Shown here: positions 1 to 64,000 of the stretch, one piece after another
How the letters are laid out: every line of letters begins with the position of its first letter
Numbering within the stretch: position 1 is the first letter of the stretch
From: Lepidodermella squamata
Lineage: Eukaryota > Animalia > Gastrotricha
NCBI GenBank assembly: GCA_047495785.1
Contig: JBLDXI010000032.1
Span: forward strand, 4,278,001 to 4,342,000
Direction of reading: 5' to 3'
DNA length: 64,000 bases
Made by a program: the position numbers and the translations under genes
Notes under the pieces: model-generated
Database searches by the model: none
What the model was told of the DNA's origin: nothing
Seen by the model: only the letters and a program-made list of their open reading frames with translations

Positions 1-1031
1 AAACGAAAAGGAAAGAGGTGAAAACAAATTAATTTTCAAATTTATACTATCATTCATAGGCACGAATAAAAACTGTTGTGAATAAAGCGTGAGTGCTGAG
101 GTATAGATGAGTCCCAGGGCCGGAAATGCGTGTCAGCGGGCATCATAGCATATTCGTCACGTAGTAGTAGTGCTATACGTGCAAAGCCTGAAAGCATAAA
201 GATGCTTAAAAGCGGCGCAGAGCTGAGTTTACTATTACACGAAAATCACGCGAGTCATGAAATGAATTAGGTATAAAGTATACAAAATGCCCGCTGCGAG
301 CATTAGCTAGTACTCTGCGGCAACAGCTAAAATCGATTTTTCAGAATTGCAAAATGGGGACAAGATCGATAGCGAGAATTTTCACCGGGCGTTTATATTG
401 CTACATATTAAGGCAATTTCGTTATTATTTATCGCGTGTGTAAAGAATAAAGCGGCTGAGGTCTCAGGTCAGCTGCTACTTATGTGGCGAAAAGTAGCAG
501 ACTCATCTCACATTTGTATTTGCCAGCGTGAAATTACTACTAGCTGTCTTTACTACACGCGGTTACAAGTGCAGCTGCAGAGCGCGCGCGTGATGAAGCA
601 GTCCCAGAGCAAACAATCACGCGCTTCACTCTGCAGATAACACTATAAGAGTATACCTATGTCTATTATACGCCAGAGAATGTCACGAGTTCACGAGCAG
701 TATGCAGTATGTATGTAGCAATAATTATTGAATAATCTTGAATAATTTGTCATCATTGATAACCATAAAATAATGGTATAACAATTTTTTTTCAAAATTT
801 CGCAGATTTTAAAGGTGCTGACTTCGGAGATTTGATAAGATTGACAGCGTTAAAATTAAATGATAATATCCAAGCGCATATTTTTTCAATCAGCAGCAAA
901 GGCTAATGGAGCGGCCCAAGAAAAATTGAATTGTCAGAGTCCTTTACGCCCGGCTTGGTTTCACCCATGTAAACATGAGTCGAAAAACATTTCAATAATA
1001 CAAATCGACGGAAAAACTCATCCGCATAAAA

Positions 1032-3645
1032 ATGGCTGCGTTGTTGCTTGCTGTTAATTTTTTGCTGGTGTTAAGTTTTGCCAACTCTCAGGCGCCGACA
1101 ATGAAAGCTATGAATCAGGCTGCCATGGCGCAGAAGTTTGCCGCAGGTAAGAGGCTCTTCGCTGTTTTGTGCCCCAAATGAGTAAATAATCGAAATAGGC
1201 GACATGCATTCACTGCTACGACGCATTTTCACGCATTACGACAAAGAAGTGATGCCTACAAGGCAGGTTTTATAACGCATCTCGTTGTCAATTTGCTATA
1301 ATTTGGCTATAATAATTTTGCCAGACCAGTATTTGTGCATCTCGATGTCCTTCTGCTACGAGTAAAGTCAACCGTCGAAAAAGAGGTTGGCTATGCTTTA
1401 TATCCCTTAGTTATTCGATTTACCGAAGTGAATTTCGCAGGGAATTTTCGAGTCAGTCATCGCCCTTTTCGTCAACTGGCATGACAGGAGGATGGTTAGT
1501 TGAATGTATTTCAGGCGCATGTTACATTTTAAGCTCTTGACCAGGTTTGGAACCCGGCTCAATACGATAATATCTCACTGCTAGCATTCGATTCAGAAAA
1601 GGTCTGGTTACCAGACATTGCGGTAATTTAAGCCACAAGCATGGATGTCAATAGATCCAATTAATTTTTAATTTTCAAGCTGACCAACTCTGCAGATCAC
1701 TTGTATTCGATTTCCAGAGATTTTCGTTTTGTTGTACGCGTTACAAACGATGGCCAACTAAAATATGTTCCTACAGGTGAAAATTCAATATATTTTCTAA
1801 AGATTCCCTCATGCGCTAATCTATAGGCACTGCGAGGACGTGGTGTCAGCTGAGATTGCTGACGTTTCCTTTCGATTTGCAAACATGTTCGCTGGAGTTC
1901 GAATCTTGGTCCTTGGAATCTGACACTCTACAGGTTAACGATTTAATTTTCGATATAATTTCGTCCGTAAATTTCATTTTCTATTTAGTTTGATACTAAG
2001 GGCCACCTTGTTGTAGACCCATCTTTTGGTATGATGGATTTCCAAGTCGATATCAAACCTAACTAATTTTGTTCACAGGATCTAATGAGTGGCACCTTTG
2101 TAGCTACACCTCAACGGTAAGGGTATCGTTCTTGTTTTGAGACGGATAGTTTTATAGTTGATTTTCTGTTAGATATACAACCACACTTACGAATTCACCG
2201 GCGAAACATTTGCCAGAATCCGTTTCGATTTCACGGTATTTATACGATACAATTTCTCGAATATAAAACCACGCTGAGTTTTAGGCTCGTCGGAAATCGA
2301 CTTTCTACATGCTCAATATAGTATTCCCATGTGCAACGCTCTCCCTCATTCAATTGCTGGTCTTCGTAATTCCTTCCTCGGAAACGACCTGCGATCGAAC
2401 CGGCTTCGGTACCACCAACTTGCTAACTCTAGTCGTGTTTCAGACAATCGCAACTGAAGAAATGGTAAGAAGATCGAACTCATAACACTATATTTCTGTT
2501 GATTCGTGCTCTTCTTTCAGCCGAAAACAAGCGATGCTGTGACCTCGTTATCCAAGTACATAATTGCCCTCATCATCTTAGCCTCGTTCGGCATTTTCGA
2601 ATCGGTCATGGTCGATCGAATGCTCCGTGTAGTCGCTGAACCGCCACCCGGTTGGGCAATCTCGATCACCAGTCTGATACCAATTATGTGGCGTGACAAA
2701 GATTCGATCAAACCTGAGAGCTGCACTGATGTACTTACCATATCAATTTTATTTGATCGGAAAATCTTGAAACTTTTCATTTAGGAAATACTTTCGAAGC
2801 ACCTCCATTCGATGAGCAAGCGGAATGAATCGACTGCTTTCAGACAATCTAGAGACTCGACGGGACGATCATCTACTGGGAAGAAGATCAAAGGTGATGC
2901 GAAGAGCATGTTTTCACGGTTAATGCTGCGTCTGCCACGATTGAAAAAAATCAAGAAGAATCGCGTAGAAAACTCGAAATACCGCGACTTTTTCGAGCAC
3001 GCAAATGAAGCGAATTCATCGCCGGATTGGGCTCAAAGATTGAGGAAGCCGTCAATATCTCGCCCCGCTACATGCGACAGCTTGAATGCCTTAACCGATG
3101 AGCCTGTTAATGAAGAGCCTGTTGTTGGATCAGATGGACTGATCGGTGAGTCGAAGAGTGACAAAGGCTCAACTGCCGAGTCTGAATTCGAGAAGGACGA
3201 CTTGTATCTACCGCCCAGACGACGTAGCAACAGTCGTGGAGGGGCCGGTCGGCGTGTATCTCGAATGCCTAGTTCTCGCTATTCGGGCTCTCGGGCCTCG
3301 GAAATTCGCGAACGAGCTTCGATTAATTTCCGAGGCTTGCCTGAATTGGACGATGATGAGCTGCCTGAAACGCGTTCGCAGCTCGAAGCAACCGTTGCGC
3401 GACCGTCAATTCTTAGCAAGCCGCTTGATCAGCGACGCTTGGCCTATGCCAAGCGGCGGCTGTACCATCAGCGAAACGCCCTGTTATGGGCTGAAATTGT
3501 CACTCGAATCGACATTATTTCATTCATCATCTGCACAACTTGCGCCGTCGTTATTCCGGCAATTTTGTTCGCGCCTTTGGTCTCGGATTCCGAATGTCCG
3601 GAGAACAAAGATAATAACCAAACATACACTGGCCCAGACGGCTAA
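1032..3645 (+). CDS. Cys-loop ligand-gated ion channel subunit (nAChR/5-HT3-like, non-alpha), 13 exons
   Basis: Exons 1032-1146, 1199-1262, 1325-1385, 1441-1494, 1545-1622, 1680-1776, 1827-1933, 1989-2028, 2079-2116, 2173-2235, 2285-2464, 2521-2730, 2785-3645. Signal peptide MAALLLAVNFLLV, YDKEVMP, WHDRRMVWNP, VWLPDI (loop A), Cys-loop CQLRLLTFPFDLQTC (C-X13-C), ESWS (loop B), M1-M3 (RRKSTFYMLNIVFP...PKTSD), long M3-M4 loop, M4 RIDIISFII. No vicinal Cys in loop C. Confidence 0.92.
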
Positions 3646-3941
3646 CATTACCTTGATCATATAGCCTGTTTATTTCTGTATTGGCAATCGAAGTTTCCGA
3701 TTCATGTCGAGATTACACGATACTAGTCTATTCAATACGTTTCGTCGTCTTTTGGCTGGGCATGCATCGCCATGTTTAATTTAAGCAGCTACTTCTTCAA
3801 TAATTGAACAAGGCGGGTAAAAGAATAAATAGTAAATAGTAATGGTACATTTGTTAAGATTGAGCATTATATTTCGGAAGGGACCTGCGGCAAACCAGCC
3901 ACTATAATTTTTGAAGTTTGAATTCATTAGTTAGACCGAGG

Positions 3942-6715
3942 ATGAATTTGCCCTCGAATAACCTGCTAACAGCTTTGATTTTGATGCTCGGTCGAATTGA
4001 TTTGGCCCTAGGTCAATGTACTCCCACCTGTAACATCAATCGTAAGATTACTGAATTGATTACTGAAACTTCATCAAAGTTCAAATTTTAGCATCGAGAA
4101 ACTGCCCGTCTGGCTACGTTTATAACTCATGCTACGACAGCTGTTATCTTATCAATACGTAGGTATACTTCGATTGAAGGTAAAAAATAATAATTTTTCG
4201 GTTCAGAGCTGCAACTGCGTATCAGACTGCTCTGCGAGCATGCATGAAAGTTGGGGCACATTTCTTCGTGCCAAATAGTCAGGCGGAACTTGGCAATATT
4301 ACGGCGCAACTCTCGACTTCGAACGAATTCTACATCGGTTTACAAGATTGGGCCAGGCGAGGTGGCGGAGGGTCCCTCTGGCCATTTTCCTCAGGCTACG
4401 TAGCTGACAATGGTAAAGATTTTTCCAAACGGGGCGAGGAATATCGTCAATAGTGATTTTTAGATAGAATTTTCAACTGGATGGACGGTTCAAAGCCTAG
4501 CATTTCAGCTTTGACAATCACGAAAAACACCACAAACAACCTTTTCTACGATAAATCAAAGCCGTGGCTTGCGTGGACAGATGTACCGGCAGCGTCTAGC
4601 TTCACTGTTGCCCTGAAATTTGTCAGTGGAAATTGGGCACTCATAGCGGAGAGTGATTTCTCAAGAACCAAGGGTTACATCTGCGAATACTCAACAGCTT
4701 GCGCTAGTTGCCCGGCTGGTTGGGTCAAATACATCGACCAGTGTTTTATTTTCAGTACGACCGATTTTACCTCCAGCGCGGCATACAACTACTGCAAGTC
4801 GACTGATGCAAATTCTTACGTTTGGGTGCCTAGGACGGAGGCCATGTTGGTTTATCAGCGAATGAGGACCAACGAATTTTCGAAGGAGATGTGGCTTGGA
4901 ATTTATAGAAAAAGTATGTGGTCATGAATCTTCTTTCTTCTTTCATTGAAGGCTGTTTTATTTGGCGCGTTGCAGGTCAGAGATGGATATGGGCAGACTT
5001 GAATGACACAATTTTGGCCAGCGAGCCGTGCGATATGAAAACCAGCGAACCTGAAGCTTCGGATGAGGCAATTAAATCGGTCAGCTCGATCAAATTTTAA
5101 TTTATCATAACTATGCTTGAAAAAAAGTTGTTTTCGCTTTTGAAAGATAAAAGGAGAAGAAAAATTAAACAAAACTTGCTGCTTGAGTAGGTTCCGGACT
5201 CGTCGACGGCAGCCGCAATTAGAGATGGTTGGGAAGGCTGGCAAGGCTCATCGAACAACAACAAAGGCGTCGGTTGCCAACAACCAGCCACACTGCAGTA
5301 TGCTGGGCTCTCAACTGTGACGGACTCCCCAGCTGTCCGCGAGCCGGCTCAGACTTCCTCAAACCCTCCTACGAGTTGCCAGGATCCGATCTGCTCGCTA
5401 AATGGTTGGATTGAGTAATTACTTCAGTCCAAAATGTGAAACTACTTTTTAGTTACTTGCCCCGTCGGTTATCAGTACAATAGCTGTTTCGATAGCTGCT
5501 ATTTCTATTCAACGTTAGTTTTTAACAGCTCTATTTTTCTGTAAAATAATTTATTTCAATAGGTCAGCAGAGCATCATTTAGTCGCGCTGCAGAAGTGCA
5601 CAGAAAATGGCGCTCATTTCTTCGTCCCGAGCTCGAAGGAGGAACTGGACGCTGTCATGAATGATGCTAAGAAGGGTAATTCCTATTGGCTGGGCCTGCA
5701 AGACTACGCACGGCGAGGTGGTGGCAGTTCAGTCTGGACCCTATCAAACGGGTTCGTCGCAGATCCGGGTAGATAGTTACACTTTTCACTGCTATTATGC
5801 GGGTGTGACTTATTGTTGACTCTTTAGATGGAATTTACAATTGGATGGACGGCATGGCTCCTGCCATCGGGCCTCGATTTACTTGGCAGTATGACGATGA
5901 CAGTTTTGGAGCTAGTGCGATGCCATGGCTGAGGTTCAGCGCTAGCCCTTTAGTCAAAACAGATTTCACGTTTTATTTGAAGTATCAAAACAACAAACAA
6001 TGGCAGGTTAGCAGCTCTGCTAACTATTCCGGACCATTCAACTACATCTGCGAATATTCTCGAGCCTGCTCGACCTGTCCCAGTGGTTGGGTCAAATTCA
6101 ACGACATATGCTTTTTATCAAAACGCGATGTAGCCGCCGATTTATGGGGATGCCGTGATAAGTGTGCGGCCGAGTTAGCAGGTGCGATCATATTCTCACC
6201 CCGAACGGAAGCACTGAACTTGTTTGCCAGAACTACGGCTAATCGTCTCGGCATCCAGTTGAGAATCGGTGTGTGGTGCTACAGTCCCCGTTTGTTTTAT
6301 TTGAAATAATGGCTTCGTTTCCTAAATTCTACATCTCATAACAGCTAATGAGCCGTGGACATGGCACTGGATTGATGGTTCACTGGTATCATCTACTAGT
6401 GATCCATTAGACGTTGTCTCGGGAGAGCCTGTGCAAAACAATTTCGCGATGTTTTGCAACCCTGAATCGGCATCAGGTGCAGCCAATATTCGTGATAATT
6501 TTGGAGGTTGGCGTAGCATCAATCACGCCTCAAACTTGCCACTATCGTGTCAGATCAATGCAACAGCTGCAACTTATGTCCTCACGACGACAACTTCGAC
6601 TACAACGACTACAACTACCACCACAACTACCACTACGACGACGACGACTGACGGAATTTTGAATATCTTGCGAGAAAAGAAAATACCAATTGTAGAGTAT
6701 CGGGTCAATGGCTGA
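3942..6715 (+). CDS. Secreted protein with four C-type-lectin-like domains and Thr-rich tail (~10 exons)
   Basis: ATG 3942 with signal peptide; approximate exons 3942-4041, 4092-4158, 4207-4412, 4464-4913, 4976-5079, 5191-5404, 5453-5513, 5563-5768, 5828-6288, 6344-6715. CTLD hallmarks CPxGW/Y..C, FYIGLQD, YWLGLQD, MWLGI, WMDG/WIDG, YICEY; the two halves are an internal duplicate. Some boundaries uncertain. Confidence 0.75.
6584..6649 (+). repeat. (ACN)n coding trinucleotide repeat encoding poly-Thr
   Basis: acgacgacaacttcgactacaacgactacaactaccaccacaactaccactacgacgacgacgact, in frame in the last CTL exon. Confidence 0.85.
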
Positions 6716-6779
6716 GCTGGTATAAAATTATAATGAACGCCAAACTTGAAAAATCGGATAATTTTATTTAGTAATTTTT

Positions 6780-7418
6780 TCAAGCTTCAGCGTAAATTTG
6801 CTTCACGGTGAAAATAGCATTGTTCCGTCGAAATATTGAGCTTCTAAGCCAAAGCTTGTAACCCATCAAGACGTCCATTATTGAATAAACTAACAGCGAT
6901 AAAAGTCCGACGATTGTTGTAGCTGACATGAGAATCACTGCTACTTCAAATCCGACCGGTAGCTGGCAGTCTGTGATTTCCTTTCCTGCCTTATTTTTCG
7001 CCTCTGATCTTATCTTGTTGAGTTCGATTACAGCCTTTCGACAGCCCGTTGAGAGAAAGCAGTAGGCAGCAACAATGAGAACGGTCGAGCTGAATAGAAT
7101 CAGGAACATGAGCGTATTTGAAAGATGAAGTTCCAGGTACGGCCACAAGCCTTCTTTCGACCATCGACTAAGAGGTTTCAGCTTCGTTTCAATTGCTATA
7201 TTGAACGGCGAGCCACAAATATCGCACAACACTCGCCCCGAAATATGTTGAGCATTCGGTAGTTGTTTTTCGAGACATCGCTTGTGCACGTGAGATTGGC
7301 TGCCTTTACATAGACATATGTCAGAAAAGAAATCTCGTCCAGCTATCTCATTTACATCCACAGCCTCGAGGCAGTATCGACACATCAAATTGTCATCGGC
7401 CTCCGAATCTTCGTCCAT
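6780..7418 (-). CDS. RINGv (MARCH-like) membrane E3 ubiquitin ligase, copy 2, intronless
   Basis: C4HC3 pattern CRYC...CLCKGSQSHVHKRC...CDIC followed by two hydrophobic TM segments; first ATG at 7418 (ORF track starts at a TTG). Confidence 0.85.
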   Translation of the reverse strand: MDEDSEADDNLMCRYCLEAVDVNEIAGRDFFSDICLCKGSQSHVHKRCLEKQLPNAQHISGRVLCDICGSPFNIAIETKLKPLSRWSKEGLWPYLELHLSNTLMFLILFSSTVLIVAAYCFLSTGCRKAVIELNKIRSEAKNKAGKEITDCQLPVGFEVAVILMSATTIVGLLSLLVYSIMDVLMGYKLWLRSSIFRRNNAIFTVKQIYAEA

Positions 7419-7495
7419 TTCGAACTTCACTTCAGGAGCGAGAAAATTTTCACCAAGCAGCAATATTTTCAAGTTGGATTTTTTATTTAATTTAT

Positions 7496-8320
7496 TTACA
7501 CTAAATGGTGTGTTTCTCGGTGTTCACGTTGCTTCATTTGAAAAATTGCTGAGAAACCTGTTTTCATGGCCTCCTTATCATTATTCTGATCAGGTTCTTT
7601 GATGTCAGATTCACTCGGGATCGGATTAACTAACACCAACTTTGCAACAGGAGGGGAAATGAAAGAAATGATTTCAACTGTTCGATTGAGAGCCTGGCAC
7701 CTGAGGCGCCATTTTAGTGTCAGTTTGTAGAATTGGAAAACTGCAAATACCAACCAGAAAAATAGCGTCAGACTGAGGCATATCCACAACGCCCCATGCC
7801 AGTCTGGAGGTTCAGGCTCGCCTTCAAGCGCGATATAGGGCTTGCCACTCAGCGAATCGATTCCTAGCTGTCCGGTCCATATGCCAACAAAAAAAAGCAA
7901 AGAGCTGATAACGAGGGAAATAGCGACACCAATTAGGTTCCACCAGGTAAGTTCAGGAAATCGACAGAAACTGCTCCGTTTTACGTTGCCGAGTCGTGAG
8001 ATGTTATAAGGAGCTTTACAATGCTCGCACGCTACTGCGATGAGGCTTGATCGCGAAGTCGGATTCTCAGCTCTGAAGAGTAGCTTTTCCTCCAAGCAGT
8101 GCTTGTGCGCGACCACGCCTCGGCACAAGCAAATGTTGACGTACAAATCATCATGTTGATTCTGCGACGATGAGCAAATACTGCAAAATCGTATTTTTGT
8201 TGTGCTTTGACAAGCAGCCTCCAATCGATTGCTTGCATTTAGGTTTCCATTGCTAATTTCGAATGCATTGTTAGTGCGAATCTGAAGAAGTCGTGTATTT
8301 TTCGAGTCTTCTTCGGCCAT
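7496..8320 (-). CDS. RINGv (MARCH-like) membrane E3 ubiquitin ligase, copy 1, intronless
   Basis: CSIC...CLCRGVVAHKHC...CEHC plus two TM segments; ATG at 8320; minus-strand AATAAA at 7482-7487 and 7491-7496. Confidence 0.85.
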   Translation of the reverse strand: MAEEDSKNTRLLQIRTNNAFEISNGNLNASNRLEAACQSTTKIRFCSICSSSQNQHDDLYVNICLCRGVVAHKHCLEEKLLFRAENPTSRSSLIAVACEHCKAPYNISRLGNVKRSSFCRFPELTWWNLIGVAISLVISSLLFFVGIWTGQLGIDSLSGKPYIALEGEPEPPDWHGALWICLSLTLFFWLVFAVFQFYKLTLKWRLRCQALNRTVEIISFISPPVAKLVLVNPIPSESDIKEPDQNNDKEAMKTGFSAIFQMKQREHRETHHLV

Positions 8321-9894
8321 TATCAAAGCTTTATATTAAACGTAAATGTTTATTATCTCTATTTCAGGTTATTGAGGCCAAAAGTTGTTTATGCAAGGCA
8401 CGTTTCAACTTCGCTATAATCGGACTTGAGTTGAAATGAATAATTTAGATTTGCCATTCGTTAAACTATTATACCATAGTTTATATCGTAGTTTTCTCAT
8501 TCGATTGCAAATAAATTTTATGTCTATTCCTCCAAGCCTGATACGCAACAGAATTCTGCGGTGTATGTTGGAGTTCTGAAAGCTGAGGTGAGGTTGATTT
8601 TGCTCAATCAATCAGGGAAGCAGGGAAAGCAGAAATGTTTACAGCACACCTTATTGGCATATTAATATGGGTGTCTTTTTATTTCGGGAAGCTCAGGTGT
8701 AGGCACCGAATGACAGATTTTTTATGTAAACACCAGAGGTTTTCGGGTAACGAAGTCTTCTACACAGCTCCAAATTTTCATTTCAAGATGGGCTTCAGAA
8801 GTGAGCGACCTGAAAATTTGGGGTGAATAAAAAAAACACACCCAATGAATGAACGTTCAGGCACGTGCCCCACAATAATAAATCAATAAAGCAAAAAAGT
8901 TTAAGCACATCAAACATTTTAGTAGTAATTTCAGGCTTGAAACAAACGTCACTGAAGAGTTCTGCTGACCACAGAACGAAACCGGTCTGACACAAGTCGT
9001 TTCACACTGAAATAATTATCTTATTCATGGAAAATACCCAGTCTCTTGGCGACAGTGTAGGTACTACAGTAGAATAGTAGGTTTTTTATTTATTTTCATT
9101 AACAATTTTTTAAATTAGCGGTGATCAAATTTATTTTTCATTTTTTAATCTTCAATTGTTTCAATTTGGGGGGCAAGCCCCCCAACCCCCTACCTCTCAT
9201 TTTACCAAGTTGTTGACGAGCGCTACATGGCGGGCAGAGAGATTTCTTGATTCTCTTAGTCACATGGCAGAGGCATCTTCGTCTACGCTTGTACAATACA
9301 TTCGTAGGGAATGATTTACCTAAATGAATAATTAAGATTTGCAATTCCACGTAGAGCTCTCAACATTGGGATTATGCTCGATAAATACATAGATAAATTC
9401 GTTAACTGATAACTGATATATATCATATCAACTGATTATACCATAGTTTACACCGTATTTTTCTCATTCCATTGAACATTTTATCGAGATTTTAAAATGC
9501 CCGGCATTATTGTTTTACAACTCTTACCTCTACCTGATCATCTTATACATATGCGCGAATATGCCTTGCATTGATATTCGAAGTGCTTCAGAGTCCCTCG
9601 AGAGAGTTGTAAAACTTAATAGATCACGTGGCAGCAAATGCACACATCGATTGCATCAAGCCCGCCGAGCTTCGATCGGTGCCTGAAAAAGCTCACGCAT
9701 AAAGCTCGTTTCCTTCCTCAGCCCACTAGCGCAACTCGCATTCACAGTACTGCGTGAAAGAAATTATTTCATATGATTGCGGATTGTGTTTTTTTCCAAT
9801 ACCTATAGTATGCCTATAGTATACCTGTTCGTTATAAATGAAGTTCTGAATTAACCAACCAGCAACCAGCCATGGGCAATTTGACTCTAATAGC

Positions 9895-11962
9895 ATGGCA
9901 AAAGCCTACTGGAAGCTGCTGACCGCCTGTCTAGCCGTGTCGTTCCTCATTTTCCTCGCCCAATTTCTAGTCATCGTATTTCCAAAAGTGCAATACATCT
10001 ACATACAAGAGACGGCAACGGAGCTCGAGCGATTTGAAATGGGCCTTTTCACCGCCTGTTTATCCGTGAAAAATGTCACCAAAATTGACATGTCGGAATA
10101 CACGGCGTTTGGTAGCAGTAATTTTACTCTAGTCATGTGCAAGCCGCTGAGCGAATTCAACTCTCGTTATGTCGAATATCGCCAGGACAAATTTACCTTC
10201 AAACTTCCCGATATTGACTGGCCTGACGTTACGCCAGCCTGCGATGTCTTGAGCTCGCCTTACGTGGCAGGGGCGATAGCAAAAAATGATACCTTATACG
10301 GCGCTCCCCACATTCTATACAGCTGTGTTGATGGCTACAACCCTGCGCGAAAATACGCCGAGGATGCGTTTTGTAAATGCAACGAAACCGACTGCTGGTG
10401 GACAACGCCGATTAAATGCGTTCCCGATGGTGAGAATAAATTTGCAAAATTTTGAAATAATTCCTCTAAATTGTCTTATAGATCAATGCCTGCCTGGAGG
10501 AACTGCTGATACGGATATATGCACGCATGGCGATATTGGATTTACCCATCGACGAGCCATGGAGATGGCAAATGAAATCTTGGAAGATTCAGCAATGAAT
10601 GCGACTCTTCCTTTGTTCGGCACTTATGTTTTTCCGAACTTGATTTTCGAATGTTCCGGTGATTTGCGCCAGTGGGATGTCGTCGCCGCTTCTCCCGGCT
10701 ACGTCTACGTCGATGTTTGGCGACCAGCTGCGACCGGGAAACTCCAACTTGTCGGCTCAAATAGGCTTGTCATCTCGAAACTAGGGCTTCAGGGCTTTCC
10801 AGTTGACCAAGAATCAGAGATACCTGTGCTTCGGGGTGATTTCATCGGAATTCACTACGATGAAGTTGGAAACGCGCCTAAAGCGGCGGTTTTTCTCGAT
10901 TCCCACAATTCCTCTGATACTCATTGTTTCGGCTTCGCAACTTCCGGCCTGGCTTCAACCTGCAATATGCTGCAATTTGTTGGAGATTCGGCTACCTTAG
11001 CTAAAGGCAGCACCTTCAATTCAACTCAATTTGTCCCAACACCGCAGATTATCGTGAATAATGGCTCTTCAAAGTTATTCCCCAAGCACCCTGCTGTGGT
11101 TGGTTACATAACAGTAGGCGGAATGGTAATTAGTGCTGATAATTATGCGGATAATTATTTTTTTTTAAATTTTAATCTATTTTAGCTTCCAAGAAATCAT
11201 AACGCGCTGCAATTTTTAGCAATCAGTACACACCTTGCTATCAGTTTCACCGTCTTGGTGTTAATCTACATATTCTGCTTCATGTGGCGGTTCGACGACA
11301 GGCCGCGGACGCCGGCTACAGACCACGAGGCTTACACGAAAACCTATCGCTGTTACAACAGCGCTGTTTTTCTCATTTTCTACGCCTGCGTTGCTTCTTT
11401 CAACAACTTTGCTCTCATTTTCGTCGACTATAACTGCAACCACTGGGAGCAGTGGAGGGTGGGCATCAGCGGATGGCTGATGCTCGGCGTCGGTGCAACT
11501 AGCGCCGCCTTGGTCGTATTGATTTGCGTGGCGGAAAGCAGCTTCAATCGATACATTACGCCTTCGATTGATTTTGCCCACCTCGCTCTGCTGGAGCGAA
11601 TTAAAGCCGATAGAGAAGCTGCGCAGCAATCATCGCAAAATCAGCCGCCTGTCGCGAACGGGTTCGCCGATTTCGTCGCGACAACTCAGGCTCTGAATCA
11701 ACGCCGCCGAATGAGCCAGCAGCTGCCGAAGAGACGCAGCAGTGTCCGGCGAATGACAGCCAAGGAAAATTTGACGCAACTCAGCATTTCAACGCTGAAT
11801 GCGCTCAAAATGCAAGTCGCCCGCGTTAGAGCTAGCCAACAAACGGCCATTGCGGAACAGCAACCGCGGCGAGAAAGCGCTTATGCGATGTCGTCTCAGC
11901 GGAGCATCAACTGGAATGCTCGTAATTTTCAGCGACAGGCCAACTCTTTTGACGTAATTTGA
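9895..11962 (+). CDS. Claudin/PMP22-superfamily-like tetraspan protein with Sushi/CCP and a second domain in extracellular loop 1 (3 exons)
   Basis: Exons 9895-10429, 10482-11125, 11186-11962. TM1 at N-terminus, GLFTAC...C claudin-like motif, CCP-like C..YSCVDGY..C..W...C, then TM2-TM4 with GISGWL at TM4 and a basic cytoplasmic tail. Confidence 0.7.
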
Positions 11963-12264
11963 CGCGCGGCGTTATTAGCCTTTTTACCGCTGTCTTGCCA
12001 TATGCATTAAAACGCGACAGTTTTATTATGTGTGATTATTCTCTTTTTTCCTTTGTTTGCCTTGTTAGCGGCGCTGCACTTTAAACAATGAGCGTCTGAA
12101 CGTATTGAATCACTACCTTTGTATTAGTTTATTGATAACGAAATAAGACCGGTGTGTAAATGATTAAATCAGAATGCCGGTGATAAGCTGAGAGTGATAA
12201 GCCTAAATCCTCTATTTCACCAAGTTCTTTTACACCCATACTAGCCGGCTGAATTTTTCAAGAC

Positions 12265-13417
12265 ATGTTCAACTCAACTAAAACTGAAGGCTCCGTGCTT
12301 GCAGGCACTGACTGCGCGAAAGTTATCGAGGAACAGTGAGTAAAATTAAGGTGGAATGACTTGAGAAAATGCAATTTTTCGCTTAGTTATGGATTGAAAA
12401 ATGTAACACTCAAGCGGCAGGTTGGTTGGTTCGATGTCACTTTCCTAGTTACGAGCAATGACAACCCATCGGGGCCGAAGCACACCTTCAAAGTTTTCAT
12501 GGACATAACTACAGCAACAGTTGAGGCGGTTGAGGCTGAAATCGACATGATCAACTATCTGTATTTGAAAGGACTGCCTGTGCCGAAAATCCTGCAGACA
12601 AAGGATGATAAGTTTTACGGCGAGGCTGATTTCGAAGACGCAGTGAATGGCATTCATAAGAAACGCTTCCGTCTCCAAACCTACATCGAGGGCCGTATTT
12701 TGAACCGCGACATGCTGCCGGGTATCTGCTCGTTAGTCGGCGATTTGGCTGGCAGGGTCGACGAAGCTCTATCCGAGTTTGAAACCGAATACCCGCTAGA
12801 GCCGAATTTTCTGCTGAAATTGAGTGACGAGCTTGATATTTTGAAGTTGGCTCCTGACCTGCCCGATGAGCATCACAGATCGTTGGCCGAAAAATCGTTT
12901 GCTCTCTACGACAAGCTGGTTGCTTCCAAGATTGATAAATTTCCGGTTCAGCAAATTCATTGCGACATGCATGGCTTCAATTTGATTGTCGATGAGGCTG
13001 CGACAAAGCTGTTTGGTTTGATAGACTTTTCGGATTCGAAGAACACGCTTCGAGTCATCGAGCCAGCTATTGTCTTGGGCAGCATTTTGATGTTCAGCCC
13101 CGAGCCATTGAAAAGCGCTGATAACTTTTTGAAAGCTTACTGCAAACGAATCACGTTGACAAAGGAGGAAAAGGAGGCACTATTGGTACGTTTTGCCTTT
13201 GAAAATTGTATTAAGCAATAATTATTGGTGTATTTTTCAGATTGTAACTGTTGTTCGGCAAGTTCAAGCGATGGTTGTAAACAATCATATGTCTAAATCG
13301 ATACAGAACTTTGATTCTAGCTACTTGCAAACCATCTACGGCCCAGCTTGGGACTTGATTGAAAAGCTGCTCGATCCCACTAGTGAAATGGCTAAATTCT
13401 TTCAAAACTTTGCTTGA
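12265..13417 (+). CDS. Hydroxylysine kinase-like / APH-choline kinase family phosphotransferase (3 exons)
   Basis: Exons 12265-12335, 12387-13185, 13241-13417; LPVP, RLQTYIEG, catalytic HCDMHGFN (HxDxxxxN) and IDFSD motifs. Confidence 0.8.
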
Positions 13418-14097
13418 ATTAAATAAATAATTCTTGCTTCGTTCAATTTAAATGTGATTGTAATTAATAAAAGAAGTCATATGCATGCAAATCCCGAGCT
13501 CATATCTGTACTTGGACCCTTTCCAATCGAGCGAAAACAAAACATAAGAGTGAAAAACGGGGGGATGAGTCATTGACACAATTTCGGAAATAAGGTTCGA
13601 ATAATTTTGACGACGACGACGGGGTTTGAAATCAGTATCGCTTTTCGGGCGGAAAGTGAAAAACCTATTAATTTAACTGCCAAGTTAACGATAAACTATC
13701 CAGACTATTTTAGGGACAGTTTAGGCCTAAACGATTGAGATGGCGCACCTAAGATATTAGGAAGTGCGATACAGTAGAAAACAATTATGAATATTTGACC
13801 TCGTAAAACTGTCAACTGAGTTCCATTAAAGCAGGGAATTCATGTAACGACGTTACTGGCTATTAAAGGTTGACAATATAAAAAGCGACGCGTTTCATGA
13901 ACAATAAAAATATTGTCACTTAAACAAAGCGACGAGAAAAAATTGATAAACGCTACTCAAAATATACCACGACATTTATATACACCAAGCATTGTTTTCG
14001 CTTTCAAAAATGGCACTGCACATTAGGAAATAGCTGCCTTTGTAGCAATTAATTCCTGTTTGAAGATAGCCACTTAAAAATATTAATTGAAATTGGA

Positions 14098-14606
14098 ATG
14101 ATTCCGAAAAGCTCCTCTGCCAAGATTACTGCGTTCATCTTATTCGCCACTTTAATCGACTCCGCGTCATCAGGTTAGCATTAAATCAAACTTATGCTAT
14201 TCGATTCTTGAAATTTCCTCGGACAAATAAATCGACTTGTTTGTAAAATTGGTTATTTTACTATTGATTTTAGTCGTGGTCAAATGCTACACCCACAGCG
14301 GCACTGACAAGACTTCCTCAAGCACCTGTCTGACAGCTGATAGTCGAACTGCCAGCTGCTACGTGAGCTTCTTTTAACGTGATCGATTCCTTATTCAAGA
14401 ATCCCCTGATTTTCTAGAAATATGTTTACCAATGGGGTATACAGCGAGGTTGTCTGGATACATGCACCGAATGGAGGAGTGACATAGGACGAACCTATTG
14501 TTGCGCAAGTGCTGACCTGTGCAATGCCGCAAACAACAAAATGCTATCAGCACCATTCCTTCTATTGGCTGCGGCGCTGGCGATTCAAATCATCAACAAG
14601 CCTTAA
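14098..14606 (+). CDS. Small GPI-anchor-type three-finger (Ly6/uPAR) protein, 8 Cys, 3 exons (absent from ORF track)
   Basis: Exons 14098-14173, 14274-14362, 14418-14606: signal peptide, VKCYTHSGTDKTSSSTCLTADSRTASCY/KYVYQWGIQRGCLDTCTEWRSDIGRTYCCASADLCN, hydrophobic C-tail. Confidence 0.85.
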
Positions 14607-14693
14607 TAACTTACTAGACAGTATTATGAAACCTGAAGCTGCTCACGTTTATTAGTCATAGATGAATGAAATCACGCTGAAAAGCTTATTATG

Positions 14694-16027
14694 CTATTCC
14701 CGCTGGCTTTTGCCATCCTCTATCAAATTCACGTTATTTGACAAACAAGACTTTTTCTTTTCACCAGGAACAGGTATTGACCGGTCCAAGTCATCCAAAT
14801 AGGTATGCATTCGTTCAAACGCCCGCCTCACCAACAGCTGTCCGTTTCTGGGCCTAAACACAAAAAAATGAAAGATGAATGATGATCATTAAAAGTCATA
14901 GAGCTTACGTCGCCGGAAAACGAGGTCGCCCTTTTCGGCTATCAAATCGAACAGAGTTCGGCGGCGCGGACCTTCGATGGTAACTGGCCGTTGGCCCCGC
15001 AGCCAAATTTTCGTTGTCTGTTATAGCAACAACATTGGCCGTCTTTATAATGGGTAAAGTATGGGATAGGTGCAAAACGCTGTTATCACTAATAAGCTTA
15101 GTAGTGCTACTAGAGCTTTTAGCAAGACCTTCGCCAACCATTAGTAACTGACGTGGAGGAGCTGCAGATTGGCTTTGAGGCTGAGCCGCTGGTAGTGATG
15201 AATTCAGGGGGCTCGGCTTGTCAGGAATTTCTGCCTCGATACTTTCAGTTGTTTCGGCAGGCTCTTCAGGAACGTTTCCCAAAACACTGCCGCTAGTACT
15301 TTCGAGCAGAGTGTGACTCCTTTCAAGCGTCGAGGGCAAACTTGCTTCCTTGTATAGTAGGGGTGATTCAGGCCGAGTAGCCTTAGCCGTAGCCGAAGCT
15401 TGTTTTCGACGGCTGATCTCGATGCTTGAAAACAGGTAGCGAGCTGTTTTCAACGTATCGCTGAAAATGTCGTTGCTGATCTTCCGAGTCAGATAGCTTT
15501 CAGGTCGCGCGAAGTTACCCGGCGTGGGCAGCTTGCCTATTGTTTGAAAGCCTCCCGACTCAACGGGCAGCTTATGGACCCGGCGAAGCGCGTATTTTGT
15601 TGAGTTGTCAAGGTAGAAAGCATCGTAAACCATCGGCTTCAATACTCGTTTGGCTGCAAGTTCCTCCGTTAAATCTTGATGCCTATCTCTGAATCGCTGA
15701 CCAGAGGAATTGATGCAGTCCTGATATGATTGGAGAAAGTTATAGCATTTCTACACGCTGAGTGTCCATGCAAACCTTTATGTTATCGATTTCACACTGA
15801 AGCCGTAATTTGACGTCAGCTATGCGCTCTATTGCCTTGGTTTTCGCGATTCGAAGGCTCTCTGCTGTTTCGACCAAGCGGCGGGTCAACTTCAGATTTT
15901 GAGCTTCAGCACGGCTCTGATTCGAAGACCGTTTGGGACCCTCGCTCTTATTCATCGCTGCAGCCCGCCGAGCTGCAGCTCGGGGATTGTGGGTCGCAGC
16001 ATCACCGGTATAAGGACGAAAGCCCAT
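14694..16027 (-). CDS. Uncharacterised protein, N-terminal coiled-coil-like and Ser/Pro-rich disordered region (3 exons)
   Basis: Exons 16027-15776, 15720-14909, 14853-14694 join two track ORFs in frame via GT-AG introns; ACCATGG start; minus-strand AATAAA at 14648-14653. No recognisable domain. Confidence 0.6.
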
Positions 16028-16931
16028 GGTAAAAACTGTAGGAGCAGACTTTCAGGCTATGGATTTTGCATTTGAAGTCATCGTGTCCGCTTCATCAATG
16101 TAATTGCTGCTAAGCACTGTAATTTTTTTCTTTGAAAGCCGCTAAAAATGTCTGTTATGCTTTGATTGGCTGCAAAAAACATTCGTTCGGCATTCATTAC
16201 GGAGCTAATGACTTTGTGCCGTCAAAAGTGTGTTATTGCCGGATGGCTGCACATTCTGGAATAAAAAACTTTCTGAGGTGAAAATTACTAGCTGCTTGTG
16301 TACAACAGTTTCTAAAATTATCACCGCCGATTCGATTTTGCTATCAGCGCCGAACAGTGTGGGAGATAAACGTGTTCATTGTTTATCTAAGTTCGAATGT
16401 GAAAAATGTCAATCGCGGGATTTGTTGATTTTCATTACATGAATATTCGGTTTTAAACTTTGGAATTTCTCCCTCATTGTCACCCTGGAGAAGTGACGAC
16501 ATAAGCGTAATAATCCTGCCCAGATTACGCGACAACGACGGAGAATGAGGGAGAAATTGCTCCTGTGAAAACGACTGCTGAAACGGCAAAAACAACAGAA
16601 CAGAACAGAACGGTCCAAGGCGGACTTAGAGTCTTTCCGTTTTTGTTGAAGTGATACCAGTGATACGAGCTCACGAGCTTGTAGGAACTGCAAAAGATGT
16701 TGCGAAAATAGGACGCAGAGAAACTCTAATTTTCCTTCTGTCAGCTGTCCTGTATGCCGTACCGATATGGGTGCGGTTTGGAGATAGTCCCAGTAACCCT
16801 ATTCACGGGCATCGAGTAGCCATGCCACCGCGGACATAACAAATGCGCGGCGCAATTCAGGGCTAAAAGAAAACGAGGATTCTCGGCTGTAGCATTTCTC
16901 ATTGCAACAATTTGGTTCGCCACACGAAACG

Positions 16932-17468
16932 ATGCCGGGCGAAATCGTTCTTGTGCTGGCTATGCTTGTCGCGTGCTCATCTGCATTGACGTGCACAACT
17001 GGATACAACTACAACAATTTTGTTGATGCCTATTTTCGCAACAGGTACTCCGCCAATTCTGTTTCCCAATCAAGCAACTGTTTCTCATGCTCGGTAAATA
17101 CAATTCGTAGCATTGATTTCGTTGTATGATTACAATTTCACTTGTCTGCAAATTTGAATTGACAGACGACGGTCGTGTCAACGCAGTCGCACGGTAGCTA
17201 CATCTCCTACGGTTGTGAAACAACGCCATCGACCACTGGCAACTGCCAGTCGACGAGTTATTCGGCGTCTGACAGCGCAATGTATAATGGACAAGATACA
17301 GTCACGACGACAGTGTGCTTGTGTTGCCAGGACAATTGCAACAGCGGCAGCACCTGTGGAGGAAGTGCCGGAGGGCGAAACAACTCAGCCTCATCTTTGA
17401 GCAGGGGAGCAGCAGTCCCCCTGACCGGTCTTTTGCTGCTCCTTGCTGTTAAACTCATTTCGCTTTGA
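16932..17468 (+). CDS. Atypical LU/three-finger GPI-type protein, array gene L1 (1 domain)
   Basis: Exons 16932-17093, 17166-17468; signal peptide, LTC..YNNFVD..CFSC, YISYGC, CLCCQDNCNSGSTC, hydrophobic C-tail. Confidence 0.85.
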
Positions 17469-18554
17469 AGAGTATCTAAACAACTTTTCCTTCAATAAAA
17501 TGAGTTTTTTCCTTGATGTTCATTTTCTAATATATATAGTAATATTCTTCCATTTAACGATTGCCTCAATAAACAATAAGCCGAAATAAGCTTGTCTGTG
17601 GCGGCTCACCTGGTTCAATTGCATCAATTCTATACAAATAAGTAGTTTACCTACAACAACTTGCTGTATTTTAGCAAAAGATTGCGCCGCGAGTCGTCAG
17701 TACATTTGAAGGTGTTTTTGCTTTTCACATGATGGCAGAAGTAAAGGAAAAAAGTTGCTCACGTGCTTCGAGTTGACTTGGAAAATGCTAAGAGGACAGT
17801 GCACAGAAAACGCAGCATTAATTTCACATCTGGCAGTTGCCCTTTATGCACCCGTACATTTACGTTTTGAGCAATAGCCTCGAAACCTTTTTATAACCAA
17901 CGAGTTGTCAACGAGTAGTTAGTTGCTGGAAATGCGTCGTAAAATTTAGTAATGCTATATTTTAAGAAACGGTAATACGCACAGAACGGTTTGGACTAAT
18001 ACTCTATGGACTCGGCATTACCTATACATTTCTGCAGGACATGGAAAAAATCAATGAAAACACATAAAAATGAGTTTTTTGCACATTAAAAGCATCATTT
18101 TTCGGCATCTGGCAATTATAAAGCGTAAATCAGGCAAATTTTCGCGCAGCCACAACGTATGTAGCTCAGCTAGCATGACAGCTTTGTACTTGATCTTTAC
18201 AGCAGATACCGATAGAGCTAATCAATAACTTTACAATATTGTCCTTTTCTAAACATACAAATTGCAGGAACCAAAATTAGAAAGATATCTTGACCCTGAG
18301 GTAGCATGCTTATCGGCGCCCCTGGAACGATGCCCTAATTTTTAACGATGCAATCGTCACATGGATGACAACTCTTCTATTAAGATTTCTCGATAACTTT
18401 AACAACTTGCGATCACGATTTTTTGCGTCTCTAGCAGCGTTTAAATGGGGAGATGCTAGCAGTGCCGATTCTATAGAGTATCATCAGTTCCAAGACAAAA
18501 GGGGATCCCCAGCATCTATCTGTTTTTGTAAAATTTAATTCATCCGGCGCAACG

Positions 18555-19081
18555 ATGCTGAACAAAATCGTGTTTGGGTTAGCAATGCTTGTGGTTTGCT
18601 CACATGCATTGACCTGCAAATCTGGCAACATTTACAACAATTATCTCGACCCGCAAACAGGCAACATGCTCACCTCCAATTCGACTACGCAATCAAGCAA
18701 CTGCTTCTCTTGCAACGTAATAAAACAATTTTGAGTTTTTGCAGCCAAAAATGTGCGCATTGACAGGTCATGAACGTGGCAATTGGGTCCAACGGAAGCT
18801 ACGTGTCGTACGGCTGTAACACAACGTCGTCCGCTGGAGGTTGCTCAGTTGGATTTTCTTCTTCTTCTTTCAAAGTCGATGGCAACACACAACAATCCCA
18901 AAAAGGGTGCACGTGTTGTAAGGACAATTGCAACAGTGCCGACGACTGCACAGGAGCCCCGGCTGTTGGAACCACGGATGCTGGTGGGCGAAGCAGTAAC
19001 TCATCTCCATCTCTCTTTATGGATTTTGCATTATGGGCCGGTCTATCACTGCTATTTGCTGCGAACCTGATTGCGTCTTGA
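18555..19081 (+). CDS. Atypical LU protein L2 (1 domain)
   Basis: Exons 18555-18716, 18767-19081; MLNKIVFGLAMLVVCSHALTC..CFSCN / GSYVSYGC..CTCCKDNCNSADDC, GPI-type tail. Confidence 0.85.
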
Positions 19082-19414
19082 ATACCTAAATAACCCTTGT
19101 AATTCGATGGACTGATATATTTTCTTTTGTGTCTACATTACGTTTGACGTAGTGTTTCTCCATCAAGCGAATGCTTGGCAAAAATAACCAAGCTGTAAAA
19201 AAGCTGAACACATTTTTTTAAATAAATGCATCAGTGATTCACTAAGATTGAATCAATTCTACATGAGCAATAGTTTACTAACAACAGCTGAATATATTTT
19301 GGCTCCGCTGAAGAGGGCGTAGTTGGATACGGCCGAGTATCCAGGGGCAGCTATTCATACCTGCTTTCTCGCCAGCTATCCCTGCGCGCACATTCACCAT
19401 ATTTTTCGCTGCAA

Positions 19415-19916
19415 ATGAAAATGATGACGACATTTAGCTTGACGTTGGTTCTTTTTTCTACGCTTATGCCGAAGATGATAGCAGGTCTTAGCTGTTACAC
19501 TGGCGGTGATTACAACAGCTTCATAGACTCGCAAGGAAACAAACTTAGTGCTAGCATGCCTTACGTCCAGCAGAACAGCTGCTCCGCTTGCACGGTATGG
19601 CTATTTAATTTTATTCGGCTATATAGCAATTACAATTTTTGCTCAGACAAGTGTGGTGAGCACGAATTCGCATGGCGGTTACGTTGTTTACGGCTGCGAA
19701 ACGACAAGCGGGTCGAACTGTTCGCCAAATTCGTACTCCGCTTCCAGTTCGAGCGAGTATCAAGGCAAAGACACCGCCACGACAACTGTCACAATGTGCT
19801 GCACGGATTTGTGTAACTCTCGCAGTAACAACCGCAACTCTGGAATTAGCGCTCATGCCAACTCAGGCTACATGCTGCTGTTTACAGCCATCGCAGTTTT
19901 AGGTTGCCATTATTAG
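19415..19916 (+). CDS. Atypical LU protein L3 (1 domain)
   Basis: Exons 19415-19594, 19647-19916; LSCYTGGDYNSFID..CSAC / GYVVYGC..CCTDLCN. Confidence 0.85.
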
Positions 19917-20748
19917 GTAGGCTGCCAGTCGAATCGGAGCTTGAAATTCTGCGATGATCTTGTGTGTCGACTGATCTTTCAAAATAAACGATAATCCCGC
20001 AGTAAATGCATCATTTCGGGATTTTTTTTCTGAATGAGCGACTTGGGCCTTTTTAGGCTTAGTTTCAGAATACAGGTGGCAGCAGGTGATATCGTGAAGC
20101 ACAAGAAATATTTCCTCGAAAAGTTTCGGATATATTTAGCATAATTAATGAAGGGCACACCTCTTACTAATCAGAATGGTTGGTTCCCCTTTGTGACCGT
20201 TTGTCGCGCCTACACTTCTTTCGATTCCAGTCATTTGAACTGTGCGACGAGGACGCTGATAAAATTGTTGTCTTCTCAAAAAGCTTTTGAACGTAGGGAA
20301 GAAGAAGGTATTCGGCAAGCTTTTTCGATTTGCCGTCACACTAATCAGTGGTCAAACAGCGATGAATAGCCGAACAAAATTCCCTGGATTTTTTGCTGTC
20401 CCACTGTTTTTAATTTCCGACGTAAGCAGAGAATTCATCGCTTTTTTTCTTTTAACATTTCTAGAACCAAAGCATATTTATTGCCACTGCATTTTTGAAG
20501 AGGTAATATAATGAATTAGAAGAACGTACACAGGCACCTGCTCCCTCCTGTGCTATTCACGAGCAAGCATGATTTCTTTCTGCTATTTTACGCCGAATAA
20601 AATGGCGCCTATTAACCAAGTCTTTTCGCTGCGCAGCAAGAAAATCAAAAGGCGTCAATATATTCGCCCGTCGCAGAGTAAACACCCTTTATATGCTATA
20701 TTTTTCGGTTCGAATATAATTCTTAATAGGAAGACCTCAAGACACAAC

Positions 20749-21250
20749 ATGTCGCTCTATTACCTGCTGATCATCGCGTCTCTAGTTAGCACTACCTTGT
20801 CCCTTGATTGCTACAGTGGTGGCTTTTATTCGAATTTCGTCGATTCGAATGGAGGCAAGTTGAGCACGAGAATTGAGCTAACGTCATCTAGCAACTGTAA
20901 TGCTTGCATGGTAAAAAAAATTTCGAACAATTCGCTGCGTTTCTGAACGAGTTTTTCGCTAAAAAACACAGGTTACCACGATTTCTACGAATAAGAACGG
21001 AGGCTATGCTATGTACACATGTTCGAAAGATGTCGCCAGCTGTTCGGCCGGGACAACGTCCAACAGCCAGCCGTACACTGGTGGCGACACGGCTACCACG
21101 ACCATGTGCATTTGCTGCACGAACAACTGTAACAACAAAGATTACGCCTGTGGCAACTCGGTCACCTACGCTAAGGGAGGCGCCGAACGAGTGGCGTCAG
21201 GATTTCTAGCCACCGGACTTCTCTTGATCACTGCGACCCTTTTCAACTAG
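20749..21250 (+). CDS. Atypical LU protein L4 (1 domain)
   Basis: Exons 20749-20910, 20972-21250; LDCYSGGFYSNFVD..CNAC / ..CICCTNNCNNKDYAC. Confidence 0.85.
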
Positions 21251-21444
21251 ATCATTGTTTCCAATGCCACTGCTTATTTCATCGTAATACAGTGCCGAGC
21301 TACAGCTTGAAAATTATAAGGAGTATGGGTAAACAAGTGTGAATAAATCGAGCAATTTCGCTTGTAGCATTCATGTCTTTTGATGGATACATGAAAAGGG
21401 AGGAGGCAAAAGAGAATTAATTTCAATGTTGTGACTATTTTGCG

Positions 21445-21915
21445 ATGAAGCACGTATTATTTGTATCATTTTTTCTATTCGCGCCAATAATCCTAACGAC
21501 AGCTCTCAGATGTTACAGCGGAACAAATTACAGGAATTTTATTGGAACAAATGGGTCGGTCTACGTTGTGCCATCGACAATTCAGGAAGCTCAAAACTGT
21601 TCGGCTTGCAGGGTAGAAATGAAAGCAAAATTTACCCTTTATCTTAATTTTATGCTATTTAAGATGACTGTGGTCAACAGCAGAGATAATGGTGGCTACT
21701 CTGTTTACGCCTGTGAATCTCGGGCAGTAATTTGTTCAGAGACAAAAATGACCTCGAGTGGAACCTACCGAGCCACAGACTCCTTAACTACATCGCGATG
21801 CGAATGTTGCTATGATCTGTGTAATTCAGACAACTTTGGCTGCAGCTCTGCTGGTTTCGCCGTGGCTTCGAAATTCATTCTCATCGTTTCAGCTCTATCA
21901 TTGCTGATGCTATAG
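21445..21915 (+). CDS. Atypical LU protein L5 (1 domain)
   Basis: Exons 21445-21612, 21664-21915 (51-nt stop-free intron); LRCYSGTNYRNF..CSAC / ..CECCYDLCNSDNFGC. Confidence 0.85.
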   Translation: MKHVLFVSFFLFAPIILTTALRCYSGTNYRNFIGTNGSVYVVPSTIQEAQNCSACRVEMKAKFTLYLNFMLFKMTVVNSRDNGGYSVYACESRAVICSETKMTSSGTYRATDSLTTSRCECCYDLCNSDNFGCSSAGFAVASKFILIVSALSLLML

Positions 21916-22134
21916 GCCGCCATCCAAAACAAAATTCTATCCAGCAGATAGCTGATATTGTATTGCCACTCAAATGCAAACATCGGATGTTGAAATTAAA
22001 AACTGCATGTTCAAACAAGATGCAAGAGTAAATAAACGGTCCCGAGATTGTTTGACAATGGTAAAATATCGATTTCTTCACTATTCGCCGTTAATCGGCG
22101 CTGGAGATTTAAAGTTACTTGTTGTTTCTAAAAC

Positions 22135-23749
22135 ATGATGATGTGGGAAATTATAAAACTAATGCTTTCCTTTACCTTGTTGCAATCTTCTTGGCAGACG
22201 GAGCAGATCGATAAAACTGTCGGATGTTACAGTGGGGATTACGCGTATTTCGTAGGAATGGATTTCTCGAACGTCACTCGCTTTGACATGTGCACATATT
22301 GCATGGTAAATTTTCCACTGCGAATTTGGCTTGATTTAATTTTAAATGCTCTTCAAGGCTCAGCTAGTGACTTCTCGTTCCAGTAGCGTCCAAAACGTCA
22401 TTTCGTTTTACTGTATTACGTCTGACATTCCAGAGTGTTCACCCGAGCTCAGTCAGCGGTTCGAAATCCGCAACAGTGTTCAATTCGAAATTTCAATCAA
22501 GACGTGTTGCACCTCCCTCTGCAATACCGTGAGCGGCATTGTATCGAATTTGAAGAGCGACCCTGATGAGCTCACCTGCTACTCTGGGGGTTCTTTCTTC
22601 AATTACACGGATCCTCAAGGAAAATCCATGGATATGGACGTTCCAGTCGTTGAACAAACAGGCTGCGTTCAATGCCTCGTCAGTTTTTGCATCATCAGGC
22701 CATCTATCTAATCTCAATTTTGATTTACACCAGGTTTCAAAGGGTGTTACAAGGAATCACGGCCAGTTCATAAGTTACGGGTGTGTTTCAAACGAAGCAA
22801 GGGAATGCTCTGCAGCTACTAGTCTCCACCACACGCCTTATCTAGATTCTAAAAACTTGGAGATCGATACCCTCACCACCAGCAGCGCAACTTGCTGCAC
22901 ATCCTTGTGTAATGGGGATATCGAGAGGCTGGCTTTGATGCCAACCGAGCTCTACAGCCTCGATTTCAACACAGAGGCCTCAAGTTGTTACGAAGGCTGC
23001 ATAGCTGACGAATTTAGTGAGCAGTCTCATAATTGCTCGAAGCCTAAAATTGTCGATGGTTGTAGCCGGTGTGGAATGACATCTGTCTTTTCACTATGGG
23101 GCAACACCTATCGCAACTACTCGTGCATCAAGTCGAATGACGAGGAGTTTTGTTCACCAGCTATTAGTATCACGACAGCGATTGACAACTTCACTTCTTT
23201 CTCAGATATTAAAACAGAAATAGCTCAAGCTTGCTGTTCACCGCTCTGTAATTCGCCCCCTGATGACGAGCAGTCAATAGGAAAGAGCACTTTTGAATGC
23301 TATGTTGGCACCGTTCATGAACATTTCATAGTCGAAAATGGTACTACTAAAGATGGCATCAATCAGCTGAGAGTAGCCCAAGATTGCAGGCAGTGTGTAG
23401 TGAGTATACCCTTTATTTTAAAATGCTGTCACCATTTGAATTTTTTCAGAAAATGGTTTCAATGTCGCAAAATCACGGCGGTGGCACGGCGTATGCATGC
23501 ATCAAAGATTTGCAGGCTCAACCATGTTTAGCTGTAGATACATCCGTGGACAATCTGATCGACTATGTAGACACCACAATTTGCACTTGCTGCTCATCTC
23601 GATGCAACTCTGAAAGCTTCGTTTGTGTTTCAGAAGCTTTCCCGAGACGAGTGCTACCGAAAAATCACGCCCGCCCAGCTGATGGTGCCGATTGGATAGT
23701 TATTTCGGTTATAATTATTTTATTTTTCGAGATTGATTATGATCCATAA
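22135..23749 (+). CDS. Atypical LU protein L6 (4 tandem domains)
   Basis: Exons 22135-22305, 22358-22678, 22734-23399, 23450-23749; four CC-x3-CN motifs; C-terminal hydrophobic segment. Confidence 0.8.
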
Positions 23750-24015
23750 CTAATAAAAACACGCCAGCCTTAGTATGCCTTTCATTTTTGTGAACTGTCG
23801 CGATCAAAATCTATCAAATTTTTTCAACTTTCGCTTTCGTAACGTCGAAAAATTCCTCACACAGCTTCCAATAATAAGAATAGAACTCAATATCCGTCAA
23901 CCTGAAATGCGCTGAACAAATTGAAAAATCTGATAAAACGCAGTTTATTTACCGTAAGGTCATAGTCAAAACTCTTTGAAGCCTTGTTGTCGAAATTCAA
24001 GTTCTACGAAGCGAT

Positions 24016-25950
24016 ATGTTTTCGACTCAGGTATTGCTGCTCGTCAGCCTGATGTTAGCAGCCGACTTCATGAAACCAGCTAGAAGTCAAGATGAAGGTA
24101 CAACAGAGGCAGTATCAACAACTCCAGAGGGCCCATTTCTGCCTGTCGATGATTTAACCACAACACCTGAGACAATCTCATTCGATGGATCTGGAAATTT
24201 TGGATCTGACGGATGTGGAGAGAATTGCTTAGAATGCACAGGCTATTCATCGTCGGGTGAAATCGCTGTTAGTCAGGGCTGCTCAGCTTGTCAGGTAAGC
24301 AATGAAGCTTCCCTGATAATTTCTTCGAGCTAGATTTCTCTTGCTTTCAAAGCTGACCCAGACATACCATGCATCTAACGGGAGCCGAAATGCTGTCAAT
24401 TCGTTTGACTGCATTACAGAGGTTGCAAATACGTGCGAAGCGTCCATAACGACAAGCCAAAGTGCGTTCCGGGATGAGGAAGGGCGATTACTAAACGAAA
24501 TAATAACCAACATAAAATGCTGCTCGAGCTTCTGTAATATGGATTCGTTCGTGGAAGAGCTGCCTGAAACAGGTGATGGCATTGCCTGCTTTGACGGCCT
24601 GGTTTCTAACGTGTTTTACGACCGATATATTCGACCTTTGAACATTACTCAAGCTCCATCGATCAAAACAAACTGTAGCAGCTGTCTGGTATTTTTAAAT
24701 AGAAAAAACTTTGATTAAATATCTAAATCTCACACTAGGTTTCCCAAGGCCTAACGTCTAACCTCGGTTCTTATTTGACATACAAATGTATGCTCGCTAC
24801 TGATACGGAGACTTCTTGCATTCCATCAAGCTATTCGACAACGGATCCCTATGTCACATACATGGGGTATGATGAGATAACTACGGTTACGTCAGTTTGC
24901 TGCTCGTCTTACTGCAACCTGGATCCAAGCCTTCTCCTAGCTGTGCCCGATCAATCGAGCAACAGCCCGAAAATCAATTGCTTCATGGGTGGAAACTACA
25001 ATGAATTCATCGAAATTAACAGCGGCGGATTTTTCAACCAAACAGGGATGCCCACTGTGGTCGGGGGATGTGATGCCTGTTATACGTCCAACTTTAAATC
25101 TGCATCGTACGGCAGTTTCATCCTCTACGGCTGCGAATCTAACGGAGGTATAACTTGTTTGGGTGGGCAAAACGAACTAAGCATTCTGAAGTATGGCGAC
25201 GAATTTGCTACCATCACTAATACACCCTGCTGCTCTTCCCTGTGCAATATTCCGGCAGGTAACACTTCGATGTCATCACCTAGCGACAGCATAACATTTT
25301 GGGATGGTAATGACAATGGTAGCTTGGCAATGAACAGCAGCACGGCGCCAATCTCCTGTTTCAACGGAACTAGGATTCAGAGTCTTACGCAAGTCGATGG
25401 CTGCTCTTTATGCTCAGTTAATATTTTTATATTAAAGTAATGACATCGTTTATTGTTTTTCCCCCAGGTAACGGTTAGCGATAGCTCTGATGATGGTTCG
25501 GGGATCTCATATGGTTGCTTAACCGGCCCCTTAACCCTGACTGCTGTAATTATGCTCTCTGTCGATCAGATGTGCCTGTGCCAAACCAATCTATGCAATT
25601 CGTTGGAAATGGAATGCAGCTTTAACTTTACTTTCACTGACACTGTCTCCGATGCATCCAATATATCAATGCTTGAGAGTGGCCAACTAGTCAACGTAAC
25701 ACGGCCAGTCCCAATGGGCTTGAGCAGCAGCAGCGGCATACAAAACAGCGTTGTCCTCAATTCTACGACACCGGCTGCGAAGATAGCTGATAAAACAACA
25801 GCAGTCAATGGGAACGGCAACTCTCAAAATAATGCTGCTCCCAGTGCCAGTGTTACCCAGCAGTTGAAGAGCTGCTCTACAGCCGTGAAATACCAGTTAC
25901 TCGCTCTTTTCCTCCCTGGAGCTCTTTTCCTATCGATTTTTGGGATATGA
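24016..25950 (+). CDS. Atypical LU protein L7 (4 tandem domains plus Ser/Thr/Asn stalk)
   Basis: Exons 24016-24294, 24353-24688, 24739-25416, 25468-25950; CCSSFCN, CCSSYCN, CCSSLCN, CLCQTNLCN; GPI-type tail. Confidence 0.8.
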
Positions 25951-26628
25951 CGCAGTGTTGCCAACACTGGGAACATTTGAATGTTGTAATCGGCATATTA
26001 ATCTTCACAGGCTTTTATTTGAAGCCTTATTTATCAATTTTGTGATCTTATATCCGTGCTTGTGTGCTACTCTTTATTACACACATTACACATTATACTG
26101 CGTTTGGAAGCTTTTAATAAACAACGCTGAAAATTAATGGAAAACGTCTATTCGGCAAATGATTCCCATGATTGGTTTATGATTCATGGTGATAGTTGGT
26201 GTCAGTTTCGATTACAGAGTCAATCAGAAGAACATCAAACCTTTCGCGGAATTTTCGAAAAATCCCCTGAACCTGGGATGTATTACAATTTAAAAAATAA
26301 TAACTCCCTTCCAGGTCAAGTTTTCTCATTGTCTATCGATGGTGATGGTGGCTCTATGAATTAATATATCACCGAGCGAATATCGAATCTTTGATCACCA
26401 AATGTTAAACAACTTGTCGTGGCGGTTCTATCTCATCGGCAAATAAAAGCTGCGCGTTTTCATCGAACAATCCAGTTGATTCGACTCCAGTCGTCAAATT
26501 TCAATTATCCCGGTGATCTGGGCTGAGATTTAATTAAATTAAATCTGTATTTACATTAATATCACACGGTAAAAAATCGGCGAACCTTGCAACAAGCGAA
26601 CAATTCTGCGTTTCGTTCCGCCGACAAA

Positions 26629-28079
26629 ATGCGACTGCTAGTGGCCTATTTTGCAATCCGCAGTGTCTTAGTGGCGGTAACCCACGGCCAGGACGATCTT
26701 GCAGCAGAGGGTATTCTGAGCGACGCCTCCGGTTCAGGAGCAATCACATCTAGCGGCCTGGACTGCTATGTCCTTGAATACAACGCTCTATACCCCATGC
26801 CGAGTGATGCGCCTGTTCAGAGTGGCTGCACAGCATGCCAGGTTGGCCTATTCACAATTATTTGTTTGATTGTTTTTTACCTATTGCGGTGCAAAACAGC
26901 GAAGTTTAATCGTTCAAGCCACCAGTGGGGATCCCCAAATGACCAATTCTTTGACATGCGTGACTGATACCTCGTCAGCGTGTGTGGCTTCGACGCATAC
27001 AGAACAATCGTTATACACAAACGATGCAGGCTTATTGGCGAGTGAAATCCTTGCAGACGTGACATGTTGTTACAGCAATTGCAACGCCTTGCCCGAGTTG
27101 ATCCCACCGACTGTCGGCGGGATACAGTGCGCAGATGGGCTGGTTTCGAGCAGTTTCTTCGACCAATATGGCCAGGGCTTGAACGTTGTTCAACCCCCGC
27201 AAATCATCGCAGGTTGCGGTAGTTGCCTGGTATTTGAACATTTCACATCAAACGACCCTTAAATTTCGATATTTTCCTCAGGTATCGCAAGGATCCACGA
27301 TTGCAAACGGCTCGTATATAACATTCGAATGTCTGCCATCAGACAGCGATGCGGCATGTAGTTCGTCTGCGTATTCAACGGTGGATGTTTTAACCACAAT
27401 AAATGGGGCGATGAATGTTACGACAGTCACGTCGATCTGCTGCTCCGACAACTGCAACCTCGATCCGACCCTACTCGCCGTTCCTGTTCAGTCGAACGCA
27501 TCTAGCCCGAAAATCAATTGCTTCAATGGCACTATCTACGGCGGTTACGTCGACTTGGATACTAACCAAACGATGAACGATGTGACGCAGCCGACAGTGG
27601 TTGGTGGCTGCGATGTTTGCCACACGTCTTATTTCAAAACAACTGACAGCGGCACCTACATTTCGTATTCATGCGGAAATACCGAGGGCGTGACTTGCTC
27701 GGCAATATCTCAAGATGCCAGCATTCTGCACTATGGCGACGGCTTTGCAACTGTCACCGATTCACCATGCTGCACGTCCCTGTGCAACGTTCCGACGAGT
27801 TCGGACATGAATTTCATGTCGCCGAATGATGATTGGCTTGCTGCGGAATCTGAACCGGTCATCTACCAGCCTGCTACTGCTAATGCTACTAACAATGCTA
27901 CGACTGCTGTGAGATATAACATAACGACTGCAAAACCCATCGCTCCTACTGGCGGCGGAGGAGGGACTGGTAATACGCAGCTGCAGCAGAGAAGTTCGGC
28001 TTGGGTTGAAAGTTTGAATGTTTCAGCTCTAATTACCTGCACGGTATTAGCCCTACTTGGCATTCAACAGCTTGATTAG
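26629..28079 (+). CDS. Atypical LU protein L8 (3 tandem domains), paralog of L7
   Basis: Exons 26629-26841, 26900-27229, 27282-28079; shares CNLDP.LLAVP.QS..SPKINCF and PTVVGGCD with L7. Confidence 0.8.
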
Positions 28080-29420
28080 CTGGTAAAAAGTGAATGATGA
28101 CAGTTTTACCTAAATACTATGTTGTTATTGTTATAGCTTTAGCTCCTGTTTCTCTATCTCGTACTCTAATTCTACGAATAAATCTGTTATCTGGTATGCT
28201 GTATGCATAGTGGGCGGATGATTGAGGACGGTTTTTCTTTTAGATGGCGTCAACCATTGATAAACGCCACATCATTGATGATGAGTCATAGGCTAAAGGC
28301 TAAAACAAGGCGGCTTCAGCCAGGAATTGATATACCTAATGTTTGGAAACCCATTTGTCATAACGCTTAAAGCAGTAGTGCGTATATAATGCGATCGGTT
28401 ACAAGATCTTATTTGACTCGGCATATGGCGCAATGCTATACGGATACTGGCTGAGAAAAAAACGAGTAGCAGGTGAAAAAACACGGGCAAATAACTCGAT
28501 GGCACCGACGCAAATTGAGTTTGTATGCGATGATGAATCGCGCCTGGTATGATATGATATTATAAAACGACAGTAATAATCGTCACTACCGTTTTTTACT
28601 AGTATAATCTTGAGTTTTCAACTTCTTCTTGCGAAAAGCAATGCGCGGAAAGTTTCTTATTCCGGTAACATGTGTTGCGATATTCAGTGTCGCAGCAGCC
28701 CTCGAATGCTACAACGGGGCCAAGTACGTCAATTTCGTGGATTCAACCGGCAATCAAATGTCGGCTTCAATGGCCACGACTACCGAGAAAAATTGTGCGC
28801 AATGTGGCGTACGTTTTCTTATCTCGCGTTATATAATTATTATTTGAATTTTTGATTACACCAGGTATCGAAGGTAACGACTGAAAAGAGTGGTTGGTAT
28901 GTAGCCTATCAGTGCGTGAAGCCCGACGGTCTCAGCGGTTGTAGTGCTGCTTCGACGTCGATGAGCACCGATTACAACACTACCAAGTACGTCGACAAGG
29001 CAACCACCATTTCGTGCATCTGTTGCACTGACAAATGCAACTCCGAAGATGCTGCTTGCATTGGCGGCGGCAGCAGCAGCAAAAGCGGGGCTCCTGCCTT
29101 CGTCGGCTTCAACTTGTTCTGGGTAACTGTTATCAGCACCTTCGGAGTCCTCTTCACACAGTAAAGCATCTTAGATATGATTCGCCAAATAATCTTGATC
29201 TTCAGTTAACGTTTTGCTTCGTTTTCATTCTTAATGCGAATTTCTTCAAATTATTGCTTGAAAAATAGGTTTGGGCTGCTGCAAATATTCCGAGTGAAAT
29301 ATTATTTCAGTAAAGAAAATGTGTTTTAAGGTGGATTCTTTGGCGATAAAAGATTTGTCAACTTTTGGGATATTTCTCACTTTTCTCATCTGAACGGAAA
29401 CATCCATTTCGCGCGAAAAA
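27640..29420 (+). repeat. Local duplication, copy A (3' part of L8, intergenic DNA and L9)
   Basis: Near-identical to 32420-34130, e.g. gatgatgagtcataggctaaaggctaaaacaaggcggcttcagccaggaa in both; ends approximate. Confidence 0.85.
28641..29164 (+). CDS. Atypical LU protein L9 (1 domain)
   Basis: Exons 28641-28808, 28865-29164; LECYNGAKYVNFVD..CAQC / ..CICCTDKCNSEDAAC. Confidence 0.85.
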
Positions 29421-30029
29421 GCTCAAGATTATATTGTCAGCAGTTGGGATGCGCGCGCTCCTTCGAACGAGACCAGGCGGCTCGTCTTCCAATAGGACCT
29501 TTTCAAGGTCATATATATTCCCAAAGTAGCTGACAAATCTCGAAGATCAAAATTAGTCGATTATGTCGGGCGAAAAAATTATACCAGGATAGGCTGAGCT
29601 ATCGAACGAACGAATATCTTTTTTATTGTCCTTATTCGACATGTACAATTAATAAATTCAAAGCCAAAGGAAAACCAACAGAAAGTACTTGACAAACAAG
29701 GCACCGGCACAACGGGGCTTGTCTTATACAGTGCACGGACGACACTATTGGGGCGGCAAATAGGCGAAAGTATCGGCAGCGTAAGGATTATCGGTTACGG
29801 GGATTCGTTAATGTGAAGAGGTATGCTAGTGCTAGAAGAGGTGGGAAGACAGAAATCAACTTATTGGCGGATTAGGAGACCACGGAAGATGAATTATAAG
29901 CGTTCATACCTGACGACCAGTTCGCACAACGTACTCATTAATTATGTGAAGAAAAATGCTGATGATCTGCGAAAATACACTACATCTGTGGCGAGGCGCC
30001 TTGCCAATTTCTAATTTCTAAATGTTGAA

Positions 30030-32180
30030 AAACAAAATGCAACAATAAAAACAGTAAGAGTTACGAAAAGACGACGCTGCTGAAAGAGGCGATCAAGGTA
30101 GCTGGCAGCTGGCACGACGCCAGGCGCCAGGCGCCAGGGCGCTGAACGATGATGTAGTACCAAGACAGATTTTGCCCGCAGCGGCTCGGGGTGCGGTCCA
30201 TGTGGGGCTTCCACGAGAGCTTCGCGTCAAAGTGAATTCCTGAGACGCGCAACACTGCGACCTAAGGTATAGCGGAGCCGTTTAGCGTCAAATGCAAGGC
30301 TGGTGGTTGCCGCCTGAAAGCGAGTGCTTCACTTTTGGAGGCGTTGAACTGCTGGCGCCAGAGCTGAGCCTGCACCCGCGACTCGGCATCCCAAAATGAC
30401 ACACCGGTACCGAGGACGGTCAAATCGTCAGCGTAGGCGTCAAGAACGCTGGCAGGAGCGCCAGTGGGGCCCAAGAGATCCGCGGTGAATAAGATGTAGA
30501 GCAGAGGCGACAGCGGCGAGCCCTGCGGCACTCCACAATTTACCACAACGGAGCGACTAAGGAAACCGGCCACCCGGGCCTGCAGTTTGCGGTCGCGCAG
30601 AACATCTGTGAGCCAGCTGATGAGGTTCCTCGGCATTGGAAGTCCGCAGAGGCGGTGTACGAGGCCGGCGTGCCGGACTGAGTCATAAGCAGCCTTCGCA
30701 TGAAGACCCGCAACGACCAACTTGAGCTTGTCAGCACGGCACTGTTACGCCCGATGAGCGATCTGGACTGGAATGTCGACAGCGGAGTGGTGCTCGCGGA
30801 ACGCATATTGATTGTCAAGCAGAAGGTGTCTATCCTCTAAGAAACGACTCATCCAGCGTGCAACGATTGCCTCCAAAATCTTACCATAAGAAGGCAGTAT
30901 CGAGATCGGGCTTTGACAGCTAGCGGCGTCGGACGGCTTACCAGGCTTGGGAACAGTGACAACAACCGCCTGCTTCCAATCGGGCAGAGCGAATTGGCTA
31001 CCGAGACGCATATGGAGACGCCGAAGATGAGCCTGCAACGGAACGCCACCCCACTTGTAACAGACATTACCCACGCCATCGATCCCTGGAGCCTTGAACG
31101 GTTGCAGACGGTCGATCTCTAGAGCAAGCATGCGTTGGCTGGCACTGAAGTCCAGGAATCGGTGGCCATCAGGGTCTCAAGCTCGAGCCAACGCTGGCGC
31201 AGGGCGTCGTCCGCGGTAACTCCCCCGCTGAGAAACTGTAAAGCGGCGTCATTGACCACCCAAACATCCAGGGTCGAGAGAGAACCAGTGCGGAGATCGA
31301 TGTGACTTGAGGATGGTGAGACCTAGCCGGGTACCATGTGATGTAGGTGATAACCGTGCGGATTCCATACTCATACTCTTTATTTGTGCAAGTTGCCTTT
31401 CGACATTTAGCATTTGATATCAGACATCACCACAAGGCTTATGAGTCAACTATACCCATGGTTGATGGTCGAACCATGGTCCCCAGGCTTTGTGTACTGA
31501 GTAGCCATATCTTGATTGCCGGTGAATGGCGTCCTACACCGGGAGGGAGGAAACCGCGGTCTCGGGTGGATTTGCTTGGCGGTGTTACCAGCAGGTACGC
31601 ACTCGAGGATTGTGCCCTTGGCTCCGTAGTCGGCGACACGTCTTCCTGTCAGCTTGATTAACGGTCCCAGAAACGCCGCATTCAATGCGTAGAAGAATGA
31701 TTGGTGTTGCGGTTCTGGGAATTGAACCCGTGCCTCTTCGCCCCCAGTGAGGTGCTTGGACCGCTCGACCACTTGCTCCCCTACCTGACGGAAAAAGACA
31801 GAGGAGAGGGGGAAGAAATAGGTTTCAGAGAGGAAAATAAAGAGCGCATCACCATCAGCCAAGTAACCAGCTTCAACAGCACCTTGGGGATTCCACTGCA
31901 TCATTACTACGAGATCAGTTGTCGTTTTTGTAGCGATAGCGGTCACGGTCGGCACTCATTGACTGGTTATTGCCGCTAGAGCGCAGGTCGTAGACGTCAT
32001 CCGCCAGATCAGCCAAGAACGACTCCAATTTCTCACGCCATCCATCCTGTTTGGCGCGATCGGCGTCACATGAGGCGGCGGGCCTCGGCCGTGGGGAACA
32101 CTGTCTGCCGCGGCGATCTTCTCACTCTTGGCAGCAGCACGAGCGTGGCGTGACGCGACTTCGGCCGACTGCGCAGCTTA
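30030..32180 (-). mobile_element. Degenerate non-LTR retrotransposon (LINE; APE endonuclease plus RT), inactive
   Basis: RT motifs KAPGIDG, WKQAVV..PKPGK, PISIL..GKILE, QYAFR, KAAYDSV, GVPQGSPLSPLLY, YADD, FNASKS, GIHFDAKLSW; endonuclease-like QWN..G and LSET at 31446-31955; in-frame stop near 30745 and frameshifts; GC-rich vs flanks; boundaries approximate. Confidence 0.9.
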
Positions 32181-32369
32181 AAAAGCGGGGCACCCCTTTG
32201 CCTTTGAGGACCAAAAACATATTATTAACAATTCATGGATTTTTCAATTTTAATATTTTCGGGATGACATTTTCAGCAGATTTCCGACCTCTTCAGCATT
32301 GTCAAATTCATGAGAAAAACGAAGTGAGGCAAATTTATCTATCGATAGGTAAAAAAATTGCGCGAGGTC

Positions 32370-32600
32370 AGGATGGAGCGCGACGATAGTCACCGTGCGC
32401 AAAACGGCTGCGGACACCAGGACAAACACAACGGTCATTCCGTCATTCTTGCGGATATACCGATGGTGTGACTTGCTCGACAATTTCTAAAGACGCCAGC
32501 ATTCTGAACTATGGCGGCAGCTTTGCACTGTCACCGATTCGCCGTGCTGCACGTCCCTGTGCAAGGCGCCGGACATGAATTTCGACTCGCCGAATGACGA
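32370..32600 (+). pseudogene. Deleted/frameshifted fragment of L8 last exon
   Basis: gtgacttgctcgacaatttctaaagacgccagcattctgaactatggc...tgctgcacgtccctgtgcaa matches ~27690-27790, then jumps to the L8 3' flank (acgaataaat, ~28175). Confidence 0.8.
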
Positions 32601-34130
32601 ATAAATGTGTTATCTGGTATAATGTATACATGGTGGGTGAATGATTGAGGGTTTTTTATTTCAGATGGCATCAACCATTGATAAACGCCACATCATCGAT
32701 GATGAGTCATAGGCTAAAGGCTAAAACAAGGCGGCTTCAGCCAGGAAGAGATATACCTAATGTTTGGAAACCCATTTGTCATAGCGCTTAAAGCAGCAGT
32801 GCGTATATAATGCGATCGGTTACAAGATCTTATTTGACTCGGCATATGGCGCAATGCTATACATATGCTGGCTGAGAAAAAAAACGAAACACTAAGAAAA
32901 AAAACCAGGTGAAAAAATACGGGCAAATAACCCGATGGAACCGACGCAAATTGAATGTGTAAGCAATGATGAATCGCGCATGGTATGAGTAGTATATGGT
33001 ATTATCAAAGGGCAGTCGCTACCACCATATTATCGCAGCAAGCTCAAAAGAATCTTACCTACAGAGAAGCGGTGCATTTCAACTCTCTGCCCCCTGAGGC
33101 GTAGAATGTACAACCTGTTCAGCCTGTCATTTTTTTCTCCAGTAAATAAAATGTAAAACGGATTATGAAACCGAACTGAAATGGACTTTTACACTTGCGG
33201 ACTAGACACTTGTGAAATATACCTTTCCCTCCTATTATCATTACTCCAGCTTCCTTACTGGATTTACTCTCGTTAAATAGAATAAATTAAAAGTAATAAT
33301 CGTTATACTACCGTTTTTTACTAGAATAATCTGATCTTAAGTTTTTAACATCTTCTTGCGAAAAGCAATGAGCGGAAAATTTCTTATCCCAGTAGCATGT
33401 GTTGCGATAATCAGTGTCGCAGCAGCCCTCGAATGTTTCAACGGCGCCAAGTACGTCAATTTCGTGGATTCAACCGGCAATCAAATGTCGGCTTCAACGG
33501 CCATGAATACCGAGAAAAATTGCGTTCAATGTGGCGTACGTCTTCATATCTCGCGCTGTATACTTATTATTTAAATGTTCGATCACACTAGATATCAAAA
33601 TTTGTTACTGAAAAGAGCGGTTGGTATTTAGTCTCTCAATGTATTAAGCCCGACGGTCCCAGCGGTTGTGCTGCTACTTCGTCGTCGATGACCACCGATT
33701 ACAACACAACCAAGTACATTGACAAAGCATCCGCCACTTCGTGCATCTGTTGCACTGACAAATGTAACACCGAAGATGCTGCTTGCCTTAGCGGCAAGGT
33801 GGGCAGTGGCAGCAAAAGCGGGGCTGCTGCCTTCAGCGGCTTCAACTTGTTCTGGATAACTGTTGTCAGCAGCTTTGCAGCTGTCTTTGCACAGTAAAGC
33901 ATCTTAGATATGATTCGCCAAAAAATCTTGATCTTCAATTAACGTTTTACTTCGAATTGCTTGAAAAATGGGTTCGGGCTGCTTTATATATTCCGAGTGA
34001 AATTATATTATTTTATTAAAGAACATGTATTTTAAGGTGGATTCTTTGAGGACAAAAGAATTTACAAATTTTGGGATATTTCTCATTTTTCTCATCAGAA
34101 CGAAATCATCCATTTTGTGCGAGAAAAGCC
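32420..34130 (+). repeat. Local duplication, copy B (with ~280 bp extra sequence at ~33013-33290)
   Basis: Colinear with 27640-29420 apart from one internal deletion and one insertion. Confidence 0.85.
33368..33897 (+). CDS. Atypical LU protein L10 (1 domain), recent duplicate of L9
   Basis: Exons 33368-33535, 33592-33897; intact frame, CICCTDKCNTEDAAC. Confidence 0.85.
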
Positions 34131-34342
34131 AATAGTCAGGCGAAGCGTGGCATGTTTCCACCGGATAATTTGTCAATAAGAGCACTAAGCGGGTGCTTTG
34201 ATTTTAATTAAGCATGCGAAAGCAGCTTGTGTGAATCGAAAAATGCGCGCTTGTTATTCGGTGCACAACAAGGTGGCCTATGTACTTGCATTCGTGCCAA
34301 TAGCCACTTGTTCTTGCACTTCAAAAAGAAGTGGAGTAAATT

Positions 34343-35774
34343 ATGAAAGCTGATAGTCTGCGGAACGTTCTCTACATCGGCCTGATAGCTGAACAAATCG
34401 GGAAATCAGCATCTATCGAATGCTACAGCGGCGCTGCGTACCACAACTTCGTGGACTCGACATCAGGACAAATACTAAATTCCTATACTCCGAAGCTACC
34501 TGAGCAAGATTGCATCCAATGCTCGGTAATAAAGTCATCACATGTTCTGAATTAGTTTACATATTATTGATCACTGCAAATCACTTAGGTGAGTCACTTT
34601 TTATCCAGTCAGAGCGGAAACTACTCTGTCTACTCGTGTATTAAAACTGGGCCGGAAAAATGTTCGGCAACTCATTACTCGATGAGTAATGATTACAAGA
34701 CTCCACTAGCTATGGACAAAGCTTTTATTTCGAGTTGCAGTTGTTGTTCAGACTTGTGCAACTCGGAATCTTTAGTCTGCGACTCGGTTGATATCGCAAA
34801 CATGGCAAACATTTCGGTTGCTGATCCGTCCAAATCGTTGGTTTGCTACGTTGGAGCGATTTACCGCAACTTCACAGACCCATATGGGACGAAATTGAAC
34901 TCCGTAACAACGCCCATATTACAAGGTGGATGCTCGCAATGTGGCGTGAGTTTGAAATTTCACTTTTTTCTAGTTTTGATTTCCCTATATTTTCAAGTTT
35001 GCTAACGTGATGACGAGTCGTAACGGCTACTACACAACTTACAGCTGTATAAAGGATACTACCAGCTGTGCGAATTCGCGTTATGCCTCGACCGGTCAAT
35101 ACAATACGACAACAGACGCAGATGAACAAATCGTCACCACTTCGATTTGCTGCTCATCCGGGTGCAACTACAACGCTGAAGAACAAGGCTTACAGGGAGG
35201 GAAAGTTGCAGATGATACCCAATCACACAATCTTGAATGCTACAGCGGGGCGTCCTACCACGATTTCATGGACCAAAACGGAAATCTGATCAATGTTACA
35301 TTTCCGGAGACAACAATCGGAGGCTGTATTCAATGCAATGTAAATCAGTCGAATCCTCGATTTTTTTCAGCTAAATTTTGTTATTTAAAGGCAGTGAAAG
35401 TTACTACAGCAAAAAGCGGGAGCTATCGTATGTATTCCTGTGTTAAGGAGGGCGCCTTCTCATGTCAAGCCACTGATTACTCGACAACTCAAGACTACAA
35501 GACTCCGGCAGGCATCGATCACATGACAGCAACTAACTGCATTTGCTGCTCGTCGAAATGCAATTTCGGTGGCGGGAAATGCGGATTTTCGGAACTTGGC
35601 TCTCAGCCAACTACAACAGGTGGATATTATTCGCCAGCCATGTTGACAACTCTGACGATTTCCGGCTCATCCAACATGAACTCGCCACCTCGAAACAACG
35701 CCGTCGTTCGAACCCACCTCAACTTTGTTCTTGCGATCAATTTCCTCTTTTGTGTTTATCGAATCGTGTTGTGA
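34343..35774 (+). CDS. Atypical LU protein L11 (3 tandem domains)
   Basis: Exons 34343-34525, 34589-34945, 34998-35339, 35391-35774; CSCCSDLCN, CCSSGCN, CICCSSKCN. Confidence 0.8.
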
Positions 35775-35959
35775 GCCACCTTGCACCGTTCATAATAGAG
35801 GTGCTATGATGTCTATACATATTTCATGTCAGTGCCTAGAGAGTAAATAATGGCAAGGGTGGAAAATCGATGACTACGATGTTTTCGTGGTTCGCTCTTA
35901 AACTCCTTATCATTCCGCAGGTACAGTGATCAAGCAGGCTTCGTCATCAACTTTCCGCC

Positions 35960-36271
35960 ATGGAGTTTTACCACGATTTTGTGAAAGAGTTGCGGAATGA
36001 TCCAGTTAGGCAAAAGCAATGCATTTTAGCTACCCTTTGTGCTATCGCACTCTTGATTGTTGTTATCCTTGCGATCGGCCTCGGAATTTCGCTTAGCCGG
36101 GAGCAATCGAACGATGAAGTTGGATCGAATTATGAAGACGAGGCTCTTGCGGTTCGAGACGATGATTACACCTTATCTGCGCAGGCAAAATCCAACAGGA
36201 CCAACGATCGCCATGAGAAAGAACGTTTGGGAGCTTTCAGGTCTCTGCTATGGGCTAATGATTCCACATGA
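35960..36271 (+). CDS. Small single-pass (type II-like) membrane protein of unknown function
   Basis: GCCATGG start; basic residues then ~23-aa hydrophobic segment CILATLCAIALLIVVILAIGLGI; AATAAA at ~36308. Confidence 0.5.
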   Translation: MEFYHDFVKELRNDPVRQKQCILATLCAIALLIVVILAIGLGISLSREQSNDEVGSNYEDEALAVRDDDYTLSAQAKSNRTNDRHEKERLGAFRSLLWANDST

Positions 36272-36513
36272 AATCTGAATTCTTCAGCGCTAATTTTTAT
36301 GGAAGACAATAAAATTGGTCTGGCTCCGAGTTCCTTTTATTTTGTGATAGAGTGACACATCATCACACTGACACCTTGAAAAAAGCACGAATCGATAACG
36401 ATCAATGACGCCAATCCAGCGATCTATTGAATTTAGTTTCCTGGCGACAATTTCTTTCTCTTGCATTAAACGTTGTCTTCCTTTGATAACAAATATAATA
36501 TCATTTGAGGGCA

Positions 36514-37021
36514 ATGCTTTGGTATCCCTTGGAATGTCTATTTTTGCTTAGCTTCACCATCGCTTCTGATGCAATAGATTGCTACTCCGGGACATACTAC
36601 CGAAATTACGTCGACACGACCGGCAATAAATGGAATACATCAACGGCTCTGATTACACTGAACAATTGCGCCCAATGCAAGGTGATTAATTTTAAGCTCT
36701 CATCGAAATACTTTGCGACAAGGCCCTTTTCAGATAATAAATGTTCTGACGACGAAAAATGGCGGCTATTCGAGCTACGGCTGCGATAAAAACGTCGTGT
36801 GCAGAGCTGGCGAAGATACTATAAACGCCAACTACGGCACCACGGGAGATACAGCAGCTACAACAACGTGCAACTGCTGCACGTCTTTGTGCAACAGTGC
36901 CGATCGGAAATGTGGCAGCACCGGGGAAACTGACAAGAGTCATGGCAACCGAGCCGTGCAACCAATAGCGAGCTTCATCGTGGCTATGCTGTTTTTGAAT
37001 CGCTATGTTTCATTGTTGTAA
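36514..37021 (+). CDS. Atypical LU protein L12 (1 domain)
   Basis: Exons 36514-36681, 36734-37021; IDCYSGTYYRNYVD..CAQC / ..CNCCTSLCNSADRKC. Confidence 0.85.
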
Positions 37022-37278
37022 TAAAAAAGCAAATTGAAGCCGCATCAATGTATCGAATTTTATCGATATCGCAATCGAGGGTGAATAAACAATACAGGAA
37101 TTTATCGCACTGCTCTGAGCCTTATGCAATTTGCTCTGAACCCTCCGGAAATCATTAAATTAAAACAGCGCCGCAGATCGCACTATTAAGAGAATTCACC
37201 GAGTATACATACTCTCATAGGCTCACTCCAGCGCCTGAATTGCATGTATAATATCGGTGCATCTCACGGCTGAAAATC

Positions 37279-37912
37279 ATGAGCTTCGAATTAATAGCTG
37301 TCACGTTGCTACACATATCTGCTGTCACACTTGGCCTTGACTGCTACATTGGCGGGTCGTACAACAATTTCGTCGATTCGGCCGGCAATAAAATGAGCAT
37401 GTCGATGCCGATTGGCAACCAATCTAACTGCTATGGCTGTGCGGTTGGTTACAATTTCTCCCATTTACACCCATTTTTCTCCTAATATTTCTGGGTTAAA
37501 GGTTTCGAAGTTTTCTTCGTTGAAATCAGGAAGTTACACTGCGATGGTGTGTGTTACAAGCAGCGATTCTAACTGCACAGCTATGGCTGTAACTCAGTCC
37601 CAAGATTACAATGCAACTTTGTGGATGGATAAGGCCCAGATTGCGAATTGTGCGTGTTGCACATCCATGTGTAACACTGAAGCGTCATGCAGTTTGCCTT
37701 CCACGGACTCGAGTAGTGCTACTAACTCTACCTCAGGGTCAACGTCTGCAGTAACTACCAAGGCTGTAACGACTGCGGCACCGCCCAAAGCATTGGCAGC
37801 CGAGACGACAACGGCGAAAAGTGGCACAACATTAACCCCAACGAAATCGGGCGTGATTTCATTGGCCAGTTTTTATTGCTTCTGGCTGGCAACGTTTTAT
37901 TACCTGTTGTAG
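37279..37912 (+). CDS. Atypical LU protein L13 (1 domain plus Ser/Thr stalk)
   Basis: Exons 37279-37443, 37502-37912; LDCYIGGSYNNFVD..CYGC / ..CACCTSMCNTEASC. Confidence 0.85.
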
Positions 37913-38489
37913 AGCTCTTCATCAGAAAAAAGACGAAAACAATTATTTATGAATCAATAGCCTGTGCCAAATTTTTTTCAAAAACTAATTTTTCGTATTA
38001 ATTTAGTGAATTAATTTCGTCTGTTTCGGTGAACATGCTAGGTGTCAAGTAAAACGTCTTTGCCTTCAATCAAGCCAACACTGTGTTATACGTGTTTTTT
38101 TTACCTAAATTTAAACTCTTAACCCCACGACGTCAGAATTTTCGTTTTGGAAGATGTGCAGTGCACGTCGGTAATAACGAGCCATACTTCTGGCTTCTCC
38201 CATGGTATTCACCCTTGCTATAGCTAAACTTTGCTTATAACGAACTTTGGTCGAACTTCCGAAAAGATTGGAGTCACAATTTTCAAAAATTTCAAATTGA
38301 AATTCCCTGACTGATTTCAGTTTCCCATCGCAGCTGTTAGCTTTCTATCTGTATAAGGTATTATGGTGATTGCTTGGTCATGTCGTTATATTTTTTGGCT
38401 AGAACGAAATGTCGCTATATTTCAGTTATAACAACACGGCCGAAAGTCAAGGATTTTTTCGTAGTTAATTTATTGTTTCGCCAACTATA

Positions 38490-39677
38490 CCGTAACGCGT
38501 CCTAACTTTGGACAAAACACCTTTTTTAATTTTAAAAAATTCGGTTTTCGTCTAAAAAAATGGAAAAAAATAGCCAAACCTCCGCCCAAGGAATCTGCGT
38601 GGACAGGTGAAGTTTGGAAAATTTAGAAGCTCACCTTGATTTTAAAAAAATAGGTAAAGAAACCTCTAAATTTGGACACTCGTTCCCAAATTTGGACACC
38701 TCATTTGCATATGCTAATTCGACCTTACACACATTTTATTCATTGTTGCGCAATTTTTCTCCTGTTTTTAAAGGCGACTTTTGTAGCCACTTGACACTAA
38801 AATATTGCTACCGATAGGATTCACTCATCGTCAGATTTAATGCAGATGTACGCAATACCAATTATACACCAGGCTTTTAATACCGTTAATGAACGATGAA
38901 TCTTCTCAAAACTATGATAAACCAGGTGAAAATGTCTCTGAAGCACCGAGTCTCACTTAGAAAGTAGACGGAGGGACTCATTCAAACCTCAACCCATGGT
39001 TTAACCTCAAACTCAGTTTCTTTATCGCCGAACTATTGATATTATTTACCGAAATTGAACTGTCATTAGTCCCATGGTACCTGCTGTTCACCTGTTTAAT
39101 TAAAGATTGGGCGCCTTCGGATTTGTATTCGGATTCATTATTATTCTCTATGCTCTCTAGCCAAAATCATGAAAGCACAGCCTAGGCCGGGAGTCATTAA
39201 GCTAATTCCAAGGTTTCATAAATGCGTTGCCATTCTTTTCAAAAACTGACAAAAAGCATACATTTCGTTTGCATATGCGTAGAGATAAAAATATCATTAA
39301 AAGTGTCCAAATTTAGAGGCTAAATTCAAAGTCACCTGTATCAAAATTGGCTTGTCCTTCTGCCGATATTTTTTTACAGAATTTAGTTTAGGTAAATCCC
39401 TATGCGCAAACAAAATTTCAGCCCTAACCGTTCACAGGTGAGCATTTGGCAAGGGGGGTCCCAAAACTCCTTTCTGAGTGATCGAGCTTCGGCGATTTTT
39501 CGCAAATCGATATGAATTATGAAAGTATTAGCAAATTTGGTACCGTTGGAAAGCCCATGAAGGGAGCTATTTTTCAGTGAAAGTTTTTAATTTTTATCAG
39601 TTATGTACAAATTGATATTTGGGTCTAAAGCTCAAAGTGTCCAAATTTGGGGTGTCCAAATTTAGGGCGCGTTACGG
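38490..39677. mobile_element. Non-autonomous DNA transposon (MITE-like, Tc1/mariner-pogo type)
   Basis: TIRs CCGTAACGCGTCCTAACTTTGGACA / TGTCCAAATTTAGGGCGCGTTACGG (23/25 match), TA on both sides (38488-38489, 39678-39679), internal AAATTTGGACAC copies in both orientations, no transposase ORF. Confidence 0.85.
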
Positions 39678-40136
39678 TATAGCGACATGGCCAAGAAAGC
39701 ATATTATGGTAGTGCCCACTAGTTTTCATCGTTTATAATGTCCTATTCGCTCGAAACTGGTAGGGGCGATGTTTGCTTACAAGTATATGAAGATCCAATT
39801 TATCATGCTTTAGTGCATTTGTCATCGCATTGCAGTATGTATCACTTGTTTTTTGTTGCACTCAAAAATCCATTTGCACATGCAGGTTTCGTTTTTTCGA
39901 CTTCCTAATTCGCAACAACTTCACGTCGTTATGAAGGTAAAAAATGCAGATACCAATTTTGACAGCTGAAAAGCAGTCATGCTAAAAGCAGGTAGCTGGT
40001 ATCCGATGAATTTGACACGCATATAGCGAACTATGGCTACCGCTGATCGATAAACAACCTATTACTTGTTGCATTAATGCGAACAAAGCCACGCCTCGTG
40101 CATGAGAAGCCTGCTCTTCACTCATTCTGCTCGAAA

Positions 40137-41107
40137 ATGAACTCTGCCACAGTTCTGATTTTGGTAGCTTTGGCTGAATTTGGGCGTGCTCTCGACTGCT
40201 ACGAAGGCTACACTTATTTTAATTTTAAAGATCTTAATGGCAACGCTGTTCCGGATTGGAATGTCTCCACAACGAAATCAGGATGTGTCCAATGCATGGT
40301 AATAACATTCGAAAATGTTTACAAAAATTTGATGGACTCTTGGTAATGTTAGTACATTAATACAACAACGCTGAAATCGGGAGGTTACGTTTCGTTTGGT
40401 TGTATCGGTTCAGATTCAGCAACAACATGCTCCCCGGGCAGTGGTATTTCTACGACGCCTTACGGCTCAAGCGACACGGCCACTCTTGCATCATGCACGT
40501 GTTGCTCCGCCAAGTGCAACACCAACTGCGTGGCAGCAACTGGAACAGGTAGTTCGGGTTCCTCAGGTACTTCGACAGGTGGACTGCAATGCAATGTCGC
40601 ATATAATTACGCTAATTTTGTCGATGCAAATGGCAACAAACTGACCTCATCAATTGCCTCCACAACACAGTCCAATTGCAGCGCCTGTACCGTATGACCT
40701 ATGATCAGCGCATTTGATCATTTTTCAACATAAAATTGTTTCAGGTCAGCAAATTCGATTCCGTCAAGTCAGGTAGTTACGTAGCTCTAACTTGCACATC
40801 CGGTTCTGGCTCACAAAGCTGCCAGTCTATGCAAATGACCATGACTCAGGACTACATCACTACACTTGGAACGGATAAAACCACGACAGCCAGCTGTTCG
40901 TGTTGCTCGTCCCTTTGCAACACGGAATCGTCATGTTACGGCACTACTAGCAGTACTAGTACTAGCACGAGTACCCTAAAAGTTCTCTCATCCACGGCTG
41001 GAGCTACTAACGCGAAGTCAACTAAAAATTCTGCTGGCTCGCATGGTTCCATCATGAGACAAGTCTATTTTATGGCTGCCTTCACAATCATGCTACTGCT
41101 TGCCTAA
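40137..41107 (+). CDS. Atypical LU protein L14 (2 tandem domains)
   Basis: Exons 40137-40298, 40353-40691, 40745-41107; CTCCSAKCNTNC, CSCCSSLCNTESSC. Confidence 0.85.
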
Positions 41108-41680
41108 ATTCAACTGTTTATACCTTCTAAATCTAAGTAGTATTTTCACCTTTAGAGATACATTTTGTGATGATGAAATGGATGCTCAAATCACATATCC
41201 AACATGATGAGCGTCGCTTTTTCCCGGTTAATCTTTTGACTTATTCACCACTGAAACAAGCACCTAAACGTTTTCATGAGAGCGCTTAGCTCACATCTCG
41301 CTAAAAATTAAAATTGCAATGGATTTCTGCAACAAGATAACACAAGATTCCGCGAACACTGATGAAATAAAGCCAATTCATTGTCGTGAAAACATTTTCC
41401 GACCAATCGAAATTCCAACCAACAAAGGTCTACATGAGATGACATAACAAAACTGTGAGTAAGCATGCGCGGCTACTTGGTCAACTAGCTTTCTGAAGCC
41501 TCGGAAATTTTCATTTCCGTGGGTGCAAACTCGCTTTTGTTTGAGGGGGCAGACTGATGGCATTCAATAACTCAGGGGCTGCGCAATAAAAGAGCGATCA
41601 ATGCAACATATTTGTTTCAAAGGCAAACATAGGTGATCTTCGGATGCGAAAGCAAGTTTCCACGCATTCTGTCGAAAAAT

Positions 41681-42625
41681 ATGAAATCTGTCGCCTTGCT
41701 ACTTTTGCTAGGATTAACAGACCTAGCTTTTGCCATTGACTGCCTCGAGGGCTATGCATATTTCAACTTCAAAGATGAAAATAGTACCGCTATTCCGAAT
41801 TCGAATATTTCGTATACCAGAAGTGGATGTGTTCAATGCATGGTATGTCTTAACAATCAGAACAATTTAATTGTGATAGTCTATTTTATAGTACACGAAC
41901 ATGACAACGCTGAAATCTGGAAGTTTCGTAAATTTTGGCTGCATGAATGACTCGGCGACATCATGTTCGCTGGCAAAAAGCGTATCATCGTCGACTTATG
42001 CATCAACTGATGCAGCCATCGTTGCAACTTGCACTTGCTGCTCCGATAATTGCAACGCCAATTGCGTTATACCCAATGGATTCACCTTTTCATCTGCCGT
42101 CTCTTCGTCCTCATTGCAATGCAATGTCGCCGGCAACTACGTCAACTACGTGGCCACAAATGGTGAACAATTGACTCATTCTATGCCGCCAACCATACAA
42201 CCCAACTGCACAGCTTGCGGCGTGAGTTAGCATTCAACAATATTGAACATTTTCTACCTAAATTCAATCTTTGATAGTTCGGCACTTTCGATTCTGCGAA
42301 ATCTGGCAGTTTTCAAGTGCAAACTTGTGTCACCGACCCATCACCGCAGGGCTGTCAGCCTGTGCAACTGACCATGACTCAGGACTACAACACGACGCTC
42401 GGCACGGATAAAGCAACATCGGCTAACTGCGTGTGTTGCTCGTCTCTTTGCAACGCGGATTCATCATGCTCCGGCTCTGTGAACACCGTCGCACCGGCAG
42501 CCTCAGGCGGCGGAATGGAATCACAGCAAACAACTTCTAAACCTAAAAACTCAGCAAGCTCCAGGTTCCCGATTTCTTTTTCAGCTGATTTGGTGGCTAT
42601 TTTCAGCATTTTTCTGTTATTTTGA
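41681..42625 (+). CDS. Atypical LU protein L15 (2 tandem domains), paralog of L14
   Basis: Exons 41681-41842, 41892-42221, 42278-42625; DC.EGY.YFNFKD shared with L14. Confidence 0.85.
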
Positions 42626-42701
42626 ATTTAATAGAGAAAAACAAACACTTGTTGTTGTAACCATGTTGTAATATCTACGTTTCAATAAAGTCTAGATGTT
42701 A

Positions 42702-45149
42702 TCAATTTGGCGCAACTTTTACCGGCGCACTGATTCGCATAGCAAGCTTCACAGCCTCGCCCTTTTGCGCGAAAGTGACTTTTTTCGAGATTGCCCGTGT
42801 AGGTGGCCTCAGAAATTTAGACCCAACAGCGCATGCGACTGTTAGGGGAGCGATAATAAGGATAAATGCCGAGCATGAAATTAGCACGTGTTTTTCGTCT
42901 TGCCAACGAATGATGGCGACGAAACACGCTGCGATCGTAAGCAACAGAAATTGATACATGCAATTTGAACACAGAAATTTGAGGTAGCTGCTTGTGTGAG
43001 CAAACCGCTCCGGGTGCCGCTTTAAAGCGCTTCGCAGACTCAGCGAATATCGAACATTCATTGCCAGCATTAAAAGCTGAGCAACGCCATCGATTGTCAC
43101 TAAAACTGCGGATACGCTATCAGGTGGGAAAAATATCGACTGGAGGACATTGCACTCTTGATGCCAAAATTGAACTGCCGTGCTGATGTCGCTTTTTGAC
43201 ACTTCACTCATCGCGAGCGTAACTGAGTTTTGAAAGGGAGAAAAGCCTATTGCCGCGGCTAAAATTGCCGTTTGAATGATAGCCCATTCCACGGGTACCA
43301 TGAAATTACTATACAGAGCCTTTTTCAATTCCTGCCGAAGTTTAGCCATTAAACTGGCGACTAAACACGAAAAACCAGAACAAATCATGACGCAGATGGA
43401 GAGGCAATTACTGACGAAAGATGGCTGCAGGTACAGAGGTATAGCGAACGTGTGCCCGACTAAAACGATCGCGCCTAATAAAATTACGTAATCCAAGTGG
43501 TCGAGATATCGTACGCGATGAGACGCTTTCAGGCTGAATAGACCAATAGCAATGAAGACAGCGGCTTCCAGCGATGCGATTACCTTCAATGTTATGCTGA
43601 TTTCAGTGTTTAGCATGGGCAGAGTAGCATTAATGATTTTTAGGTCGTCCTTTGGCGGCAATCTATCGTGAGTTTGCCAAATAATATTTTCCGGTATCAA
43701 GTCTAAACGCCCCGTTCCGTTCGATCTGTACATCGCAACGACATTACCGTGGGGAAATTGTCGGAAAGCAATCGGAGAATCCGAGTCCATCCAATCTATG
43801 CCTCGATCGTAGCGGAAATAACCCTTTTGGCCAACCATGCTCGTTCTGAAAATAGCCTCTTTTAAAATTGAAAAACTCTGCAACCCTGTTGATCGGAAAA
43901 ATGGCCGATTCGTCGAAAGATCAGCGAGAGTCATGTTACGTTCGCGTAACAAATTTTCCGCTTCATTTAGCACGAGACCGAAAAACAGAGCTCGGTCGTA
44001 GTAAAGAGGTGCAAAATGGTCGAAGGCAGCTATTTCACCAAGTCCAGAAATTCTTGATTCAAACTCACGCTTCAGTTCATCAAGAGATAGCCCTGTGCTG
44101 TCACGATGCAGACCGTGTCCGACGATTTCATTAAGCGTTGCATCTGCGAAATTTATCACGTTCCTTAAAGAAAGTTGAAGCATTTTCAGGGTGCACCAAT
44201 GCGTGACTGCGGTAGGAACCTGTAAAGGGGTCATCAGCATGAACTGTGAGGTTACAACGAATCCTGGGCCGTATAAGCCATACCGGTACAGGTAGCAGCC
44301 CATCAACGCAATCATCGGAGTTGCACAGTGAATTATTCGAGGATTGCGTTTACGCATCTCCTCAAACATTTGCTCTATTTGAGCCTCTGAAGTTTCACCA
44401 ATCATAGTCGCGACACCGTAGTAGGCTAGGGTCACATGCCTTTTCTCCAGCTCTTTGATGAGAAGTTCGTTAAGCTGAAGGCTGAAAATGTCGGGGTCAC
44501 TCAGGATAGAAATCCTGTGCCAGCCCATTCGCACTATGAAGTAAGCTAGAGCTCGCGGATAGTTGTCTGAAGCTGGTCCCATGGGGTAGTAGGTGTCGTA
44601 GTAGTCTCGCCGCAGTCTCCCACGTGGTCCTTGAACATTGAACGAAAAGCCGAGCAAGCGCAAAGGAGCCATCATCATGGCGAGAACAGCTTGGCCGAAC
44701 ATCCCGCAGTCGGGAAGTATGACAACGGGAAGTCTGTTGTGAACCAAGTCGTTGTAGTGCAGCTTCCGAGTCACACGGCTTATCGATACTGCATCTCGGC
44801 ACTTCAAACAAATCAACAGATTGGGTTGTTGAAATTAAACTTAAATTACCTCATCGTCGATTGGTTCGAAAACGATTTCGTAATCAGGAAGCCATTGAGC
44901 AGACGAATTTCGCAATCTATCTAGGGCTATGGACATAGCCACTGTCGAAACTGGACCTAGATACCATAGGCCGTCATAAAGCGTGGAAACCACGACTTTG
45001 ATGATCGTTCTATTGGCAGCTGCTGAGGTGTTCAGCTGGCTGGATCCAACCTGTTGCGGCAATGGGCTGTCGTTGGGGATGCGTTGCATCAAGGACTGTC
45101 GACAGGCGTATAGCAGAAATATTAGGCTGAAGCCCGTATTCAAAACCAT
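42702..45149 (-). CDS. Class C GPCR, GABA-B-receptor-like (Venus flytrap plus 7TM, no Cys-rich domain), ~799 aa, 2 exons
   Basis: Exons 45149-44850, 44801-42702; signal peptide, WLPDYEI..DDECRD, MGWHRISIL, NPRII, YRYGLYGP, WQTHDRLPPKD directly before TM1, seven hydrophobic segments. Confidence 0.8.
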
Positions 45150-45620
45150 TCCCGTTTTATTCAGGTCAGTTGTTGGCAAAATGATTAAGACATAAAAAGT
45201 GTCTATGAACGAGTGCCATTTTTACGAACGTGACTTTATGCGGAAATAGGGTCCTGCATAAAAAGATCAACGTGTTTATTAACCGATAAATAGGCCAATA
45301 ATGGATACTTGATATTTTCCTTCAACTTCAGCAAAGTGAATAATTGTCACACTTAGCTTGGTTGCGTCGCAGCTAACATGGATGTGGCATGAACGAGGGC
45401 AACAGTGAACCCTCCAGATGTGCCTGTGAAAAACGAAGCAGCGAAACTGGTGTAGAGGGTAATAGCCTTTTGTATCTGTGAAAAAAATTCTGCAGGAAGC
45501 GTGGTTCGATTTCCTGCGCCAAGTACCGTGTTTGACTGGCACCTGGGGAAATGGCTGAATTCACGCAGTTGTACTACGACGAGCATTGTGCACTAACCAA
45601 AAAAGACTCAATTATATGTG

Positions 45621-46999
45621 ATGGTTTTTTTAGCTTCACGAGGTTCATGTGTCATGATATTGGCCACTGTGTTTGATCTTGTGAAAATATCTAACGGCGG
45701 TTTCTCAGCAAACTTGAGGGCGAACTTTTTGAAGCTATGCCCCGAGGCAGACTCTGATGCCTTGCCTTTAGATGTAGCGCGATCAACGAATTTTAGCAAG
45801 CCAATGACAGTCGAGGCTCGGTTTATACTATACCGATTCATCGAAATAAACGACCTCGAGAAGCGGTAAAACAGTCTGAATTATGGCCCGATTAATCTTA
45901 TTCTTGCCTTTTACCTTATAATATACCAGGCTGTCAATATTTGCCGATTTTATGTTTCAATGGAATTATCCCTGCCCACAAGCTGATTGCATTCGGCTTC
46001 TGGAGGATGCCTCAGAGTGCTCTACGAACCCAGCCGTAGATAATCTATATTTCCTTTTGAAGACTGACTCGTCTTGGTGCCCGTCGTTGGTGCATATAAA
46101 TGCTATCGATCGGTCTCTTGTTCTCCAAGACCAATCGAGCCATGCTATCTGGGTCTACCCATTCAACGATGTTCAAGCTTTTTGGAATGTTTTCACGCGA
46201 TACGACTCAGCTTGCAGCACTTTCTCCTTTCGTCGATTCCCGTTCGATTTTCTGAATTGCTCGCTCATTTTCGATGCAGCCGACAATATCGGCTTCATTT
46301 ACTACAATTTAACCAGGTTTGCTGTGGATATTTCGATGAGAGGTCATTTTATGACTGGCACTGAAATTTGGCAACTCGTTGAACCTTTGACGAGCGAGAC
46401 TGTAGTCACTGAGCAGTACGACGGGTCTAATTACCAGCGAATTTTCTTGCACATAGCTTTCAAGAGAATCCCAAACTCGTTTATCTATAGCATTTTCCTT
46501 CCAACCCTGGGTCTGATGATTTTACAACTGTCATCTCTCGCCATGGCGCCGCATTTTCCTGACCGTCCTACTTTCAGCATCACCGTGGTTCTGTCTTATG
46601 CTGTGTTACTAACTGTCATCAACCAAAGCATACCACTTACGTCGGAGCCAGTTTATTTGGTATGTTTTTTGCTGCATTCTTCGCATTGGTTTTTATGTTG
46701 CTTTTCTTGCTATATAGGTTTACATGGTAACGACAAAGTTCGCCTGCGCAGTTCTGATAACAATTTACACGCTAATAGCTTGTTGTTGGGCGTGCAAAGA
46801 GCGCCGGGCTCGGAAGAAACAGAAGCGGCTGTTAAAGCAGGACCTTCTCGCCGAAACCACCAAAACCGAAATACGAGGCTATCGCGTGTTGAAATGGAGC
46901 CGTGTTCGCATTTCCGACTTTGTCGTAGCTTGTGTGGTTTTTGCGATCGTCCTGATTTCTGACTGCGTCTACTTTAGCCTCATGCTCGCAGATGACTGA
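45621..46999 (+). CDS. Divergent Cys-loop channel subunit C1 (3 exons)
   Basis: Exons 45621-45865, 45930-46659, 46718-46999; FIEINDLEKR, WCPSLVHIN, CSTFSFRRFPFDFLNC, FKRIP, M1-M4. Confidence 0.85.
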
Positions 47000-47549
47000 T
47001 TACAAAATCAATTTTCAAGCTTCATGGCTTGTTTGAACAATCGCGTTTTTTCTGAAACATGGGAAAGCTAATTTGATAATCAAACAAAGAAAAACTCTAC
47101 AATTCTTCTCCGAAAGTTGATGACGAAATAATATGGCCGTGGTGGCCCGGCCCATTCTCATTTCATCTGCTCATTAGCAGTTTCTGTATAATGGCCAACA
47201 ATGGCTTTCCACTCCAGTATTTTTTGGCTGACGCTGGATTTCAAAAAAAATTTACCGATCGGATCGAAATTTGTTGAAGGATTAGAGGAAGTTTGTTGAA
47301 GGACTAGATCATTCGAGGCCGAGCAGCTGGATTTAATTAACTTACCCATAATATTTACTCTGGTCGATTCGAAGTCGATCCTGCGACCATTCCGTGAGAT
47401 TTTTTGTTGAGTCAATAAAAAGCAATTGTAATTACCAGCCGTCGATTGTTATTGATCAAAAAGAACCTCAGATACGCCATATCCTGCAAGAGAACGATGA
47501 ACGTTATATGCTTTAGTGGCATTGCCTTTTAGTCTTCTGGTGATTCGCG

Positions 47550-48743
47550 ATGCCTCAAATGGGTCTTATAGCCTTCATAATCTTCATGATAGTAATCATG
47601 AAAGCTGAAGGTGATGATCAGTTCAAAAATGATACAGTTTTTGAGCGATTGAGCTCGCGATTCTTCAACTTATGCCCAGCTGCCCGATCTAAATACCTGC
47701 CTCTTGAGGTGCTGAAATACAACAGCGTGCAAGGGAAAACGGGCAATGACCGCTTACTAACGGTCAAAATCATTGCATCTTTTTACCGTTTCATCGAGAT
47801 CAGCGATGTAGATAGACGGCTTTCGATGATGGCGGAAATGCGATACTATTGGAGTTTTCCATGCCCTACTTTCACCTGCGATCAACTATTGGACGGTGAT
47901 GATAGAGCCGTTTGCAACTTCCCAGAGTTACATTTTTTTGTATCCCCGAGCACCATATGGTATCCAGTCTTGACTCATATAAATGGATTTGAGAAAGCAC
48001 GGCCCACTGACGATGAAATCGCAGCGATTCCCATGTGGATCTATCCTCACACGTCGATTGGGTTCTGGTCGTTTTTCGCCAGGTTCGATTCAACCTGCAA
48101 GTCCTTTCAGTTCAGCAAATTCCCATTTGATACGTTGAACTGTTCGTTGATGATGGAAAGTGATGACCCAATGGTCTTGTATTGGCCTCAGGAAATGAAG
48201 CTCGAAGAAAGCCCTGGTTCTAGCTTCATAAGAAATGTAGAGCTTTGGCAGTTGTTAGAAATGTCCCCTCGAATCGAAATGCTCTCTGACCACGAGAGCA
48301 CTTTTTGCCGCGTGTATTTTTCGATGTTGTACCAGCGCAAGCCTTATTACTACGTTTGCAACATGTTCCTACCAACTCTGCTGCTTTTTGTTGTTCAAAT
48401 CGTATCGTTAAGTGTTCATCCAGACTCTGGCGAAAGATCAAACTTGTGCATCACCGTTATGCTAGCTTACACTGTCATATTAACAATGATTTACGATCAG
48501 ATTCCGCGAACGTCAGAACCGGTTTACTTGGTCTATATGGTGGTGACAAAATTCGCCTGTGGTGCGGTTATCACCATCTACATGCTGATCATTTGGCAAA
48601 TCGCAAAGAAAAATAAGCTGACATGTAGAAAAATATGCAATGTAAACGCTATCCGCTTCGCCGATATTATTGTTGCTAGTCTGTCTCTATCATCTGTCGC
48701 TATCTCCGACATTGTCTATTTTACATTGATGACCAGTGGCTAA
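47550..48743 (+). CDS. Divergent Cys-loop channel subunit C2 (intronless CDS)
   Basis: 397-aa ORF: signal peptide, WYPVLTHIN, CKSFQFSKFPFDTLNC, YQRKPYYY, PDSGERS, IPRTSEP, 4 TM. Confidence 0.9.
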   Translation: MPQMGLIAFIIFMIVIMKAEGDDQFKNDTVFERLSSRFFNLCPAARSKYLPLEVLKYNSVQGKTGNDRLLTVKIIASFYRFIEISDVDRRLSMMAEMRYYWSFPCPTFTCDQLLDGDDRAVCNFPELHFFVSPSTIWYPVLTHINGFEKARPTDDEIAAIPMWIYPHTSIGFWSFFARFDSTCKSFQFSKFPFDTLNCSLMMESDDPMVLYWPQEMKLEESPGSSFIRNVELWQLLEMSPRIEMLSDHESTFCRVYFSMLYQRKPYYYVCNMFLPTLLLFVVQIVSLSVHPDSGERSNLCITVMLAYTVILTMIYDQIPRTSEPVYLVYMVVTKFACGAVITIYMLIIWQIAKKNKLTCRKICNVNAIRFADIIVASLSLSSVAISDIVYFTLMTSG

Positions 48744-49279
48744 AAAGTGAATATGTTAAATCTACCAAATTACAGCTAGGAACGACCCATGTCCACTTTT
48801 CGGCAGTTTGTTTTAGTTGAATAAAAACACGCCATCGGCATCCTGTTTGGAAGTTTTTGCTATAAGCCAGTTTTGCTAAAACATCCATCCAGGCAGTTAA
48901 AGAACCAAATTTTAGACCGGGAACAAGTCAAAATCGTGCATAGAAAATACTGAATCGATGTCGTAATTTAGAAGGCATTCCTAGCTTTGATAGCTCTAGA
49001 ATCTACTAACTAATTGCAAATCATCTCAATTCCTATTTTGGGCGAGTCGTATCCTGAATACTCCGGTCTACCCTGCTAGCTTCGCTTGCCAAGCAAATAA
49101 ACGTTTGACCAAATTGACATTCCAATCAATGAAACCTTTTATGGTGAGTATGATTGAATACTGTTTGATTGATTTCGATGTGTTATACCTAAATATAAAG
49201 GGGATTAATTCGAGTTAGTAATTTTAAATTTTAGGTGCATAGTCATTTTAACGTCTCGATTTATAATAAGCTATATGTT

Positions 49280-50491
49280 ATGATAAGACTGGCTTACCTC
49301 ATTTACTGCTTGTTTCCCCTTGCAATTCATTGCGAGGACGTTGCGAGCAATACAACCCTACTTGAACGACTGAAGGTCCGCTTCTTTGAGCTCTGTCCTG
49401 CTGCTCGATCAAAATACTTGCCGCTTGAGACGATTCGCTGGAGTCGATTGACGGGGCGAAATGATGACAACTTTATCACTGTGAGGGTTGGCTTGTCGTT
49501 ATTCCGATTTCTCGAGATCAGTGACGTTGAACGACGGCTTTCGATTTCTGGGGAAATCAAGTACTTTTGGAATTTCCCGTGTCCGAACATCACCTGCCAA
49601 GAGCTATTGGACGGTGACGACTTAGTTGTTTGTAACATTTCAGATCTTCATTTTACGGTTTCGACTCAAGATCATTGGTACCCAATATTGACGCATACGA
49701 ATGCATTCGATAAAGCTCGCCTATCGGCTGATGACCTTTCAGCTTTGCCAATGCGAATATACCCTCTAGCTTCCGAGGTTTATCTATATCATTTCGCGCG
49801 ATTTGATTCGACGTGTAAATTGTTTCAATTTAATCTATTCCCTTTTGACTCGTTGAATTGCTCGGTCATGATGGATTCAGATGATAACCTGGTAATGTAC
49901 AGCCCTTTTTCGGTGGCTATTGACGGAAGCTCGATAACTTCTTTCCTAAGGGAGGTGGAGCTGTGGGAGCTGGAAAGTCTGGCCCCACGGCAAGTTATGG
50001 TGAAATCTCTCGAGAGCAACATTTCCTACTGCCGAGTGTATTTTTCAATGCTTTACAAGAGGAAATCCTTCTTCTACATTTGCAATATGTTCCTGCCGAC
50101 AATGCTGCTTTTTGTGGTGCAGATAGCGTCACTTTTCTTGCAACCCGAATCAGGAGAAAGGGCAAACCTATGTATTACTGTTATGTTGGCTTATACAGTA
50201 ATTCTAACGATGATATACGACCAGATACCGAAGACCTCAGAGCCTGTATACCTGGTTTACATGGTTATAACCAAGTTCACGATTGGTGGCCTCATCACGG
50301 TTTACATGATTTTCATTAAGCAGCTCGGGATCACCTCCGAGGAAAGCGCTAGAATCCTCCGGATAATCAGTTTTAAGCTTGGTTTTCAGCTGCCTGCGTT
50401 GCGAATCGCCGACTTGACGATGGCCGCTGTTTCAACGCTAACAGTCATAATTTCAGACATTATATATTTCAATTTGATGATGAATGGGTGA
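49280..50491 (+). CDS. Divergent Cys-loop channel subunit C3 (intronless CDS), paralog of C2
   Basis: ATG 49280; CKLFQFNLFPFDSLNC, YKRKSFFY, PESGERA, IPKTSEP, 4 TM. Confidence 0.9.
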   Translation: MIRLAYLIYCLFPLAIHCEDVASNTTLLERLKVRFFELCPAARSKYLPLETIRWSRLTGRNDDNFITVRVGLSLFRFLEISDVERRLSISGEIKYFWNFPCPNITCQELLDGDDLVVCNISDLHFTVSTQDHWYPILTHTNAFDKARLSADDLSALPMRIYPLASEVYLYHFARFDSTCKLFQFNLFPFDSLNCSVMMDSDDNLVMYSPFSVAIDGSSITSFLREVELWELESLAPRQVMVKSLESNISYCRVYFSMLYKRKSFFYICNMFLPTMLLFVVQIASLFLQPESGERANLCITVMLAYTVILTMIYDQIPKTSEPVYLVYMVITKFTIGGLITVYMIFIKQLGITSEESARILRIISFKLGFQLPALRIADLTMAAVSTLTVIISDIIYFNLMMNG

Positions 50492-51289
50492 TGGCGTGTA
50501 ACCTTTTCGTCGGACATATGGTCATCTGCTGATTCAAAATTTAGGATATGTTAGGTTAGGGATATATTCTAGTTGATAAGAACTGTTGGAAATCTTTTGA
50601 ACTTCATGAGTTCTCTTTTTATGTTTCTAGACGTCATTTCGAAGGAGTGATTTTTGCTATCACACGTGTTCGCAAAGAATTTCGAATAAAACTATAGCCG
50701 AATTTCAAGATTCTCTGGGCTTAGCGACAGGGTGAACATGATAGACTAAGTTCGAATTTAGGTTTCGTTTTTCCATTGCCTTCTCTCATTCTCCTATTCT
50801 TCTGGTCACATTGTTCCCGGTCTTCTTCTATAGCCCTCGGCTCTTCATTATTTTGTTTCATTATTTCACGTTTTTCAATAAAGAATTACGTAAAGCCCAT
50901 CGCTAGAAAAGTTAACTAAGTGGAACCAGTTATCCCTCAATTTTTTGATTGGTTGATAATTTTAGTCGCACGAAAGGCATCTGTTGATAAGAGTGAATGT
51001 GGGAAAGATAAGAGCCAACCAAGTAAGCTCTTTGAGCCAACCAATCAGGTTTCACACTCTCCACAAGAACATCAGAAAACTTGGCAATTTTATTTTAAAT
51101 TAGTTTTCCGGCAACAATTTCAAGAGATGGTCAGTTTATCGGCGTTTTAGTCGATATTTCCTTCCAAGAATCAATATCCAAAGCTTGGCCGTTGAATGGC
51201 GTATCATTTGTATCATTTGAGGCAGATTTACGATACTATGGCTAAACATTGATTACACGACAAGCAAGCCATCAAAACAAATAACAAGC

Positions 51290-52579
51290 TCAGGGAATCA
51301 TGAGGTTACCGTAATACGCTAACAAAATTAAGCCCGTGATAAAGGAAATCACAGCCGTGAATAAATCAGCGATGCGTATGATTGTTACCTTAAGCCTAAA
51401 TTTTTTGGATAACAGCCACTTTTGCGTGAATGTGGTTGACACGGCGGCTGTACATGCCACTAGGGTGTAGAATGTTATAATCAGGCAAATTACTACGTAT
51501 CCAGTAATAAGGTTGATGATGTATACGTCGCGGGAGGTCCGCGGGATCAGGCTAGATACCATGGTTTGTAGCACACCAACAGCCAAGTTGACAGTCACAC
51601 AGAACGTGGGGCGATCTGGTTGTCCAGGCTCCATGATCAACCCGGAAACTTGCAGGAAATACAGACCAATAGTAGGTATGATAATGTTGCCCATGTAATA
51701 GGAATATTTTCGGCTTATGCATAAACTGACAGTAACATGGTGGAAACTTTCAAGCTCAACAACAGATGCGTTGTAGCTGACGAACCGCCAGATATCATCA
51801 GCCCGCATAGGCTCTCGATTCGGGTAGACCCGGATGACGCCAATCTGAAAGGAGACTTCATTCGCCGCATTCTCCAGCTCGTACTCGAATGTACACGTGG
51901 CTGTGTCGAAAGGGAATTTTTGAAAATCGAAGCCGTTGCATTTGGAAGTAACGGGGCCGATTTTCATCAGGCGTACCTGCGGCTCCTGTCGCATAGGCCT
52001 TAACTGAACCACCCGCTCCCTAGATGATCAAATTGAAAAATAATAAACACCGAGAAATAATCAATTTTACTGTCGCAAGGGCCGCGCTTCCGATATAGCG
52101 TTGAGGTGTTGAACGTCAGGCCACCAAATTTCTTCCTTGGGAATCGAGAAGAACATTCGATTCAAAGTGGCGTTGGGGATTTCTTCGAATCCAGGCAGCA
52201 AATCCGACCTGATATCGTGGCCACAAGGCGGTACCCAGGCCACATACATGTAAGACAGCACAGTCATGCTAGTGAAATTGTGAAATTGATTGAAATTGAA
52301 TAGATAAGATGACGGTATTTACCTCAAATTGACGTCGTCTACTTCGTTGACATTGGCGAGAGTTGAGCTGAAATAGCATCGTATTGGATCGCTATAGTTC
52401 CTTCTCTTTAGCTGCCAGTCGAGCGGCAAGTTGATGCTTCGCATGATGGGGCAAATTTTGAAGAAGCGCTCTTTCAAATAATTAGACGGCAACTGAGTAC
52501 TTGGCCATGTTTCATTTTGGCAAAAGATACTGCTGAATGTATAAAGAATTAGCAATAGAGGCGAGATCAGATTTCTCAT
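51290..52579 (-). CDS. Divergent Cys-loop channel subunit C4 (3 exons)
   Basis: Exons 52579-52323, 52268-52071, 52019-51290; EEIWWPDVQHLN, CNGFDFQKFPFDTATC, ISRKYSYY, GQPDRPT, IPRTS. Confidence 0.88.
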
Positions 52580-52905
52580 GGATATGCGTTGAAAAGCTTT
52601 GAAATTTCGTTTTTATATTAAACACCACAAAATTCAATATGGTTCGAGACAAACAACTTTTCAATAAAACTGAGCTCAGAACGGTACAAAACTATATACC
52701 GAAAGGCTCAAACCGGTGGAAATTTGCACTACGTTCGCACTACGATTTATCGACTTCGGGAACGGAAGTTAGGATTGGCACTCAGCGAAAAGCAGTTGCG
52801 ACGAAAAGGGCTCAGAAATATTGACTCAAGAGTATTCAAATACATTTTATTAATTTTAGAATGTTGTTTGGATGTCGCCTGAATGTTCACAAGCAAAGGG
52901 GCTAT

Positions 52906-54167
52906 TTAGCTTGTCATTTTCGCCCCGTAATAAGTTAACAGAGTCAAGGCAACTGTCATTGATAGAAAGGCGACAATGACATCTAACAGGCGAATAATAC
53001 TGATACCGCATCGTTGAGTCACCCAGATCTTACGCTTGAAGGTCTTCGATTTGGCAACTGCGCATGCCAACAAGGAGTAAATTGTTATCATTAGACATAT
53101 AGCTGTATATGCTGTTAGAATGTTGATAACGTAGATCTCTTGGGAGGTTTGAGGAATAAGGCTAGAAACAAGGGTTTGCAATACCGCAACAGACAAGTTG
53201 ACAGTTACGCAAAATGTCGGCCGATCTGGATGTGCCGGGTCTATGACCAGGCCGGTAGTCTGCAGCATGTAGAGGCCGATGCTAGGAAGAAAAATGTTAC
53301 CAATGTAGTAGGCGGACTTTCTCTTCATGACCAGCTTCACGCTGATGTGATGATAGTCGCCGACAGATGATCGAGTGCCGTTGTAGCTGATGAACGTCCA
53401 AATGTCGTCAGGGCGAAGCGGCTGGCTGTCCGCGTATAGCCCAGCGGCTTTCAGCTCAATCGAAACCTCGCTAGATTTATAGTCGATTTCGTACTCGAGC
53501 GTACATACAGCAGTGTCGAATGGAAATTTTTGAAAGTTGAAACCGGAACATTTCGTCGTAATCGGGCCGACGAAAAAAAGGCGAAGCTGCGGCTCGGGTT
53601 GAAATGGTCGAATGAAAATGTCCGTTTGTCTGAAAAAAGTGTCGATTATAAGTTGCAATATACCAATAATTTTACCCCCGGAAAGGTCGGGCATCGCCGA
53701 TAGGGTTCAGATGTTGCAAATCAGGCCACCATAGTTCCTCTTTGGGAATTTCCAGGCCCATCGAATCGAGAACTTCTGCTGGAATTGAGACGTTATAGCC
53801 TGGTAGCAAGTCTTGGCGGATATCTCGCCCACACGAAACGGACCATGCCATCCACAAAAAAGTGTTTATTGTCACGCTGTGTCACCCATTATATTCGCAG
53901 TAATAAGTAAAAAATAACAAATTACCTCATTTTAACGTCGTTAACTTCATCGATAGTACAAGCCTCGGAGTGAAATTCCGCTTTCAATGGATCACCAAAA
54001 TTGCCAGTCATGAGCTGCCTATCTGCCGGCAGGCTGTTGCCTCTGAGTATCGGACAAAGTTCAAACAGCCGAGTTTTCAAAACAGCCGTTGGAGCGTCTG
54101 TCCATTGCCAGACCGAAGCAGCATTAGCATACGTGGAAATCGAAATGGTGATCAGAAGGCTATTCAT
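52906..54167 (-). CDS. Divergent Cys-loop channel subunit C5 (3 exons), paralog of C4
   Basis: Exons 54167-53926, 53876-53676, 53629-52906; EELWWPDLQHLN, CSGFNFQKFPFDTAVC, MKRKSAYY, AHPDRPT. Confidence 0.88.
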
Positions 54168-56985
54168 ATTTCAATCAAGATTACACCCCACTTTGGAGTA
54201 GAAGGAGAAGCCGCTATGTTTTTGCTGGGATGTTGAGCGATATTCAGTTGCGCGCCCTTCAGCTATACCGTGAGAACTGTATCGTTCCGGAATCAATAAA
54301 CACATTTTATTCAATATCAAAAACATGTTAGCCTATGTAAATTTTGCTTCAAGCCTATCGAGAGAGCGTTCAAATATTTCTATCGTGCGTTAAATCGATA
54401 TGTTCAGCGAATTTTCCAGCACCAGTCTCGTGATTGAGGTCAAATATACGCTCTCTCTCTCTCAAGAAAAATTGACCTCATTATTATTGGTGGTGGTCTC
54501 AGCGTGCTGTCTTAACTTTGAGATATTCGAAATGAAGCGTTGAGTGTATATTTCAATTCACTGATATACTGTATATGAATTTCTAAAATAAGAAAAATAT
54601 TGACCACTGATTGCAATAAAAATTGTCAAGAGGTTAAAAGAGCTATTCAACTTCGTTTGAAAATACATTGCGTAGCTACTCTCGGCATCGTCAGCGCAGC
54701 CAGCCATATCAGTGCCAGCGTTTGGGACAACGCGCAACGAAAAGCACAGCGGCGATCGCTGTGATGGAGATGCCGCCTCGAGGCGAATATTGCACGTGCG
54801 CGGCGACGATGCCTAGTTTCTTCGCTTTTTTGCTTCGCAGGCGTTGTCACGGTGATGCTGGTCGATTCGCACCTTTTGAACCATTTGTGTGCGGTTTGTT
54901 TGCCGACTTCAAAAAACATGCGCTGTTGTACATCAAAACGCGACGTGTTCTCAGCCAGGAAACATTTTGGCTTTAGCACAACTAACAAGTCAATTTCCGG
55001 CATCCAACGAAGGGAAATTATTGCTGCATATGCAGGATGATGGCCAAACCACAGCGGTTATCGCAATTTAGTACGGCACGTAATCTCAAGTTAAGACTTT
55101 CACTTCAAACGCCTTGGCTACGTGTGTGACCCGGAACATGTATTTATGATATAGTTCAACAATAATTTTTTAATCCGCCGAAAAATCCCATGCACAGGTG
55201 CTTATCCGTATTGACTTATTCTAGTAGCTGGTTTCCTGCTTTTTTCCAGGAGCTGGAAAACACCGAAAACAGTATTATTCTGCCGTATTTTCGCATAAAA
55301 ATATCTCGCGATAAATGAGCTGCTTTTAGCGGGTCGAAAAATAATGAACGCGATACGATCGCCACTGATTGCACGCTTGCATTGTTGTACTCTTTCATGA
55401 TATTCACATTCCTACTAATATCATTAACGTATTCGCCATTACTACGAGACGTAAAATTGGAGTTATAGATAAATACCATAGTTTTTCTGAACTCGAGCAC
55501 TACCCCAGTGCAATTTTAGTTCTTGCTTCATTTTTTAAGGCGTTTCCCAAATCTGACGCGCGCTGAGACATGGCGATGTCCAGGGGGATACAGGCCGAGC
55601 TTTTTTGCGTCAGGTCATTTCGCTTTTTCGTGTGATGTTAAATGTCGATGAGCTGGCGTGATGGGCCAAAAATGAGCGCCCCTGACCGCGCGCTCGGTCG
55701 TGCGCGCGCGCCCAACATACGTGGCAACAGCAAGTGCGATGATGTTGCCGCTCATGACAAGACATCGTGGCGCTGTCTCCGAGGCGGGCCGGCGCGTCTT
55801 TTCGTCAGAATCGATCATTATACGCGAGGCGCGTGCCGTGGTATCGATATTATTATCATAATTTTCAACACAGAAAGTGATGCGCTCTGTTTTCAAATGG
55901 TGATGCTAATAGGATTATTATTTTATCAAATGAAACACGTTTAGCTGGGCGGCCGCGCGATGCCCACAGTGTAGCAGCGATACGGCCATCACTGAGACAT
56001 GCCATCACATCACATATCGACACGTCGGGAATGTATAATCTAAATTTTATTATTTTATTATTAGTATTATTAGAAAGGGCCGAGAGACACGATGATGTCT
56101 CTGCGTTCCAAGATTTCTGGTGCGTCGTTATTTTGCATTACAATCGCGCGCGCGCGCGCAATGTAATCACATGCAATATAACGCGATTACAGCGTTGTCA
56201 CCGATAATCGCGCGCGCCCAGATAGATATCAGAGCGGCGACAACGCCAAGCGCCAACTGCTATTGCTGTTAATTTTATGCCGATCACGCTCCAGAACCAT
56301 CAATTCGGCACCAGTGCGCAAAATCAGTAACCATACCCTGGGCGTTAAGTCGATCGCCACAAAAGCTTTCGGCTCCTGTGCAAATTCCACATATACACAT
56401 GTGCGTGTTGCTATAAATACATCAAAACTATTAGCGTATTTTCTTAAGGCGGCTTTGCCCTGGTTTTAATTGGCGCATAGTGTTTTTTGTCAGACGATTT
56501 ATCCGCGGCATCAAAAAATGAAATAAACCACTGCAAGGACAATTCAAGGGCACTATATTTCGGCTGGTCTAATTCTTTTTATTAGGCGATACTAACGTCT
56601 TTGTTGAACTAACTATGACGACGCCCCTGGGGTGACCGGTATTAGCGTGATAGAGGGCGGCTCGTTAGACAAATTTTGAGCGTAATAAAATTTATGCACT
56701 CCTTTTTTAGTGATTTGTTTTGCGAAAATTGTCTAATAATAGCCGGAATAATAGCCAGAGCTAGTGTCTCGCGGGGTCATACTGCTCGCCTGCTTTCTTT
56801 CATCGATATATATTGCCATTGCATTATAGGAAGGTGTATTTTCCTTGGATTATGTATATTATTATCTGACATTTGTCAAACTGCCTTTTTGCGTATTACG
56901 AAAATTTCAACTGATGCTGATATTACTGTGGTGGAGAAGGCGCCTCGATGATTAAGCGCCGCCGATCCTCATCGCCCGGTAGCGA

Positions 56986-59900
56986 ATGAAAAAGTCCCGC
57001 ACGTGCGACGTGGTGTCGACGCCCTACTGCCTGACGCGAGCGCCCGGCATCTGCCAGACGTTCGACGATGGCCTCGTCGTCACGTCGCCGAAAAGCGACT
57101 CGGCCGACGAGCCCGACTTCCTCGCCGACCTGCGCCGCCCCGGCGACCTCACGCTCAGCGACCCGCTCATGCGCCGATCGCTTGCCTCGCTCGCCTACGG
57201 CTCCGAGGACCCACTCGACGACTCGGGACCGGTCACTCGAGTGACGATCAAGTCGGAAGACAATCCGCCGGCGTCGCCATCACAGCCTGACGGCAACTCG
57301 TTATCACGGCCAGTCACCCGCATACTAACCATCTCGCCGGATATCGACGAACGGCCGATAAGTAGTGCCGAAATGGAGACTAGCCTGAATTATTTAGACG
57401 CTGCGCCTCGAGCTAGCATGCGCCGGTTCAAGTTTAAACTCCGCTCGGTAGACAACAAGAAATCATTTTCATCGTCGATAAACACGGTCGACGGACCCCC
57501 GCCCTCGCCGAAGCCGGTTTTCGCCGAGAAATCTTTCTTCTACTTTGAGCGGGATAACGCGTTCAGGAGAAGCGCGTACAGTCTAATCACCTGGCGGGTA
57601 AATTCCGGATTTTTTCCGATTTTTTCTTCATTTCTCTAAATTTTATGATAGTGGTTCGAGCGGTTTTCAATATTTGTGATCATACTGAACTGCATCGCTC
57701 TTGGTGCCGTTGACCCGTGTGATGCCGACTGCATAACGGCGAGATGCCAAGCTCTGGGCTGGGCCGAACTCGCCATATTTAGTTTCTTCTTTATTGAAAT
57801 GCTGCTAAAAATGTTCGCCATGGGCGTATTCGGCGTTGGCTCCTATTTGGCAGAGCCGTGGAACCGTTTCGATTGTTTCATAGTCATTATCGGTCTTGTC
57901 GAGTACATGTTCGTTGAGGAGGATCTCAACATATCCGCTATCCGGGCTTTCCGCGTCTTCAGACCGCTCCGTGCTATAACCCGGATACCAAGTGCGTAGA
58001 TTTCACCCTAATTTTAGTTTTATTTCCTCTATTATGATGCTTTCAAATAGGTCTTCGTTTGCTGATATTACTTTTGCTCGACACGATGCCCATGTTGGGC
58101 AACGTGCTTTTGTTTTGCTGTCTCGTGTTTTTCGTCTTCGGCATCGCCGGCGTGCAGCTGTTGGCCGGCGTGTTGCGCAACCGGTGCTTTTTCCCGGCCG
58201 CCTTAACCGATCACCTGACTAATGCAAGCTGGGCCAATGTGACAACCATGTCCCCGCTCACCCAATTCCCGCCGGCGTTCATGCCGCCCTACTACCACCA
58301 GCCGGCCGACGACTACATATGCTCGCCTGGCGACGGCGTGCTCAAATGCTCCGACATTCCTAGGTACGAACAACACGAGTCGATGTGCACCGAACTGTTC
58401 GGCGCCGATTCGCCCGAAGCCGAGCTGTGCGCACTCTGGGTTGCCAACTACACCGAGTGCCGGCCGGAGGGGCCAAACCCGGCTCGCGGCTCGCTCAGCT
58501 TCGACCACATTGGCGCGGCGTGGATGGCCATTTTCCAGGTCATCTCGCTCGAAGGCTGGACTAGGGTTATGTACTACGTCCAGGTATAGCGGCATTTTTT
58601 GAATTTTGCTGACTTTGTTCATGCTCTTGTTTTAGGACGCGTACTCATTCTGGATCTGGATCTATTTTATTATGCTTGTTGTGGTAAGTTTTTGTGTTGT
58701 TATGTATCGATTTGCATTCTTCCTTCTGAAAAACATAAACAAAGGCGTAAACTAAATTAGATCGTAACAAACCATTAGGGAATAGCAATAATTATAAACG
58801 AATTATTTTGGTACACACACACATAAGTGCTGTTTTGTTTTCTTGTAGACCGGATCTTTTTTCGCTGTGAATTTGTGTCTAGTCGTCATAGCTACTCAAT
58901 TCACCGAGACTAAGCGGCGAGAGACTTCGAAAATGGTAAAATATGAAAGAATGAATGAAAAGGAGAAGAAATGATTGCAAAAATCAGCTTTCAGCATTCA
59001 GTTTGTTCCTTCTTTGACGCATTTTTGTGATTTATAGAAAGCTGAAAGGCGACTGGAACGCAAATCCTCGATGACAAGTGCGGCGACCACAGGCACTTTA
59101 GGAGACCAAGGCAACTTTTATACGCAAGTCTACGACATCATCGCCCTGCTGCTGGGTGCCATTCTCGAGTTATGCTTCAAAATGTGTCGTAAACGGCGGG
59201 AACAGCGAGAGCGGCGTCGCCAGAATCCCAAGTCAGTTGCTCACGCGAGTTTTGAACTCGAGGTCGTCAGCCAGGCCGATGGCGAGCCGGAGCCGTCGTG
59301 CGGCGCCTCGATGCTCACGAATGACGTCAGCAGTTTGCGGGGCGGAGGCGACTCGCCGCAGCCCTCCGAGGCGCTCGCTAGCCGCCCGGTGACTCGCGCG
59401 ACGCAGACTCCCCACCGCAGTTGTATGCAGCGGCTCATGGATGAAATCGACATGAACCGGGCATTTTGCCGCCGTCTGCTCGAACACAACATCGTTACAG
59501 GAACTGTCATAACTGTGATAGTGGTGAATGCCACTTTCATGGCAATGGAACACCATGGCCAGGTATAACTTGCCCTGTTTTTTTCTGGTTAATTCATTTT
59601 TTGTCTTTGATTAAAGCCTCAAGAGCTGACGAGACTGTTCAGCGTTCTGGATCCATTTTTTTCATACTTTTTCGCCGTTGAAGTTTTACTCAAAATTTAC
59701 GCTTACGGTTTTCCGCTTTACATTCGCGACTGCCTTAATTTGCTCGATCTGGTCACTGTTTGTATCAAGTAAATTTAGGGTCAGCTGAGTGAACGTTTTT
59801 AAAACGCTGTTTTTTTCAGTTTGTACGAATTATTTGATGGTCACGGTTCCAAGCTGTCGGTGCTGCGGACGTTCCGGCTGTTGCGCGTGCTCAAAATTGT

Positions 59901-62900
59901 GCGCTTCCTGCCGCAACTGCAACGACAGCTCTACGTCATGTTGCGAACAATAGACAACATCGCAACGTTCTTCATCCTGCTCAGCTTTTTCCTATTCATC
60001 TTCGCCCTACTCGGCATGTCGCTGTTCGGCTGCCGTTTCTGTCCTTACTACGAAAAACCAGTCAAGATTCGCCCTACAACGCCGTCTCCATACGATTCTG
60101 ACGTCGTGCCGGCCTATTTTCACGGGAAAGACGGCCCTGGGTGTTTCTTTAAAGTCGTACCTCTCGACGGAGGGGATCCAAATGCCACCTCTGACCCACT
60201 CAACAACCAGGTGGCATCTATGGGCGATATGACCAATTTGTCGCCTTACGAACGGCATTTACTTGCTTATTTCACGTGCCCTCGGGCGAATTTCGACTCA
60301 CTCTTGCTGTCGCTTTTCACGGTTTTACAAGTCTTCACGCAGGATGCCTGGTCGCTGGTCCTAATTGATGGCATTTACTACGGCTCAGATTGGGCGGGAC
60401 TGTACTTTGTCGCTTTAGTAACCATCGGCAACTATGTTCTGTTCAATCTGCTCGTCGCCATTTTGGTTGAAGGCTTCAGTGGAGGGGTTGGTTTCTTTCA
60501 TCGTTTGTCCCCATTGCCTGAGTCTATATTGATTCACAGGGCGAAGATTCAATGTCTAACGCGGGGAGCAGGCATGAAATGACCGAAGCAATCTCGCCAA
60601 AGCTCGACCTTTTAAGGCTTCAAGCTCCTGAAATAGTCATCGACGTAAGACCTTTCTCATTGTTGATATATATTACCTGATTAATTAATTAAAAACATTC
60701 GGAAATTAATATATAGGCTTCCAAAAAACAGGCAAGATTGAGTTTGAACCCCCGTGTGAAGAACTGGAACTTTATCGTGATTTTGCACTATTAAATTCCT
60801 CGACTATTTTTCTGAATTTCCATTGTTTGCTCGAAAATTGTAAGAACTCCTCAGACATTTTATTCTTATTCCAGAATTACGATGCTGAATCAAACGCCAG
60901 CCCATCCGTCACCTCTGACGGGCCGAAAATGAAGCTCGGTGCGAAAGTGGAGCCTATTATGGAGGAAAACAACTCACAAAAACCAGTTGAGCCTAATCCA
61001 GAGGGCGGCGCACCTGTAGAAGAAGTTCCAGCCGATAGCCTTAATCCTGAAGCTCCGAAAAAGTTGACATCCCGTTCTGCGAGCCTTCGTGCATCTGTCG
61101 AGGCTGGAATAGCTCCGTTAAAAGCTCGTGCAACTTATTCTTTATACGTACTGCCTCTATCGAATCCTTTCCGCCGCCGTCTGATGAAAATCGTGCTGTC
61201 GAGCCAGTTTGACAATACCATTCTCCTGTTCATTCTAGCCAACTGCTTCGTCATCATGCTGGAGCGCCCGGCGATAAAACGCGATTCTTTCGAGCGATTT
61301 TGCATCGACATGGCCAACTACGTCTTCAATGTGCTTTTCCTCGTCGAGGCGTTCGCGAAGATCATAGCCTTGGGGTTCATTATTGGGCCGGATGCTTATC
61401 TGAAGAGCGGCTGGAATGTTCTTGACTTTTTCCTCGTCAACTGCTCAACGACATTCACAGTGTTGGAACTGGTGTCACCGAAAAGTTCTGAGACGAAGAT
61501 TCTCGAAATTTTTCGTGTTTTGCGGCTACTTCGAGCATTACGACCGCTTCGAGTTGTCAACAGAGCGCCAGGGTTGAAAATCGTCGTTGAAACCTTACTG
61601 CTATCAGTCAAACCCATCGGAAATGTCATCATTATCTGCCTAACTTTCTTCTTGATTTTCTCCATCCTCGGCGTCCAGCTATTTCAAGGCTGCTTCTACG
61701 AATGCTCGGCGTCGAAAGGCGACTTGGGGAATAATCGAACTGCCTTTACTACAGCCGGAACTCTGATGTCTTTCTACAACGCGACCGCCAGTAAGGAAGC
61801 CGTTTACTCGCCAGATCGTGAGCAGTTGCGGATTTATCAGGCTCTATACAGCGTTCGTACTAAGGATGACTGCCTCGCGCTGGGCTTCGAGTGGGAAAAC
61901 GAACGCCTTAATTTCGACAACATTTTACAAGCTCTGATGACGCTGTTCGTTTTCTCGACATTTGACGGATGGGTGGACATTACTCGCGACGCTATTGATT
62001 GTGTCGGCGTCGACATGCAGCCGAGACGGGATCACAACCCGTGGAACGTCATTTTTTTCGTATCTTTCCTGCTCATCGTCTGCTTTTTTGTAAGTTTCTT
62101 GTCGGATTTAATCAACAGAATTGATAAAACAAATTTACTACAGATTCTGAACATGTTCGTCGGTGTGGTTGTTCACAACTTTCAAAAGGTTCAAGAACGC
62201 GTTCGGGCCGAGTTCAAAGCTAAGAAACTGCTGCAGAAACAAGAAAAGCTGTTGAACCGGCTTCGGAAACGCTCTCAAATGAACCCTAACCGTCAAAGTA
62301 AGTTCTGCGAAATTCCTTTGTCATGTCCTTTATTCGTGGTGTCGTTTTAGGACTTCTGGTTAAGCTTACTAAACGAAGCCCAATGACGCGAGTTACGCAG
62401 ACCTCGCCGGCTCTTCAAACTCTCGACGCGACCTTGGCCAATCTTGAAGCCTCCCCAGCAATTACGCTATCCTCCTCGATTCCAGCCGTGAAAGTATCGG
62501 TCGAGAACAAAGCGCCTGCCGAAGATCTGTCCTTCCTCGAGGAATATCCCTACTGGCGGCTTGTGACGTATCAAATCTTCACTCACAAGTACTTTGAGCT
62601 TGTTCTCGCGGCAATAACAGCCCTAAACATCCTGGTTATGGCTATCGAATTCTACGAAATGCCTCCAGAGTTGCAAATGGCCGTCAAAATAATCGGCTAC
62701 GTATTCACGGCTCTTCTCGTGCTCGAAGTCTTCGCCAAAGTTGCTGCTTTCGGCTTCTATCGCTACATCAGAGAACGCTGGAACCAGCTGGACGTCGCTA
62801 TTGTTTTCCTATCATTCGGCGCCATCTATTTAGAAGACGCCTCATCGGTAGTCATTCCGGTCAATCCGACTCTGATTCGAGTAGCCCGCATTGTTCGAAT

Positions 62901-63968
62901 CGCTCGTGTTTTCAAACTACTGAAAACCGCGTCCGGAATTCGCCGGCTTCTCGACACGGTTGGCCGCGCCCTGCCTCAAGTCGGCAACTTGACCTTGTTC
63001 TTCCTTCTTCTATTCTTCATCTACGCCTCGTTAGGCGTTGAAGTAACTAATTTATCTAATTATTTTCCGTTGATACTGGAATAATGTATTTTCAGCTGTT
63101 TGGCAAATTTGATGGCGAGTATGGCAAGTGTGAAGGCCTGTCGCGCCACGCCAACTTCCACAACTTCGGCATTGCCCTGTTGACGCTGTTCCGCATTTTC
63201 ACCGGTGACGACTGGAACGGCATCCTCAAGGACATGCTGCGGTTGTCGAACAATAAGGAAGAGTGCGCGCTGCTGATGAAATCGGCCGCCAATGCGACGC
63301 CCGATCGCGATTTCAACATCGAGTGCACCATCGCCGGCGTCCTCGCGCCCTTCTACTTTGTCTCGTTCGTGCTATTCGCCCAGTTCGTGCTGATCAACGT
63401 CGTCGTAGCTGTCCTCATGAATGAGCTTGAGGTAATAATGGTGTTCACTAGCTTTGAGAAGATTGATCTTGACTTGTTCTCTCTTGGCGCGTTCAATAGA
63501 GAATGGTAAAATGATTGCACCATTGATTTATTGACTCAACCATTTTTGAGCACTCTGACATTAACTGACGCTCTTCCCTTTACATCGCTGTATATTTAGA
63601 ACATACTTCAAAACGCCTGAATTGAACCCCGCCTTGAGGATTTATCCGCGAGAGTGGCAAACTTTTGCACGTTCGCATTTGATTTTTCCAATTTTTTCAG
63701 TGAAACATCATCCATGCTTTCAATATATATGTTTATCCGAGGCACATATCGTTATTCGTTATTTCCCAACAGCAATTACTAATCCATTATTTTTCATCAA
63801 TATTTATGCTTATATTGGCTAACAATTTGATGTGATTTCATTCCACAGGAGTCACATCGCCGCGATGCAATGGAAAAGCTGGAGAGACCTGAAAATGCCG
63901 ACGAGGAAAATATCGAGCAAAAAGCGGCCGTTATGGAGGAAATCGTTAAAACAGCTTGCCAAGACCTG
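56986..63968 (+). CDS. Voltage-gated T-type (Cav3-family) calcium channel alpha1 subunit, 3'-partial (continues past window)
   Basis: Four repeats with S4 segments ([60 protein letters not shown]); Cav3-typical [53 protein letters not shown]. Approximate exons 56986-57597, 57652-57991, 58051-58583, 58636-58683, 58849-58934, 59038-59562, 59617-59768, 59820-60486, 60540-60643, 60875-62089, 62144-62297, 62351-63042, 63096-63431, 63849-63968. Confidence 0.93.
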
Positions 63969-64000
63969 GTAAATTAATTAAGATTATTTGCAATATTTTC

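Follow-up and report, generated by a model that had tools for sequence, protein, structure and literature searches.

The locus analysed here, which lies in a window of 64,000 nucleotides from Lepidodermella squamata, raises the question of which protein family its genes belong to. The original prediction described a tandem array of 15 genes with 27 domains, all on one strand, that form an atypical subfamily of three-finger proteins. It was therefore asked whether these domains have the three-finger fold, whether they belong to a family already described, and what the proteins might do.

Extent and content of the array

The array proves to be as described: 15 intact genes with 27 domains occupy positions 16932-42625 (C32:4294932-4320625 in the genome), every one of them on the + strand. 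The bounds are exact: gene 1 starts with its ATG at 16932, and the stop codon of gene 15 ends at 42625. The genes carry between one and four domains (Table 1), and gene 8 is a domain-by-domain paralogue of gene 7.

Table 1. Genes, single domains and a retroelement remnant in the array region, with positions counted from the first nucleotide of the window.
Feature	Position	Strand	LU domains	Introns	Remarks
Gene 1	16932-17468	+	1	17094-17165	exons 16932-17093 and 17166-17468; splice sites predicted, GT..AG, phase 0
Gene 2	18555-19081	+	1	18717-18766	
Gene 3	19415-19916	+	1	19595-19646	lacks the optional C6/C10 pair
Gene 4	20749-21250	+	1	20911-20971	
Gene 5	21445-21915	+	1	21613-21663	intron in frame by chance, stop-free
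Gene 6	22135-23749	+	4 (a-d)	22306-22357, 22679-22733, 23400-23449	
Gene 6 domain c (g6c)	22980-23270	+		none	two additional Cys in loop I; AlphaFold-modelled
Gene 7	24016-25950	+	4	24295-24352, 24689-24738, 25417-25467	
Gene 7 domain a (g7a)		+			starts C-x3-C-x2-C
Gene 7 domain c	24973-25266	+		none	
Gene 7 domain d (g7d)	25357-25626	+			short loop I (x14); C-x-C-x4-CN; lacks C5 and C8
Gene 8	26629-28079	+	3	26842-26899, 27230-27281	
Gene 8 domain c (g8c)	27513-27806	+		none	AlphaFold-modelled
Gene 9	28641-29164	+	1	28809-28864	
Retroelement remnant	29500-32500	-			reverse-transcriptase ORFs, between duplicated units 28174-29426 and 32597-34132
Gene 10	33368-33897	+	1	33536-33591	
Gene 11	34343-35774	+	3	34526-34588, 34946-34997, 35340-35390	last intron in frame; weak signal segment
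Gene 12	36514-37021	+	1	36682-36733	transcript-confirmed
Gene 13	37279-37912	+	1	37444-37501	long Ser/Thr-rich stalk
Gene 14	40137-41107	+	2	40299-40352, 40692-40744	both transcript-confirmed
Gene 15	41681-42625	+	2	41843-41891, 42222-42277	first predicted, second transcript-confirmed

Sequence pattern of the domains

The consensus of the array domains is C1-x28-C2-x2-C3-x17-C4-x5-9-C5-x20-28-(C-x)-CC-x3-CN-x2-5-(C). The CC-x3-CN signature is exact in 26 of the 27 domains; the remaining one, g7d, reads C-L-C-QTNL-CN, i.e. C-x-C-x4-CN, and aligns to the array profile with an hhalign E value of 5.4e-6. A regular-expression scan finds CC-x3-CN 26 times on the + strand (17322 to 42454) but only once on the - strand, and 200 nucleotide shuffles of the region average 0.02 occurrences, never exceeding 1. 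All 26 occurrences have the C1...CxxC half upstream and in the correct order. Within these 26 domains the C1-C2 spacing is 20-29 (median 28), the C3-C4 gap is 17 in 22 cases, the C4-C5 gap is 5-9 and the C5-CC gap 20-28, and Ser and Thr make up 34% of loop III. Counting by column gives, for the first half, C1 26, Y 15 (with F in 4 others), G 22, Y 19, N 16, F 19 (Y in 5), D 18 (E in 3), G 18 and CxxC 26, and for the second half G 22, Y 18, Y 16, and 26 each for C4, C5, CC and CN. CxxC and C-N are present in all 27 domains. These counts bear out the predicted consensus, with its long loop I carrying a YxNFVDxxG-type motif, its Ser/Thr-rich loop III and the lack of a loop-I disulfide (missing in 24 of the 27 domains).

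Two features that had been singled out as atypical are real but have precedents. CxxC is found in platyhelminth CD59-like/Ly6 proteins (PMC3812095) and in some 20 members of a Quiver-like group in this genome. For CC-x3-CN, a gap of 3-5 residues ahead of the last cysteine is reported in schistosome Ly6 proteins (PMC4492491), and the motif, together with the same intron position, also occurs outside the array (in the C38 cluster, at C32:4277148 and on C1). The x3 spacing may reflect an added cysteine and not a deletion, since C-x-C-C-x3-C-N is colinear, without gaps, with the C-x-C-x4-C-N of the Quiver-like genes and g7d.

All 26 domains have eight invariant cysteines, the last of them followed by an invariant Asn, and the order of these cysteines fits LU core cysteines 1, 4, 5, 6, 7, 8, 9 and 10, with Asn following the last; the LU consensus order has been described, as has the fact that the 2-3 disulfide is often lost (PMC6600238). 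The optional cysteines C6 and C10 occur together, with both in 15 domains, neither in 11, and never one alone (Fisher p 1.3e-7). Ten cysteines are present in these 15 domains and also in g6c and g7a, by way of extra cysteines in loop I, while nine domains have eight, as does g7d by reading of its sequence. Measured by strict Ly6 criteria (those of Hijazi 2009, as in PMC4492491), which ask for ten or more cysteines in 60-110 residues, 17 of the 27 domains have ten; the N-terminal C1-X-X-C2 is present in 0 of 27, with g6c and g7a carrying C-x3-C.

Fold prediction and family searches

AlphaFold was used to model two intronless domains, g8c and g6c, from alignments of five rows. For g8c (pLDDT 78, pTM 0.68), the best 50 Foldseek matches in the PDB are all three-finger proteins, the best at E 2e-3. 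VIA-align places this model closest to uPAR D1 (Z 9.5), GPIHBP1 (8.8) and CD177, C4.4A and TEX101 (8.2-8.5), scores of 8-9.5 being only slightly over the aligner's stated background. The shape matches of g8c in the ESM Atlas all fall in UPAR_LY6, QVR or PLA2_inh clusters (TM 0.54-0.64). For g6c (pLDDT 71), a search of 48,161 chains by a method other than Foldseek placed only three-finger proteins in the first 31 ranks, among them TEX101 (Z 8.1). Across the two models, matches to snake three-finger toxins reach Z 6.3-7.5. Language-model neighbours, which serve as a lead only, were the TGF-beta receptor II ectodomain, Activin_recp, UPAR_LY6 and Toxin_TOLIP. The array domains are thus predicted to have the three-finger fold, as had been proposed, both models retrieving only three-finger structures at the top.

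Sequence searches gave a different picture. When 9 ORFs, 26 second-exon halves and 5 full domains were run through Pfam hmmscan at E<=10, none had a match, and whole-genome scans with PF00021 (UPAR_LY6), PF17064 (QVR) and PF01064 (Activin_recp) produced matches elsewhere and 0 in the array. A PDB profile search returned only AMHR2, at E=3, and no relative was found among 1.84 billion proteins, a set that does not contain this genome's own. At E<=10 no model of Pfam clan CL0117, which includes UPAR_LY6, QVR, Toxin_TOLIP and Activin_recp, captures these domains. Given this lack of capture and the three-finger models, the array neither maps onto a known family with the same spacing nor is predicted to have another fold.

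Gene structure and expression

A phase-0 intron of 49-72 nt, one codon past CxxC, is found in 24 domains (23 of the 26, and g7d); the other three (g6c, gene 7 domain c and g8c) are intronless. The archetypal LU gene has a separate signal exon, phase-1 flanking introns and two exons per domain, split at the tip of loop 2 (PMC6600238). The array genes differ: a single exon encodes the signal peptide together with the first half-domain, successive domains are not separated by introns, and the two exons of a domain are divided by a phase-0 intron at the base of loop II, one codon after the equivalent of Cys5.

Genes 12-15 are expressed and five of their introns are spliced, the fifth (gene 13) as judged from a loose contig end. 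Transcript contigs of run X1 skip exactly 36682-36733, 40299-40352, 40692-40744 and 42222-42277, whereas in DNA run X2 none of these four introns (genes 12, 14 and 15) is skipped. At the gene 12 intron, the contig joint is 36679/36732 (cut +2, GT..AG), in run X1 only. In gene 13 the loose contig end at 37446 runs on into the predicted start of the second exon. Single transcript contigs cover both domains of gene 14 (756 nt, 0 mismatches) and both domains of gene 15 (joint 42221/42278).

Signal peptides and membrane anchoring

All 15 genes begin with a hydrophobic, signal-like segment with small residues right before L/I-x-C. In all 15, triplets of small residues come before a hydrophobic tail at the C-terminal end. 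The predicted signal peptide and GPI-type tail are therefore present throughout by simple rules: a rule-based GPI-signal check was passed by all 15, with gene 6 borderline and the signal of gene 11 weak. The proteins are probably GPI-anchored. Gene 6 has 6 residues (3 of them charged) beyond its hydrophobic segment, and its product could be transmembrane. The architecture of TGF-beta/activin receptors is absent, in that there is no cytoplasmic kinase and the frames stop right after the hydrophobic tail. We infer both the glycosylation and the disulfide pairing of the proteins.

Relation to known three-finger families

The closest likeness in predicted fold is to the Ly6/uPAR proteins (Pfam clan CL0117), above all to GPI-anchored members with several domains: uPAR, C4.4A, TEX101, CD177 and GPIHBP1. 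The array shares with them eight core cysteines, the last followed by Asn, a signal peptide after which the mature protein is predicted to begin with L-x-C, a GPI-type tail, one to four domains per protein, an arrangement in tandem gene clusters (PMC6600238) and, in some members, Ser/Thr-rich stalks as in C4.4A. It differs in having no Pfam match to the clan, no N-terminal C-x-x-C and no loop-I disulfide, and in having a 28-residue loop I with its own motif, CC-x3-CN and the extra C6-C10 pair.

Flatworms have been reported as close relatives of gastrotrichs (PMC6468455). In the platyhelminth Ly6/CD59-like proteins (SmLy6A-K, SmCD59.1-7, Sm29) exactly two residues separate the pair of cysteines ahead of loop II (PMC3812095), and SmCD59.2 has the x17 gap of the array (Cys24, Cys27, Cys45; PMC3812095), a comparison of patterns with the paper and not of sequences. 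Flatworm Ly6 proteins are GPI-anchored at the surface, as the array proteins are predicted to be, and one has two domains. The start of g7a, C-x3-C-x2-C-x14-CxxC, is flatworm-like. However, the flatworm proteins keep an N-terminal C-x2-C-x2-C cluster, which in the array has only the near-form in g7a, together with a short loop I, and neither the YxNF(V)D motif nor the C6-C10 pair belongs to their published pattern.

Within this genome, the Quiver/Sleepless-like group (PF17064) is represented by some 20 genes, found on contigs C6, C66, C60 and C30. Like the array domains, its members start with C-Y-x-G, have an aromatic residue in loop I and carry N-C-x-x-C ahead of loop II, which is 16-17 residues long; their C-terminal frame is colinear with that of the array. 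Unlike the array genes, these genes have a loop I of 13 residues, C-x-C-x4-CN and no introns, and score above the Pfam threshold. The hhalign comparison of the array with 20 of them is colinear but weak, with E values of 0.011 (55 columns), 0.0013 (N-terminal part) and 0.011. Lastly, short-chain alpha-neurotoxins of snakes have the eight-cysteine core, also without the loop-I (2-3) disulfide (PMC6600238), but they are secreted, single-domain proteins of 60-65 residues with CC-x4-CN, and have no sequence similarity to the array.

Duplication history and alternative explanations

Most duplications in the array are old, with saturated dS, whereas genes 9 and 10 are a recent pair, their duplicated units being 85-89% identical (blastn). 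In the retroelement remnant between these units, 30262-30720 matches RVT_1 (E 6.4e-12). The GC content climbs to 0.55 at 30-32 kb.

We consider it likely that the array is a lineage-specific, probably GPI-anchored LU subfamily, laid out as a tandem array of surface-protein genes. The original prediction went further, to a diversified recognition repertoire. Many paralogues on one strand, domain identities of mostly 20-45% and variable loop tips would suit a recognition or immune repertoire diversifying fast under positive selection, and the divergence itself stands. However, gene-wide dN/dS is 0.12-0.60, and so below 1, in every measurable pair of paralogues, which does not support diversification; the duplicates are mostly old, and the strong conservation of the loop-I motif and all spacings points to a shared constraint. 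A repertoire is therefore improbable. More improbable still is that the products are soluble secreted toxins or defence peptides, or type-I receptors. The cysteine core shared with snake toxins and the residues at the end of gene 6 would fit such proteins, but all 15 ORFs have little or nothing beyond the hydrophobic tail, no kinase or cytoplasmic exon follows (the next gene is mostly 194-1,086 bp away), and several domains with a Ser/Thr stalk are typical of anchored LU proteins. As no sequence search ties the domain significantly to an LU family, it might even be an unrelated small disulfide-rich beta fold with a convergent likeness. This we find hardly credible, since g8c and g6c, which are 24-28% identical, each retrieve only three-finger proteins, also without Foldseek, the eight cysteines run in the order of the LU consensus and, like it, end in C-N, and the alignment to the Quiver-like set is colinear.

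A further reading concerns the neighbouring genes. Membrane-tethered LU proteins such as Lynx1 and Quiver are established channel modulators (PMC6600238), and the array proteins could act in cis in the same way on the products of adjoining genes for Cys-loop channels, T-type calcium channels and class C GPCR-like proteins. Directly after the array comes a class C GPCR-like ORF (42702-44816, a weak ANF_receptor match), Cys-loop subunit genes (Neur_chan_LBD, Neur_chan_memb) lie at 45952-48743 and beyond, and the nearest pattern in the genome is that of the Quiver-like group, with CYxG, CxxC and the C-terminal frame in common. Against this, the adjacency may be chance, the hhalign support for the Quiver link is weak, and the mucin-like stalks and the presence of up to four domains set the array proteins apart from Lynx1 and Quiver, so that we regard this reading as unlikely. 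A broader version, in which the array and a canonical Ly6 array 11 kb downstream supply the accessory subunits in a system of co-located channels and modulators, seems distinctly improbable; if true, lineage-specific three-finger proteins would tune the adjoining expanded Cys-loop receptors and T-type calcium channels, with the long conserved loop I as the finger that binds the channel.

Proposed structure and function

As a lineage-specific LU subfamily, the array genes would encode secreted, probably GPI-anchored and heavily glycosylated surface proteins with one to four LU domains each. The eight invariant cysteines and Asn would represent the ancestral LU pattern (Cys 1, 4, 5, 6, 7, 8, 9, 10-N) minus the loop-I disulfide, and the optional C6/C10 pair would add a fifth disulfide, absent from the ancestral pattern, which links the C-terminal tail back to the core. 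Loop I is twice the usual length, and its motif C-Y-x-G-x-x-Y-x-N-F-x-D-x-x-x-G most likely makes a self-supporting beta-hairpin, which most likely stands in for the lost disulfide. The array would have grown by old tandem duplications of whole genes, multi-domain ones included, and one recent duplication (genes 9/10), and appears to evolve under purifying to relaxed selection.

By analogy with other LU proteins, those of the array are most likely binding modules for surface or extracellular proteins, using their loops and concave sheet, a role we infer weakly. A surface-coat or adhesion glycoprotein, comparable to the flatworm tegumental Ly6 proteins or C4.4A, is a tentative candidate, rather short of an even chance; a cis-acting modulator of channels or receptors, comparable to Lynx1 or Quiver, is somewhat less probable, and the rest of the probability lies with functions outside these two roles. 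Whichever applies, the array appears to be a real new subfamily of a well-known fold, whose domains are missed by the standard family models.

Extent and content of the array

The array runs from the ATG of gene 1 to the stop codon of gene 15 (16932-42625). Within this region the exact motif CC-x3-CN occurs 26 times on the + strand and once on the - strand, against 0.02 on average in the shuffled region (200 shuffles), and a first half-domain of the form L-x-C...C-x-x-C lies no more than 480 nt upstream of each motif. The 27th domain is g7d, the fourth of gene 7, which ends in C-L-C-QTNL-CN and matches the array profile (hhalign E 5.4e-6). In gene order the genes carry 1, 1, 1, 1, 1, 4, 4, 3, 1, 1, 3, 1, 1, 2 and 2 domains. 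The motif scan, the gene models and the start and stop codons thus bear out the original prediction of 15 genes and 27 domains, including where the array begins and ends. The window DNA is eukaryotic, and the introns are very short. The array is a real, lineage-specific subfamily of the LU (Ly6/uPAR, three-finger) fold.

The features in and around the array, and the related genes elsewhere in the genome, are collected in the table. The open reading frame directly downstream of the array looks, from its sequence, like a divergent class C GPCR. The repeat between genes 13 and 14 contains many internal rearrangement joints, and it appears in the transcript-like run as well as in the DNA run.

Features in and near the array, and related genes in the same genome (unprefixed positions are those of the window; C1, C6, C30, C32, C38, C60 and C66 are contigs, the window being on C32)
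Feature	Location	Strand	Remarks
RING-variant ORF	6780-7472	-	
ORF with APH-type phosphotransferase domain, upstream of array	12361-13221	+	E 1e-18
Duplicated units with genes 9 and 10	28174-29426 and 32597-34132		1.3-1.5 kb, 85-89% identical
GC-rich retroelement remnant, reverse-transcriptase ORFs	29500-32500	-	separates the two duplicated units
High-copy repeat, genes 13-14 interval	38430-39830		summed contig depth in DNA run in the thousands, vs ~70-110 in flanks
Intronless 704-aa ORF	42702-44816	-	weak ANF_receptor match, E 2.6e-4; second half multi-pass hydrophobic
Two short Cys-loop channel subunit ORFs	45952-46962, 47550-48743	+	Neur_chan_LBD + Neur_chan_memb
Distant relative, one gene just before window	C32:4277148-4277309		shared intron position, C-x-CC-x3-CN-x4/5-C end
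Distant relatives, at least 4 or 5 genes	C38:133000-143000		shared intron position (C-x-x-C-x/GT), C-x-CC-x3-CN-x4/5-C end
Dispersed close copy resembling genes 9/10	C1:3888418-3888785		shared intron position, C-x-CC-x3-CN-x4/5-C end
Quiver-like (PF17064) intronless genes, large set	C6:314000-396000 (many, one cluster), C66, C60, C30		C-Y-x-G...N-C-x-x-C-x-K...C-Y-C-N-T-D-L-C-N

Gene structure and transcription

Of the 26 CC-x3-CN domains, 23 contain a GT..AG intron of 49-72 nt, in phase 0, exactly one codon past CxxC, and g7d has an intron at the same position. Introns are missing from the third domains of genes 6, 7 and 8, and loop I is short in the first domains of all three genes; these features together point to the descent of genes 6, 7 and 8 from one multi-domain ancestor. 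The signal peptide and first half-domain are encoded by a single exon, and there are no introns between the domains of multi-domain genes.

The transcript evidence consists of contigs from one RNA-like run (X1, 2015), with a DNA run (X2) as control, and covers genes 12-15. The X1 contigs skip exactly 36682-36733, 40299-40352, 40692-40744 and 42222-42277, none of these four joints being present in X2, and the loose end of an X1 contig is consistent with an intron at 37444-37501. Both domains of gene 14 lie on a single X1 contig with 0 mismatches, and both domains of gene 15 are also on a single contig. The splice joints, the loose end and the domain-spanning contigs show that genes 12-15 are transcribed, and spliced as predicted. 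At least this part of the array is expressed.

Searches against described families

Pfam models gave no match to the array domains even at E<=10. When the whole genome (121.2 Mb in 151 contigs) was scanned with UPAR_LY6, QVR and Activin_recp, the three models matched 32, 39 and 5 places respectively, all of them outside the array. The array is invisible to current family models. Nor do its domains have the C1-X-X-C2 spacing of the strict Ly6 criterion. The genome paper for Lepidodermella squamata (PMC11660948) says nothing of Ly6 or three-finger genes, and a 2026 survey of invertebrate LU domains (PMC13719153), which is based on the 14 Pfam profiles, does not mention gastrotrichs.

No relatives were found outside the genome, which is weak evidence of absence, since the libraries returned no window proteins either. 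Word-indexed protein searches with two array alignments returned nothing, not even the transcribed genes 12-15; that these genes are unmatched despite their X1 contigs implies that the proteins of the X1 run are absent from the searched collection. A metagenome scan with one array protein gave no relative. The single match from exhaustive HMMER with a 5-row full-domain profile, a bacterial protein with CPxH...CPKC metal-binding repeats, is spurious. Against PDB sequences the second-exon profile gave a nanobody (E 0.023), rejected as a low-complexity Ser/Thr match, and AMHR2 at a non-significant E=3. A MAFFT alignment of full domains with exon fragments was discarded, since the fragments from first exons had been aligned to the wrong half of the domain.

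Predicted fold

The full domains used were the three that are naturally intronless and two with an in-frame intron. The AlphaFold model of g8c (the third domain of gene 8) is all-beta, with pLDDT 78 and pTM 0.68. Its best 50 Foldseek matches in the PDB are three-finger proteins only, and VIA-align gives Z 9.5 for uPAR D1, 8.8 for GPIHBP1 and 8.2-8.5 for CD177, C4.4A and TEX101. In the ESM Atlas, its shape matches fall only in UPAR_LY6, QVR or PLA2-inhibitor clusters. The third domain of gene 6, g6c, is only 24-28% identical in sequence to the other rows; its model (pLDDT 71) was compared with 48,161 chains in a Foldseek-free search, and the top 31 are again three-finger proteins only. Language-model neighbours agree with this assignment. 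The three-finger fold proposed for the array domains is thus well supported for the predicted models.

Relatives within the genome and in other lineages

Across the whole genome, the second-exon profile matches the 26 array domains, the copy on contig C1 and the gene that lies 0.85 kb ahead of the window, with a weak match to the cluster on contig C38; the first-exon profile matches the array and the contig C1 copy only. The outlying genes have the intron position and the C-terminal end in common with the array and lack the loop-I motif, so that the array is, by these sequence characters, the centre of a clade that reaches somewhat beyond it. CC-x3-CN is not unique to the array, being found in all of these outlying places. 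The canonical Ly6 array 11 kb downstream does not belong to the same subfamily: the two genes read there have CC-x4-CN, and the array profile has no match there.

The array has C-Y-x-G, N-C-x-x-C and a C-terminal frame, colinear in the two groups, in common with about 20 intronless Quiver-like genes of the genome. The hhalign match to them is colinear and weak (E 0.001-0.01), and that to the genome's canonical Quiver-like and UPAR_LY6-like sets covers the last 10-14 columns only (E 0.06-0.16). The C-x-C-C-x3-C-N of the array aligns without gaps on the C-x-C-x4-C-N of the Quiver-like genes and g7d, so that a cysteine added to the canonical frame accounts for its "x3" better than a deletion does.

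In flatworm CD59-like/Ly6 proteins exactly two residues separate the cysteines before loop II, and in SmCD59.2 the next cysteine is 17 residues further on (PMC3812095); in schistosome Ly6 the last cysteine is preceded by 3-5 residues (PMC4492491). The start of g7a, the first domain of gene 7, retains a cysteine cluster like that of the flatworm proteins. In the course of evolution LU domains have repeatedly lost the loop-I disulfide and acquired extra ones (PMC6600238). The traits originally described as atypical are indeed present in the array; however, several of them are shared with flatworm and Quiver-like relatives.

Cysteine pattern and protein architecture

The spacing C1-x28-C2-x2-C3-x17-C4-x5-9-C5-x20-28-(C6-x)-C7C8-x3-C9-N-x2-5-(C10) is tight across domains. 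Loop I carries the motif C-Y-x-G-x-x-Y-x-N-F-x-D-x-x-x-G, whose individual positions are kept in 15-22 of 26 domains, and Ser and Thr make up 34% of loop III. C6 and C10 are both present in 15 domains and both missing in 11, never one alone (Fisher p 1.3e-7), which argues for an extra disulfide between them. In g7d, C5 and C8 are jointly lost and C6, C7, C9 and C10 retained; this hints at an alternative wiring, C5-C8 and C7-C9, which would leave the last ring at its canonical x4 size. The canonical pairing would be C5-C7 and C8-C9, with C6-C10 expected in either case.

All 15 genes encode a hydrophobic N-terminal segment with small residues at its end, followed by L/I-x-C, and a C-terminal hydrophobic tail that is preceded, at a distance of 5-16 residues, by small-residue triplets. 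GPI-anchored LU proteins have the same layout, and the array proteins are probably GPI-anchored, gene 6 being borderline and the signal segment of gene 11 weak. Mucin-like stalks are found in genes 13 and 14. In genes 7 (24016-24207) and 8 (26629-26757) the signal peptide is separated from the first LU domain by an acidic Ser/Thr-rich stretch, probably disordered, which recalls the acidic N-terminal region of GPIHBP1.

Duplication and selection

In domain trees and pairwise comparisons, gene 7 pairs with gene 8 and gene 14 with gene 15, domain by domain, a pattern indicating that the array grew by whole-gene duplications. In most pairs dS is saturated, genes 9/10 being the only recent pair (dS 0.2-0.3). 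The dN/dS is 0.12-0.60 throughout, giving no gene-wide sign of the diversifying selection that a diversified recognition repertoire, as first suggested, would imply.

Discussion

LU/three-finger domains are highly versatile small animal binding modules, with roles as toxins and in complement control, channel modulation, fertilisation and junctions. The array is a lineage-specific expansion of this known fold. By analogy, its proteins most likely serve in surface binding or in adhesion, with channel modulation a plausible minority reading.

Surveys of invertebrate genomes depend on Pfam clan models. A subfamily of 27 domains can escape these models and yet, in predicted models, fold as three-finger domains, which means that profile-based counts underestimate the LU family. 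The array is also a natural experiment in scaffold plasticity, in which the loop-I disulfide would have been replaced by a long motif-bearing hairpin, and an extra C-terminal disulfide would have been gained and lost as a unit, with g7d as a sister domain bridging to the C-x-C-x4-CN type. If confirmed, the CxxC and x17 held in common with flatworm Ly6 may provide a molecular character for the proposed relationship between gastrotrichs and flatworms.

Follow-up and report, generated by a model that had tools for sequence, protein, structure and literature searches.

At the end of the window, the whole stretch of 64,000 nucleotides of Lepidodermella squamata DNA that was analysed, we find a Cav3-type gene whose HFS filter ring reads E-D-D-D and whose acidic residue next to the ring stands in domain IV instead of domain II. 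Our reading, to which we give as a whole a probability of about 0.6, is that this gene encodes an intact, selectively maintained four-domain Cav3 (T-type) channel, and that it stands first in a tandem array. Its product would still work as a voltage-gated cation channel, and as an E-D-D-D ring is combined with an extra Asp across the pore, Ca2+ and Na+ are probably handled differently. The E-D-D-D ring itself is already known in Cav3, from an engineered Cav3.1 and from a predicted teleost protein; judged from the sequences compared, its combination with a relocated Asp sets the gene apart from both.

All four P-loops lie on the + strand. The filter codon is GAA (Glu, 58551) within SLEGW in domain I (58545-58559), GAT (Asp, 60343) followed by GCC (Ala, 60346) within TQDAW in domain II (60337-60351), GAC (Asp, 61964) preceded by Phe within TFDGW in domain III (61958-61972), and GAC (Asp, 63207) followed by a second GAC (Asp, 63210) within TGDDW in domain IV (63201-63215). 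A regular-expression search of the six frames of 56000-64000 returned exactly these four motifs, and phmmer aligned all of them to the filters of human Cav3.1, 3.2 and 3.3. The pairing is gap-free in domain I (13 residues against 'itlegwvdimyyv'), in domain II ('ftqdaw' against 'ltqedw') and in domain IV ('ftgddwngi' against 'stgdnwngi'). Direct codon reading and alignment thus both give E-D-D-D: the Asp residues of domains III and IV are those of Cav3, domain I has the expected Glu, and in domain II GAT 60343 aligns with the Glu of QEDW, while Ala takes the place of the HFS+1 'beacon' Asp. The domain IV +1 Asp stands directly across the pore from the canonical domain II beacon position, a NALCN-type arrangement, and the outer-ring position +4 of domain I is Arg in the gene and Asp in human Cav3. 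The coordinates and ring given in an earlier note on this DNA are therefore exact, as are the replacement of the domain II Asp by Ala and the gain of an adjacent Asp in domain IV.

The gene model comprises 12 exons on the + strand, whose internal borders are all GT-AG except the 3' end of exon 8, which, like the exons of the II-III linker, is not fixed; the C-terminal exons lie beyond 63431 and run past the window end. Exon 1 (56986-57597), an ORF closed by a donor GT at 57598 and matched by tblastn to full-length Cav3 from 57484, leads from a putative start codon to just before domain I S1. Domain I continues with S1-S4 in exon 2 (57652-57991; Pfam Ion_trans 1.6e-20, AG/GT borders), S5, turret, P-loop and the +4 Arg in exon 3 (58051-58583; codon reading and phmmer), the first part of S6 in exon 4 (58636-58683; AG/GT borders, frame continuity), and the remainder of S6 with the start of the I-II linker in exon 5 (58849-58935), which has 68% tblastn identity to Cav3 and a donor that we infer. 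Exon 6 (59038-59562; AG/GT borders) carries the I-II linker and domain II S1. The gating brake of Cav3, a helix-loop-helix at the start of this linker, is unrecognisable by sequence: phmmer gave no PDB match for exon 6, and the stretch gave no blastp alignment to other Cav3s. Domain II is completed by exon 7 (59617-59768; S2-S3; AG/GT borders, tblastn) and by exon 8 (59820-60480; phmmer, codons), which holds S4, S5, turret, P-loop and S6 together. Exon 9 (60875-62089; Pfam 1.8e-56) comprises II-III linker and domain III from S1 to most of S6, P-loop included; after a 54-nt in-frame intron (62090-62143), exon 10 (62144-62297) ends S6 and begins the III-IV linker. Domain IV is encoded by exon 11 (62486-63042; S1-S5; Pfam 5.6e-31, tblastn 50% identity) and exon 12 (63096-63431; turret, P-loop, S6; phmmer, codons, tblastn). 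Exons 1-8 (986 codons) and 9-12 (754 codons) are free of stops, the Arg/Lys repeats are kept in all four S4 voltage sensors, Pfam Ion_trans matches on eight ORF pieces cover exon pieces of all four domains, and residues 65-1879 of a 2426-aa Cav3 are matched in order by tblastn.

The assignment to the Cav3 family, already proposed in the earlier note, is confirmed by phmmer, Pfam and tree placement. PDB and Pfam searches were run exon by exon rather than on a spliced protein, and exons were concatenated only for the stop check, for classing substitutions and as query-anchored pieces for trees. Among solved structures, the best phmmer matches of each exon are human Cav3.2, 3.1 and 3.3; for the domain II exon, E is 1e-58 to Cav3.2 and 9e-31 to Cav2.2, with Cav1/Cav2 at 1e-30 or weaker. 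In the tree, where intron read-through was cut from paralogs C and L, G was trimmed and N omitted, the gene falls within the Cav3 clade (SH-aLRT 97). All copies of the L. squamata genome in the tree and the metagenome copies form one clade (98/93), and the gene groups with its orthologue on metagenome contig L031 at 100/99.

Within Cav3 such a filter is rare. TQEDW is found in 71 of 74 fragment homologues, every named Cav3 among 150 representatives has QEDW together with GDNW, and a domain IV instead of a domain II Asp occurs in none of the Cav3-type proteins among these 150. The EEDD ring has been described as invariant in Cav3 (PMC10120453), and reviews hold that the filter is always EEDD and always has the domain II +1 Asp, one cnidarian gene being the sole exception. 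The Phe reported for domain III is indeed there, but the Lys that it was said to replace is no conserved Cav3 feature, as named Cav3s have K, R or M and unnamed Cav3-like proteins have I. A predicted Oreochromis Cav3 (XP_039472111.1; P0044) also reads E-D-D-D, with LEGW/QDDW/KDGW/GDNW, and the tree places the origin of its ring independently, within the vertebrate clade. We know of no functional study of this protein.

The idea of a divergent extra paralog proves right, since the genome has 14 lineage-specific genes of the Cav3 type, this one included, and eight of the 14 lie in tandem on the contig of the gene; one of the 14 (paralog N, C20) is represented by its domain II exon only. The domain II filter residue is Asp in 12 of the 14 and Glu in the other two, paralogs I (QEAW/GDNW) and L (QESW/GDNW), which fit Class Ib, the cnidarian-type sodium-permeable Cav3 (PMC10120453). 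A search for a second EEDD Cav3, which had been suggested, thus yields two paralogs with this ring but none that is fully canonical: QEDW is absent from all 14 genes and from the genome's matches to the domain II pore exon. The gene, its orthologue and two paralogs have the +1 Asp in domain IV rather than domain II, whereas paralog D has its beacon in domain II. As a description of this gene the relocation of the Asp stands; as a rule of compensation it is not consistent, as paralogs H (QDAW with GDNW), E (QDDW with GDDW) and B (QDSW with GDKW) show. Such a family would generate pore diversity via gene duplication. The genome also contains about six Nav-like domain III matches, of which one was read and is FESW, Nav2-like.

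How these residues could act is suggested by published mutants. According to a preprint (bioRxiv 10.1101/626069, citing Garza-Lopez 2016), Cav3.1 with an EDDD ring is functional and shows less sensitivity to Cd2+ and a higher permeability for Cd2+, Mn2+ and Na+, with only modest shifts in gating. When the domain II +1 Asp is replaced by Asn, the Na+-dependent current goes up, in hCav3.2 from 1.3- to 6.5-fold and in LCav3-12b from 2.3- to 8.6-fold (PMC9694082). In the gene product, Ca2+ would be selected less strictly, and Na+ and other cations would pass more easily, because the carboxylate of domain II is shorter and its beacon is lost; an outer Ca2+ site would be kept by the domain IV Asp, so that external Ca2+ may still bind or block. 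By analogy with the mutants, altered Ca2+/Na+ selectivity with a higher Na+ permeability is plausible. The E-to-D change taken alone is a conservative one, which speaks against altered selectivity.

A credible alternative, although we favour it clearly less, is that of an ordinary calcium-selective T-type channel in which the filter has changed by near-neutral drift in a redundant gene family, because E-to-D keeps the charge and the move of the Asp keeps one outer acidic site. The conducting EDDD mutant with its small gating shifts (10.1101/626069) and the likewise E-D-D-D teleost protein are in agreement with it. Furthermore, Spafford's scheme places filters with only acidic ring residues and a beacon Asp in domain IV in the calcium-selective class (PMC10120453), and for this reason the relocated Asp may fully compensate. 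Against this alternative, the EDDD mutants reportedly let more Na+, Cd2+ and Mn2+ through, and the domain I outer-ring Asp has also gone, now being Arg. Moreover, the L031 orthologue keeps SLEGW, TQDAW, TFDGW and TGDDW although synonymous sites are saturated (dN 0.15-0.30; the NG86 estimate is undefined), and each paralog retains its exact motif over such a distance, which points to a specific constraint rather than drift. At the sequence level, the gene is under purifying selection.

A bolder version of our reading, which we regard as tentative and rather improbable, is that in gastrotrichs a radiation of 14 genes took the place of the single protostome Cav3 with its exon-12 splice switch, and that the gene belongs to a new low-threshold class conducting mainly Na+ and other monovalent ions under Ca2+ block. 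If so, the paralogs would sample nearly all combinations of E/D with a beacon in domain II, in domain IV, in both, in neither or replaced by Lys, and the gene would represent a previously unseen class with a NALCN-like domain IV beacon on a low-threshold channel. Such channels might supply the fast inward currents of this animal, in whose other four-domain channels the filters are rewritten as well.

Three further explanations are far less probable. The gene could encode a leak or sensor channel of low conductance, similar to NALCN, and no longer a spike-generating T-type; a beacon Asp in domain IV is common to it and NALCN (PMC10120453). This is improbable, as the Arg/Lys repeats persist in each of the four S4 segments, Lys is absent from the HFS ring and the tree places the gene within Cav3, not NALCN. 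A pseudogene, or an artefact such as a tandem-copy chimera or sequencing errors, is more improbable still and largely refuted. In its favour, the published L. squamata assembly, if it is the source, was built on MDA-amplified DNA (PMC11660948), and the search of public runs found one DNA run and no RNA sequencing run, hence no RNA evidence. However, frames are unbroken and introns are GT-AG. Contigs of the DNA run (X1), about 2% diverged and possibly sharing their source culture with the assembly, span the whole stretch; of the 24 exon differences listed against them, 23 are synonymous and one, in the II-III linker, is non-synonymous, and all seven indels are intronic. One contig joint (63041 to 63165) matched no predicted intron and was disregarded. 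As these contigs and the independent metagenome orthologue carry identical motifs, sequencing error, which the earlier note had named as able to overturn its claim, no longer does so, and neither does an alternative exon. Restoration of QEDW in the mature message, which the usual presence of alternative exons 12a/12b (domain II turret) in protostome Cav3 would suggest (PMC9694082), has the least to recommend it, since domain II from S4 to S6 lies within one exon, permissive tblastn (E up to 50) found no second domain II pore exon or P-loop in 56000-64000, no QEDW exon exists among the genome's domain II pore-exon matches, and A-to-I or C-to-U editing cannot turn GAT into GAA or GAG.

With its whole domain II pore in one exon, this gene cannot make use of the exon-12a/12b splicing known from other protostomes; gene duplication appears able to replace the exon-12 splice switch, a prediction made at the level of sequence. 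In this genome a natural, conserved set of genes departs from the EEDD rule as well as from the domain II +1 Asp rule, and these paralogs offer a panel, already tested by evolution, on which the 'beacon' model of Ca2+/Na+ selectivity can be tried.

Canonical Cav3 channels (human Cav3.1-3.3, PDB 6KZO/9AYG/7WLI; Lymnaea LCav3) resemble the gene in their four-domain architecture, being the best match in every domain, and in the domain III and IV Asp, the LEGW of domain I, S4-S5, P-helices and S6. They differ in the domain II HFS residue (Glu versus Asp) and +1 position (Asp versus Ala), in the domain IV +1 (Asn versus Asp) and domain I +4 (Asp versus Arg) positions, in a domain II turret of about 9 residues in human Cav3 versus about 78, with 4 Cys, and in the exon 12a/12b pair, which the gene lacks. 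The engineered 'CatSper-like' Cav3.1 EDDD (Garza-Lopez et al., bioRxiv 10.1101/626069; Cell Calcium 2016, cited there) has the same ring but canonical +1 residues, Asp in domain II and Asn in domain IV, whereas the gene is natural and conserved and combines EDDD with the relocated Asp. Sodium-permeable Cav3s (cnidarian Cav3a with domain II 'EN', LCav3-12a, the mutants D975N/D1098N; PMC9694082) also have a non-acidic domain II +1 residue, but with a domain II HFS Glu and a domain IV +1 Asn where the gene has Asp at both. Class Ib (PMC10120453) has EEDD, a neutral non-Gly domain II +1 residue and no beacon; the gene's Ala is likewise neutral, but its ring is EDDD and it has the domain IV Asp. 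NALCN and some non-animal Cavs (PMC10120453) carry the +1 Asp in domain IV instead of domain II, as here, but with EEKE, EKEE or EEEE rings; NALCN is, furthermore, a separate clade with weak voltage gating, whereas the gene groups with Cav3. Finally, the predicted teleost 'alpha-1H-like' protein shares a natural E-D-D-D ring with the gene and, unlike it, still has Asp at domain II +1 and Asn in domain IV.

The Cav3-type (T-type) channel gene A is a spliced eukaryotic gene of the + strand, running from about 56986 to past the end of the window (GC ~44%), and its introns are some 50 to 190 nt long. Eight of its ORF pieces match Pfam Ion_trans, and residues 65-1879 of a 2426-residue Cav3 are matched in order across 57484-63431 (tblastn). 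The model consists of 12 exons, with AG/GT at every internal border but one, the unfixed 3' end of exon 8, and it reads stop-free over 986 codons (exons 1-8) and 754 codons (exons 9-12). When compared by phmmer with all PDB chains, each pore exon finds human Cav3.2, 3.1 and 3.3 as its best match, the domain II exon with an E-value of 1e-58 to Cav3 versus 9e-31 to Cav2.2.

The four positions proposed in an earlier note fall exactly on the four filter codons, read on the + strand: GAA at 58551 (domain I, SLEGW), GAT at 60343, followed by GCC (domain II, TQDAW), GAC at 61964, preceded by TTT (domain III, TFDGW), and GAC at 63207, followed by GAC (domain IV, TGDDW). Alignment to human Cav3 is ungapped, placing 'ftqdaw' on 'ltqedw' in domain II (phmmer) and, against PDB, 'ftgddwngi' on 'stgdnwngi' in domain IV and 'islegwtrv' on 'itlegwvdi' in domain I. 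The last alignment reveals a point absent from that note: the domain I outer-ring Asp of human Cav3 (EGWVD) is Arg in gene A (EGWTR, 58560-58568), this site being occupied by Gln in the metagenome orthologue and by Asp or Glu in most of the paralogs. The proposed Lys to Phe replacement in domain III has its Phe codon, but is a change at a variable position, as named Cav3s carry Lys, Arg or Met there, and some unnamed Cav3-like proteins Ile. The domain II S5-P turret (60040-60280) is about 78 residues long with four cysteines, that of human Cav3 about 9 residues.

Most invertebrates are said to possess one Cav3 gene. In the 121.2-Mb, 151-contig genome, where the window is C32:4278001-4342000, searches with the exons of domains III and II, and then local tblastn at the individual loci, yield 14 Cav3-type genes. 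Eight of them (A to H) form a tandem array on contig C32, the neighbours of gene A lying at C32:4345k-4485k, and the others are I (C38:597-604k), J (C13:3434-3442k; L024/L046), K (C12:1117-1123k), L (C15:3888-3895k), M (C42:4097-4102k; L030/L048) and N (C20:2643-2647k; L047). The domain II filter residue is Asp in 12 of the 14 (QDAW in A and H, QDSW in B, C and G, QDDW in D and E, RDDW in F, RDNW in K, QDDGW in J and M, QDDDW in N) and Glu in I (QEAW) and L (QESW); canonical QEDW is found in none of them. The second EEDD gene that the note suggested looking for thus exists, as I and L, but neither carries the Asp that follows the filter residue (+1) in domain II. In domain IV, which was not read in N, the motif is GDNW in C, D, F, G, H, I, L and M, GDDW in A, E and K, GDKW in B and GDRW in J. 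This +1 Asp, or beacon, is therefore present in domain II in D, F, J, M and N (N by its domain II exon alone), in domain IV in A and K, in both domains in E and in neither in B, C, G, H, I and L, its domain IV form being confined to A, E and K among the genes with domain IV read. In J, M and N the domain II filter is longer by one inserted residue (TQDDGW, TQDDDW), the insertion of J being also found in the orthologue of another species (metagenome L032/L033), and the Lys of B (TGDKW; L011:8982-9098) puts positive charge right above the ring. Also seen were about six Nav-like domain III matches (C21:227k and 667k, C2:375k, 386k, 414k and 1856k), the one read being FESW (Glu, Nav2-type).

According to Spafford (PMC10120453), Cav3 channels have a ring that is 'always EEDD' and a domain II beacon Asp that is 'always' present, one cnidarian gene excepted. 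P-loops were extracted from the 150 representatives that the domain III exon gave in an exhaustive HMMER search. Among these, all named Cav3s have QEDW in domain II and, wherever the loop was found, GDNW in domain IV; they are those of Branchiostoma, Ciona, Phallusia, hagfish, pike, Lymnaea, Helobdella, Apis, Ixodes, Gordionus, Panagrolaimus, Litomosoides, Trichinella, Adineta and Hydra. Likewise, of 120 exon-sized domain II homologues 74 have a visible motif, and TQEDW is found in 71 of these, the non-TQEDW ones forming two groups, metagenome proteins of one ENA study and teleost 'alpha-1H-like' predictions. Oreochromis XP_039472111.1 (P0044) is a natural EDDD (LEGW/QDDW/KDGW/GDNW), and Asp is also present in domain II of two other short teleost Cav3 paralogs, XP_025765789.1 (P0157, Oreochromis, QDDW) and P0110 (Larimichthys, PDHW); the teleost Asp is an independent natural exception to the EEDD rule. 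Three Cav3-like proteins of the bdelloid rotifer Rotaria sordida (P0022, P0305, P0312) have LEKW or LKNW in domain I and no domain II or III motif recognisable by P-loop extraction, and might represent either mispredicted genes or a further divergent family.

The metagenome contains orthologues of A (L031, with all four motifs identical, SLEGW/TQDAW/TFDGW/TGDDW), of B (L034, QDSW), of J (L032 and L033, QDDGW/GDHW) and of I (P0183, QESW). In a careful IQ-TREE analysis of the domain III region, genome and metagenome copies form one clade within Cav3 (98/93), in which L is basal, followed by an unresolved split of I, J+M, A+H+B and C-G+K (95/89). A groups with its orthologue at 100/99, and B and J likewise with theirs. 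The AU test does not reject monophyly of the Asp-type genes as a whole (p-AU 0.41), a result that agrees with one ancient E-to-D change. For A against its orthologue, dN is 0.15-0.30 at saturated dS; as the motifs are nevertheless identical, the paralogs and their individual filters are older than the separation of two well-diverged species and have been kept since. On L031 (6129-10871), after the gene A orthologue come a CUB-domain gene and a short-chain dehydrogenase in place of a B orthologue, indicating that the tandem order is not conserved, or arose later.

The residue pattern of gene A and its conservation are established; a weaker Ca2+ selectivity goes beyond them and is predicted from literature mutants. 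In human Cav3.2 the domain II D-to-N change at +1 takes the Na+-dependent current from 1.3- to 6.5-fold, and in LCav3-12b from 2.3- to 8.6-fold (Guan et al., PMC9694082). Garza-Lopez et al. (bioRxiv 10.1101/626069), citing their own 2016 paper, describe Cav3.1 EDDD as functional, with a small negative shift and acceleration of activation, slower deactivation, weaker block by Cd2+ and increased permeability to Cd2+, Mn2+ and Na+. By analogy, the E-to-D change and the beacon loss in domain II would lower Ca2+ selectivity and raise Na+ permeability, and the Asp gained in domain IV would retain the outer Ca2+ site. We favour, with a probability of about 0.6, a voltage-gated channel that would be less Ca2+-selective and more Na+-permeable, with its outer Ca2+ site kept. 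In the main rival, which we consider possible but rather unlikely, gene A would encode an ordinary Ca2+-selective T-type channel, through compensation by the relocated Asp. In Cav3 the domain II beacon Asp lies opposite the domain IV Asn across the pore (PMC10120453), and relocation, as the note put it, fits gene A; it is no rule of the family, because the domain IV Asp does not go with the domain II loss (H has neither, E both).

Gene A being a pseudogene or an artefact is largely excluded by the lack of stops and by its variation in X1, a DNA run and the single public run covering this stretch (no RNA run does), whose contigs span it entirely at ~2% divergence. Among the 40 best-supported substitutions, 24 fall in exons, 23 of them synonymous and one, in the II-III linker, non-synonymous, and the other 16 in predicted introns or non-coding sequence; all seven indels are outside exons, in predicted introns except that at 60748, in the unfixed II-III linker gap. 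This synonymous excess and the position of the indels are evidence for the exon model as well as for strong purifying selection. Over the domain II pore (60198-60384), one X1 contig is identical to the window and another differs at 8 of 187 nt, which could reflect another haplotype, another strain or a mixed culture. An alternative exon or RNA editing restoring Glu in domain II is also largely excluded: a regex over the six reading frames detects four P-loops, all on the + strand, and no others, tblastn (E up to 50) finds no second domain II pore exon in gene A, domain II from S4 to S6, turret included, is one exon, so that the protostome exon-12a/12b switch cannot operate, and neither A-to-I nor C-to-U editing can turn GAT into a Glu codon.

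Gene A is a new natural form inside a known channel family, and not a new kind of system. Unlike the studied mutants, it combines EDDD with the domain II +1 loss, has lost the domain I outer Asp and has gained an Asp in domain IV, a feature that it has in common with NALCN and some non-animal Cavs (PMC10120453).
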